From Chiloscyllium plagiosum (taxonomy: Eukaryota), in NCBI RefSeq assembly GCF_004010195.1, contig NC_057753.1, positions 7,989,733-8,053,732 on the forward strand: a DNA stretch of 64,000 nucleotides, read 5' to 3'. Each line of letters opens with the position of its first letter. The stretch's first letter is position 1. The translations under genes and the position numbers were made by a program. Below, in pieces: positions 1-64,000 of the stretch. The notes beneath the pieces are model-generated. The model did no database searches and was not told where the DNA came from. It saw nothing but the letters and a program-made list of their open reading frames with translations.

Positions 1-322
1 CTCCCCCTCTTTTACCCTCACCTCTGACCCTACTAAAACATTTAAACCCTGGAACCTGCAACAGCCAATCCTGTCCCTGTTCTACCCATGTCTCCGTAAC
101 AGCCACAACATCGAAGTCCCAGGTACCAATCCGTGCTGCAAGTTCACCTACCTTATTTCGTATACTTCTTGCATTGAAGTATACACACTTCAAGCCACTT
201 TCCTCTTTACAGGCACCCTCCTTTGAGATTGATGCCATGTTCCAAACCTCCCTACAGTCCAGGTCCTGGACACTAAAGCTACAGTCTAGGTTCCCATGCC
301 CCTGCAGAGTTAGTTTAAACTC
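1..322 (-). mobile_element. CR1 LINE fragment (ORF1/ORF2 boundary and start of APE endonuclease)
   Basis: Similar to 2960-3280 of the adjacent CR1. Confidence 0.8.
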
Positions 323-2336
323 TGCAGGTTTCATCTTGTATGTCTCCATCAAATTCTTCTTTCCAATGAGAACAGACCCAAGTCACTTAGACTTTCATCA
401 TAAGACGTGCCCTCCAGACCAGACAACATCCTGGCAAAGCTTCTCTGCACCTTTTCCAATGCTTCCACATCCTTTCTGTAATGGAGTCACCAGAACTGTA
501 TACAATATTTCAAGTGTGGCCGTACCAGCGTTTTGTATAGTTGCAGCATGATATTGCAGCTCCGGAACTCAATCCCTCTACCAATGAAACCTAACACATC
601 ACACTTAGCAGGACTATCCACCTGGGTGGAAACTTTCAGGGATCTATGCACATGGACTCCAAGATCCCTCTGCACATCCACATTACCAAGAATTTTTCCA
701 GTGACCAAGTACTGTGACATCCTGTTATTCTTCCTAAAGTGCATCACCTCACATTTAGCTGCATTGAACTCCATTTTCCACCTCCCAGCCTAATTCTGCA
801 GTTTATCCAATTCCCCTGCAACCTGTAACATTCTTCCAAACTGTCCACTACTCCACCCACTTTCGTGTCATCTGCAAATTTACTAATTCATCCACCTATG
901 CCTGCATCTAAGTCATTTATAAAAATAACAAACAGCAGTGGTCCCAAAACTGATTCTTGTGCACACCACTAGTAACTGGACTCCAGACTGAATATATTCC
1001 ATCAACCATCACTCGCTGCCTTGTTCCAGAAAGCCAGTTTCTAATCCAACCCGCTAAATCACCCTCAATTCCATGCCTCTGCAGTTTCCCCATCAGCCTA
1101 CCATGTGGAACCTTATCAAAGACTTTACTGAAGTCCATGTATACCACATCAACTGCCCTACCCTCATCTACATGCTTGGTCACCTTCTAAAAAAATCAAT
1201 GAGGTTTGCGAGACACGACCTGCCCTTGACAAAACCCTGTTCACTACCCGAAATTAAATTGATGCTTGCTAGGTGATTATAAATCTCATCTCTCATAATC
1301 CTTTCCAAAACCGTTCCGACAACAGAAATAAGGCTCACTGTTCTATAATTACCTGGGTCATCTCTGCTGCCATTCTTGAACATGGGCACAACATTTACAA
1401 TCCTCCAGTCCTCAGGTATTAAACCTGTAGACAATGACGACTCAAATATCAAAGCCAAAGGCTCTGCTATTTCCTCCCTAGCTTCCCAGAGCTTCCTCGG
1501 ATAAATCTCATCCAGTCAAGGGAACTTGTCTACTTTCACTCCTTCTTGAATCGATAATATCTGTGTGTAACTAACCACAATCATTTCTAGTCTAATGTCT
1601 CATACCTCATTCTTCTCCTCCACAATAACTTCCTTTTCCTGAGTGAACACCGATGAGAAATGTTCATTTAACACCTATCTGATCTCGACAAGGTCCACAC
1701 TCAACTTCCCAATTCTGTCTTTGACTGGCCCTATTCCTACCCTAATCATCCTTTTATTCCTCACATACCTATAGAAAGCTTCATGGTTCTCCTTTATTCT
1801 ATTTGCTAAAGGCTGCTCGTGTCCTCTCTTTGCTCTTCTTAACTCTCTCTTTAAATCCTTCCTGACAGATCTGTAAATCTCCATCGCCACATCTGAACCA
1901 TCTTGCCTCATCAGCACATAAGCGTCCTTCTTCTTCTTAACAAGAGTTGAAATTTCTGTAGTAAACCACGGTTTCCCTTACCATATCACTTCCTCCCTGC
2001 CTGACAGGGACATACCTATCAAGGACATGCAATATCTGTTCCTTAAGCCAATTCCACATTTCGATTGCCTGCATCCTTTGCATTTTGCTACTCCATTCTA
2101 TGCATCCTAATTCGTGCCTAATCGCATTGTAATTGCCCTTGCCCCATCGATAACTCTTGACCTTGGCATGTAACTATCCCTTTCCATCGCTAAACTAAAC
2201 GTAACTGAATTATGGTCACTCTCTCCAAGGTACTCACCTACAACTAAATCAAACACCTTGCCTGCTTCTTAACCAAGCACCAGATCCAGTGTGACCTCCC
2301 CTCTTGTCGGCCCTTCGACATACTGTGTCAGGAAAC

Positions 2337-2651
2337 ACGTGGGCGGCACGGTGGCACAGTGGTTAGCACTGCTGCCTCGCAGCGCCAGAGACCCGGGTTC
2401 AATTCCCGACTCAGGCGACTGACTGTGTGGAGTTTGCACGTTCTCCCCGTGTCTGCGTGGGTTTCCTCCGGGTGTTCCGGTTTCTTCCCACAGTCCAAAG
2501 ATGTGCAGGTTAGGTGAATTGGCCATACTAAATTGCCCGTAGTGTTAGGTAAGGGGTAAATGTAGGGGTATGGGTGGGTTTCGCTTCGGCGGGTCGGTGT
2601 GGACTTGTTGGGCCGAAGGGCCTGTTTCCACACTGTAATCTAATCTAATCT
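2337..2651 (+). mobile_element. tRNA-derived V-SINE/HE1-type SINE inserted in CR1
   Basis: A box tggcacagtgg, B box ggttcaattcc, central tgtgtggagtttgcacgttctccccgtgtctgcgtgggtttcctcc, (AATCT)n tail, and GAAAC repeated at 2332-2336 and 2652-2656. Confidence 0.93.
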
Positions 2652-4361
2652 GAAACCCTCCTGTACAGATTGGACGAAAACTGATCCATTCGACATACTC
2701 GAGCTATAACATTTCTAATCAATTATGGGGAAGTTAAAGTATCCCATAATGACCACGCGCTTCCTTTCAAACCTACCGAGAATAATGTTGCTAATTCTCT
2801 CTTCCACCTCCCTGAAAATCTGCGGAGGCCTATAGAAAACTCCAAGAAGTGTGACCTCTCCTCTCCTGTTTCTAACCTCAGCCCACACTACCTCAGCAGA
2901 CGAGTCCTCATTAAAAGTTCTCTCAACCACCATTATAATATCTTTGACTAGCAAGCCTACACCTCCCCCTCCTTTACCGCCTGGCCGGTTTTTACTGAAA
3001 GATCTGAACCCTGGAACCTACAACATCTATTCCTCACCTTGCCCTATCCATGTCTCCGAAATGGCCACAACATTGAAGTCTCAGGTACCGATCCATGCTG
3101 CAAGCTCACCTACATTATTTCGGATATTTCTGGCGTTGAAGTAGACACACTTTAAACCACTTCGCTGCCTGCCAGTACATTCCTGTGACCCTGAAATCCT
3201 GTCCCTATCCTTCCTACTCTTATCCTCCTGTGCACTGCAGCTACACCTCGGTTCCCATCCCCCTCCTGAGCTAGTTTAAACCCACCCGAATAGCACCAGC
3301 AAATTTCCCACCCAGGATATTAATATGCTCTAGTTCAAGTGAAGACCCTCCTGTTTGTGCAAGTCCCACCTTCCCCAGAATGAGTCCTAATTATCCAAAA
3401 ACGTGAAACCCTCACTCCTGCACCATCCTTGCAGCCACATGTTTAGTTGATATCTCTCCATATTCCTTTCCTCGCTATCACGTGGCACGGCTCAGAATCC
3501 AGGGATAACAACTCTGATTGTTCTAGTTCTCAGTTTCCACCTTAGCTCCCTGAAATCCTGCCTTACATCCCAATCCCTGTTTCTACCTATGTCGTTGGTA
3601 CCTACATGGAAAACGACTTGAGGCTTGTCACCCTCTCCCTTCAGGATCCCAAAGATACAATCCGAGTCATCACGGACCCTGGCACCTGGGACGTAACACA
3701 CCAACTGCGATTCTCGTTCGCTCCCAACAAACCTTCTATGTGAACCTCTAACTATTCAATCACCAATGACTGACACTCTCCTCCTTTCCCTCCTTCACTT
3801 CTGTGCAACAGGACAGGCTCTGTGCCAGAGACCTGGGTCCCACTGTTTGCCCCTGATAAGTCATCCCCCTCGACAATATCCAAAACTGCATACATGTTTT
3901 TCAGGGGAATGACCACAGGGGATCCCTCCATTGATTGTTTTTCCCATTTCGAACTACTTCCCTGGAACTCCTATCTATCACAACCTCTGCCTCCCGAATA
4001 ATCCAAAGTTCATCCAGCTCCCTCTCCAGTTCTCTAACACGGTCTTGGGGAACTGAGAGTTGGGCGCACTTCCTGCAGATATACTTGGATGGAACACTAT
4101 TGGTGTCCCTGATCTCAAACATCATGCAGGAGGAATATTGCTCTCCCTGCACTACCATCCCTGCTAGTCCCCTCGTCACAAAGTAAAAAAAGAGATGCTT
4201 ACCTGATATGTCCCTTGTCTTTAAGGTTAGAGGAGGTGGTTGGGAGGGCAGCCCTACAAAGGTAGGGTCTCAGGTTGAGAAGACACTAACTTATATAGCA
4301 GGAGGGAAAAGAAAATAAGAAGTCCCTCCTTTCCCAGAAACCTCTGCTCTCTGACTTAAAA

Positions 4362-4598
4362 TTTAAAAGCACAAATCAGTGACTCGCCGCTCCCGGCAGG
4401 CCCTTGGTGCAAGCTGCTGTCCTACAAATTGCTTCTGCTGTTGCCGCTGCCGCTGTAAAACAGAAATGGAGGACTCCCGCGCTCGTGGTAAGTTTTGAAA
4501 GTCTCAAATCACTCACTCGCTGCTCCCGGCAGGCCCCTGGTACAAGGTGCTGTCCTTCGCGTTGTTGCTGCCACCGCCGCTGAAAAACAGAAATGGAG
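4362..4598. repeat. Two GC-rich repeat units (period about 130 bp) at the CR1 5' end
   Basis: caaatca..ctcgc(c/t)gctcccggcaggccc..aaaacagaaatggag occurs twice. Confidence 0.8.
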
Positions 4599-5365
4599 TG
4601 TTGAGGGTATATACTGAGAAATATTTCAGGTAACAGAGAATATTAATAGCTTTATTTGAATGAATATATTATTGTGTAAGGATATAAAAATCATAATCCT
4701 TAATGGGCAGACATTCTACTAAGTTCAGCGAATAATTATACTTAAAATTGTGAATTCTTAAAGTTAGAAGAATAACATGCAGTTATGAAGTAATATTCAT
4801 TATGTCACTCATGAAGACACAATATTCCACGAAGGGCCTGTGCTGGTTTTATAAAACAGACGTAGCACTTCTGCAGCAGATAAACATACTGCAAATTGTG
4901 TTAAAATACAGCAATTGAATTGAAGAGATCAAAGCTTTCAAGATAATCCAGTGGCTGGATAAAAATGCATTAGGAGTACGGAAGAATATTGGCAATAAAG
5001 AAGCACAATAATGTCAGAAAATGCAAAGTTTTATTAGGAATTCCAATACCCAGGGGAGCAGCATTTTAAATGCTAAACACCAAAAATTTTGATTGTAAGT
5101 GCATTTTTATGAGTAGCTCTTAGAATGGTATCCACGACGGAGAGGTTTGCCACATTTATACCTGGTGATAGGCTCCAGAGAGATTATATTTATTTACTTA
5201 TTTTCTTAAGGTTTGAATCAAGTATGAGTCCAATTGCCATGGTAATGGTCTACATGCTTTAATTCAATAGAAGGTTCTAATCTGTGGGAAGGGGAAGCAC
5301 TGCCTCGCGTTATAGTGTTATGTAGGCTATTTGGCATATCGAGCAGCATCCAAGGAGCAGGAGAA

Positions 5366-5397
5366 TCGACGTTTCGGGCATGAGCCCTTCTTCAGGA
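5366..5397 (-). ncRNA. Minimal type I hammerhead ribozyme motif (inverted arm)
   Basis: CUGAAGA-A-[GGGC ucau GCCC]-GAAA-CGUC on the minus strand; stem I only about 2 bp. Confidence 0.55.
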
Positions 5398-5399
5398 GC

Positions 5400-5439
5400 A
5401 GATTCCTGAAGAAGGGCTCATGCCCGAAACATCGATTCT
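5400..5439 (+). ncRNA. Minimal type I hammerhead ribozyme motif
   Basis: CUGAAGA-A-[GGGC ucau GCCC]-GAAA-CAUC; stem I agauuc/gauucu with one U-U mismatch. Confidence 0.6.
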
Positions 5440-5619
5440 CCTGCTCCTTGGATGCTGCCTGACCTGCTGCGCTTTTCCAGGAACACATTTTCAGCTCTGA
5501 TCTCCAGCATCTGCAGTCCTCACTTTCTCCTACTTGGCATATCGACTCAACATAGATTCTCCTAAGAGCATCTCACGTCCATCTCTGTCCTTGTAACAGA
5601 GCATTTCCAAGTGATAACC

Positions 5620-5850
5620 TCACCTCGCCCACATATCCCTGGAAAATATCAGCAATATAGCATGGCAAAACCATCTAACCTGCGCATCTTTGAATTGTGG
5701 GAGGGAACCGGAGCAGCTGGGGGTAAGCCATGCCGAAACGACGAGAATAAGTGAGCTCTTTCCAGAAAATCACCTGGAAGGGGAGTCTAACCCGCGTCCC
5801 TGGCGCTGCCAGGGTGCAGTACTAACCTTTGAGTGATAATGCCACCCTTA
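5620..5850 (-). mobile_element. Degenerate V-SINE
   Basis: aacctgcgcatctttgaattgtgggagggaaccggagca matches the SINE antisense core. Confidence 0.65.
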
Positions 5851-5959
5851 ATACCGGAATGTTACAAGATGGTCCGATTGCATTTATTATGGCAGTGTCC
5901 AAAATGTCAACCAGTGTCACAAATCAAGTTTTCGTCACCCAGTGCAGCTGTACCAATGC

Positions 5960-6170
5960 TCAAGGAGCATGTCGTCATCCATCATCCAGAATAGAACAGC
6001 CACTTCATTGGGACAACATCCAAAAAACATGCACTGCATGCACTTGTGAAAGCTCTCGAGACAGCGAATTCGACCTCATGCCTACTTCCATCTCAAAGGA
6101 CAAGCACAGCAGATATATGGGAAAGCATCTGCAAGTACTCTTCCAAGCCATTCACCATCCGACTTGTACA
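5960..6170 (+). mobile_element. Decayed L2/CR1-group LINE 3' fragment
   Basis: Recognised by eye from ggacaagcacagcagatatatggga..ctgcaagtactcttccaagccattcaccatcc; not confirmed by a search. Confidence 0.4.
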
Positions 6171-6194
6171 TCGTTTAGTACTATTTCTGCTTCA

Positions 6195-6690
6195 TTGTTG
6201 TGGTTCTGATCGCCGAGCTGAAACTTTTTGTTGCAAACGTTTCGTCCCCTGTCTAGGTGACATCCTCAGTGCTTGGGAGCCTCCTGTGAAGCGTTTCTGT
6301 GGTGTTTCCTCCGGAATTTATAGTGGCCTGTCCCTGCCGCTTCCGGCTGTCAGTTTCAGCTGTCCGCTGTAGTGGCCGGTATATTGGATCCAGGTCGATG
6401 TGTTTGTTGATGGAGTTTGTGGATGAGTGCCATGCTTCTAGGAATTCCCTGGCTGTTCTTTGTTTGGCTTGCCCTATAATGGTAGTGTTGTCCCAGTCAA
6501 ATTCATGTTGCTTGTCGTCTGCGTGTGTGGCTACTAAGGATAGCTGGCCGTGGCGTTTCGTGGCTAGTTGATGTTCATGGATGCGGACCGGTAGCTGTCT
6601 TCCTGTTTGTCCTATATAGTGTTTAGTGTTTACAACACACCAAAACGAAGGACCCGATACCCAGCATGAGCAAAACTAATATAGTGTACA
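6195..6690 (-). mobile_element. Penelope-like element 3' part (GIY-YIG endonuclease C-terminus and pLTR), with an inverted segment at about 6630-6690
   Basis: Minus strand KHYIGQTGRQLPVRIHEHQLATKRH..FDWDNTTIIGQAKQRTAREFLEAWHS; plus strand TKTKDPIPSMSKTNIVY. Confidence 0.88.
6233..6272 (-). ncRNA. Minimal type I hammerhead ribozyme in Penelope pLTR
   Basis: gca-CUGAGGA-U-[GUCaCCU agac AGGgGAC]-GAAA-CGUU-ugc; 3-bp stem I and palindromic AACGUU. Confidence 0.72.
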
Positions 6691-6977
6691 NNNNNNNNNN
6701 NNNNNNNNNNNNNNNNNNNNNNNNNNNNNNNNNNNNNNNNNNNNNNNNNNNNNNNNNNNNNNNNNNNNNNNNNNNNNNNNNNNNNNNNNNNNNNNNNNNN
6801 NNNNNNNNNNNNNNNNNNNNNNNNNNNNNNNNNNNNNNNNNNNNNNNNNNNNNNNNNNNNNNNNNNNNNNNNNNNNNNNNNNNNNNNNNNNNNNNNNNNN
6901 NNNNNNNNNNNNNNNNNNNNNNNNNNNNNNNNNNNNNNNNNNNNNNNNNNNNNNNNNNNNNNNNNNNNNNNNNNNNN
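6691..6977. other. Assembly gap
   Basis: Run of N. Confidence 1.
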
Positions 6978-7162
6978 AGATCAGGGTCGCAGAGTGTGGT
7001 GCTGGAAAAACAAAGCTGGTCAAGCAGTATCCCAGGAGCAGGGGATGGAATGTTTCGAACATGAGCTCTTCAGCAGGAAGAAGTTATGATAGAAACGTGC
7101 ATTCTCCTGCTCCTCGGATGCTGTCTGACAAGCTCTGCTTTTCCAGCACCATATTCTTCGAC
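6978..7162. mobile_element. Degenerate palindromic Penelope-derived mini-element
   Basis: tggtgctggaaaa..gcagtatcccaggagcagg mirrored by cctgctcctcggatgctg..ttttccagcacca. Confidence 0.7.
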
Positions 7163-7499
7163 AACGAAGTGTTCAGTAACCATGTCAATTTTTGAAAAAA
7201 TAGACTGGCAGTGAAGAATGATGGGGACGATTTGTAATTTCGAGCTGTGATGAATGCGATAGTCAGATTTAATATTGGATCGGGAGAGGAAAAATGCAAT
7301 TGTGTGGCATTACGAAATAACAATGGAAAAGCCAACGTGCTATTATTTGTCAGTAACCACTGTGATTATGCTGCCACATTAACTTATTCTGTGCATTTTC
7401 TTTTCAAGAGTGATCCTAAGTGTGGAGATGACAATTTGTCTGGAAAAGCTTATTTTGAACAATGACACGGGAATGGTCAGTTCTGCCAATTCAGGTTTT

Positions 7500-8460
7500 G
7501 TTTTGTGCTCGAATTGTCTTAATATTTGCCTGCAGTCAAAATAAACTGCTGGCAACAGAGAATCAGCTGCACTGAGAAGGAAATCCATGCTTCCTGATTA
7601 GCTTTCTCCCTGAACTCTCTTTGGAAGTTGTTCTCTCGGAGCGGTAAGGACTTGTGTTCGAATTTACCTATTGCCACGGGTGTGTTTGTAGCATGTTGGG
7701 GGAAATGCAACAGCTTCATTAAGTTGAGATGGAGTCGTTTGGATTTTTCCAATCAGTTAAGCTATTCTAAATTCTGTGTTCTTTTGTTCGTGTTTTATTT
7801 ATATTCGTTAAACATTTCTGGGTTTTCTTTTAGCCACGTGTTTGACCAACTGACTCACTCCTGGAGTATCCAGTTTATATCTGTTTAAACAAATAGAAAA
7901 AAAATTAAGGTCTGGGTTTCCTTCTCACAATGTTTTGAGGGGGTCTGGCCCGCTCCATAACAGATTGAAGGTTCTTCGTGGGATTTATTGTTCAGTTTCA
8001 TTTTGGGATTAGGATTGTTGGACTCAAATGCAGCGAGTGATAAGTGTTGGAGTCCTTTATTCTGTGTGTTGAACTCACTTAGTTAAACAGTGCTTCGTGT
8101 AATAATGGCTCTTCAACTCCCTAAGAGTTATCTGGGTATGAAAGAAGGGACTATGGGGGTTATACTGAAGGTGAACAAAGCAAAGCTCCTGGGATTTGAC
8201 AGAAAAGCTGAAGTTGGAGTTACATTTTTCTGTGAGAAACGGAAAGACAAATATAGCAATTAGTCGGCATTTAACCTCTCTAGAAATGCTTGAAATCTTT
8301 CGAGCTAAATGAAATACAATTGAAATGTAAGCAGCTTGAGTTCGAGGCAAATGAAACAGAAAACGATAAGAAACCGTTTGATGTACAATTAAATACATTA
8401 AATACACTGGCGAAAGACATGGATAGAACGAGTCGCATTAGTCTGACAAAAAATAAAGGA
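7500..8460 (+). mobile_element. Decayed Gypsy-type LTR retrotransposon: LTR 3' end (to about 7962) and gag 5' remnant
   Basis: Ends ttttgagggggtctggcccgctccatAACA, an end shared with 42579. Followed by MALQLPKSYLGMKEGT..KVNKAKLL and an E/K/Q-rich coiled-coil remnant. Confidence 0.55.
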
Positions 8461-8899
8461 CGAGAAGGGCATGGGCCAAGTACAGGCAACATGGTATTTC
8501 TGAAATCTTTTGCATAATCATATTTATATCCTATGGTTATATCATATGGTTTCATCCCTCTGTTGTTAAAGGCTCATCCGATGAGTTGGGTCTTTCGATA
8601 ATTTTGTTTTTATCTTTGAATATCACACAAAAAACTTCTGTATGCATGACAGCCAATATTTTCAGATCTATTATTGATAATTATTTTAAATTCAAACAAT
8701 AATAAAAGTAAACACCCTGACATAAGAAGGAAATGCACACAGACATAAATTCACACACAAAGATAATCACCATAAGTGAAGAATCACATGTGTACACGTG
8801 AACTCAAACATCGTTAGATGTAAATAGACACACTGATACAGATACATATCCACGGACACAGTCACATATACATCTTACTGACGCATAGCCATGCATTTT

Positions 8900-11850
8900 G
8901 GACACAGGCCTTCAGCTCAAATTGGCCATGCTGGCCAGGTTTTATAAACTGAACTAGTCCCGTTTGTCAGTGCTTTGCCAAAATCACTGCAGACCCTTCC
9001 TATCCATGTACATGCCTAAAGGTCTTTTTAATGTTGCATTTTCCCTCCACCTCCACTTATTTTTACAGCTGGCTTCATGCACACACCTCGCTCTGTGTTA
9101 AAACAGAAAATCGCCGCTCAAATTGTTTCAATTCTTGCCCCCCTTACCTTCAATGTATGTCCTCTAGTTTTGGTTTCCCTACCCTAGAGAGAACACTTTC
9201 GTCATTCACCTTATCTGTGCCACTCATAAATTTATAATCATGAAAAAAGTCAACCTTCAAAATCCTACCATCCAGGGAGAGAAAAATTCCAAACTATCTA
9301 TGCTGTCCTTATCACACAATCCTTCCAATCTTAGTAACATCCTTGAAAATATTTTTGCACAATTGCCAGTATCGTAACATCCTTCCTACAGCATGGTGAG
9401 CAATAATCGCAGAACTCCAGGTTGACCCTACCGATATCTTTCATGACGTCCCAACTGGTTTATTTAATGATTTCAATGATGAAACGATGCATGCCAAACG
9501 CCTTATTCACCAGCCCGTCTTTCGACTTTAAATGCTCTGAACACTGGAACATCCAGCAACCATTCCATCCCCGAGACACCCATGTATCTGTTATGGCCAA
9601 ACATCATAGCACCAGGTACAGATCCATGCTTTAAGTTCATCACTTTTATTCCAGGTACTCCTTGTGTTAAAGCAAACACTTTAACTGATCCCTTGGTTCC
9701 TTCCCAAGAAAATTCTTCCCCGTAGCTGGTCTACCTCTTGCTGTTGCCTCATCTGCATCAACTCTCGCCTCCTGTATACAGCTCAGGTTCCCACCCCTGC
9801 CATACTAATTTAAACCCTCTCCAACTACTCGAGCAAACCTTCCACGCAGGGCATTGGTCCCTTCCAGTTCAGATGCAATCGGTCCTTTTTGTACAGGTCC
9901 CACCTTCCCCAGAAGGCATCCCAATTATCTTCATATCTAAAGCCCTCCCTCCTCCACCAGCTGTGCAGCCACGTGTTAAGCTGCGCCCGCTCCCTGTTCC
10001 TCGCCTGGATATCTCGTGGCAACGGTAGGAAACGAGAGAACACTACTCTGTTCGTCCTGTTTTGCAGCTTCCATCCTAACTCCCTGAAATCACTTTTTAT
10101 ATCCTCAATCCTTTTTCTGGCTTTATCATTCGTTCCAATATCTAACACGATTTCTGGCTGTTCGCCCTCCCCTTTTAGAACCTGATACACCATATCGGAG
10201 ACGTCCCAGACCATGGCACTGGGGAGGCAAAATACCTTCCGGGAATCCTGATCCTGAACACAAAATCTCCTGTCGATTCCCCTAACTATCGTGTTCGTAA
10301 CGTCCTTCCTACAGCATGGCGAGCAGTAATCGCTGAACTCCAGGTTGACCCTACCGATATCTTTCATGACGTCCCAACTGGTTTATTTAATGATTTCAAT
10401 GATGAAACGATGCATGCCAAACGCCTTATTCACCAGCCCGTCTTTCGACTTTAAATGCTCTGAACCCTGGAACATCCAGCAACCATTCCATCCCCGAGAT
10501 ACCCATGTATCTGTTATGGCCAAACATCATAGCACCAGGTACAGATCCATGCTTTAAGCTCATCACTTTTATTCCAGGTACTCCTTGTGTTAAATCAAAC
10601 ACTTTAACTGATCCCTTGGTTCCTTCCCAAGAAAATTCTGCCCAGTAGCTGCTCTACCTCTTGCTGTTGCGTCATCTGCATAAACTCTCGCCTTCTGTAT
10701 ACAGCTCAGGTTCCCACCCCTGCCATACTAATTTAAACTCTCTCCAACTACTCGAGCAAACCTTCCACTCAGGGCATTGGTCCCTTCCAGTTCAGATGCA
10801 ATCCGTCCTTTTTGTACAGGTCCCACCTTCCCCAGAAGGCATCCCAATTATCTACATATCTGAAGCCCACCAGCTGCGCAGCCACTTGTTAAACTGCGCC
10901 CGCTCCCTGTTCCTCCCCTCGCTATCTCGTGGCAACGGTAGGAATCGAGAGAACACTACTCTGTTCGTCCTGTTTTGCAGCTTCCATCCTAACTCCCTGA
11001 AATCACTTTTTATATCCTCAATCCTTTTTCTGGCTTTATCATTCGTTCCAATATCTAACACGATTTCTGGCTGTTCGCCCTCCCCTTTTAGAACCTGATA
11101 CACCATATTGGAGACGTCCCAGACCCTGGCACTGGGGAGGCAAAATACCTTCCGGGAATCCTGATCCTGAACACAAAATCTCCTGTCGATTCCCCTAACT
11201 ATCGTGTACCGTACCATGAGTACTTTTCTATTCTGCCTCCTTCCCTTTTTTGCCACAGTGTCAGGATCAGTGCCAGAGAACTGACTGCTATGGCTTTCCT
11301 CTGGTAGATCATACCCCCAGCAGTATCCAAAATGGTATACTTATTGCTGAGGGGAATGTCCACAGGGCATCTCTGCACTGTCTGTCAGTCCCTTTCCTCC
11401 CCTTAACTGTAAACCATCTATCCTTGTCCTGAGCCTTAGGAGTGACCAACTACCGGTAACTCCTCTCAAGTACCCCCTCAGCCTCCTGAATGATCCGTAG
11501 TTCATCCAGCTCCAGCTCCAATTCCCTAACCCGTTTTTCAAGGAGCTGGAGTTGGGTGCACTTCCCACAGACGTAGCCAGCGGAGATGTGTGCCATGTCT
11601 CCCACCTGCTACATTCTGCAGGAGCAAACAACTGCCCTAGCATCCATAATCCACTTATCTGAACACCCACTCAGTACTAAAGTTGAAAGCTTAGTTCAAA
11701 TTGCAATAAAATTAATAACAAGCTTATATGGAATAGCGGAAGTTTAGAATGAACCTTACTTTATTAACTAGGTTAGAGGAGGAGGGCGGGTGGGAGGCAC
11801 GACAGTTGTAGTGTCTCGGGTTTAGCCGCCTTGCTGATATATATATATAA
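8900..11850 (-). mobile_element. CR1 LINE segments: 5'UTR, ORF1 esterase and APE start, joined at about 9510 to a CR1 3' end
   Basis: VFCLPSARVWDVS..EIVLDIGTND..RWDLYKKDRLHLNWKG (SGNH esterase) and zinc-finger region at 11450-11645. Confidence 0.85.
9372..11207. repeat. Tandem duplication of about 920 bp (9372-10294 and 10295-11207)
   Basis: Both units start tcgtaac(a/g)tccttcctacagcatgg and end cccctaactatcgtgt; near-identical duplicate ORFs. Confidence 0.95.
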
Positions 11851-12327
11851 AAGAAAATGGAACATGTTATGAATGAGAACTTTGAGGAGCTTGGAAGCAG
11901 GCTTGAACAAATCAAGATTGATGAAGTTGATGTGCTGGAAATTTTGACGAACACTAAGATTGATAAGTCGCCAAGGCCAGACCAGATGTATCCTGCGTTG
12001 CTCCGGCAAGCAAGAAAGGAGGCTTCTAAGCCGTTGATGAAGATCTTTGTTTCCTCACTCTCCACGGTAGTCGTAGCAAAGGGTTGGAGGGAGGCAAATG
12101 TTGTTCCTCTTTTCAAGAATGGGAGGAGGGAAATCCCTGACAATTACAGACCATCAGTCTTACATCTGGAAAGAATTCTGAGGGATAGGACTTATGACTA
12201 TTGGAAAATAATAGCGAGATGAAAGGCAGTGAGCATGGCTTTCTGTGGGGCAGGTCATGCCTAACAAATCTTATTGAGTTATTTGAGGAGATAACGAGAA
12301 CGATCGATGAAGTTCGAGCAGTTAACA

Positions 12328-13894
12328 GAGATACATGGGTAGAACATGGACAGGATTGGCTGTTGCAGGTCCCAGGGTTTAAATGTTTTAGTAGGGTCAG
12401 AGGTGGGGGTAAAAGAGGAGGAGGTGTGGCATTGCTTGTCAAAGATAGTTTTACAGCTGTGGAAAGGACGATGGATGAAGACTCGCCATCTGAGGTAGTT
12501 TGGGCTGAGGTTAGGAATAGGAAATGTGAGCTCACCCTGTGAGGAGTTTTTTACAGGCCTCCTTATAGTCCTAGAAACGTAGAAGAAAGGATTGCGAGGA
12601 TGATTAAAGAGAAGGGTGAAAGTAATAGGGTGGTTGTTATGGGGGACTTTAACTTTCCTGATATTGATTGGGAAAGCTATAGCTCAAGTTCGTTAGATGG
12701 GTCAGTGTTTGTCCAATGTGTGCAGGAGGGTTTCCTGACACAATATGTAGATAGGCCAACAAGACGTGAGGCCATACTGGATTTGGTTCTGGGTAATGAA
12801 CCAGGCCAGGTGTTAGAATTAGAGGCAGGTGAGTACTTTGGGAACAGTGACCACAATTCGGCGACTTTTACACTAGTGATGGAGAGGGATAAGTGTGCAC
12901 TACAGGACAAGAGTTATAGCTGGGGGCAGGGAAACTATGATGCCACACAATACTCAAGTTGAGGTCTTATACGGACTCATAAGTATCTTATATAGTTTCA
13001 TCATCTCATCCCTACTTTTGCATTCTATACCTATGCCAATGAAGGACAGCATTCCAAATGCAATCTTTGCAACCTTATCTACCTGTACTGTTCCCTTTAG
13101 GGACCTGTGCACTTGCACACCAAGATCTCTCACTCCATCTACCCCTCTCAGTATATTCCTATTGATTGGGCATTCGCTTTTATTGTCTGACCTCCCCAAA
13201 TGTATTACTTCACACTTGTACACAGATCTTTGAAAGTTGCCACCCAGGTAAATAGTGCGGTGTGGAAGGCATATGGCGTACTGGCTTTTATTGGTAGAGG
13301 AATTGAGTTCTGGAGTACTGAGGTCATGTTGCAGTTGTATAAGACTTTGGTGCGGCCACATCTGGAGTATTGTGTGCAGTTTTGGTCGCCATACTATAGG
13401 AAGGATGTGGAGGCACTGGAACTGGTGCAGAAGATGTTTACCAGGATGTTGCCTGGTATGGTAGGAAGATTGTATGAGGAAAGGCTGAGGCACTTGCGGT
13501 TGTTTTCATTGGGGAAAAGAAGGTTTAGGGGTGACTTGATAGAGGTGTATAAGATGATTAGGGGTTTAGATAGGGTCGACAGTGAGAATCTTTTTCCACT
13601 TATGGAGTCAGCTATTACAAGGGGGCATAGCTTTAGATTAAGGGTTGGTAGGTATAGGACAGATGTTAGGGGTAGGTTCTTTACTCAGCGTGTCGTGAGT
13701 TCATGGAATGCCCTGCCAGTAGCAGTGGTGGACTCTCCCTCATTATGGGCATTTAAGCGGGCATTGGATAGGCATATGGAGGATCGTGGGCTAGTGTAGG
13801 TTAGGTGGGCTTGGATCGGCGCAACATCGAGGGCCGAAGGGCCTGTACTGCGCTGTATTCTTCTATGTTCTATGTTCTATGTTCTATGTTCTAT
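12328..13894 (+). mobile_element. Composite CR1 insertion: APE fragment (+), inverted RT C-terminal piece (-, about 12951-13215), young 3' end with (TTCTATG)n tail
   Basis: VVMGDFNFP..LDLVLGNE..SDHNS; 199-aa C-terminal ORF; GTTAACA at 12321-12327 and 13895-13901. Confidence 0.8.
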
Positions 13895-14673
13895 GTTAAC
13901 ATGGTGTATATCAGCTTCAGCAAGGCATTTGATAAGATTTTCAATGGTAGGCTCATTCTTAAGTCAGGAGGTATGTGATACTGGGAGATTTGGCTGTCTG
14001 GATTCAGGACTGGTTGGCTGACAGAAGGAAGACAGTAGTTGTAGATGGAAAGTATTCTGCCGGGAGCTCAGTGGTGAGTGTTGTCCCACAGAGGTCTGTT
14101 CTTGGGCCTCTGCTCTTTGTAGTTTTTATAAATGACTTGGATGAGGAGTTTGAAGGGTGTGTTAGTATATTTGCTGATGACACAAAGATTGAAGGTACCG
14201 TTGACAGTATGGAGGGCTATTGCAGGCTGCAGCACGACATAGACAGCAGGCAGAACTGGGCTGAGAAACGGCAGACGGAGTTCAAACTGGATAAATGCGA
14301 AGTGATGCATTTTGGAAGGTCAATCTCGAATGCTGAATATAGGATCAGAGACAGAATTCTTGGCACTGTGGAGGAACAGAGGGATTTGGGTGTGCAAGTA
14401 CATAGGTCCCTCAAAGTTGCCACCCAAGTGGATCGGGTTGTTCAGAAAGCATATGGTGTTTTGGCTTTCATCAACAGGGGGATCGAGTTTAACAGCCGCA
14501 AGGTTTCGCTGCAGCTCCACAAGACCTTGATGAGATCACACTTATAATATTGTGCCCAGTTCTGATAGCCCCATTACAGGAAAGATACGGAGGCTTTGGA
14601 GAGGTTGCAAATAAAGGTTAATGGGATGCTGCCTGGACTGGAGGGCTTGTCCTACGACCAGAGGTTGGCTAAG

Positions 14674-14945
14674 GTTGACTGAGATTGAGGAGAAAATCCT
14701 TCACCCAGAGAGTGGTGGGCGTTTGGAATGCTCTGCCCCAGAGGGCTGTGGAGGCCAAGCCTCTGGATACTTTCAAGAAAGAGTTGGATAGAGCTCTTAA
14801 GGATAGTGGAATCAACGGTTATGGGAATAAGGCAGGGACAAGATACTGATTGACGGTGATCAGCCATGATCATAATGAATGGTGCTGCTGGCTCGAAAGG
14901 CAGAATGGCCTACTCCTGCACCTATTGTCTATTGGCTATTGTCTA
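14674..14945 (+). mobile_element. Short CR1 3'-end insertion with (CTATTGT)n-like tail
   Basis: ttcacccagagagtggtgggcgtttggaatg..cctactcctgcacctattgtctattg. Confidence 0.75.
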
Positions 14946-15349
14946 TAAGCTCAGATTTTTCTCTCTGGAAAGAAGGAGGAACAGACGTGACCTGATCGAG
15001 GTAGACAAGCTAATGAGAAGCATGGATAGAATAATAGTCACAGACTTTTCCCCAGGGAAGTATTGACTGGCACAAGTGATTGTCGTTTTAAGATAGTAGG
15101 AGATGGGTATAGTGGAGACGTCAGAGGAATGTGCTTTACGCAGAGAGTTGAAAATTCATGGAATGCTTTGCTAGCAATTGTGGTGGAAGCAGAGTCATGA
15201 GGAAATTTAAGCTACTGCTGGACATGCAGATGGACAGCGGTTAGTTAAGGGTTGTGTACGTTTATTTTAGATGAGGAATAATCATCGGTACAACATCGTG
15301 GGCCAAAAGGCCTGTTCTAACTTGTATTCTGTATTTTCATGTTCTATGT

Positions 15350-17110
15350 ACTCATTATGCGGTACATTGTCAAATGGCGAACTGAAGCCCATGTGTGAAG
15401 TGTCTATCGCTCTGCCTTCATTAATCTTTTCGACCACTTTTAATAAAAATCAGTTTATGAGTAGCACATAACAGCCCTGATAATCCCCAACCAGTCATTT
15501 TCTTTCCAATTGCACCTGTCTGTTGGAATCCCCTCCTACAACTTCCTCAACAATGTCTTGTGGCTCACTGATCTTTGAATGAGTTAAGATTGGAATACTG
15601 ACAGCGTGGAAACAGGCCCTTCAGCCCAAGTCCACTCAGATCATCCGAAGAACAACCCACCCAGACCCATTCCCCTGTTCACTGGATACTACAGGAAATT
15701 TAGCGTGTCCAATTCACCGAGCTTGCACAGTGGGAGGAAACCCACACAGACACGGAGAGAATTTGCAAAAACCACGCAGATAGTTGTCTGAGTCAGGAAT
15801 TGAACCCAGGAGTCCAGCGCTGTGAGGCAGCAGTGCTAACCTCTGTGCCCACTGCAGTTCAGGGGCTTTCCTTGCAAAATGTCTTAAATAATTGCACATT
15901 ACTAAATCTTCAGTCTTCTGGCACTTTACACATAGCAGTTGATAATAGAAATATCAGTTGATATTACATACACTCCTTCCAACAAGCCGAAGTCCTCATC
16001 TTCTTATAGAAGACCATCATTATCCAGGACCTAATAAATCACCTGAAACGTGCATTAATGACGATCGCTCAGTGGTTTGGACGCTCATAATCATGACGTG
16101 TATCTCGAGGCTGGTTAAAGGCCCACATCAACTCTGGTCTCCCAACTTACCTCGATCCCCTACACTTTATCTACCAACGCAAAAGTACTCTGCAACATTA
16201 AACTTCGCAACGAGAGGGAATTTCTGATCAGCAAACGCGTTGTCTTGGTTTTGAAAACCCCTCGCTGGCTACGGGATATTTTACCTGCGAGTGGCTTCTT
16301 CCAATCATCTTTTGGAAGTTCCTGCCGAATACCATTAAAATTCAACCTGCCACAATTTAGAACATCAACTTGTGGACGAGGCATATCCTTTTCCCTCTTT
16401 ATTTTTAAACTGATATAATTATTGTCACTTGTCCCAAAGTATTGACGATTTATTCGTCTCTTCCTGCCTTATCTCCCAAGAAAACGTTGAGTTTCTTTTT
16501 CTTGTAGTGTCATCTACATATTGATTCAGAAGGTTTTCCAGTACACACTGAAACAACCTAACCCTATCTAAGCCATTAACTCTGCCACCGTCTGAGTCCA
16601 TGTTTGAAAGTTAAATTCCCGACTCTTTCATGCTACTTCTGTTAAAACTGTGTGCAATCTCCCTAAATATTTGTTTTTCAATTTCCCACTAACTATTAGG
16701 AGAGCGTTGAGGAGCAATATATAATTCCATGACTTAGATTAACTTCTTTTTTCTTCGTAGTTCCCCCAATATATGTTCACACGATGATCCCCCAAAAGTT
16801 TATTCTCGAAGCACTGCGGCTCATATTTGCCCAAATAAAAACATCACTTCGCCTGTTCTATTGCATTGGCTTTTCTACTTCCATAGCATCTGCACCCTGA
16901 AAAATAAAGCTGACAGCCCTGATCTTCCCTCAGTCGTGTTTCTGTAATATCTATGATATCCCAGTTCCATGTTCCCAACCATTCTCCGAGGTCATTTGCT
17001 TTGCACCTCAAGTCCGAACAAGGGCAGTTTAATTCATGCTACGTCTCTCATTCCCAGTTGTGCTCTTGCCTGTCTTCTCGATTTAAATTGCTCTCTTTAA
17101 CTTCTTCAAA
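15350..17110 (-). mobile_element. Old CR1 fragments with nested V-SINE (about 15575-15852, minus)
   Basis: Decayed RT and APE similarity; SINE antisense ggaattgaacccagg..gctgtgaggcagcagtgctaac. Confidence 0.6.
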
Positions 17111-18830
17111 AGAAACTGCACAAGTCAATACGTTTACATTTTCTTGGGTCTTCACTGTGAATATATTCCACAACCCCGTTAAGAAGCAAAATAGCATGGC
17201 AGCACACATTTCAATAGTTGTAGATTTATGAACATTCACACATCTATTAATAATTAAACTTAGGCACTAAACATGATGGAATTCATTCAAGGATTCGTCC
17301 ACACGCAGGCGTGACCATGTGGAGGAAACACAGATGTTCGTGGCACAAGGATGCCCCTATTAATGCAGAAATACTTATATGGATAGCGAGAAAACGGGAT
17401 GGCTCAGGTTTTGTGACACGTGGCTCTAAGAACCTGTACTGTAATAGTGAAATGTCTTTAAAGTTGTATAATTTTTAACCAATTAACTCAAATGACAGAT
17501 GAGATTATAATGTCCAATAGACTATAAATAAAAGCTGTGTATTTTGCAACTGAGAAAATATGTGCTGTCCAAAGGAAGCGCATGTATCGAAGTAATAAAA
17601 CAGAAATCTTTACACAGAAATAACAATAAAAAAACTATACTTCCGCTAGGAAAGCAGCTAACAAAGTACTAGTTCAAGGAAATGGAATAGGGTGTAAATA
17701 TATAATGATACATTTTATTTTCACAGATTCCACGGTTTTGGCTGAATTGGCGACAATGAGGATGATAATAGAAATATCTGGACACATAATTCCTCAAGCA
17801 TCACGCTTTTCCAATTTTACATTTTCAAAGGATCTCCCATCGCTCTGTTAAACGTGTGAATATTCAAAATATTCGTGCTTTAAAGTGAAAAAAATAAGTT
17901 TGATTGTCTCTTCTGTTTAATAAAATGCAAATTCACACATTAGTACTGCTGATCTCAAACGTTCACTTTATTGCTTTCTCCCTGGTTGTCAGCTCAAGCA
18001 ATTCGATTTATTTCGGACGAATGCAAATGTTCATCTGTTGTTTCCGATTGTCTCTGAATTCTGAAGGAAAGTCCTGTCGTTTTGGGGGCAGTACCAATAA
18101 ACTAACGTTCAGTTATGATTCCAAATCTGAAACTGAGATAACATAGAAATACAGATATTGAAATCATTTTGGCAATTATAGCTGTAACGTATTTCTGTCA
18201 AGTAACTTTGCAGTAATTTCAATTCATTATAATGTTTTCTCCTGTTTGTTATGATTTAATATTATTGTCTTCCTTTAAATTGAAAGCTTGGTTTCTCTTT
18301 CTGGTGGTTGTTCCAGGTCGATGCATTGAAGATCTTCGAGTATATGTGACGTTGTGGCAGCTATAATCTCAATTCTACTAATATAAAAAGAACAATTCTA
18401 TACAAAATTTCCCTCTGAAAATATTAAGGTATGTTGGGTAAAATAGCACTAATGCCGAATTTGCTGATTTCCTTTCTCCAAATTCCACTGATGGCATGCT
18501 TCTGACGCCCATGCCCCTCACCCCACCGCCACCCCGCTACCGCCCCCTGCCCCCGCCAAACACACACACACACGCACACATATTGAACATATCCCCGTTT
18601 GCCAGCCAGTGCTAGCTGGTTCTGACAATGACGGATGCAAAACAAAACGTTGAGTGCCTCAAGTGTGCTATGGGGGAACTTTACGATTCCCTTCCGCCGC
18701 ACAAAATGCTACGTAGCAAAATCACAATTCCATCAGATTTCGAGCTTCTCACACAGGAACCAGAGTGGACCATTCATGCCCTCGAGAAAATAATGCGTGA
18801 AAACGAGAAGGACATCCAGTCAATCCAGCG

Positions 18831-19125
18831 TGGGCAGCACGGTGGCACAGTGGTTATTACTGCTGCCTCACAGCACCAGAGACCCGGTTTCAGATCCTGC
18901 CTCAGGCGACTGTATATGTGGAGTTTGCACATTCTCCACGTGTCTGCTTGGGTTTTCTCCGAGTTCTCCGGTTTCCTCCCACAGTCCCAAGGTGTGCAAG
19001 TCAGGTGAATTGGCCATGCTAAATTGCCCATAGTGTTAGGTGTAGGGGTGTGTGTTGTTAGCGGGTCGGTGTGGACTTGTTGGGCCAAAGGGCCTGTTTC
19101 CACACTGTAAGTAACCTCTTCTAAT
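18831..19125 (+). mobile_element. V-SINE
   Basis: gggcagcacggtggcacagtgg..gggcctgtttccacactgtaa. Confidence 0.9.
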
Positions 19126-19249
19126 CAATCGATTTTCTGTTAAACGAACACAATGTGGCGTTTAGCCACTGAAATCTCTTCCAGATCAGATCCTTACTTC
19201 CCCTTTGTCGCCAATATATAGGATCTAGAATGGAGCAGAGACCGACAGA

Positions 19250-20600
19250 AGAGCAGGATCTTAGAATATCTTATACCACCAGGGAATAACTGGCATTAAA
19301 CAAGCTATTAGGACTGAAGGCAAATCATCAGAATTCATTACTAATGAGTTCATAACAGGACATTTGCAAGTGCAAAACAGCCACCCATCACAGTCAGCAT
19401 AATTTTATGAAAGGTAAATCGTGCTTGAATAATTTTCGTGAGTTCGTTAAATTTGTTGTAAGCAAGTTGTGCCAACGATATTGTGCAGATATTGTGAAAC
19501 TGGACTTCCGAAAATCATTGGGTAAGTTATCCACAAAAGATTCATACGCATGCTAAAACATCACATAGCGTTAAGGCAATTTATTAGCTTGGATGGACGA
19601 TTGGCTCAACCACAAAATACAGACACGCATAATTTTTATTCTGGTTGGCGAGATTGGTGTACTACATTGTTCAATGTTGAGGCCCCCACCAGTAGTAACC
19701 TATTTTAATGACTTGGAAAAGAGCATAGAAAGTACTATTGCCAAAGTTTCATGTGACACTAAAATAGGAGTAGATGCAAGTTTTGAAGAATAAGTAAGTG
19801 GATCTAATAAGGGCAATAAATTGATTAGGTGCATTGGTCGGCGTTTCATAGTGAAATTGTGTGTTATGAATCAGGTGATCCATTTTGCTTGGAGAAATAG
19901 AAAAGCAAATTATTACGAAATAGACAGAACTTTCAGATTCCTTTGGTGTGGAGGTGTCTGGTTGCCCCTTGAATGAATTGCCGAAAAAAAACCTGTATGC
20001 CGGCAGGGACGGTAATAAGGACGGCAAGTGAAATGTTTGTACTTATTTCAAAGCTATGGAACATATATGTAGGTAGGGGCTGCTGTATATTTACAAAGTA
20101 GGAGTGAGCCCGGAATAGAAATACTGTGAACAGGTTTCGTGTCCTTACTTCAGGGGGGATGCAGATGCAGATGCAGTGGAGACAATTCAGATAGCATTCT
20201 CTATATGGATTCTAAATATATCCAGTTTGTCCAGGGAAGAGAAATTGAGCAGTTTGGAGCTGTACCGTCCGGAATTCAGAAGAACGGGGGCGGGTTTGCA
20301 ATCGAGGTATATGAGATCCTGATGCGGTTGAAAATCTCGATGTCAAGTGAATGGTATCTCTTGTGGGTGAAGTAGGGCAAGAGTTCATAGTTTTAGAATG
20401 GAGTGCAGAAGATTTAAAACAGCTGTAGAAGTCACTACTCTAACGTCCAGAGCATTGTGTGGATGAATGATTATGCAGAATTGACAGTGAAAAGGAGCTG
20501 AGGCCAGGATAAGACGAGCCATGACCGTAACAAATGGGGGAGGAGGCTTGAGTACTTGAATTGCTCAGTGTTGTTCCACCTTATTATGTTATGATTTTAC
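19250..20600 (+). mobile_element. Highly decayed CR1 RT to 3' end
   Basis: cagcataattttatgaaaggtaaatcgtgcttga and tgtgacactaaaataggag (DDTK-like region). Confidence 0.55.
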
Positions 20601-20909
20601 GTAATATTCAGTCTTTCATAATTCTACAAAGTGTAAGGTTAGGACAGATTATCAAACAGAACACAGACATTGTGAATAAAGCAATCTTTATGAGTTCGAC
20701 AAAGCATAACGGTAGCGATTGCAACTAGTCAGACAGTTGGGCTCATGGAATATTTGTTCCCTGATTGGGGCAGTTAATCATGTCCAATTAAGGAGCCCTG
20801 GATGACAGATGAAAGGAGAAATGTCATACGTTCTGTCAGTTTGAAACCTGACTTTGAATAAGGCAGTACTGGCGGCATGAATTCTCCATCCATAAAGAAA
20901 GGGTGTCTT

Positions 20910-21350
20910 GCTGTTGAGTTTCCCGTCTTTGTGGAGTTGTTGAAGGGGATGGCCATAGGGGATGCCTGCACTATTTGTCCACTGACGATAATCTACTTAC
21001 CCTCTTTAAGCTGAGGTGGGTCTAACGCCCGGGAAATCCTCTCAATAACCCCCTCTGCCTCCCGAATGATCCGAAGTTCATCCAGCTCCATATCCCTAAC
21101 GCAGTTTTCGAGGAGTTGGAGTTTGGTGTGTTTTCCACAGATGCAGTCAGCAGGGACAGTACTGATAAATCTTACCTCCCACATTCTACAGAATGAACAT
21201 ACAACTTCCCTAACCTCCATTCTCACTATTCCAAATTTCCAACATGTATCCTGAAAATCTAATAAAATCTAGTCACCTTACCAACCAGTGCACGGAACCT
21301 TTTTTTGGTTCGAGGAGGAGGATGGGTGGGAGACGCTATCCAAGTTGTCT
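20910..21350 (-). mobile_element. CR1 5'UTR/ORF1 zinc-finger fragment
   Basis: VVCSFCRMWEV..CICGKH..ELDELRIIREAEGVIER. Confidence 0.8.
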
Positions 21351-21408
21351 GGGCAAAGAGTTTTGTGCTCTCTCCGTGTTAAGGAAATCATTCCTTATAA
21401 AGGATCTG

Positions 21409-22080
21409 GACAGTACCATGGCTCAGTGGTTAGCACTGCTGCTTCACAGTGTCAAAACCCCGGTTTGATTCCAACCTGAGGCGACTTCTGTGTGGAGTTT
21501 ACATATTCTCCCCGTGTCTGTAGGTTTCCTCCATGTGCTCCGGTTTACCAACACAGTCTAAAATGTGCAGGTTGGGTGAATTGGCCATGCTAAATTTCCC
21601 ATTGTGTTTAGCGAGGTGCAGGTCGGGGGAATTAGTTGGAGAAACGTAGACTCATCGGGTAGGGGTGCGAGTACGGGTGGGATACAATTGGGATTGTCAG
21701 TGTGGACTTCCTGATGGCCTGTTTCCACACCGTTGGGTTCTGATTCTATGCAGAATTGGGTGGCACGGTGGCTCAGTGGTTAGCATTGCTGCCTCACAGC
21801 ACCAGCGCCCCACGCTCGATTCGAGCCTCGGGCCACTGTCTGTATGGAGTTTGCACATTCTCCCCGTGTCTGCGTGGGTTTCCTCCGGGTGCTCAGGTTT
21901 TCTCCCATCGTCCAAAGATGTGCAGTTTAGGTGAATTGGCTATGCTAAATTGCCCGTAGTGTTAGGTGCATTGTTCAGAGAGAAATGGGTCTGAGTGGGT
22001 TACTATTCGAAGGGTCGCTGTGGAATTGTTGTGCCGAAGGCCCTGTTTCCAAGCTGTGAGGAATCTAATATCATCTAATA
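21409..22080 (+). mobile_element. Two head-to-tail V-SINEs (about 21409-21750 and 21757-22080)
   Basis: Two tRNA heads and two V-domain cores; mirrored at 63345-64000. Confidence 0.88.
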
Positions 22081-22225
22081 CTTGCACAGCAGTGATCAGA
22101 ATGGTCCTTTCCCCTCATTTCCCAGCCTTCAGGTCTTTACTTTCTCTTAAAAAAGATCATTGCATTTCTCTGCACTGGAATGTAAAAGGTTCTCAAGCCA
22201 TTTTCTGTAACTCAGCATCAAACAC

Positions 22226-22570
22226 AACAAAGTTAAAAATCACACAACACCAGGCTATAGTCCAACAGGTTTACTTGGAAGCACTAGCTTTTGGAGAGCT
22301 AGTCCTTCATTAGGTGGTTGTGGAGTATAAGATGTAAGGACTCAGAATACATGGCAAAAGTTTACAATGTGATATAACTCAAATTATATGCCTCATACCC
22401 TGCAGGCAAAAATATCCTAAGGCATGGTACATTGATGAGACCGAGCAAAGCCTCTGGCAACGGACGAATGCACACTGCACAGCAATCAACAGACAGGAGT
22501 CTTCCTGACAATCGGAGAATACGTCAGCGGAGTGATTTTTAACTTTGTACACCGCAGACCAACAGCTCCA
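22226..22570. mobile_element. Penelope-like element remnant: antisense pLTR with decayed hammerhead, plus GIY-YIG fragment
   Basis: aaagttaaaaatcac at 22229 is inverted at gtgatttttaacttt (22532). Minus strand cUAAUGA-a-GGAcuagcucUCC-AAAA-GCUA. Plus strand CRQKYPKAWYIDETEQSLWQRTNAH. Confidence 0.7.
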
Positions 22571-23591
22571 AATCAATAAACGCAGCACCAGATGTGAGCT
22601 ATAAAGATTTCATGCTCAGGGGAGAGACATACATGGAAAGGAAATCACCTGAGATAGGAATCTGCGGTATACGTGATCTTAAATGCTTTATAAGAAAGCA
22701 GGAAGCAGGCAGAATTAGGCCAGTATCTTCAATTTTGTTATTTTTTCATACGATGTGGGCATCATCTTTGAGGTTATTTATGCTCATTCTGATTTTTCCT
22801 TCTATTGAGTGTCTTAGTCAGCTATTCCCGTGGGCAGTAATGGTTAAAACACATTGTTGTGGGTCAACAGTCACACAGGGACCTGAACAGGAAAGACTAA
22901 CACATTGCATTCACTAAACGACATGAGCAAAGTGTACAAATTTGTTTTGAAAAAATAATGACGGCTTCATTGCCGCCGTGTAAACTTCACTAATTCCCTT
23001 CAATACGAATGATTTCGTACTCTAACTCAAAGAGAGAGCAGTATGATTGACTGTGTTTGAAATAAGTTGGACGTATAACTGTCACTCTAAAAGGGATTGT
23101 CTTTGTTGGTCAGAATTGAAATCTGCTGCATATAGTTGTGTCCAGTTACTATACGGAGGGAGTCCAAAATGAGAAAGTACTGGATACATTCTGGGACATT
23201 TAACACACACGGTTCCTGTCTCTGACATTGGTGACATGAAGACATCTGAAGGACGCATTGAAATGTGCACTTTTGTCTAACCACTGAATTCTTTCTCACA
23301 AATCAAGGGCTGCACTAAAGATGCGAAATCAGCCGAGACGTGACATCGAAGGGGACGCTCTAATTTCAGATACACAGTCATGTTTATTCGCAGCCTCACT
23401 CAATGAGCAAAAAGATCGCAAATGGAAGACCTATGCAGAAAAGTTTAAGAAGCTGACAGAGCTGATGTATGTGCTTATTAATGTCTTTATTTTAGTGTGT
23501 CTTTACTACCGCGTGCGTCTGTGTATCAGTATTTGTGTGTCGGTATTCTAGTATCGATACTGGTATGTGTGTTAACGAGTTTTGAGAAAAT

Positions 23592-24432
23592 TTGTCTCTC
23601 AGGTTAAGGTTTTGGATGTAGGTTTGCTCGCTGAGAGGAAGGTTCATATCCAGACGTTTCTTTACTCTACTAGGGAACATCTTCAGTAGGCCTCAGACGA
23701 AGCAAAATGCTGAAAATTTCTGCTTTCTATTTCTATGTTTGGGTTTCTTTGAGTCGGTGATGTCATTTCCTGTGGTTAGCACTGCCCGCTGATTTCTAAG
23801 CAACGAACTCAAACAAGCAGACAAAATACGTCCAGAAACCCTAGCCACTCTCCCCTACAACAAAGACATCTCGGAAATGTCTGCCAGACTACTCAGACCC
23901 CTTGGCATCATGGTAGCCCACAAACCCACCAACACACTAAAACTGCAGCTAATGAACTTGAAAGACACGATGCAGAAAATGTCATTTACAAAATACCGTG
24001 AAAGGACTGTAACAAACATTGGACAAACAGGCAGAAAAATACCTACCAGGATACATAAACACCAACTAACCACAAAAATACATGACCCTCTCTCACTGGT
24101 ATCCTCACATATGGAGGATGATGGACATCACTTCGACTGGTTCAACACATTCATCCTAGGACAAGCCAAACAAAGACATGCACGAGAATTTCGAGAAACA
24201 TGGCATTCTAACTGGAACTCTGTCAACAAACAAATTAATTTAGACCCACCTACCATCCTCTGAGAAAAGGAACAGGAAGTGACTTCACCACAGGAAATAA
24301 CATCACCACAGGAAATGACATCACCAATCCAAAGAATCCAAACATATAAATAGAAAGCAGGAATATTCAGCATTGCGTTGCCTGAGGCCCACTGAAGATA
24401 TTAACAAGTAGGGTAACAAAACGTCTGGTAGA
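23592..24432 (+). mobile_element. Penelope-like element: inverted pLTR copy (23592-23775), then GIY-YIG region and sense pLTR
   Basis: LATLPYNKDISEMSARLLRPLGIMVAHKP..IGQTGRK..FDWFNTFILGQAKQRHAREFRETWHS; hammerhead-like cores at 23650-23689 (-) and 24389-24428 (+). Confidence 0.88.
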
Positions 24433-24584
24433 TGTATGCATGTGTGTGGCATTCTGAAAATATCTCCGCTGTTAAGAGTGATGCAATGCCACTTTCTGAA
24501 GGCCTCCGCGCGCTACTGCAAAGTCGACGGATACTGAAAATCATCAGCGATTCAATCAGAGAGGGAGAAAGGTAGGGCAGCAAC

Positions 24585-25045
24585 TCACACCATCATCCAG
24601 TCTGACAGCACCACCCAAACTAACAGCACCTTCAACATAAGCAGACACACACATCTAATGGTAAACATTGGCACACAAAGGCAAGTACCGAGAAACACAC
24701 GTGCAGACACAAACACAGAGACAAACGAAAAGACACCCACAGACACAAGCACAAACAGACTATACATATACACAAAGACTGAAGCACAGACAGAGACACA
24801 TACGCAGAAACCAGAGATACACATACGTGAAACATAGATGCTGATATGTGAAACACAGTCATGCATGCAGACTCAAAGAAGTACATATATATGCACAGAG
24901 ACTCGCGAGACTGATCCGTAAAGGCATCCATACAATCACACAGATACACGCATATGGACACACAGAAGCACTTGCATATGCACACACAGATAAACAAAGA
25001 GTCCCAAACACTCACATACATAACAACACATACACACAGTGAGAG
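24585..25045. repeat. Degenerate CA-rich low-complexity tract (mirrored at about 60940-61400)
   Basis: Base composition; source of spurious C/V-rich ORFs. Confidence 0.85.
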
Positions 25046-25129
25046 AAAAACGAACAGCAGAACCAGTGCAATATGGATAATTGTGAGATTAACAACTTTG
25101 ATTAAAACAATTGTAAGGAATTATTTAAC

Positions 25130-25860
25130 TAGTTACAAAGTTGGAAAAGGCAATGGGCAATGAGACTTTGATGTCCTCGTATGCAGTCGCTGCAATTAAG
25201 CAATTTTCATCAGGTCTGAAAAACGTTAAACTACACGTGGGCATTCACAGCGAAAGAATTCGAGTCCAGGAGCAACAATGTCTTGCTGCAATGGTACAGA
25301 GCATTGGCGACACTTCAACTGGAACATTGTGGGTAATTTGGTCTCCTTTTCTTTGGAAAGATCTATGGATTTCCATGACGTGCAGCAAACTTTCAGCAAA
25401 TTGAATCATGGGATGATAATGCTGACTTATGGTGAGAAGTTGATTCGGTTAGAGTTGTGTTCATGTGAGTTTAGAAACTGAGCGGCAATCGGACAGCAAC
25501 CTGTAAAATTCTACAGTGGTCGACAATCAGATCCATGAAGGATGTTCCTGATTGAGAAGACTTTCTGTAGCATAGGTCATGGTTGAATGATAATGTCTGA
25601 AGCTTTTACTAAGAAGAAGAGGAGAAATTTATTCTTCGAAACAGTGGCAAGCTTATGGAATTCAGTGTCACAAAAACTGGTTGAGGAAAAAATGTGATTT
25701 CATCAAAGAAGGACACGTATCTCATGTGGCTGAAGGGATCAAGAGATATGGAGACAGAGTGTGATTAGGGCATTGAACTTGATGATCAGCAATGATCATA
25801 AAGAATGGTTCAGCAAGCTCGAGGAGTTAAATGGTCTGCTGCTGTTCCTTCTATGCTTCC
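25130..25860 (+). mobile_element. Decayed CR1 3' end (mirrored at about 60130-60850)
   Basis: LLQWYRALATLQLEHCG-like remnant and CR1 3'UTR. Confidence 0.65.
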
Positions 25861-26279
25861 GTAGCGATGGCCTCAGTTCGCTATTTAAGATACCACCCTA
25901 AGGTCTTACAAAGTCTCCGAACTGATCTGCCTAACCTTCCCATTTGGCCCACCAAAGTTGCTATTTACATCACAAAACGGCTCTCTCCTGATAACTAAAA
26001 CACTCGTCCGGCTCGCCACCATCTCCTTTCTGCTCAGACGAAGGATCCCGTCCTGTCTGTAACATCCAACAACAATCCAGACTATGGCTTCTGTTCAAAT
26101 GGACATATAAACGGCATATCCCGTTGGCCAGGATGTATAAACAGGTTCAGAGAGTGTGTTGTACATGGTTCAGAGTTAATGAGCGAGTCGACCGGAATAC
26201 AAGGCTCTCTTTGACCCAATCAGGAGATGGTATCCTTCAGTTACTCAATCGAGATAGCAGAACGGATTCAAAGAACAAA

Positions 26280-27590
26280 TAAAAAAAGAACAATACTGCT
26301 AAAATCCTAATAAACCTTTCCCGTACCTATCCAAAGTATTGACATCATTTTGGAATGTGTGGGTAAGAATGGAACACATTATGAGAATTGTGGCCGAAAT
26401 TCGTTTCTATAAAAAAGAAACCGGGTGCTCCGGTTTCCTCCCACAGTCCAAAGATGTGCAGGGTCAGGTGAATTGGCCATGCTAAATTGCCCGTAGTGTT
26501 AGGTAAGGGGTAAATGTAGGGGTATGGGTGAGTTGCGCTTCGGCGGGTCGGTGTGGACTTGTTGGGCCGAAGGGCCTGTTTCCACATTGTAATGTAATCT
26601 AATCTAATCTAAAGTTGGAGCATAAATTGTCTGAACAATAATTCCATGACTTCTACTGAAGCCAACAATGACATGGGTCTTTTTACCTAATTTGCCAATC
26701 TGTGCTGCCACCTTCAGTGATCCGTGTACCTGCACGCCAAGATTCTTCTTCATGTTAGTATTCCTAAGGTTTCTGACATTCAATGTATAATTTCCACCTG
26801 CACTTGCCCTTCCAAAATGCATCACATCATGCTTGAATTTTCAGATGAAACTCCATCTGCTATTTTCCTGCCATTGCCTCCAACTGATCTATACCCCTCT
26901 CTATCCTTTGGCAATCCTTCTCACTATCCTGCAACTCCACCAATTTTGTATTGTCTGCAAGCTTACTAATTATACCAGTTATGTTTTCCTCCAAAACATT
27001 TATTTAGACCACGAATAGTAGAGGTAGCTGCACTCGATTTGCAAAACATTCGTCTACTGCCAATTTCTGTCTCTTAAGACTAAGCCAGTTCTGTGTCCAT
27101 CTTGCTAAGTCACTCCGATATCACATGAATTCACCTTCTGTACTAGTCTGCCTTGAGGGACTTTAAGAAAGGATTTACTGAAATCAATGTGGATAACGTG
27201 AACCGCTTTTTCCTCATTAATCATCTTGATCACCTCCTCAAAACAAAACTCGATCAACTTAACTTAATGAAGCACGACCAACTGGCACAAAAACATTACT
27301 CTGTGTCGCTTATAAGTCCATTTGCATCTTAGAGAACCTGCTCCCTGAGAACCTGTTCTAATAATTTCCAAACCTCCGATTTGAGGCTTGCAGGCCTGCA
27401 GCTTCCTGGGTTCTCCCGACTACGCTTCTTAAACAATGGACAACACTGGACATTTTCCTGTCCTATGCGACAGCACCTGTGGCTTAACAGGACAAAAAGA
27501 TATCTGCCAAGTTTCCAACTCTCGCTTCCCTTCCCTCACTCAATATTGTGTTATCCACCCAATCAGGTGTCTGGAACTTATGTAACTTAA
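26280..27590 (-). mobile_element. Decayed CR1 RT to 3' end (mirrored at about 58165-59705)
   Basis: MHFGRAS..LGVQVHGSLKVAAQI; IDEEKAVHVVNIDFSKTFPKVP in the mirror copy. Confidence 0.75.
26411..26611 (+). mobile_element. 5'-truncated young V-SINE present only in the left arm
   Basis: Near-identical to 2469-2651 with (AATCT)n tail; empty site at about 59149. Confidence 0.88.
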
Positions 27591-27644
27591 TTAACAGATT
27601 TACATGGCGGTCAGAGCGTGTTCCTTTGTGGCTGAGTGTAAAAA

Positions 27645-28125
27645 AGATTGATGGAGAGAGTGCAGACGAGAGAGGGCGAGTTGTGGGGGGTAGAGATCAG
27701 GAGATACGGAAGGAGAGAACGTGATAGAGAGATAAAGTCAGAAGGAGAGGCAGGATAGAGGAACAGAAAGAGAAATGAAATGCGGAAAAGGTGGGCGTGG
27801 GAGGGTGAGCGTGCGGGGAATGGAGGGAGGGAGAAAGAGAAGAATAATGATGGAGAGAATGGAGTGGAAGGAATCAGAGAGAGGGTATCAGAAGAGGAGG
27901 AGTATGCAGAGAGCGATTTAAACTGAATTGAGGAAGACCAGATGTCAGGAAGTGCAGAATGGAGAGAATGTGATGAAGACCAACAGAGTAAGAATCACTG
28001 AATGAATAGAAAAAAATGAGAGAGCGAAATAGAGAGTAAGATTTTGAGTGTGAGGGTGAGAAGAGGTGGATGGGAGATAGGAAAGGAGAATTTTCAGTTT
28101 GGTCACCAGAGTGAAAGGAAGGACA
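27645..28125. repeat. GA-rich low-complexity tract 3' of the GPCR (mirrored CT-rich at 57620-58110; paralogous tract at 49805-50295)
   Basis: Purine-rich composition. Confidence 0.8.
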
Positions 28126-28476
28126 GCGTGACTTAAACACATCTCCTTCGTTCAGCCTGGTCCCCTCCCCTTTCCCAAGGAACAGGATTATTGTCAAATA
28201 TCTCTCTCTTCAGTTCAGAATCTTCAGAAAAATGACGAACGATAAAACAGCCAATACTGCTGTTTGGCACTTATAACGACCATTTTTATCAGTAACAAAC
28301 TGAAGTTACACGTACAGTGAGTGAAATAGTACCTTTTCTCATGGGACGCTGAGATGAGAGGAGCACGTGTAACAAGTGGACAAGGTGGAACTACACACAT
28401 CCTGTTAGCAAAGGGACAGGCTGAATTATTCTTGAGAAAAAAATCGAAATGACAGAATTCTGAATAGACTGCTTAA

Positions 28477-29372
28477 TTAATGATTGCGACTTATTGGTGA
28501 ATTTGAGCATTTCAGTACATTCTTCAGCTGTTGCCTGAACTTCTTCTGTGTCACGGCATAAATTGCAGTGTTTGTGCTGCAACTGAGAAGCTGTAGCATG
28601 AAGCCCAATTCCAGTACAAACCAATGTAGATACAAAAACTTATATCCCAAATACCACATCCGGTACCATATAGTGTACATCATTAACAATGACCAAAATA
28701 TGATGAAATTGGCCGAGATCACAAATAACAATCTGATAGATTTTTTTCGATTTTGCATTTCTGTGTCACGTTGAATGTCCCCATTGGTGTGAGTCCGGAG
28801 TCTTCTGCGGGCTCTGCTGGTCACTAAAATGTGCCTGACCGTGAAAACATTGAACAACAGAATCAGGAGAAACGGGAGAGACGGGGTGAGAATGTAATGG
28901 AGGAACTCGATTGTGAGCCAGACCCGAGACTCATAAACATCGCTGGGTACGTCACAAAACCAGGGGAGGTTCACAAGCTGATACTTGTCTGAGAGCATAA
29001 AATACCAGAAAATGTTCTTCAAAAAGCTCAGCACGGTCACCGCTCCCAGAATCTTAGCTGTTGTTTCGTCACTGCAATATTTACGCTTCAGCTTCTGGCA
29101 ACAAATCGCCAGAAATCGATCGAAGGTGAAACTGACGATGAACCACACAGAACAGTCAGTGGCGGCATAAAGCAGGACAGCGTGGATATTGCACACGTGA
29201 ATGGATGTCAGGAAATAAAACTGTTCCCAAAAAACAATTGGAATTTGTCTCGATATCAGGTCAATGATAATTACCAGTAGATCCGCCACTGCCATGGCCA
29301 CCAGGAAATGACTGATGCATAGAGACAATCCACAATCTTTATAAACCAGGACGTAGATCGTCAAAACGTTAA
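28477..29372 (-). CDS. Exon 2 of GPR139/GPR142-like class A GPCR (end of TM1 to C-terminus), copy L; 377 aa when spliced to exon 1
   Basis: Pyrimidine-rich acceptor ...tttcctcatAG|TTAAC. Open frame with TM2 AMAVADLL, TM3 Cys and FDRFLAIC, ECL2 PWFC, TM5 LTPSLPF, TM7 NTAIY and helix 8 KFR. Confidence 0.92.
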
Positions 29373-30049
29373 CTATGAGGAAATCAAGCAAACAAATTAT
29401 ATCTCGGTTTGGAGGCAAAATTAGCTGTTTGATTAAGATGTGAAATATTAACATAAGATACTGCATTCAGAGATTTATGGAATAAATTGGAGCTGAAATA
29501 AGAAGTCATAAGTTCTGAATTACTTACAAAAATGTGAGGTAAAACACAAGAAACACTCCCTCTCCAAACAAACAGACATACATCTGTATGAACCGACAGT
29601 TTCCATAAAGTTCTTGTGCCCCTGATCAGTGGAAAACAGCCACACTTTAGAGTGCATGATACAGTGGGTGAAAATGTTGTCCATTCACTGATCTTACCTA
29701 TGTCTATTTTGACTCACTTACAAGGATAAATTGTCCTCATCACGCTGCTTTCAACAAGATTTGAAACAAATGTTGCAATTCAGATACCTCGTCTTGTTTA
29801 ATCAATCATGGGAGACTTACACATGTTGTTGAACACATGATCAACTGAGATTGACTCCATTCTTCCATTCTCCAGAACTTCCACTTTTGTTCAAAACTAT
29901 CACGTTCCAATCAGAAGCCTCTGACATAACCTCCTTGTTCTGCAAAAGAGAAATTTCCCGCAACTGTGGTGGGCAGGAACTTCAGCTGTGATTGACCAAT
30001 CTCCTACACTTCGGAAGTCATCTCTTCACTTTTTTTTCAAAACAATAGT

Positions 30050-30620
30050 AAAGATACAGTTGTTGACGTATCGTCTGCCCGAGTTTCCGCATTCAAAGAA
30101 TGATCCGTTGCTTCTTCTACCACCTCCAGCAGGAGAACACCATCAAATACACATTCCCATCCCGTCCAGTTAAACGGGCCGTTTCCTGTGAGAAAACCTT
30201 CATCATCACTAACACTCCTTCAGTGTCCCGTCGCACCTTTCGCTACACTTGCAGAAGTTGCAATAATTGCCCATTCCCCTCTTCCTTTCTCACTGGCCAA
30301 GGCCCCAAAGCAGAATTTACAGGTTAAGCAGCTTTTCACTTGTTCTTTTTCAACCCAATCTGCTATCATTTCAGCTCATAAGGCAATCTCTTTACATTAG
30401 CGAGACATAAAGGGGACTCAAATAATGCGGTTGTGAACATTTCCATTTCTATTGGAGTAACAAACTTTCCAATCGATGCCATTTTAGTAAATCAACTTAA
30501 ACCCTGAGCCTGCTGCATTGTTCTCATGTGTCACAGAGCGAGCTTGAATATCTCTTCGCTTTCTGCTTTGTCACTTTACAACATGTAGGAGTCAACATTT
30601 GATTCCATACATCTTAATTT
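30050..30620 (+). mobile_element. Old Penelope-like GIY-YIG remnant in the GPCR intron
   Basis: CRSCNNCPF..QVKQLFTC..LYISET pattern across frameshifts. Confidence 0.55.
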
Positions 30621-31059
30621 ACACCCTTTGTACATTCTACTTCTCTTTCATCACACCAAACTCAACTTTGCATTCATTCCACAGTTGCTGCCAAACTTCA
30701 CCAGAAGTTTCTGTTTCTGAACAAAGACGTGTGTCAAAGATAATCAAATGCTGTGACCAACATGCAGCACAATCCGAGTCACACCAGGAAGTGAAAAAAA
30801 CCACAAGCTGCAACAAATCATTCTTTCTGAACTGCACAACGCTGCGACCAACCAAACTCCAGATTTCAAAATCATATTCAGAGAGAGAAACAGAGGGAAA
30901 TAGATTCATTTTGGAAACAGAACAGGATAACTGTAAAAAGAAACATGATTAGATGGTGAAGTGAAAGCGTTTTGGTGGCATGTGACAAATTCTAGGAGTA
31001 ACACCACGCAGAGCCCCTCAGACGAATGAGAATATGAAAATGGAAGGCTTACTCCACTA

Positions 31060-31960
31060 CGGTCAGAAGCGGTCACTTGGTAAATGGCGGATGAGTCAAT
31101 AGAACACTGTCTGATTAGGCAACAGGCTCCAAAATTGCATTGCAGATGCTATTCATCAAACCTTGGCTGTAGGCCAGAACAACAGCAGACCTTTCTTCAA
31201 ATCTCGAACGTTTTGCTCTGTATTGTCCCTCAGTCTCTATTCCGGTCACCCCAAGGTGTGGTTATATGATGAGTGCAGGTGAACATGCCAAGGTTCGCAC
31301 CATGTGAAACTGAACGATGACACCCATTTAATATGGCGCATCTGACGACTTCCATTCTAAATAGCTGATGGGCATGAGATATAGAAGAGACGAAATAATC
31401 ACAAGAGCAACAAAGATCTAGGCTCTGCAGTTCTGACACATCCAGTTGTGAATGGAGATGAACTATTGAATAACTCACTGGAGTAGGAATTTACAAAAAT
31501 GCTCCCATTCGCAACGATGGAAAAGCCCAGCCCAACAGTGCAAAAATCAAGGATGAAATATTTGGACCTTCCTCACGCAGAGGTATCCAGTGGATGATGT
31601 CAGTCTTTAACCAATTAGATTCACAACACAGACATCAAAGTACGACAGAGATCAGTGGACATAACCATGGTGATGGACCCTGGTACATTCCTGAAATCGG
31701 ACTGAGGGCTTGTGCTTCACAACGAGACGTGTCCCGAGAAAGCTGTTTCATTGCAGATCCAATCTGATATCGACCTGACAATGTGAAAAATTGTTCAACT
31801 CCACACAGTCTCCGACAAGCAGAATACTGACTATTAGATGGCTTACCATTCCCTCAGTCCCATCAGGGCAGTAAAGTTGGCGGAATTCCGTTTCCATAGA
31901 ATTGTCAAGCAACACAGAAATAATCTGCTCAGCGTGGCTTGAAGTAAGTTAATATTTGGA
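31060..31960 (+). mobile_element. Decayed L2/CR1-group LINE ORF2 fragment
   Basis: gtgatggaccctggtacattcctgaaatcggactgagggcttgtgct resembles the GPDxIP..LKxCA RT-proximal motif. Confidence 0.45.
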
Positions 31961-32227
31961 GGTGGGGCTGTTTTGGAAATGTTACGAGATTACGTGTCCA
32001 CATCAAGGTCCTGCTCCTGCGGCTGTTGTAAAATAAAGACCATAAATAATATATCGAGATCAAATATTTGGCGTCAGCAACAATGACATTGAAGCCAATT
32101 TCAATTCTAAAGAAAAGAATTGCTTCCCCAACGAAGTTTATGAAGCAAAGGTAAGGTCCTGGCCTGAAAGTGACTCCGTATACATAAATATGCTGCCTGA
32201 ACAGTCGAGCAGGACAATCAGTTATAT

Positions 32228-32372
32228 AATCAAAAGAGAAAATGCTGGAAAGTCTCAACAGTTCGGGCATTATCTGGAAGGAGAGAAAAGAGCTGCCAGA
32301 CCTGCTGAGACTTTCCAGCATTTTCTCTTTTGGTTTCAGATTCCAGCATCCGCAGTGATTTGCTTTTACTCA
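32228..32372. mobile_element. Related palindromic Penelope-derived mini-element, centre deleted
   Basis: caaaagagaaaatgctggaaagtctca is inverted as tgagactttccagcattttctcttttg, followed by ttccagcatccgcagt. Confidence 0.65.
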
Positions 32373-32689
32373 GTTACCGTCCAATGCCTTAAAGGATAAA
32401 AAACAGACAGAACACCAGGCACCAGTCGAGACATCCAAACATAAACACGAACCCTACCAAAGGCCTTCCATCCAAAAATCAGAGGTTTGGGAAAACATTT
32501 CCAGCGTTCCTCCAAAGACTGCACTGAAATATAAGGAATAGATGATGCGCACCGTTGAGTCTCTCCATTATATTGCATGTCTGAATATCTCTTCAATGCT
32601 CCCCCCCCCCGTACAATATACAGATTTCCTTTTTAATTAGTCATAGAAAAATCTATCACATGAACCGTACCTGTCCCTTTAGTGCACTG

Positions 32690-34360
32690 AGCTTCTTCCT
32701 TTATTCAAAATAATAATGGCTGATTCTCAATCTCCACGCCATACTCCTGCTCCATCTTTACCCTTTCCTAACGAGAAATGATAATATATGTTCAGTACCT
32801 TAGCCTGCATAACCTTACGTTTTACAGCATGCACCATTCTTTGAGTGCAGACATTCTTACGCATCACAGTGGCCTCTCTAGATCGAATATTGTAGTCACA
32901 TGGCTTAGACGTCACAGACCAAAGTATAAGATCATTCTCTGAGTTTTCACTTGTGCTATCCTTCATTGAGTGCTACCCTGTCATGTTCCTTCTTCCAAAC
33001 CGCATTACCTCAGATTTAACAAATTTAAGTTGCATCTACCATTGATCTGCCGATCTGACTCTGCCATTTACCATAACATCAGACATAACCTACTCAGTAC
33101 TTCAAATCTTCGAGTCCAACACAAACTTACTCATCACTCTCCCACACTACCCTCCACAATCACATCCACGTCATTTCTGAAAAAGGCAAATAAAAAGGGA
33201 CACAGCACTGGTCCATGTAGTAAGCCACTGGTCTCCAGTTACACAATCATCTTTCTACCACTATCCTCTAAATCCTGCTATTCAATCGATTTTGGATGCA
33301 AGTTGCCAAGTCACGCTCGATACGCTGAGATTTTAATTCATCAGCTTCCCATGTCAGCCTTTGCAAACGTCTCCCTGAAAAAAATGTTTCGCTCTCATAA
33401 AGACACACTGACTGTACCTGATCAAGTCTTGACTCTCCAAATAGTTTTCACTTTTCTCCTTCCATATTTTCTCCTTTAGTTTCCTTAACATTGATGTGAG
33501 TGCTCCATATTTCTCAGCATTCTCTTCACTACCCGTCCTGTAAAGTGAGACAATTTTAGGTGATCTCCAGTCCTCTGGCCAAAGTTGATTTAAAACTTGG
33601 TAACAGCACTTTTTCTTTCTCGTCTCCTACAACAGCTTGGGATAGAACTCATGCAAACATTGATATCTCCAATTTCAAACCACCCAGAAATCTCCAACAC
33701 CTGCTCGCACTCCATATCATTATGCTGAAGAGCTTCCTAGTCTACCTTCTCGAATTCTGTATCAAGTCAAACAGAGAAGAATTAATTGCACAATCCAACA
33801 ACCTTCTGCTTCATGCACAGACTACCCACTTAGTTTCTAATGGGCACCAATTGATTCCTGGCTATTTTATTCCTCTCAATACACTTGCAGTATATCTTGA
33901 GATTCTCCAAGATCTTACCTGCCAGCACATTTTCATGCCCCTGTGTTGGAGAATCCTCTCTGAGTGAAGCATTTCCTCCTTATGGAAGTCTTGAATATCC
34001 TGCCTCTTATGGTGACCTCATGTCCACTGAATGTGGAGTCGACAGCCTAAGGGACAAAATCTATTTACATCCACGTTATCATACGTTCTATAAATGTTCT
34101 GAGTTTCACTTTGCAGAAATCCATTTTGTTAGGTATTGCAGTATTTCTGTGTAATACAGGCTTTGCTTGTCTATTACGAAATTTTATATTGTACATTCGC
34201 ATCTCATTGCACCCAACTTGATACTTTGGACTCATGCTTCCTGACTGAGATGTTTGACTGCAAAGCTAAAAAACGATTTGTATACGGAAGTTGTGGTAAA
34301 TGCACGTCGTTATTATCACAATTTCTCAAAGCTCCTTCGGAGCAAAATACTTAACTAGTT
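32690..34360 (-). mobile_element. Highly decayed CR1
   Basis: gggacacagcactggtccatgtagtaagccactggt (antisense of the SGxPQGSVLGP region). Confidence 0.5.
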
Positions 34361-36571
34361 CTTCTGACCACACAACACCAAATCAGAAAGAACACGGCCG
34401 AGAATTTGGTACATGACATGTTGTTCAACCAAGCTCATGCACTCTCATGAATTCTTTTTTCACAATTTACGAGCGTGTGTGTGCAAATCTGGCGCGAATT
34501 ACACTATTATGTTTCAAACATGAGCATGATGCAGTAAGATTATCTGACCTTTGAAGTGCGCATCATCGAAGTCTTGCCCTCGTCTACCACAGGCCATGTA
34601 CCTTGATTTCACAGCTCATAGTTCAGTAAGATCTTCCACTTCAAACCTAATCTAATCATTCAAGATGTAAAACAAATGTTTAAAAATTCCGCATAAGCCT
34701 ATTATGAAATGATGCAGTGGGTGCAGTTTTTACTCATCAATGGGAACTGGGTACAACAGCCACAACGATGCACGTACATGTAGCAGGGAAATACGATGGA
34801 GTCATAAAAAACCGAGAATTTTCAAAGCCGCCTCGCATCGTCCATGTGTGTCAGATAACATCAATGTATATTTCAATGCAGAGTGGGAGAAAATGCAAAC
34901 TATCTGAGAGGCAGAGGCCTATTGCTCCCTCTCTTTCTTCGTTACTTCTCACGATATTGTGAGAGCTGAAACCCTCCTGTCACCTTTGCCATTCGTGAAG
35001 GAATCCTGTCAACGTTTCTTTGGAATCTCCCCACAGCCTGTCGCAAATGGAATTCAGGTGTATCTAACTGATCCTGGCAGATACTCATTCGGATACTTGA
35101 ATAGCAATTAGAGCAATCCCTTATTTTTATTTTGCCACTATTTACAAAGTTATTTTGTCAATGCACCTTCGAGTTGACATTCTGCAGAGTTTCCATTTGT
35201 TTTTGCTTGTCTTGAGAAGTATGTGTGTCTATCCGATTGTGTACATCTGTCTTGGTACCCATACACTTGATTTTGTGTCTGAGTAATATTTAGAAGGTAA
35301 ATATTCAATTGTGTATTTGCAATGTACAAACTGGTTATTATTCATTTTTCCCGAGTTTTTGATTACCTTTGTTTTGGGAATAAACTAGCGACTTTTAAGG
35401 ATTAAAATAAGTCGCCTGACTTTTTCTGAACAGGGGCTCTGACGCAACCTGAGATATGTATAAATTAACCATATCACCAATCTGTTTATGATTAGAATTT
35501 GTTGTTACCAGTGGAAAGGGTGGGCGATAAAAAGTAAGAATGGCCTGCCAACCCATTCAGAAGAGGGATTAGGAGAAATTCGAAAAAGGTCATTTGCTTC
35601 AGAATCCTCCTCCCCATAAGTTGGTGGTGCCTGGGTGTTTGCCTTCTGTCAATTAGGTATTTAACAGACAGGTGAGTCAGGCATAATCGGATACAGAATA
35701 GAAAATTGTTTGAGGCCACAGTCTTAGTATGCAGTGAAGCGGGGACAAAGTGTCTAATGACTCACTCCCAACCTAAGTATAATGTTGCCATGTTCACTCC
35801 GCCCCTCAAATCTCCTGCATAGGAGCAGGTAGAGGGTGCTTGCTCCGAGTGTGTTGCACACAGGAAGAGAGGAGACGAATCAATCTCTCAATGCTATCGT
35901 ACATGGCATTTTACGAATTGGAACATATTCTTGGAAAATCCATTGTTGGGTATGAAAGAGCTCTCTCAATTCTCTTCACAGAGCTTCACTAGTGTGCAAC
36001 TTGTATTTTCTTTTTAGTAATGTTGTACATCCAGACTCAATGTGGATGCATTCTTAAATACTGTTCGACTCCTCTTTCATGCCCAATGCATTTTAGCTTC
36101 TGGAGTATCAAAACTTCGTCTCCAACATTCTTAAGAGTGTCAAAGAATTAAAGAACTCCCATACCGATGTAAAATAGACAATTCTTCTCATCATTACCGA
36201 CGTGAGGAAACAACATGACTCGCACAGACACCATTAATTATTGACATGAAGAAATGAGGTGAACACAAGGGCTCGAGGAAGAGCGACCAGCCCAGGTATC
36301 AAGGCGGTAGTTAATTGCTATAATATCATGCAACTCGAACAAAGGTGAACTGAATGGAAATGAAGTGCAATATCTCCTCTAATAATGAGTCATTACAGAA
36401 AATAAGATGTTTGTGTTCTAAAGACTTCCATAAACTCAATTCTGGGACATCACTGCAGGAGATCCTCAATGTAACTTCATCGGTGAAAGTATCTTCAACT
36501 GCTTCATTAATGTCTTTTACCACATCATAAAATAAAAATTTGGATAGTCATTGAAGATCCATGAGCATGCT

Positions 36572-36880
36572 GAGGGCTGCACGGTGGCTCAGAGGTTCGC
36601 ACTGCTGCCTCATAACATCAGGGTCCCAGCTTCGTTTCCGGCCTCCGGTGACTGTCTGCATGAAGTTTGCATATTGTCTCTGTGTCTGAGTGGGTTTCAT
36701 CCAGTTGCCCCGTTTTGCTCCCACAGTCCGTGAGGTGAGGTGGCCATGTTAAATTGCCCATAGTGTTAGGTACTTTCGTTAGAGGGACTTGGATCTGGTT
36801 GGGTTGCTCTTCAGAGGGATGGCGTGGACTGATTGGGCCGAAGGGCCTGTTTCCACGCTTTTGGGAATCTAATCAAGATT
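36572..36880 (+). mobile_element. Diverged V-SINE
   Basis: gcacggtggctcagagg..gggccgaagggcctgtttccac. Confidence 0.8.
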
Positions 36881-37849
36881 ACACAATGTTTAGAACTATT
36901 TGCTATGCCTCAGGTATTGTGACAATTTGTGTCCATGTGCAGCCAAATCTGTACAACATTGAAGCTTGAGCTGTTAAAGTGTTGGTAAAATACATGCAAC
37001 AGGAATTCTATACATTCAACATTTCCATAGTCAGAAGAAGAGCTCATTGTGCGCATTCAAACTGCTTTCTCAGGACCACGAGTAAGCCTTTCTTTTGAAG
37101 AAAACTATTTGTCAGGAAAATGGACAGCCTAGTCAGTCCCTCCTGCCTACTGGAAAGAGAAGGACTCTGGACAGCACATCGAGCTTTTCGACAGGAAATG
37201 GGAGGTCGCAGACTCCAGATAATTGAAACTGTCCCACAGGCCTGAAAGAAACCATAATGCACCACAGAAACTTTCTGATTATCCGTGAGGGTCAGGGGTT
37301 GAGAGGTGGCCGTGGGCATTCCGCACCTGGTGTCCCTTACACAGAATTAGCAGGAAGTAATTCAAAGACATTTACGTGAGAACAGGAGGAGGACATTCAA
37401 TCCCCAACTCACTTGAACAGTGGCAAGTCTAGGTAATCGATGCTCCAACATGTCAAATACAGCAGAGCTTGGAAAGATAGAATGGTCCACATAGTTCCTC
37501 ATGGCTCCACAGGAAATTATTATGTTGAGAGTACAGACAGAGCTTGTTCCTCTCTTTCAATCCACTTGGGACTGCTCAGCGGTACTTCGATCAGAAATCG
37601 CATAACTTTGGTAAAACATGGATATGTTGCGTTTTCAGGTCCGTTGAAAGCCTAAGTCTCATGTTTCCAAAACAATCAATTCTTATTCTTTCACAGAGCG
37701 AGAGATTAAATATCCAGTTTCTTCGCATTCTCCTCATGGTACGGTCATGCATAAGAGCCTTGGAGCAGAAATTAGGGCATTTGGACGCCCAACTCTGCTC
37801 CGCCACTCGGTCGTTTCTGATAGCGTTTTTCTTTCAAAACATTTTCCCG

Positions 37850-38910
37850 CTTTTTCCACAAAGTCTTTGATTTTCTTGGCTATCAAGAACTTATCTTAGT
37901 TTCGAACATACTCATCGGGCTGGCCCCCACAGCACTCTGTGGCAATGAATTTTGTAGATTCACCACTTCATGGCTGAACAAGTTTCTCTATATTTCGTTC
38001 TAAGTGGATTCCCCTTCAGTCTGAAGCTGTGCGCTCGGGTCCTTCTCCTTCATTCCATATCCACACTGTTCACGCCATATTCTGTAAGTTTCAGTCAGAT
38101 CCCTCCCCCGATTCCTCTAAACGCCATTGAATCTCGTCCCACAGTCCACATTTTCGAAGCCTTTCATTCCTTGGATCATTCTCGTGAACATCCTCTGTTC
38201 CTGCCTCAGAGCCAGGACATGCTTCCTTCGGTATGGGGCCGAACATTGTACATAATACTTTACATGTTGTCTGACTAGCGCCGAATAAAGCATCAGAAAT
38301 GCGTCTCTACTTTCATATTCTGGTACTCTCGAGATGAACGTTAACATTATATTTTCCTTCCTAATTATCAACTTAACATGCAAGTTTACCTGAACAGTAT
38401 TTTGGACGAGGACTCCGATGTCCATTTGCACTCCAATTTATGAATTTTCTCCGCATTTAGAAAAATAGTCGAATCCTCTATTCTCCCTACCAAAGTACAT
38501 AACATCCCAATTTACCACGTTGTGTTTCATCTGCAACTTCTTAGCCCACTCTCCTAACCTGTCTAAACATTGCTGCAGCCTCCCTGCCTAATCAATAATG
38601 CCTTCCCCTCCATCTATCGTTGTATCATTTGAAAACGCAGCCTGAATGCTATCAGATACTTCATCCAGGTAATTAATGCATAAAGTGAAAAATTGTGGTC
38701 ATAACACCAATTCTTGTGGAACACCACTCGTCACGAGCTTCCTTTCTGAGAACGAACATTTTATCTCCAATCTCTATCTTCTGCCAGACAGCAAACCTTT
38801 CATCTATGTTAGTACCTTGCCTCTAACACCATCAGCCCTCATCTTGCAGCATTTTATCAAAGATCTTCTCGAAGTCCAGATAGATAACAACTGCTGGCTC
38901 TCCTTTGTCG
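37850..38910 (-). mobile_element. Decayed CR1 RT to 3' end
   Basis: LYSALVRQHVKYYVQCSAPYRRKH..FTRMIQGMKG. Confidence 0.75.
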
Positions 38911-39138
38911 AACTCGGACAAAGGCTGTCAAAACTTCTTTGCGTTCTCCATGTGGCAAGGACATGATTTCTTATAACGCAGACTAAATCTGTGCACAATT
39001 CCCTAAACACTCTACACAAAATATTTTCAGTTTTTAATCATGATGTTTCCCTTTTTCGGCAATTATTCCGTCTCCAGTTTCTTTAATTTGCTTCAAACTT
39101 CATGACATCTCTCGTGACTGAGACTGATCTGGAGTTGT

Positions 39139-39816
39139 GATGATACTATGGCCTTAAGAGATGGATTTTGAAGAAACAGAGATTGAAAGAGAGGAGATGA
39201 GTAATATTGAAGAAGGTGAGCAACTTGTGAAGGGTTGCGTTTTTTATTTTAATGTTGGAATAACAGAAGCAGCCTGAATGGTTGTTCACAACTTCCACAC
39301 GATCATGTCTTATATATTTAGCCTTTCCTTTCAGAAGCAACAGTTGCTGTTGGAGTCTTGAAGGAGTTGTGGTTATGAAAAGGTGCCACATAGCTTTCGC
39401 TTTGCTTCTTCTGATAACTGAATTTCTCACTTCAGAATATTCTTTCGATGTTTCTTTGATGTTATTTCCTCCTCGAGTGGAGACCTGTATGTGACACAAT
39501 TTGTTTTCCTGCAATTGCGGTTGCCAAGAGTGTATTTACAGGATGTCACCATGTTCTAACAGTTGGTTTTTAGTACTTAGATAATCCATTAGACTGCTAA
39601 ATGTTCCTATGGAATCAATTTATTTCATTTCTCCATTATTTTGTTTTAATTTACTTATAATTTTCAAACAAAGTGTATTTGTTTCAACGTCTGGTAGTTT
39701 GACAAATCAAAATGCATCGCAATGCAACACTTGACAACTGGCTTCAAAATAAGAAAACGGTGCTGTCTGGCATACTTTCTTCATATCATTTCAGAGGGTT
39801 GGATCAGTTGCATAAC
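39139..39816 (+). mobile_element. Probable solo LTR (Gypsy-type)
   Basis: 3' end atttcagagggttggatcagttgcataac resembles the LTR ends at 7962 and 42579. Confidence 0.45.
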
Positions 39817-40524
39817 GGAATGTAGAAGTTCATTTCACAATCTTCTGGATCTCAACGTCACTAAATCAAACACCAGAGTTGAGATCTGGAGATGACCCCA
39901 ATTGTATGAGTGACACAGAGGGAAAGAAATCCTCATGAATTGTGGAATTGCTACTTAACTGGAATTTATTTGTAGGAAGAGGGAAACACGTAGAAGAAGG
40001 GAACAAGGTGTTTTTGTGATTCTTCCATGGGATGTGTGTATACCTGTTTAAGTCAGCCATTTAGACCATCCTGATTTTCTCTTAAACTGAGTGCATTGCT
40101 CGGCTGTTCCACAGGACAATAATGAGGGAGACCCATCTTGCTGTGGGTTTGCATTCACGAGGAGATATCAGCAGTGAAGGACAGTGCATAACAACCGCTA
40201 AGTGGTATCAGTAAGGCAGATGTCTATTTTACAAAAGTTGATGTCAGTTTCATGTGCTCTTTTTGGATTTCTCCAATTTCCTTATTCCCATGTGGACTAA
40301 AAATCCAGATTATTATCCTCGGAGTCCGTGTTATTAACACAGGTCTGACGACATTGATAGTGAATCCTTAATGATCTGGATGAAGGGACTGGGGGCATTC
40401 TAGCGAAGTTTGCCGATGATACAAACTTAGGTAGACAGGCAGGTAGTACTGAGGAAGTGGGGAGGCTGCAGAAGTATCTAGACAGTTTGGAGGAGTGGTC
40501 CAGGAAATGGCTGATGGAATTCAA

Positions 40525-40732
40525 TATAAGCAAATGCGAGGTCTTGCACTTTGGAAAAAAGAATAGAAGCATGGAATACTTTCTAAACGGTGAGAAAATT
40601 CGTAAAGCCAATGCGCTGTATTCTTCTATGTTCTATGTTCTATGTTCTATAAGCAAATGCGAGGTCTTGCACTTTGGAAAAAAGAATAGAAGCATGGATT
40701 ACTTTCCAAACGGTGAGAAAATTCGTAAAGCC
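40525..40732 (+). repeat. 85-bp direct repeat (40525-40609 and 40648-40732) around a 38-bp CR1 tail
   Basis: Two mismatches between copies; the insert matches 13849-13884. Confidence 0.9.
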
Positions 40733-41442
40733 CAAGTACAGAGGGATCTGGGAGTGCTAGTTGAGGATTCCCTAAAGGTAAACATGCAGGTTGAGTCCGT
40801 GATTAAGAAAGCGAATGCAATGTTGTCAATTATCTCAAGATGGTTGGAATATAAAAGCACTATTGTGCTCCTGAGACTTTATAAAGCTCTGGTTAGGCCC
40901 CATTTGGAGTACTGTGTCCAGTTTTGGTCCCCACACCTCAGGAAGGACATACTGGCATTGAAGCGTGTCCAGCGGAGATTCACACGGATAATCCCTGGAA
41001 TGGTACGTCTAATATATGAGGAATGGCTGAGAATCCTGGGATTGTATTCATTGGAGTTTAGAAAATTAAGGGGAGATCTAATAGAAACTTACAAGATAAT
41101 ACATGGCTTGGAGAGGGTGGAAGCTAGGAATTTTTTTCCATTAGGCGAGGAGACTAGGACACGTGGACACAGCCTTAGAATTAGAGGGGGTAAATTCAGA
41201 ACAGAAATGCGGAGACATTTCTTCAGCCAGAGAGTGGTGGGCCTGTGGAATTCATTGCCACAGAGTGCAGTGGAGGCTGGGACGCTAAATATCTTCAAGG
41301 CAGAAATTGATAAATTCTGGGAATTTAGGGCTACGGGGAGAATGCAGATAAGTGGAGTTGAAATGCCCATCAGCCATGATGGAATGGCGGAGTGAACTCG
41401 ATGGGCCGAATGGCCTTACTTCCACTCCTATGTCTTATAGTC

Positions 41443-42235
41443 NNNNNNNNNNNNNNNNNNNNNNNNNNNNNNNNNNNNNNNNNNNNNNNNNNNNNNNNNN
41501 NNNNNNNNNNNNNNNNNNNNNNNNNNNNNNNNNNNNNNNNNNNNNNNNNNNNNNNNNNNNNNNNNNNNNNNNNNNNNNNNNNNNNNNNNNNNNNNNNNNN
41601 NNNNNNNNNNNNNNNNNNNNNNNNNNNNNNNNNNNNNNNNNNNNNNNNNNNNNNNNNNNNNNNNNNNNNNNNNNNNNNNNNNNNNNNNNNNNNNNNNNNN
41701 NNNNNNNNNNNNNNNNNNNNNNNNNNNNNNNNNNNNNNNNNNNNNNNNNNNNNNNNNNNNNNNNNNNNNNNNNNNNNNNNNNNNNNNNNNNNNNNNNNNN
41801 NNNNNNNNNNNNNNNNNNNNNNNNNNNNNNNNNNNNNNNNNNNNNNNNNNNNNNNNNNNNNNNNNNNNNNNNNNNNNNNNNNNNNNNNNNNNNNNNNNNN
41901 NNNNNNNNNNNNNNNNNNNNNNNNNNNNNNNNNNNNNNNNNNNNNNNNNNNNNNNNNNNNNNNNNNNNNNNNNNNNNNNNNNNNNNNNNNNNNNNNNNNN
42001 NNNNNNNNNNNNNNNNNNNNNNNNNNNNNNNNNNNNNNNNNNNNNNNNNNNNNNNNNNNNNNNNNNNNNNNNNNNNNNNNNNNNNNNNNNNNNNNNNNNN
42101 NNNNNNNNNNNNNNNNNNNNNNNNNNNNNNNNNNNNNNNNNNNNNNNNNNNNNNNNNNNNNNNNNNNNNNNNNNNNNNNNNNNNNNNNNNNNNNNNNNNN
42201 NNNNNNNNNNNNNNNNNNNNNNNNNNNNNNNNNNN
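41443..42235. other. Assembly gap
   Basis: Run of N. Confidence 1.
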
Positions 42236-42578
42236 AGGACCCGTGGACACAGCCTTAGAATTAGAGGGGGTAAATTCAGAACAGAAATGCGGAGACATTT
42301 CTTCAGCCAGAGAGTGGTGGGCCTGTGGAATTCATTGCCACAGAGTGCAGTGGAGGCTGGGACGCTAAATGTCTTCAAGGCAGAAATTGATAAATTCTTG
42401 ATGTCAGAAGGAATTAAGGGCTACGGGGAGAATGTGGGTTAGTGGAGTTGAAATGCATATCAGCCATGAATGAATGGCGGAGTGGACTCTATGGGCCGAA
42501 TGGCCTTACTTCCGCTCCTATGTCTTATGATCTTATGGTCTTATTGGCAAGAAGAAAATTTCATATTTCAGGTATAAT

Positions 42579-43154
42579 TGTTATGGACCAGGTCAGACAC
42601 CCCAAAACATTTTAAGAAGGTAGCCCAAAGCCTAACTTCTCCAACTGTTTTAAATGTAAAGTGAATATTCCAGGTTTGATGCAACTGGTCAAACCACTCG
42701 ATTTTAAACAAAACAGAATTTATTTACACACGAACAAAAGAAATCCGAATTTAGAAAACCATGACTAACACAACTTCACAAAGAGCTGTTACGATTGCAT
42801 GCAATATCCAATAAACACACCTTTTCTGAATAAGATAAATTCAAAAACAGAGTCTTATGTGAAAGAAAATAACAGAAAGTGGGAGATGTTTAGCCTCAGG
42901 CTGTTTCTTTGGGTCCTAAGCAAAAGCTGGCACAAAACTTTTAAAAACCTCTGAACTGAGACAACTGGCCAGTTTCCATTCATTCTATAATTGTTAAAAA
43001 AAACTGTATGCATTTGCTAATTGTTCAGTTAGGAAGCACCTCTCAGCCATTATTACAGTAGCCAGTTCGGACATTTCAGCACCTCTGGAATTTCAACCCC
43101 TGTCGAAAAATAAACCAAAGGCAGAACTCACTTGTTCAACAAACAGTTTCGACA
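42579..43154 (-). mobile_element. Probable solo LTR (Gypsy-type)
   Basis: Minus strand begins TGTCGAAAC and ends ttttggggtgtctgacctggtccatAACA. Confidence 0.55.
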
Positions 43155-43284
43155 CAGCACTTTCAATGTAAGTGGATAGGCAGCCAAAAGGGAGTTGAAA
43201 CAGTTGAGTCGGTTTTGACAAAGCCACAGAACCTGCAATGAGACTGAGGTTGGGACTGCCATGTTATGCTAGCGATAGAAAAAA

Positions 43285-44710
43285 AAGAAAAAGAAAATGT
43301 TCAGCCCAAGAATAGGTACTTCGGCCCTCCAAGCATGAGCCAATTCAAATGTACTGTATAAACCTGTCGCTCAATTTCTAAACATCTATATCCCTCTGTT
43401 CCCCACCTACTAATGCACTTGTACAGACGCATCTTAAATGAATTATACAATGCGTGCCTCTACCATCTTTGCTGGCAACGCGTTCCAAACGCCCAAGAAC
43501 CTCTGTGTGAAGTACTTACCACGTGTATCCCCCTTAAACTTTAAACCTCTTACCTTGAAAGCGTGACTGCTCGGTATTGAATCCTTCAGCCTGGTAAAAA
43601 GCTTGTCTTTATCCACTCTGTCTATTAACCTTCATAATTTTGTAATCCTCAATCAGGTCCACCCTCAATCTCCTTTTTTGCTAGTGAAAATAAACCTAAC
43701 CTACTCAATCTTCCTTCATAGAACATAGAAAAATACAGCGCAGAACAGGCTCTTCGGCACTCGATGTTGTGCCGACCTTTGAAATATTCTTAATTCGTCG
43801 CCCTACACTATCCTTAAATCATCCATATGTTTATTTAAGGATTGTTAAGTCTCCCTAATGTGGCTGAGTTGACAAAATTAGCGGATAGGGCATTCCATGC
43901 CCTTGCCACTCTCTGCTTAAAGAACCTGCCTCTGACATCTGCATTAAATCTATAACCCCTCAATTTGTAGATATGCCACCTCGTACACGTTGAAGTCATC
44001 ATTCTAGGAAAAAGAATAGGATAGCCAGCACCTTCCATACCAGGCAACAACCTTCTCTGCACCCTCTCCAAAGCGTCCACAGCCTTTTGGTAATGTGGCG
44101 ACCCAGAAGTGCATACAGTATTCTAAATGGGGCCGAACCAACGTTGTGTACAATGTTAACATGACCTGCCAGCTCTTATACTCAATACCCCGTCCAATGA
44201 ATGCAAATATACTATATGCCTTCTTGACCACTCTATTTACCTGTGCAGCAATCTTCAGGATACAATGGACTTTCACTTCCAGATCTCTCTGCCCATCAAT
44301 CTTTCCCAAGGCTCTTCCGTTCTTTGTATAAGTCGCTCTAGAATTAGTCTTGCCTAAATGCGTCACCCCACATTTTTCTGGATTGAAAACCATCTGCCTC
44401 GTTCCTGCCCAACTCTCCAGTCTATCTATATCCTCGTGTATTCTTTGACAGTTCCTTATACTTTCTGCTACTCCACCAATCTTCGTGTCATCTGCAAACT
44501 GGCTGATCATACAAGTACCCTCTTCCTGATCATTTATGTATATTACAAACAACAGTGGCTCCAACACTGATCCCTGTGGAACACCACTGGTCACCTTTTT
44601 CCATTTCGAGAAACTCCCTTCAACTGTCTCTTGTTGCTCAACTAGTTCTTTTTCCACCTCGCTAGAAGACCCTGCACACCATGTGATTTCACTTTCACCA
44701 TTAGACTACG
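43285..44710 (-). mobile_element. Nested CR1 3' fragments
   Basis: VTSGVPQGSVLEPLLF..QFADDTKIGG..LYTTLVRPHLEYC; antisense tail catagaacataga at 43716. Confidence 0.85.
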
Positions 44711-45018
44711 TTGAGGAAATACAAAGTGATCGTGTCATAGAGTCATGCAACACAGAAACAAACCCTTCAGTTGTGATGCTAGAAAGAATCTAGAGACATA
44801 AGGCAAATAGAACGGTGCAAGCAGTCTGGTTCCGCAGATATTGACCATAGAAGGGATTATATTTGTATATTTGTAATTGGTAACAGCAACTATTTTATAA
44901 TTTGGAAAGAATGACGTTTTAATCGGTCCTGACAATATTAATTCCCACTTTACAAAATATAAATGCCAAAAGCAGCAATACTTTTCAACCTGTTTTAATA
45001 GACCGACAATTGACTTAC

Positions 45019-45256
45019 CAGGAACACCAACAATAGCAAGGATTGGGTAGTAACCACTTTGAATAACGAAAAGTAAATAATAGATCCGCCATGATAGTGA
45101 TATCTGATCCTGAGAAAGCCAGTAAAGACCTATGGATAAACTGCGGTCCTTTGTCATAACATTCCAGCCAGCTGTTCTCAGATTCTGATCCATTGTTGTA
45201 ACATTCCAGTCTATTATTCTGAGAATCAAATCTAGTTTTGTTCCATTCGGATCCAT
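45019..45256 (-). CDS. Exon 1 of GPR139/GPR142-like class A GPCR (N-terminus and first half of TM1)
   Basis: ATG in a strong Kozak context (gaacgATGG). 79 codons plus 1 nt ending ...YYPILAIVGVP, then donor G|GTAAGT at 45018. Phase 1 joins exon 2 to give GVP-VN, the TM1 GxxxN motif. Confidence 0.9.
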
Positions 45257-47187
45257 CGTTCCTCAATTCTGATCTTTCCTCCCCCTCTCTCTCGAGCTGC
45301 TGACCCCTGTGTGTGTCGGTAGTGATGCTGTCAATGAGACTGTCAGATAATACGTTGAAAGGGACCTTTATTAATGGAAAAGAGAAAACAGTTGGTGACA
45401 TAATTAGGATCCCTCGTGGCCCGATATTAATCATGGTGCCAAACCAAACATGTTCAATTCAACACTTTTTTTTTCAATGTGAAATAATGCAGAGATTTTG
45501 GATGGAATATATGAGAATCACTGAGGGAAGAAACGTTGAAAATAGTGCAGAGATTGCGTGTAATCATTCATTGCAGCGATACCAAAAAATGTTGGGACAT
45601 AGATATGCATCTCTGGCCATAACAGGAGATACACATTCTGTAAATTCTGAACAGTCATTATAATGATAATGTAATATTAAGGGAATGTTCAATGTCCATC
45701 CCAGAGGGAAAATGTGCTTGAGAAATCAAGGTTTAAAACAGACAAACGGTATGGTTGTTAATCGTGAAAGATACCTGACGAAAACAAGTCTGATCCTCAA
45801 TGCAGGATCAGAGAAGGTGATGCTGTTGATGTTATTTATGTCAATAATTTGCAATCAAAGGCATTGACTGGACTGCAATGAAAGTGTGAATATGACACTA
45901 GTGAAAACACAGCAAACAGAGAGAAATGGCAGACATGGCTGTTCAGAGTTGACAGGAGGATAATGAAATTCTCCAGCTGTCAGGTTTGGAATACTACTCA
46001 TACGAAAAGCAGATTCAAGCACGCATCTACTATGAAGAAATTAGAGAGACAATGTTAAGTAACTACGGCAATTCCACACAGAATGCAGGGAGAGAATGAC
46101 ATTCTGGGCAAACTAATACGACACTGATAATATAAAGCCATGATAGTGATATCTGATCCTGAGAAAGCCAGTAAAGACCTATGGATAAACTGCGGTCCTT
46201 TGTCATAACATTCCAGCCAGCTGTTCTCAGATTCTGATCCATTGTTGTAACATTCCAGTCTATTATTCTGAGAATCAAATCTAGTTTTGTTCCATTCGGA
46301 TCCATCGTTCCTCAATTCTGATCTTTCCTCCCCCTCTCTCTCGAGCTGCTGACTCCTGTGTGTGTCGGTAGTGATGGTGCCAATGAGGCTGTCAGATAAT
46401 ACGTTGAAAGGGACCTTTATTAATGGAAAAAGAGAAAACAGTTGGTGACATAATTAGGATCCCTGGCGGCCCGATATTAATCATGGTGCCAAAACAAACA
46501 TGTTCAGTCAACGCCTTTCAATTCAACACTTTTTATCAATGTGAAATAATGCAGAGATTTTGGATGGAATATATGAGAATCACTGAGGGTAGAAACGTTG
46601 AAAATAATGCAGTAATTGCGTGTAATCATTCATTGCAGCGATACCAAACAATGTTGGGACATAGATATGCATCTCTGGCCATAACAGGAGATGTACATTT
46701 TGCAAATTCTGAACAGTCATTGTAGTGATAATGTAATATTAAGGGAATTTTCCACGTCCATACTCGAGGGGAAATCTGCTTAAGAAATCAATGTTTAAAA
46801 CAGACAAACGGTATGGTTGTTAATCGTGAAACATACCTGACGAAAACAAGTCTGATCCTCAATGCAGGATCAGAGAAGGTGATGCTGTTGATGTTATTTA
46901 TGTCAATAATTTGCAATCAAAAGCATTGACTGGACTGCAATGAAAGTGTGAATATGACACTAGTGAAAACACAGGAAACAGAGAGAAATGGGAGACATGG
47001 ATGTTCAGATTGGACAGGAGGATAATGAAATTCTCCAACTGTCAGGTTTGGAATACTACTCATACAAAAAGCACGCATTTATATGAAGAAATTAGAGAGA
47101 CAATGTTAAGTAACTGGGGGAATTCCACACAGAATGCAGGGAGAGAATGACATTCTGGGCAAACTAATACGACACTGATAATATAAA
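45088..47187. repeat. Tandem duplication of about 1.05 kb (45088-46136 and 46137-47187) containing the GPCR promoter region and 5' part of exon 1
   Basis: Both units start gccatgatagtgatatc and end acactgataatataaa; duplicated ORFs in the track. Confidence 0.95.
46137..46305 (-). pseudogene. Truncated duplicate of GPCR exon 1 (codons 1-56, no splice donor)
   Basis: Identical to 45088-45256 up to ...QISLSW, then runs into upstream flank sequence of the neighbouring repeat unit and stops at 46063. Confidence 0.85.
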
Positions 47188-48043
47188 CAGAAGAGTCTCC
47201 TAAAATGTAATCATGGTATCGAGGTTCATAAATAGAAATGCTGATTAGAAAACCATGGATGTGATGGAAAACCTTTCTGAATCATTATTCGATTCTCGTC
47301 TCTTGCCCGTTCTCAGTGACACACACATCACTGCGAACGTAGGTGCATACGACTTAGGAGTAATTGTAAGCAATTAAGCCATTCAAGCCCGCCCCATCAT
47401 TTCACACTATCATGGCTCATCTCATCCTGGTCTCAATTTCATTTTCCAGCTTGCTCCTCATCGCACGTTACCCCGCTTTATTTCTTTACTGAGTCTGTTC
47501 ATTGATTTTGCCTCCAGACTACCCGAGGGGGCGACCTCCACAGATGTGCCTTGATGAATAATGTGTTCTGTGATCTTTCATCTGAACACAATTGTTGTAT
47601 CCCTGTTACCAACTTGCCTGGTCAATGAAAACCACAGAAATAAGCTTTTTTTACATTTGGAATAAAGTAGCTTAGTGCTACAGTCAGGCTCACGCAGACC
47701 TTGGAAGTTTGCGTTTTCCTTTCCTTTGATGAAGCGAGGGTAATGGAGAAATTTCCAGCGCTTTGTCTGCTACTGGAAAAACTTGAGTTATCTTTTTTTT
47801 CGCTTGGTCTATGTTTTCGGGTTTCCTCTTTCTCCTTGAATGGAGATATCAAGGAAAGAAGCTCTACTTTGCTGAACTCGCCATGACTACGGATGCTGAA
47901 AGGACGCAGCTACATTGGAACAGTTAATGAGTAGCAGTCAAAAAACATACGTCATTTTGTGAAATGTTTGGATCGAATTACAGTCACGTTAGTTCATTTA
48001 CCTTAGTGTTTCAACTGCAATGTAAGAATCAACTATTCAAACT

Positions 48044-48710
48044 TTGTGCGAAGATTTGTAGCTCGGGTGCTCGTTGTTGTGGTCCTGTTCGCCGAGCTGG
48101 AAGTTTTTGTTGCAAACGTTTCGTCCCCTGGCTAGGCGACATCATCAGTGCTTGGGAGCCTCCTGCGAAGCGCTTCTTTGATGTTTCCTCCGGTGTTTAT
48201 AGGGGTCTGCCCCTGCCGCTTCCGGTTATCAGTTTCAGCTGTCCGCTATAGTGGTTGGTATATTGTGTCCAGGTCGATGTGATTGTTGATGGAGTTTGTG
48301 GATCAATGCCATGCCTCTAGGAATTCCCTGGCTGTCCTCTGTCTGGCTTGCCCTATGATAGTAGTGTTGTCCCAGTCGAATTCATGTTGCTTGTTGTCTG
48401 CGTGTGTGGCTACTAAGGATAGCTGGTCGTGTCGTTTCGTGGCAAGTTGATGTTCATGTATGCGGATTGGTAGCTGTCTTTCGTTCTGGTGAGTTGTTGT
48501 CTGAGCGTGGCTGTTGGTTTGTGTGCCGTTATGAGTCCTAGGGGTCGCAGTAGTCTGGCTGTCAGTTCCGAGATGCTCCTGATGTATGGTAGTGTGGCTA
48601 GTCCTTTTGGTTGTGGTATGTCCTCGTTCTGTGGTCTTTCTCTTCGGCATCTGTTGATGAAGTTGCGCGGGTATCCGTTTTTGGCGAAAGGTGGTATTGC
48701 GGAAAGGAGC
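48044..48710 (-). mobile_element. Penelope-like element 3' part, same family as 6195-6690, with an internal deletion removing the GIY-YIG motif
   Basis: FAKNGYPRNFINRC..LATLPYIRSISE..TRTKD joined directly to RQLPIRIHEHQL..FLEAWH. Confidence 0.88.
48112..48151 (-). ncRNA. Minimal type I hammerhead ribozyme in Penelope pLTR
   Basis: gca-CUGAUGA-U-[GUCgCCU agcc AGGgGAC]-GAAA-CGUU-ugc; core intact. Confidence 0.75.
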
Positions 48711-48988
48711 AATAATTAATAGGTAGGAGATTATTTCGGGGTAAGGGAGTTTCAGGCCACAGTACAAAAGCGTTTTTTATTGGTCTGAACTGCGAAAGAA
48801 TGTGTATGAAAATTGTCGTAAATGTGATGCCGGAAATGTATTCTGTCTCATGTAATTGTAAATCTGAGGGAGTGGTCTACACTGCAAACGAAATACACAT
48901 TCCCACCTTCGTTATAAGTCTGTATCCTCTGACTAAGTAAGCTCTGCATCTGTCTTGCCAGCTTACCGACTGCCAACGTTCACGCCAG

Positions 48989-49282
48989 TGTGGGGGCATC
49001 ATGGTTGCTCAGTTACTTCGCAGTGCCAGGAATCAGGGTTCAATTCCAGCCTCGGGTGACTGTCCGTGTGGAGTTTGCTCGTTCTCCCAGTGTCTGCGAT
49101 GGTTTCGTCCCACACCACAAAATTGTGCCCGCCTGGTGTACTGTTCATGCTAAATTGCCCATAGTGTTGGGTGCATTTGTCAGGGGTAAATGTAGGGAGG
49201 TGGGTTTCTCTTTGGAGAGTCGGTGTGGACTTTTTGGGCTGCAAAGCCTTTTTCTGTATTGTAGGGAATCTAAGCTTATCTT
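48989..49282 (+). mobile_element. Diverged V-SINE
   Basis: gggttcaattccagcctcgggtgactgtccgtgtggagtttgc. Confidence 0.75.
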
Positions 49283-49284
49283 AC

Positions 49285-50474
49285 CCCAATTCCATATGAC
49301 TTCACCATTTGTACCAGTCAGTCATGATGTACCTTGTGAAATGCTTTACTGAAGCCAATGGACACAATGTGAGTCACATTTTCTTTCATTATTCATCTTC
49401 ATCAACGTCAAAAACCTAATTAAGTTAGGAAGGCACGACCACTCCGCACAAAACAATGTTGTCCATCACTAATAGGGACATTTGCTTTCATAAGCATTAA
49501 ATTGTTGCCGCTTTCAATCTTTTCCAATGCTTTGCCTACCACCGACGTGAGGCTCACGGACTCATACGTTCCAGGATTATCACTTCATCTCTACTTCAAC
49601 AATGGATAGCATTCATTATTCTCCTTCCTCTGCGACTGCACCTGTGGCCTGACAGAATTCAAATGTGTCTGCCAATGTACTAACAATGTGTTCGATTCAC
49701 GTCCTCAATACATTGGAGTCGGTCCCGTCAGGACCAGGACTTTGTCTGACTTGATTCCCAAGCCACATGAAAGTGAGAGCCCGTGCCTTTGTGACTGAGG
49801 TTCAGAAAGAGTGAGGGAGAGGCTGGGTAGCGGGAAGAGAGATTGAGAGATAGAATTTAACACGGAGTTAAGGAGAGAGAGAGAACATGAGAGAGATAGA
49901 GAGAATGAAGAAAACTCAGGAGAGAAAATAAAGACAAATGAAATTTGGGGAAGGTGGATGAGCAAGTGGGGTATAGAGCAAGTGGGGGAAAGAGAGAGCA
50001 AGTGGGGGATAGAGGAAGGGAGAAGGCGAAAAGTATTTTGAAGAGCCAAGAAAGGAAAGAATTAGAGAGAGTGGGGGTCAGAGGAAGAGATTTATGGAGA
50101 GACTGTTGAAATTTTGCTTGAGGGAGTATGGTTGATCGGGAGTGCAGGATGGAAGAGTGTGAAGGAAACCGGCAGAGGGAGAAATATTAAAGGAGAATGA
50201 GAAAATGTAACGACGATCACAGCTGGAGAGACGAGCGAGAGTGGGAAGGTTCAAATCTGGGAGTGAGATGGGTTGGAAGGGAGATTTTAATGGAGAGTTC
50301 TCAATTTGCATAAATCAATCTTCTTAGCTCAGCCTCGTCCCCTCTCCTTTCCCCAAGGAGCTGGAATAGAACCGAATCGATCCTTCTCCAGTTCAGCTAC
50401 TTCAGCAAAATGACAAACGACAACGTAGTTAGTTCTGCTGTTTGACACTTTTTAATGATCATTCTTATCATTGA
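49285..50474 (-). other. Diverged paralog of the GPCR 3' flank (CR1 piece, GA tract, unique 3' sequence)
   Basis: Colinear with about 27115-28295: cctttgtg(g/a)ctgag junction, and 50328-50470 vs 28151-28291. Confidence 0.75.
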
Positions 50475-50974
50475 NNNNNNNNNNNNNNNNNNNNNNNNNN
50501 NNNNNNNNNNNNNNNNNNNNNNNNNNNNNNNNNNNNNNNNNNNNNNNNNNNNNNNNNNNNNNNNNNNNNNNNNNNNNNNNNNNNNNNNNNNNNNNNNNNN
50601 NNNNNNNNNNNNNNNNNNNNNNNNNNNNNNNNNNNNNNNNNNNNNNNNNNNNNNNNNNNNNNNNNNNNNNNNNNNNNNNNNNNNNNNNNNNNNNNNNNNN
50701 NNNNNNNNNNNNNNNNNNNNNNNNNNNNNNNNNNNNNNNNNNNNNNNNNNNNNNNNNNNNNNNNNNNNNNNNNNNNNNNNNNNNNNNNNNNNNNNNNNNN
50801 NNNNNNNNNNNNNNNNNNNNNNNNNNNNNNNNNNNNNNNNNNNNNNNNNNNNNNNNNNNNNNNNNNNNNNNNNNNNNNNNNNNNNNNNNNNNNNNNNNNN
50901 NNNNNNNNNNNNNNNNNNNNNNNNNNNNNNNNNNNNNNNNNNNNNNNNNNNNNNNNNNNNNNNNNNNNNNNNNN
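50475..50974. other. Assembly gap
   Basis: Run of N. Confidence 1.
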
Positions 50975-52700
50975 CCCAGAAGTGGACGATATCAACCGAG
51001 ACCAAAATGTTCACAACCATAGTGCAAGTTAATCGGACAGGAACATAAAAGAATCAGCAAGAGCATTCCTTGTATGTGTACGTATAAAAGTTCAAGATGG
51101 GTTTATGACGCTTGGAAGAAAAAAAATCAAGTATATGTAGGACACCTGGAAAATACTTCTGCAGAATTAGTTTCGGGAGTGGAGAAATTGCAAATAATGT
51201 AAACCGATATCTTACATCGATCCTCACAGTGGAAGGCACTATAAATATTTCAAAACTATAAACAAGATGTTAATAGGAGGGAGATTCTTGAACGTTCTCG
51301 AACATAAATAATTCCGCTTTTGACAAGTAAATGAGAGTAAATGTTGAGAAGTCAGGAGCAACTCTGAAATGGTTTTAGAAAATGCGATTGCAGAGTCACG
51401 AGTAACATTGCTTGAAATGTTCCAGAACAGTTGGGATATCCTGAATGTTTCAGTAAAACTGCAAAAACTCTTATGTGATTTCTGTCTTCAAGAAGATGTG
51501 CATACTGAAATCAGGAACCGGTTGGGCTAAAGGCCTAAGCTCTATTGTCATGACACTGCTAGATTTCAGTATTAAGAAAGGGATTGCATGATATTTTCAA
51601 AAGCTAAGCAATCAGATTCAACATGGTTCAGTGAAAAGGAAATCATATTCTGTCCTGTCAAGTGATGCAAATATAAATGGAGTTCCCTGAGAACATAACA
51701 AGCAGACTTGATAAAGGGGATCTATTAGACAGTGCAATTGGGTTTCCAGAGATGTTCTACAAATAAAGTTTATGAGACAAGATAGGAATTCACTGCATGG
51801 CCGATATTGTTTAAACATGGAATGAGGATTGGTTAACACAGAAGATTGGCAGTCAGTACTAACTAGTTTTATCTGATTTTAAAAAATCCACTGAAACAAC
51901 AGAAATATCAACTATTGATTATCGATACTGATGGTTTCAAGGAAGGTGAATAATGCCTGATATATTCGATTTTGTGGATGACACAAGATAGGTGAGGGGG
52001 CCTGTTACAATAAGTAATCTGCAAGAGGAGAGAGATTAAGTCAGTGAATGGGCAGTAATTGAGAAATGTCGTTTATTGTGAGAAGTTGTGAATTCATGCA
52101 TTTCGGCAGGAAGAATCATGTAGGAAGTGGAGACCACTATTATTTGGAGCAAAACCCCGAAAGTAATGCAGCTAAAAGGGATCGAGGTGTTTTAGTTTCT
52201 GCAATGCAAAGTTAGCATGCTGATGCAGCAAACAATTAGTGTGATTTATTCGGTTGATGAATGATAATGTTAACTTATCAATATCGTCAAGGTGGCTAGG
52301 TATTGGAATATAAATAAATAAGGATTTATAATATTGAAACAAGATTAAGAGGAAACTTGACAAATCAAATTGTGAGAAGGTGTTTCCACTTCTGGGTGGG
52401 GTTTCGATCAAGGGAACATCATTACAGAAGAAGGGACATGCAGTTAAAACTCATATAAAAAGCAATACTTTCTCTTCATGGTTAATGAGTGTCTAGATTT
52501 TCCTAACGCAGAGAGCCGACACGTGTGGATCAATGAAGGAATTAATTGAATTGAATTTGTCAATATTATTGAACTGTGGGATTCAAGGATTTGGTGTAAA
52601 TCTGGATTTGAGCACTGGAGCAGATCAGCCATGATCTCATTGAATGATAGGGCAGACTTGAGGGGGAGAACATTTACTTGAGTTCTTATTTGTTGTGTTT
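50975..52700 (+). mobile_element. Highly decayed CR1 RT to 3' end
   Basis: ttttgtggatgacacaagataggtg (FVDDTKIG) and 3'UTR cagatcagccatgatctcattgaatg. Confidence 0.6.
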
Positions 52701-53030
52701 CATTTTGTAAAGCAATGGTTATTTCCTGGAAGTTGTGTTGCACAATGTTGCATTCAGGAAAGTCAGTCGAACTGGTTGAGCCAACTATGTGCGATAAATG
52801 CCATTGATTCATGAGTCTGATTCTGCGGCCTGTCCAACATCTGGAGCAGAAGTTGCAGAAACATAAATCCTGCAAAGTGGCGTGAGGGTGCCCTTCCCGA
52901 CACAACCTAATTTTTACAAGTGCATTTTCCCATCTACACCGAACAATTGGAATGGCCTTGTACTGCTCCTGTGGGAGCAAACTTAATAGGTTAATGAGGG
53001 AATCAGAACGTACGAATGTGGGTCTAGCTT

Positions 53031-53153
53031 AGAATGGTGCTGTGAAAGCACAGCAGGTCAGGCAGCATCCAAGGAGCAGGAAAATCTTCGTTTGAGGCAA
53101 AAATCCCTTCATCGACGTTTTGGGTTAAAGCCCTTCTCGACTTTCGGGCAAAA
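53031..53153 (-). mobile_element. Degenerate Penelope-derived mini-element with locally reiterated hammerhead segment
   Basis: aaagcacagcaggtcaggcagcatccaaggagcagg followed by about 3 decayed copies of tcgacgtttcgggcaaaagcccttc. Confidence 0.6.
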
Positions 53154-54879
53154 TGTGACGTTTTAACACTCCACCAATAAATAAGATCGTTGCTTATCTC
53201 ACTCTGATCTCTTCACTGCACTTTTTGTTTTTTGACATGCATGTCGGAATTAAAAACTGACAGCCTCAATATAATGAGAAAAATTCCCAACACAAACTAC
53301 TCGGAATGTTAATTCCCACTTGAATGGCACATTGCGAATTTCTCCCTGACCCTCCTCTGACTAGTGTTGGAGTGGTCCCTGTTTCTGTTTGTAGTCCCAT
53401 TACCCATCTGGTCGCAATAGGACAGGTCAGCATTTGTTTTTCCGAAGTCAACAAGTCATTGGTTTATGAACAAAATAAACGTCTTCTATTTCCTGTTAGT
53501 TAACCAGGGTTGTCCGTTCCTGTGCAGTGGGCTAGAAAGCTTGAATTGCCTCGTACACTGCTGTGGAGTATAATCAAAAAGTTAAACAATATCATTCCAT
53601 TCCTGTCTAAATGCTTAGAAGGACAAAATGGTCTTCTCTGTTCTTAATGCAAAGTCCCTGACTTGCTGAATGGGATCTTCCTGATTACTTAGAAGCCTTA
53701 TAGGATTGGGTGAGTTACCAGGTCTTTGAAGTACAAATCAGGAAAAGCAACTGATGGCCGTTTGACCTCTCGTACCTGTTGCACAGTTCCAACATAGAAC
53801 AGTTGATCTGATAGTGTCTGAACATTGTTGTTATCTCTCTCTCCATTAAATATTTACTCTCCCATCTAGAAAAGATCATTGTATCTCAGACTTGAACCTT
53901 TTTAAAACCTAGTCTGCCCTGTTCCCAAGAGATAAGATGACCACAGGTAGGGCAAAATCAAAGAGAAAGGGACATTCTTACCTTAACGGTAAATGGGAGG
54001 CCTGCCATTTTAAAACATTGTTCCCTCACAAAAAAACAACTCCTTTTGCGACAGAAGGATATAACAATTATGAACTCAAGTAGACCATTCAGCCTCTCAG
54101 ACCTGTCCCACAAATGATTTGTTCTCTATTCAAAGAAATACTATCAAAGGCAGCTGTAAATGCTCTCTATGTAATAATTTCCCAGATGTGTCCTTATTTG
54201 CTTCTTGAATGGGAGACCCCAGATTTTTGAATGTCTTCTGCCAAATTGAGACTAAACCACAAGAGGAAGAGTGCTTCAGTATCCATCTGATCAAGTCCTG
54301 TCAGAGTCGGTTCTCTCCTAATCAGACCACATCCCATTCCTGAAAACTCTGATGCCCCAAACTGCTCAGCATCTCTGCAGAGGATAAACAATTCATTCTG
54401 GAATCATACAAACGAACTGAACTTGTAAAAGTAATTAGAGGTAAGGATACAGAAAAAAAAGTTCATACACAGTCCTCCAGATGCATTCTCAATCAGAATG
54501 GGGACAATTGCAGCAACACGTTCGCCCTAGCAAGTTGATTGGAAGAACAGCGCGGGGACACAGTTTATTGTTTTTCTTTTGAAAAATCATTTTCAATCAT
54601 TTACAAAAAATGGGGAGATTTATTTTCTTTTCTCAGACTGTTGTGGGACTTTTGAATCTCATCAGCATAGAACATTGAATACTTTGATGTATACCCAGGC
54701 ATATTTTTGAATAACAATGGGCCGAGTGTTGTCACGGAGAGAACAGAGGTATGCAGTGACATGCTGACAATGGAGCAAAATGAAAATGCAGATGAGCAGA
54801 ATATCCAAAAAATGCAACAGGATAATAAATGATGATAGACAGAAACACACAACTTTAAGAGTGAAAGAATAAAGCCGAT

Positions 54880-55075
54880 ACAATCCCAGAATACCATGAG
54901 ACTCGTTAGCGAGAAACGATTCGTGGTGGTTTAACCTGACCGTCATCACACCCAGGCTGAGGGGCGAGGTTGACAAAACGGGACCTTCATGGTAACCTCT
55001 GTCACTGTGGGAATAGAACCTGCCCTCTTGTCCTCCCTGGGCATCACAAAACAGCTGCCCATCCAAGCGAGTGGT
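54880..55075 (-). mobile_element. Second tRNA-derived SINE family, decayed
   Basis: Minus-strand B-box-like ggttctattccc; body ggtggtttaacctga..gaggggcgaggttga recognised by eye. Confidence 0.5.
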
Positions 55076-56365
55076 ATAACTTGAAACTGCTAGTGGTGGT
55101 GAATAAAAACCAAAAGCAAAGGGCAACAGAAACTTTGAAAACAACGAAGAAGCCAAAAGACAGATAATTTGCAAAATAACAGCGAAGGACAACATTTGCG
55201 AGGTGTCAAAACCATATAGTATAATTAGAAGCAATATGCGGATAATGCCATTGATTAAATGAAATAAGGCGACATGTGTGCAATTACCAGATGTACTACT
55301 TATAATTAGGTATTAATATCAATTTAAGAAATGTATCTTTGCGAGATTATGTGTAAAAATGCTTTTAAATACCAAGACGTATGAAGCTGAGGTAATGTGT
55401 TGTTGGAGAATCACTTTTCCGTTTCCTAAAAATGGGTACCGGGATTACGCCTGAAAAAGTTGGTTTATCAAGTGTCCGAGTGCCATCTGTTCAGTGACGG
55501 GAACCCAAGGGTTCAAACACTGAAAATTCCTATGAATGGAGCTCAGCTCACAATCAGATCAGCCACAATCTTATTGTGTGATGGAGCAGGTTTTGAATGG
55601 CCAAACTGTCGTATGAAGGATCCTGAACTTATGTCGCTATGTTCTCTGAAAGAGAAAAACGACTCGACATCTCTATGTGTGTTACATACAATAGTATCAG
55701 TCCTTCCCCAAACCTACGAATTCTCTGCAACATCATCTGGAACAATTTTTAACACGACATCCTCCAGAACACTCGATAACACTCTGTCACCACCATTCTC
55801 TGGAACATTCTTACACTGAGGCTATGTTTGAAAGTCCAGTCGTTTCATAATTGTTTGAAATATAAGTTCCCGAGGGAAGAGAGCCTGTTCAAGCAAGAAG
55901 GGGACACAAGACCCCTCACGCAGCACGAGGTGAAAATACATACTTTTTGGCATTCACACGTTTTCACGATAGAGGGTCGACCATGATTTTAAACTACAAA
56001 CAGAAATTTCCAACCTCCGAATGACTTCAAGGAACAGGAAGGCAACCCTTCAGGACGCCAACATTTTCACCCTCTGTATCATTCACTCTAAAGTGTGGCT
56101 GTTTTCCAGTGATCAGGGGCACAAGAACTTTATGGAAACTATCTAATCTTACAGATGTGTGTCTGTTTGTTTGGAGAGGAAGTGTTTCTCGTGTTTTAAC
56201 TCACATTTTTGTAAGTAATTCAGAACTTATGACTTCTTATTTCAGCTACAATTTATTCCATAAATCTCTGAATGCAGTATCTTATGTTAATATCTCACAT
56301 CTTAATCAAACAGCTAATTTTGCTTCCAAACCGAGATATAATTTGTTTGCTTGCTTTCCTCATAG

Positions 56366-57261
56366 TTAACGTTTTGACGATCTACGTCCTGGTTTATAAA
56401 GATTGTGGATTGTCTCTATGCATCAGTCATTTCCTGGTGGCCATGGCAGTGGCGGATCTACTGGTAATTATCATTGACCTGATATTGAGACAAATTCCAA
56501 TTGTTTTTTGGGAACAGTTTTATTTCCTGACATCCATTCGCGTGTGCAATATCCACGCTGTCCTGCTTTATGCCGCCACTGACTGTTCTGTCTGGTTCAC
56601 CGTCAGTTTCACCTTCGATCGATTTCTGGCGATTTGTTGCCAGAAGCTGAAGCGTAAATATTGCAGTGACGAAACAACAGCTAAGATTCTGGGAACGGTG
56701 ACCGTGCTGAGCTTTTTGAAGAATATTTTCTGGTATTTTATGCTCTCAGATCAGTATCGGCTTGTGAACCTCCCCTGGTTTTGTCATGTACCCAGCGATG
56801 TTTATGAGTCTCCGGTCTGGCTCACAATCGAGTTCCTCCATTACATTCTCACCCCGTCTCTCCCGTTTCTCCTGATTCTGTTGTTCAATGGTTTCACGGT
56901 CAGGCACATTTTAGTGACCAGCAGAGCCCGCAGGAGACTCCGGGATCACACCAATGGGGACGTTCAACGTGACACAGAAATGCAAAATCGAAAAAAATCT
57001 ATCACATTATTGTTTGTGATCTCGGCCAACTTCATCCTATTATGGTTCTCATCAATGCTGTACACTCTATGGTACCGGATGTGGTATTTGGGATATAGGT
57101 TTTTGTATCTACATTGGTTTGTTCTGGAATTGGGCTTCATGCTACAGCTTCTCAGTTGCAGCACAAACACTGCAATTTATGCCGTGACACAGAAGAGGTT
57201 CAGGCAACAGCTGAAGAATGTACTGAAATGTTCAAATTCACCAATAAGTCATAATCACTAA
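56366..57261 (+). CDS. Paralogous GPCR exon 2, copy R; intact frame, no plus-strand exon 1 visible
   Basis: Same acceptor (ttgctttcctcatAG|TTAAC) and the same 7TM motifs as copy L. By hand count about 37 nt and 22 aa differences from copy L over 896 nt, with no stops or frameshifts. Confidence 0.85.
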
Positions 57262-60200
57262 TTAAGCAGTCCATTCAGAATTCTGTCATTTCGAATTTTT
57301 TCTCAAGAATAATTCAGCCTGTCCCTTTGGTAACAGGATGTGTGTAGTTCCACCTTGTCCATTTGTTACACGTGAACGGTTACACTCCTCTCATCTCAGC
57401 GTCCCATGAGAAAAGGCACTATTTCACTCACTGTACCTGTAACTTCAGTTTGTTACTGAAAGAAATTGCCATTATAAGTGCCAAACAGCAGTACTAGCTG
57501 TTTTGTCGTTCGTCATTTTCTGAAGATTCTGAACTGAAGAGAGAGATATTTGACAATAATTCTGCTCATTGGGAAAGGGGAGGGGACCAGGCTGAACGAA
57601 GGAGATGTGTTTAAGTCACTCTGTCCTTCCTTTCACTCTGGTGACCAAACAGAAAATTCTCCTTTCATATCTCCCGTCCACCTCTTCTCACCCTCACACT
57701 CAAAATCTACCTCTCTATTTCGCTCTCTCCACCTCCTATCGTCCTCTCATTTTTTTCTACTCTTTCAGTGTTTCTTACTCTGCTGGTCTTCATCACATTC
57801 TCTCCATTCTGCACTCCCTGACATTCGGTCTTCCTCAATTCAGTTTAAATCGCTCTCTCCATCTTCTGATACCCTCTCTCTGTTTCCTTCCTCTCCATTC
57901 TCTCCATCATTATTCTTCTCTTTCTCCCTCCCTCCATTCCCCACACCCTCACCCTCCCACGCCCACCTTTTCCACATTTCATTTCTCTTCCTGTTCGTCT
58001 ATCCTGCCTCTCCTTCTTAGTACACCTCTCTATCACGTTCTCTCCTTCCGTATCTCCTGATCTCTACCCCCGACAACTCGCCCTCTCTCGTCTGCACTCT
58101 CTCCATCAATCGTTTTTACACTCAGTCACAAAGGAACACGCTCTGACGGCCATGTAAATTTGTTAATTATGTTAGATAAGTTCCAGACACCTGATTGGGT
58201 CTATAACACAATATTGAGTGAGGGAAGGGAAGCGAGAGTTGGAAACTTGGCAGATATCTTTTTGTCCTGTTCAGCCACAGGTGCTGTCGCATAGGACAGG
58301 AAAATAGCCAAAGTGTTGTCCATTGTCCATTGTTTAAGAAGCGTAGTCGGGAGAACCCAGGAAATTGCAGGCCTGCAAGCCTCATGTCGGAGGTTTGGAA
58401 ATTATTAGAACAGCTTCTCAGGGAACAGGTTCTCTAAGATGCAAATGGAGTTCTAAGCGACACAGAGCAATGGTTTTGTGCCAGTTGGTCGTGCTTCATT
58501 AAGTTGATCGAGTTTTATTTTGAGGAGGTGGCGAAGATGATTGATGAGGAAAAAGCGGTTCACGTTGTCAACATTGATTTCAGTAAAACCTTTCCTAAAG
58601 TCCCTCAAGGCAGACGAGTACAGAAGGTGAATTCATGTCGTATCGGCGTGACTTGGCAAGATGGACGCAGAACTGGCTTAGTCTTAAGAGACAGAAATTG
58701 GCAGTAGACGAATGTTTTGCAAATCGAGTGCTGCTACCTCTACTATTCGTGGTCTAGATAAATGTTTTGGAGGAAAACATAACTGGTATAATTAGTAAGC
58801 TTGCGGAAAATACAAAATTGGTGAGTTGCAGGATAGTGAGAAGGATTGCCAGAGGATAGAGAGGGGTATAGATCAGTTGGAGGCAATGGCAGAAAAATGG
58901 CAGATGGAGTTTCATCTGAAAATTCAAACGTGATGTGATGCATTTTGGAAGGGCAAGTGCAGGTGGAAATTATACAATGAATGTCAGAAACCTTAGGAAT
59001 ACTAACATGAAGAGGAATCTTGGCGTGTAGATATACGGATCACTGAAGGTGGCAGCACAGATTGGCAAATTAGGTAAAAAGGCCCATGTCATTGTTGGCT
59101 TCAGTGGAAGCTATTGAATTATTGTTCAGACAATTTATGCTCCAACTTCATAGAAATGTATTTAGGCTACAATTCTCACAATGTGTTCCGTTCTGATCCA
59201 CACATTCCAAAATGATGTCAATGCTTAGGTACAGGAAAGGTTTATTAGGATGTTAGCTATTATGGAGGATTTTAGCTTCGAAGAAAGTTTGAATAGACTG
59301 TGTTTTTATCACCAGAACGCAGGAGGTTGAGGGGCGACCTGATAGAAGTTATAAGTTTGTGTAGCATGGATATGGTGGAAATTATGAGGTTGTTTTCCCA
59401 GGTTGGAGGGGTGAAATCAGATGGGGGCACAGGTTCAATATGCAGGGGAGAAGTTTAAAAGAGATGTGAGAGGTTAGATCTTCACACAAAATATGGAGAG
59501 TGTCTGGAACACACAGCCAGAGGAAGTGGTGGAAGGAGACACAATGGCAGCATTCAAGGAGCACCTGAACAAACACATGAGTAGGAACGGAAAGAGAGAT
59601 ATGGTTCATGTAAATCCAGAATGTCTTAGTATGGGAAATGAAAATGTGTCGGCACAGGCTTGGAAGCCCGAAGGCGCTGTTTCTGTGCAGTATTGTTCTT
59701 TTTTATTTGTTCTTTGAATCCGTTCTGCCATCTCGGTTGAATAACTGAAGGATAACTGAATACCATCTCCTGATTGGGTCGAAGAGAAACTTGTATTTCC
59801 CTCAACTCGCTCATTAACTCTGAGCCATGTACAACACACTCTCTGAACCTGTTTACACATCCTGGACAATGGGATATGCCGTTTATCTGTCCATTTGAAT
59901 AGAAGCTCAATCTGGAACGTTGTTGGATGTTACAGACAGGAGAGGATCCTTCGTCTGAGCAGAAAGGAGATGGTGGCGAGCCGGATCAGTGTTTTAGTTA
60001 TCAGAAGACAGCCGTTTTGTGGTCTAAATAGCAACTTTGGTGGGTCAAATGGGAAGGTTAGGCAGATCAGGTCGGAGACTTTGAAAGACCTTAGGGTGGT
60101 ATCTTAAATAGCGAACTGAGGCCATCGCTATGGAAGCATAGAAGGAACAGCAGCAGGCCATTCAACTCCTCGAGCTGGCTGAATCATTCTTTATGATCAT

Positions 60201-61561
60201 TGCTGATCATCAAGTTCAATGCCCTAATCACAATCTGTCTCCATATCTCTTGATCCCTTCAGCCACATGAGATACATGTACTTCAGTGACGAAACTTTTT
60301 CCTCAACTACTTTTGTGACACTGAATTCCATCAGCTTGCCACTGTTTCGAAGAAACAAATTTTCCTCTTCTTCCTAGTAAAAGCTTCAGACATTATCATT
60401 CAACCATGACCTATTCAAATGGACGTCCTCTCGATCAGGAACATCCTTCATGGATCTGATTGTCGAGCACTGTAGAATTTTACAGGTTGCTGTCCGATTG
60501 CCGCTCAGTTTCTAAACTCACATGAACACAACCCTAACCGAATTAATCACTCACCGTAAGTCAGCCTTATCATCCCATGATTCAATTTGCTGAAAGTTTG
60601 CTGCACGTCATGGAAATCCATACATCTTTCCAAAGAAAAGGAGACCAAATTTCCCACAATGTTCCAGTTGAAGTGTCGCCAATGCTCTGTACCATTGCAG
60701 CAAGACATTTTTGCTCCTGGACTCGAATTCTTTCGCTATGAAGGCCCACATGCAGTTTAACGTCTTTCCGACCTGATGAACCTTGCTTAATTGCAGCGAC
60801 TGCATACGAGGACACCAAAGTCTCATTTACCGTTGCCTTTTCCAACTTTGTAACTATTTAAATAACAATCTTCCTTCCGATTTTTTTTCTATCAAAATTG
60901 ATAATCTCACAATTATCCATATTGCACTGGTTCTGCTATTCGTTTTTCTCTCACTGTGTGTATATGTTGTTATGCATGTGAGCGTTTAGGACTCTTTGTT
61001 TATCTGTGTGTTTATATGCAAGTGATTCTGTGTGTCCGTATGCGTGTATCTGTGATTGTATGGATGTCTTTACGGATCAGTCTCGCGAGTCTCTGTGCAT
61101 ATATGTGTGTTTCTTTGAGTCTGCATGCATGACTGTGTTTCACATATCAGCATCTATGTTTCACGTATGTGTATCTCTGTGCGTTTCTGCGTGTGTGTCT
61201 CTGTCTGTGCTTCAGTCTTTGTGTATATGTATGGTCTGTTTGTGCTTGTGTCTGTGGGTGTCTTTTCGTTTGTCTCTGTGTTTGTGTCTGCACGTGTGTT
61301 TCTTGGTACTTGCCTTTGTGTGCCAATGTTTACCATTAGATGTGTGTGTCTGCGTATGTTGAAGGTGCTGTTAGTTTGGATAGTGCTTTCAGACTGGATG
61401 ATGGTGCGAGCTGCTGCCCTACCTTTCTCCCTCTCTGATCGAATCGCTGATGATTTTCAGTATCTGTCGACTGTGCAGTGGCATGCAGAGGCCTTCAGAA
61501 AGTGGCATTGCATCTCTCTTAACAGCAGAGACATTTTCAGAATGCCACACACATATAAACA

Positions 61562-62400
61562 TTTACCAAATGTTTCCTTACCCTACTAGGTAATGTCTTC
61601 AGTGGGCCTCAGGCAACGCAATGCTGAATATTCCTGCTTTCTATTTATATGTTTGGGTTCTTTGGATTGGTGATGTCATTTCCTGTTGTGATGTTATTTC
61701 CTGTGGTGAAGTCACTTCCTGTTCCTTTTCTCAGAGGATGGTAGGATGGTCTAAATTGATTTGTTTGTTGACAGACTTCCAGTTAGAATGTCATGTTTCT
61801 GGAAATTCTCGTGCATGTCTTTGTTTGGCTTGTCCTAGGATGGATGTGTTGTCCCAGTCGAAGTGGTGTTCATCATCTTCCATATGTGAGGATACTGGTG
61901 AGAGAGTGTCATGTCTTTTTGTGGCTAGTTGGTGTTCATGTATCCTGGTAGCTAGTTTTCTGCCTGTTTATCCAATGTTTGTTATGCTCCTTGCACGGTA
62001 TTTTGTAAATGACATTTTCTGTATCGTGTCTTTCAATTTCATTACCTGCATTTTAAGTGTGTTGGTGGGTTTGTGGGCTACCATGATACCAAGGTGTCTG
62101 AGTAGTCTGGCAGTCATTTCCGAGATGTCTTTGATGTAGGGGAGAGTGGCTAGGGTTTCTGGACGTGTTTTGTCTGTTTGTTTGGGTTCGTTGCTGAGAA
62201 ATCAGCGGGCAGTGTTCACCACAGGAAATGACATCACCGAATCAAAGAAACCCAAACATATGAATAGAAAGCAGAAATTTTCAGCATTGCTTCGCCTGAG
62301 GCCCAATGAAGATGTTACTTAGTAGAGTAACGAAACGTCTGGATATGAACCTTCCTCTCAGCGAGCAAACCTACATCCAAAACCTCAACCTGAGAGACAA
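61562..62400 (-). mobile_element. Mirror copy of the Penelope-like element at 23592-24432
   Basis: Reverse-complement match; hammerhead-like cores at 61566-61605 (-) and 62303-62342 (+). Confidence 0.88.
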
Positions 62401-62868
62401 ATTTTCTCAAAAATCCCTAACACACATACCAGTATAGACACTATAATACCGACACACAAATACTGATACACAGACACAAGTGGTAGTAAAGATACACTAA
62501 AATAAAGATACTAATAAGCACATACATCAGCTCTGTCAGCTTCTCTGACTTTTCTGCACAGTTCTTCCATTTTCGATCTTTTTGCTCATTGAGTGAGGCT
62601 GCGAATAAACATGACTGTGTATCTGAAATTAGAGCGTCCCCTTCGAGGTCACTACTCGGCTGATTTCACACATTTAGTGCAGCCCCTGATTTGTGAGAAA
62701 GAGTTCGGTGGTTAGACAAAAGTGTACATTTAAATGCGTCCTTCATATGTCTTCATGTTACCAATGTCAGAGACAGGAACCACGTGTGTTAAATGTCCCA
62801 GAATGTATCCAGTACTTTCTCATTTTGGACTCCCTCCGTATAGTAACCGGACACAACTGTACATGCAG

Positions 62869-63101
62869 GAGAAAGTGAGGACTGCAGATGCTGGAGATCA
62901 GAGCTTAAAATTGTGTTGCTGGAAAAGAGCAGCAGGTCAGGCAGCATCAAAGGAACAGGAGAATCGACATTTCGGGCATAAGACTTTCAACAGGAATGGG
63001 GAAAAGCCCTTCCTGAGGAAGGGCTTATGCCCGAAACGTCGATTCTCCTGTTCCTTTTATGCTGCCTGACCTGCTGCGCTTTTCCAGCAACATATTTTGA
63101 A
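62869..63101 (-). mobile_element. Palindromic Penelope-derived mini-element present only in the right arm
   Basis: Flanked by acaact(g/a)tacatgcag at 62853-62868 and 63102-63117; empty site at about 23126-23139. Confidence 0.88.
63011..63042 (+). ncRNA. Minimal type I hammerhead ribozyme motif
   Basis: CUGAGGA-A-[GGGC uuau GCCC]-GAAA-CGUC; stem I about 2 bp. Confidence 0.58.
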
Positions 63102-63344
63102 ACAACTATACATGCAGCAGATTTCATTTCTGACCCAAAGCTCGTGCTTCCAAATAAACCTGTTGGACTATAGCCTGGTGTTGTGTGATTTTTAACTTTG
63201 TTGTATTTGATGCTGAGTTACAGAAAATGGCGTGAGAACCTTTTACATTCCAGTGCAGAGAAATGCAATGATCTTTTTTTAAAGAGAAAGTGAAGACCTG
63301 AGGGCTGGGAAATGAGGGAAAAGGAACATTTTGATCACTGCTGT

Positions 63345-64000
63345 ATAAGTATTAGATGAGATTAGATTCCCCACAGTTTGGAAACAGGGCCTTCGTCCCA
63401 ACAATTCCACAGCGACCCTTCGAATAGTAACCCACTCAAACCCATTTCGCTCTGACCAATGCAACTAACACTAGGGCAATTTAGCATAGCCAATTCATCT
63501 AAACTGAACATCTTTGGACTGTGGGAGGAAACCGGAGCACCCGGAGGAAACCCACGCAGACACGGGGAGAATGCGCAAACTCCACACAGACAGTCACCCG
63601 AGGCTCGAATCGAGCCTGGGGCGCTGGTGCTAAGAGGCAGCAGTGCTAACCACTGAGCCACCGTGCCGCCCAATTGTGCACAGAATCATCGAATCAGTGT
63701 GGAAACAGGCCATCAGGATATCCACACAGACAATCCCAAGTGTATTCCACCCGTACTCGCACCCCTACCTGATGAGTCTACGTTTCTCCAACTAATTCCC
63801 CCGACCTGCATCTCGCTGTACACAATGGGAAATTTTGCATGTCCAATTCACCTAACCTGCACATTTTTGGACTGTGTTGGTAAACCGGAGCACGTGGAGG
63901 AAACCCACAGACACGGGGAGAATATGTAAACTCCACACAGAAGTCGCCTGAGGTTGTAATCAAACCGGGGTTTTGAAACTGTGAAGCAGCAGTGCTAACC
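63345..64000 (-). mobile_element. Two V-SINEs (mirror of 21428-22080)
   Basis: Reverse-complement match. Confidence 0.88.

What the first reader, a model, noticed from the sequence alone, without database searches (positions are those of the whole stretch)
5366..63042. Minimal hammerhead ribozyme motifs in at least four Penelope-related families
Seen: CUGAnGA + one extra nucleotide + stem II + GAAA + short NNUH. Family A: 6233-6272 (-) and 48112-48151 (-). Family B: 5366-5397 (-), 5400-5439 (+) and 63011-63042 (+). Family C: decayed copies at 23650, 24389, 61566 and 62303, whose consensus cca-CUGAAGA-U-GUUACCU-agua-GGGUAAC-GAAA-CGUC-ugg is intact. Family D: about 22280-22316 (-), decayed. Stem II differs in sequence between families but pairs in the intact copies, which is covariation-type support. 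Established: Penelope-like pLTRs carry minimal type I hammerheads with a palindromic stem III thought to act as dimers. These particular families may be undescribed.
Basis: partly seen in the sequence, partly recalled or inferred. Interest (0 to 1): 0.7.

Follow-up and report, generated by a model that had tools for sequence, protein, structure and literature searches.

The report
Penelope-element minimal hammerhead ribozyme relics
These are real but mostly dead copies of the tiny self-cutting "hammerhead" RNA motif that Penelope-like jumping genes carry in their end repeats, here in a shark-like genome, so the catch is correct but the kind is already described.

Summary
All listed motifs are at the stated coordinates. 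Four pass a strict minimal-hammerhead descriptor, against none in 100 shuffles. They sit in end repeats (pLTRs) of truncated Penelope-like elements. A and C follow GIY-YIG endonuclease remnants related to zebra-shark and trematode RT-endonuclease proteins. D lies inverted beside a weak remnant. B forms short head-to-head palindromic inserts with 16-bp target duplications and an empty paralogous site; no ORF was tied to B. Corrections: the four C copies are one insertion (two arms) doubled by a segmental duplication; none is intact. A has a stem II mismatch; D has two core changes. No locus offers an intact same-strand, same-family pair, so cis-dimers cannot form here. In A and C the ORF's AUG lies inside the ribozyme, as published for Anolis Poseidon; in A1 the endonuclease frame also ends in loop II. 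The class is published (PMC4209133), with a Clonorchis motif nearly identical to A. No shark example was seen in the parts searched. This scan has found the kind before (14 notes, two of 8 shown in this genome). Cleavage was not tested. New members of a known kind.

The parts
6233..6272 (-). Family A minimal hammerhead, copy A1; core intact, H17=U at 6236, stem I 3 bp, stem II 6 of 7 pairs; holds the ORF AUG (6263-6261) and the TAG (6255-6253) that ends the endonuclease frame
6364..6639 (-). GIY-YIG endonuclease remnant of A1, frame open through the pLTR to the stop in loop II
   Evidence: (iE 1.1e-31)
6639..6692 (+). Probable inverted piece of the same endonuclease gene, running into the N gap (head-to-head junction near 6639); weak
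   Evidence: profile positions 11-28, iE 1.2; inference
48112..48151 (-). Family A minimal hammerhead, copy A2; core intact; AUG opens a peptide matching the N-termini of full-length RT-endonuclease proteins
48040..48622 (-). 5'-truncated family A element: linker and endonuclease remnant with stops, pLTR, tail
5343..5529 (.). Family B palindromic insert B1: short arm 5343-5397(-) with intact motif (core 5395, H17 5368), long arm 5403-5529(+) with motif (core 5406, CG>CA) and tail
5327..5342 (+). Target-site duplication of B1, left copy (right copy 5530-5545; 15 of 16 identical)
62869..63101 (.). Family B palindromic insert B2: long arm with tail and decayed motif (core about 62993, -), short arm with intact motif (63011-63042, +)
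62853..62868 (+). Target-site duplication of B2, left copy (right copy 63102-63117; 15 of 16 identical); the paralogous site near 23125-23140 is empty
6995..7157 (.).
53034..53160 (-). Fourth, decayed B-type arm preceded by short head-to-tail partial repeats of the motif lacking C3-U4
23577..24428 (.). Family C insert C1: inverted pLTR with tail (23577-23776, -, motif 23650-23689), linker and endonuclease remnant (23793-24251, +), pLTR ending at motif 24389-24428 (+); both motifs damaged
61566..62420 (.). Family C insert C2, paralog of C1 by segmental duplication: motif 61566-61605 (-), endonuclease remnant 61743-62072 (-), inverted pLTR with motif 62303-62342 (+, C3>A) and tail
22280..22316 (-). 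Family D decayed hammerhead-like motif (two core changes) in an inverted pLTR, about 22225-22380
22377..22520 (+). Weak GIY-YIG remnant beside D, followed at 22532-22548 by a second copy of the D end sequence
   Evidence: (iE 8.4e-4)
63134..63203 (+). Paralogous 3' part of the D pLTR; the 5' part of the motif is deleted

Best explanation
The motifs are genuine minimal type I hammerheads from the pLTRs of at least three, probably four, Penelope-like retrotransposon families of a cartilaginous fish. The copies here are dead, 5'-truncated, mostly head-to-head inverted inserts. How it works (inferred from published work, not shown here): in an active partial-tandem element each unit carries one motif. 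The ACGU palindrome lets two motifs pair into a shared stem III, or the element's own protein holds the fold, and the RNA is cut after NUH 17. Reverse transcription starts in the tail 3' of the motif and copies uncut RNA; this is why whole motifs survive in the inserts (shown: inserts hold the whole motif and B has a fixed tail end). In A and C the cut falls 28 nt after the ORF's AUG, so cutting would separate the start codon from the reading frame (position shown; consequence inferred). At these loci the motifs most likely do nothing: they are single, damaged, or buried in a long hairpin with their own antisense arm.
For: Strict hits 4 against 0 in 100 shuffles. 4 of 4 strong endonuclease remnants are followed by a motif. 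The C remnant is 65-67% identical to Stegostoma RT-endonuclease proteins P0001 and P0003. Proteins fetched by RT/endonuclease likeness, not by the motif, carry it in translation: P0001 and P0004 internally, and 2 of 57 long proteins (P0007, P0009) start with the peptide encoded from A's AUG (the A2 alignment score was reached by 0 of 2000 shuffles for each). Codon-forced bases agree with the core; pair 10.2-11.2 is U-A in window A and in C62306 and C-G in P0009. Row Clonorchis_sinensis(2) of Fig. S3 in PMC4209133 matches A2 at 36 of 42 positions by my count and also mispairs at the 4th stem II position. B: 16-bp target duplications at 2 of 4 B units, empty paralogous site; loose ends with unrelated flanks pile up at 5530-5532 in all 4 runs laid. 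In the RNA run 421 of 552 and 551 of 785 reads restore CG at 5431, and 95 of 182 have H17=C at 6236. B1 folds into one 54-pair hairpin, -122 to -131 kcal/mol. Published: monomer inactive, dimer weak (PMC4209133); Anolis motif cuts only with its protein, mutants still insert in vitro (PMC11167929).
Against: No cleavage was tested. One search lists no place where many molecules begin or end (a polyA single-cell library, 2 in 100 of the run read, unsuited to 5'-OH ends). No ORF was linked to B; scans for B, D and A/C relatives gave 0, 0, 0, 0 and 1 distant locus. B stem I is only 2 bp, with pairing probability 0.01-0.37 in monomers. The double-hammerhead fold lies 4-18 kcal/mol above the dimer MFE in 5 of 5 copies. 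In A and C much of the core is also coding, so part of its conservation may be protein constraint. P0007 is forced to a mismatch at the 5th stem II pair. D alone is not above chance.
Confidence: 0.88

Rival explanations
1. The motif is a conserved RNA structure or protein-binding signal of Penelope elements that descends from a hammerhead but no longer cuts in vivo; retrotransposition does not use cleavage.
For: Anolis core mutants insert normally in vitro and no RNA-seq ends map to the site (PMC11167929). Naiad and most Chlamys elements lack the motif yet amplify (10.1101/2021.04.23.441226, passages). No read-end pile-up. Unfavourable folding energies.
Against: The Anolis motif does cut, core-dependently, with protein. 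The 13 scored core positions are identical between A1 and B5395 (13/13) while flanks match 3/20 and 3/20 (copies were chosen by their core, so this is partly circular).
Confidence: 0.25
2. In A and C the apparent core is kept by protein coding (end of the endonuclease frame and start of the next ORF), not by ribozyme function.
For: The AUG covers A9-U-G10.1 and the T-K-R-L codons cover C11.1 to H17. H17 U or C is a synonymous Leu change. The endonuclease frame of A1 runs through C3-A9.
Against: Third positions U4, G12, A15.1 and U16.1 are the same in A1, A2 and C62306, whereas 4-fold sites in the endonuclease match at only 6 of 16 and 7 of 16. B has the same core with no AUG there. P0009 keeps stem II pairing through amino-acid changes.
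Confidence: 0.05
3. The motifs are active non-LTR retrozymes or host-domesticated ribozymes that work at these loci.
For: HHR-bearing tandem retrozymes are reported in one chondrichthyan (10.64898/2026.07.22.740005, passages). Family-level RNA reads exist; for A they are strand-biased, about 181:21.
Against: No head-to-tail units with two intact motifs. The only same-family, same-strand pair within 3 kb is 5395 with a decayed arm at 7078. 94 in 100 laid RNA reads run on into unlike sequence, so they come from other copies. Copies decay as neutral DNA would.
Confidence: 0.04
4. Chance matches.
For: The motif is short; 2 of 9 relaxed hits look accidental and D fails the scan.
Against: 0 hits in 100 shuffles, unimposed features present in 4 of 4, position beside endonuclease genes.
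Confidence: 0.02

Closest known systems
Minimal hammerheads (min-HHR) in pLTRs of metazoan Penelope-like elements, Cervera and De la Pena 2014 (PMC4209133; abstract to Methods start and supplement file 2 parts 1-2 read)
   Same: Core, one extra nt after A9, G10.1-C11.1, palindromic 15.2-16.2, short helix I, place in pLTRs, mostly single or opposite-strand copies of truncated elements. Their Clonorchis sinensis (2) motif is nearly identical to family A.
   Different: No cartilaginous fish in their Table S1 or Fig. S3 rows (supplement file 1 not searched). Families B, C, D are not among the rows seen.
Poseidon element of Anolis carolinensis, Frangieh et al. 2024 (PMC11167929; main text parts 1-2 read)
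   Same: ORF start at the beginning of stem II, cut site shortly after it (26 bp there, 28 nt here), fixed tail end, C-terminal GIY-YIG.
   Different: Active and tested in vitro; the copies here are truncated relics. An overlap with the upstream frame's stop codon is not mentioned in the parts read.
Trematode Cercyon/Perere10-like Penelope/Poseidon elements
   Same: Shark proteins P0001 and P0003 group with two trematode and three unnamed proteins (100/98 support); same N-terminal peptide.
   Different: Host lineage. P0007 and P0009 end before the pLTR, so the read-through into the ribozyme is not shared. The clade name rests on Table S1 of PMC4209133 and a passage of PMC3846280, not on reference sequences.
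Inverted-pLTR Penelope inserts with tail and target duplication (PMC3846280 and 10.1101/2021.04.23.441226, passages)
   Same: Head-to-head inverted truncated copy, tail on one arm only, target duplication, empty-site proof.
   Different: B units are reduced to the two pLTR ends (187 and 233 bp); duplications are 16 bp against 8-10 bp in the rotifer examples.
Non-LTR retrozymes (10.64898/2026.07.22.740005; part 1 and passages read, supplements not seen)
   Same: Type I hammerheads derived from Penelope pLTRs; reported in one chondrichthyan.
   Different: Defined as head-to-tail repeats with a motif in each unit; not the arrangement here.

Membership tests
min-HHR of Penelope-like elements | Core CUGANGA ... 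GAAA ... UH | tested here: met
   Intact in A1, A2, B5395, B63013 and B5406; damaged in D and in C62306, C24392; C23686 and C61602 keep these boxes but lose stem II's closing pair.
min-HHR of Penelope-like elements | One extra nucleotide between 9 and 10.1; G10.1-C11.1 pair | tested here: met
   4 of 4 strict hits, not imposed by the descriptor.
min-HHR of Penelope-like elements | Palindromic 15.2-16.2, no loop III | tested here: met
   CG in A, in 2 of 3 listed B copies and 3 of 4 C copies; GC in D. Imposed in the strict scan. RNA reads mostly restore CG at 5431.
min-HHR of Penelope-like elements | Helix II and a short helix I | tested here: met
   Stem II pairing probability at least 0.95 for the first three pairs in A1, A2, B5395, C62306; helix I 3 bp in A and C, only 2 bp in B. 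Published rows include 2-bp helix I.
min-HHR of Penelope-like elements | Located in the pLTR of an RT-GIY-YIG element | tested here: met
   Met for A and C, weakly for D; for B see the last row.
min-HHR of Penelope-like elements | Core-dependent self-cleavage as dimer or with protein | not testable with these tools
   No assay; no read-end pile-up in an unsuited library.
Penelope/Poseidon clade (families A, C) | C-terminal GIY-YIG endonuclease after RT | tested here: met
   Window remnants plus relatives P0001 and P0003 with RVT_1 and GIY-YIG hits, some below Pfam's cut-off. No RT of these elements is in the window itself.
Penelope/Poseidon clade (families A, C) | No CX2-5CxxC zinc finger in the RT-endonuclease linker | tested here: met
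   Read by eye: no cysteine in the linker of the C remnant, P0001 or P0003; criterion. The scripted check printed nothing.
Penelope/Poseidon clade (families A, C) | pLTR includes the first codons of the ORF, with tail | tested here: met
   criterion from PMC3846280 and PMC11167929.
Penelope/Poseidon clade (families A, C) | RT phylogeny with named clade references | tested here: inconclusive
   The tree holds no named Poseidon, Neptune or Nematis references.
Neptune clade (families B, D; the label is recalled) | Zinc-finger linker between RT and endonuclease | not testable with these tools
   No linker sequence in the window; homolog search with the D remnant found nothing.
Non-LTR retrozymes | At least two consecutive head-to-tail units with complete motifs | tested here: not met
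Penelope-like element (family B) | Association with an RT-GIY-YIG ORF | tested here: inconclusive
   No ORF in the window; other copies run on upstream of the motif (loose ends at 5397 and 5402) but only 30 letters are shown. Inverted arms, one-sided tail and target duplication are met.

The most novel reading that the evidence does not exclude
In the shark A/C lineage the hammerhead is a triple overlay: the stop codon of one unit's ORF (TAG in loop II), the AUG of the next unit (A9-U-G10.1, 11 nt of overlap) and the ribozyme core share one stretch. Protein-assisted cutting 28 nt after the AUG would then be a feedback switch: the element's protein removes the start codon from its own tandem mRNA and so limits its own synthesis. 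Seen: A1's endonuclease frame is open to that TAG, and TAG stands at the same place in 5 of 6 A/C copies. Against generality: P0001 reads through this point and P0007 and P0009 stop earlier. One paper search for this overlap gave 2 papers; passages of one and passages of the preprint of the other did not describe it.
Probability: 0.15. Interest if true: 0.55.

Novelty: new member of a known kind. Interest (0 to 1): 0.2.

Why it matters
It extends a described ribozyme class to cartilaginous-fish Penelope families, where these repeats are very abundant: summed contig depth over the A and B motifs is five to six orders of magnitude above the single-copy flanks, which the tool says is no copy number. 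What these ribozymes do is still open in print. Young shark families with the AUG inside the ribozyme would be fair material for that question, but this window offers only relics and does not by itself make the question more testable than the Anolis system already does.

Tried and rejected
Rfam: no hammerhead model hit, 7 sub-threshold hits to hairpin families rejected. Pfam on 8 window frames: GIY-YIG only at E 0.045 for A1, none for A2, C or the D frame. Homolog search with the 56-aa D frame: 0 of 2 candidates. Search of 1.84 billion representatives with the 37-aa A2 N-terminal peptide: 0 hits; the match to P0007, P0009 and P0004 comes from pairwise alignment only. Pattern scans for B and D in viral contigs and for D in prokaryote genomes: 0. 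Endonuclease-anchored scans: 1 distant metagenome locus of 181 candidates (L001, 27% identity, ends 228 nt after the match, no motif seen by eye), 0 of 49 viral candidates. Sequencing runs: no RNA holder listed. Read laying showed only the 40 best-supported of 160 differences; among them only H17, the loop of B and the CG at 5431 fall in the motifs, but this cannot test core conservation. Heterodimers of neighbouring A and B motifs (874 nt apart, same strand) rejected by eye: their stem I strands are not cross-complementary, and the B arm is hairpin-bound. Target duplications for A, D, the third and fourth B units and the 32230 unit were not found; for C only 8-9 bp in TG-rich sequence. Horizontal transfer between flatworms and sharks: not testable, the tree lacks other vertebrate elements (46 of 61 proteins kept, P0028 is a cestode protein left labelled unnamed). 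Paper searches for shark examples: 0 papers, 3 papers with none relevant by listing or passages, 7 papers of which one was read in passages. Earlier findings by sequence: none.
Full report
Setting. The window is repeat-rich eukaryotic DNA, 41% GC with 1580 N. A large inverted segmental duplication joins about 21428-29679 to 56059-64000 at 91-96%. The closest named relatives of the element proteins are from the zebra shark Stegostoma tigrinum, so a cartilaginous fish is inferred. No whole genome is held.

Observation. All listed motifs are present. A strict minimal type I descriptor gives 4 sites, cores at 5395(-), 63013(+), 6269(-) and 48148(-), and none in 100 dinucleotide shuffles; with one core mismatch, 9 sites against 0-2 in 25 shuffles. 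The extra nucleotide after A9 and the G10.1-C11.1 pair appear in 4 of 4 without being required. These are the features that PMC4209133 names as emerging from its own searches and its printed consensus fits A, B and C. Rfam has no matching hit.

Context of A and C. A profile from 49 endonuclease domains finds four strong GIY-YIG remnants in the window, at 6364-6639(-), 48243-48488(-), 23922-24251(+) and 61743-62072(-), and each is followed on the same strand by an A or C motif. The C remnant is 65-67% identical to two Stegostoma RT-endonuclease proteins and 45-46% to two Clonorchis proteins (4 hits among 225 candidates). The linker lacks the zinc finger of Neptune and Nematis (criterion), which places A and C with Penelope/Poseidon. 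In a tree of 46 of 61 fetched proteins the two shark proteins group with two trematode and three unnamed proteins at 100/98. The four C motifs are the two arms of one inverted insert, copied by the segmental duplication: paralogs 101/110 and 104/112 identical, cross-arm pairs 91-95 of 109-111.

The ribozyme overlaps the ORF. In A1, A2, C62306 and C23686, A9, the extra U and G10.1 spell AUG. The A2 frame from it aligns with the N-termini of two full-length proteins, P0007 (832 aa) and P0009 (824 aa, Dicrocoelium), 2 of 57 long hits, and with an internal stretch of P0004; none of 2000 shuffles reached the scores. A library-wide search with the same 37 residues found nothing, as expected for so short a peptide. 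This arrangement is published for the Anolis Poseidon (PMC11167929). Because these proteins were fetched by RT and endonuclease likeness, they give support not selected on the motif: bases forced by their codons fit the core, and pair 10.2-11.2 is C-G in P0009 against U-A in A; P0007 is forced to one mismatch. The published Clonorchis (2) motif matches A2 at 36 of 42 positions by my count from the PDF text. Upstream, A1's endonuclease frame is open through the pLTR to a TAG in loop II; 5 of 6 A/C copies have TAG there, though only A1 has an unbroken frame. P0001 reads through this point and P0007 and P0009 end earlier, so the stop overlap is not general.

Family B. B occurs as short head-to-head pairs: 5343-5529 and 62869-63101, each with a 16-bp target duplication (15 of 16 identical), and the paralogous site of the second is empty. 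Two more decayed units lie at 6995-7157 and 53034-53160. Only one arm has the tail. Laying 4 runs on 5300-6420 gave 147,882, 115,753, 3,692 and 25,199 records; loose ends with unrelated flanks pile up at 5530-5532 in all four, marking a fixed element end, and many copies run on upstream of the motif. This is the inverted-pLTR-with-tail layout of Penelope inserts. No ORF was tied to B. The label Neptune for B and D is recalled and untested.

Family D. One decayed motif on the minus strand adjoins a plus-strand GIY-YIG remnant (iE 8.4e-4 in the window; Atlas neighbours at 0.92-0.93 with GIY-YIG on 17-20% of members, a lead only), and the D end sequence recurs after it. It is plausible but the weakest of the four.

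Function. Published tests: a Schistosoma min-HHR is inactive as monomer and weak as dimer; the Anolis motif cuts only with its protein, its mutants still insert in vitro, and no RNA-seq reads end at the site. Here the double-hammerhead fold is 4-18 kcal/mol above the dimer MFE and 1.5-6.7 above two monomers in 5 of 5 copies, in a model that ignores core contacts. At these loci a cis-dimer is not available: the only same-family, same-strand pair within 3 kb is 5395 with a decayed arm, and B transcripts fold into one long hairpin on either strand. RNA reads of both families exist in a polyA single-cell run; 94 in 100 come from other copies. For A the strand ratio is about 181:21 at 6212-6249, which under the usual library orientation (inferred) is the ribozyme-sense strand; for B it is 592:886 at 5414-5451. 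No place shows a pile-up of molecule ends, which this library could hardly show.

Novelty. The class, the place in pLTRs, the single and opposite-strand relics and the AUG overlap are in print. No cartilaginous fish appears in Table S1 or Fig. S3 of PMC4209133 (file 1 not searched), and my searches found no paper on shark Penelope hammerheads. A 2026 preprint reports hammerhead retrozymes in one chondrichthyan; its supplements were not seen and may hold these families. Repeat databases were not available, so 'undescribed' cannot be claimed. This scan has 14 earlier notes of the kind in at least 5 genomes; 8 were shown, two from this genome. They agree with a reading I had recorded before looking and are not independent support. 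Verdict: real, correctly identified, new members of a known kind; interest 0.2.

Noticed in passing
window 28477-29466(-) and 56272-57261(+): Two intact, intronless 329-aa rhodopsin-family GPCR frames, paralogs in the inverted segmental duplication (7tm_1 E 9e-16 for the first; arms 96% alike).
   Followed up: partly
window 21428-29679 and 56059-64000: Inverted segmental duplication of over 8 kb; B2 inserted into one copy afterwards, and about 800 bp including most of D is missing from that copy.
   Followed up: partly
window 53034-53160(-): A decayed B arm is preceded by about 26-nt head-to-tail partial repeats of the motif that lack C3-U4; probably slippage at a shared GA.
   Followed up: partly
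window 32230-32335: Inverted pair of a fifth family with a B-like tail; both arms stop short of any hammerhead.
   Followed up: partly
window 5398-5402, 62998-63009, about 7078-7080: In 3 of 3 two-armed B units the inversion point lies within about 16 nt of the motif's 5' edge; many copies elsewhere run further upstream, so a preferred turning point is possible but not shown.
   Followed up: partly
P0001, P0003 against P0005-P0010: Shark RT-endonuclease proteins group with trematode ones (100/98) and the A motif is nearly identical to a Clonorchis motif: a possible host-parasite transfer, untested for lack of other vertebrate elements.
   Followed up: partly
window 2338-2650, 18829-19106, 21755-22055, 26421-26605, 36571-36859, 49007-49260, 63474-64000: Many copies of a tRNA-headed SINE of about 300 bp; the name HE1 of sharks and rays is recalled, not from a call.
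   Followed up: no
window 9372-11340, 12543-14547, 40364-42442, 44004-44705: LINE fragments (RT and SGNH/GDSL-like frames); several near-identical 1-kb tandem pairs, one beside an N gap, may be assembly duplications.
   Followed up: no
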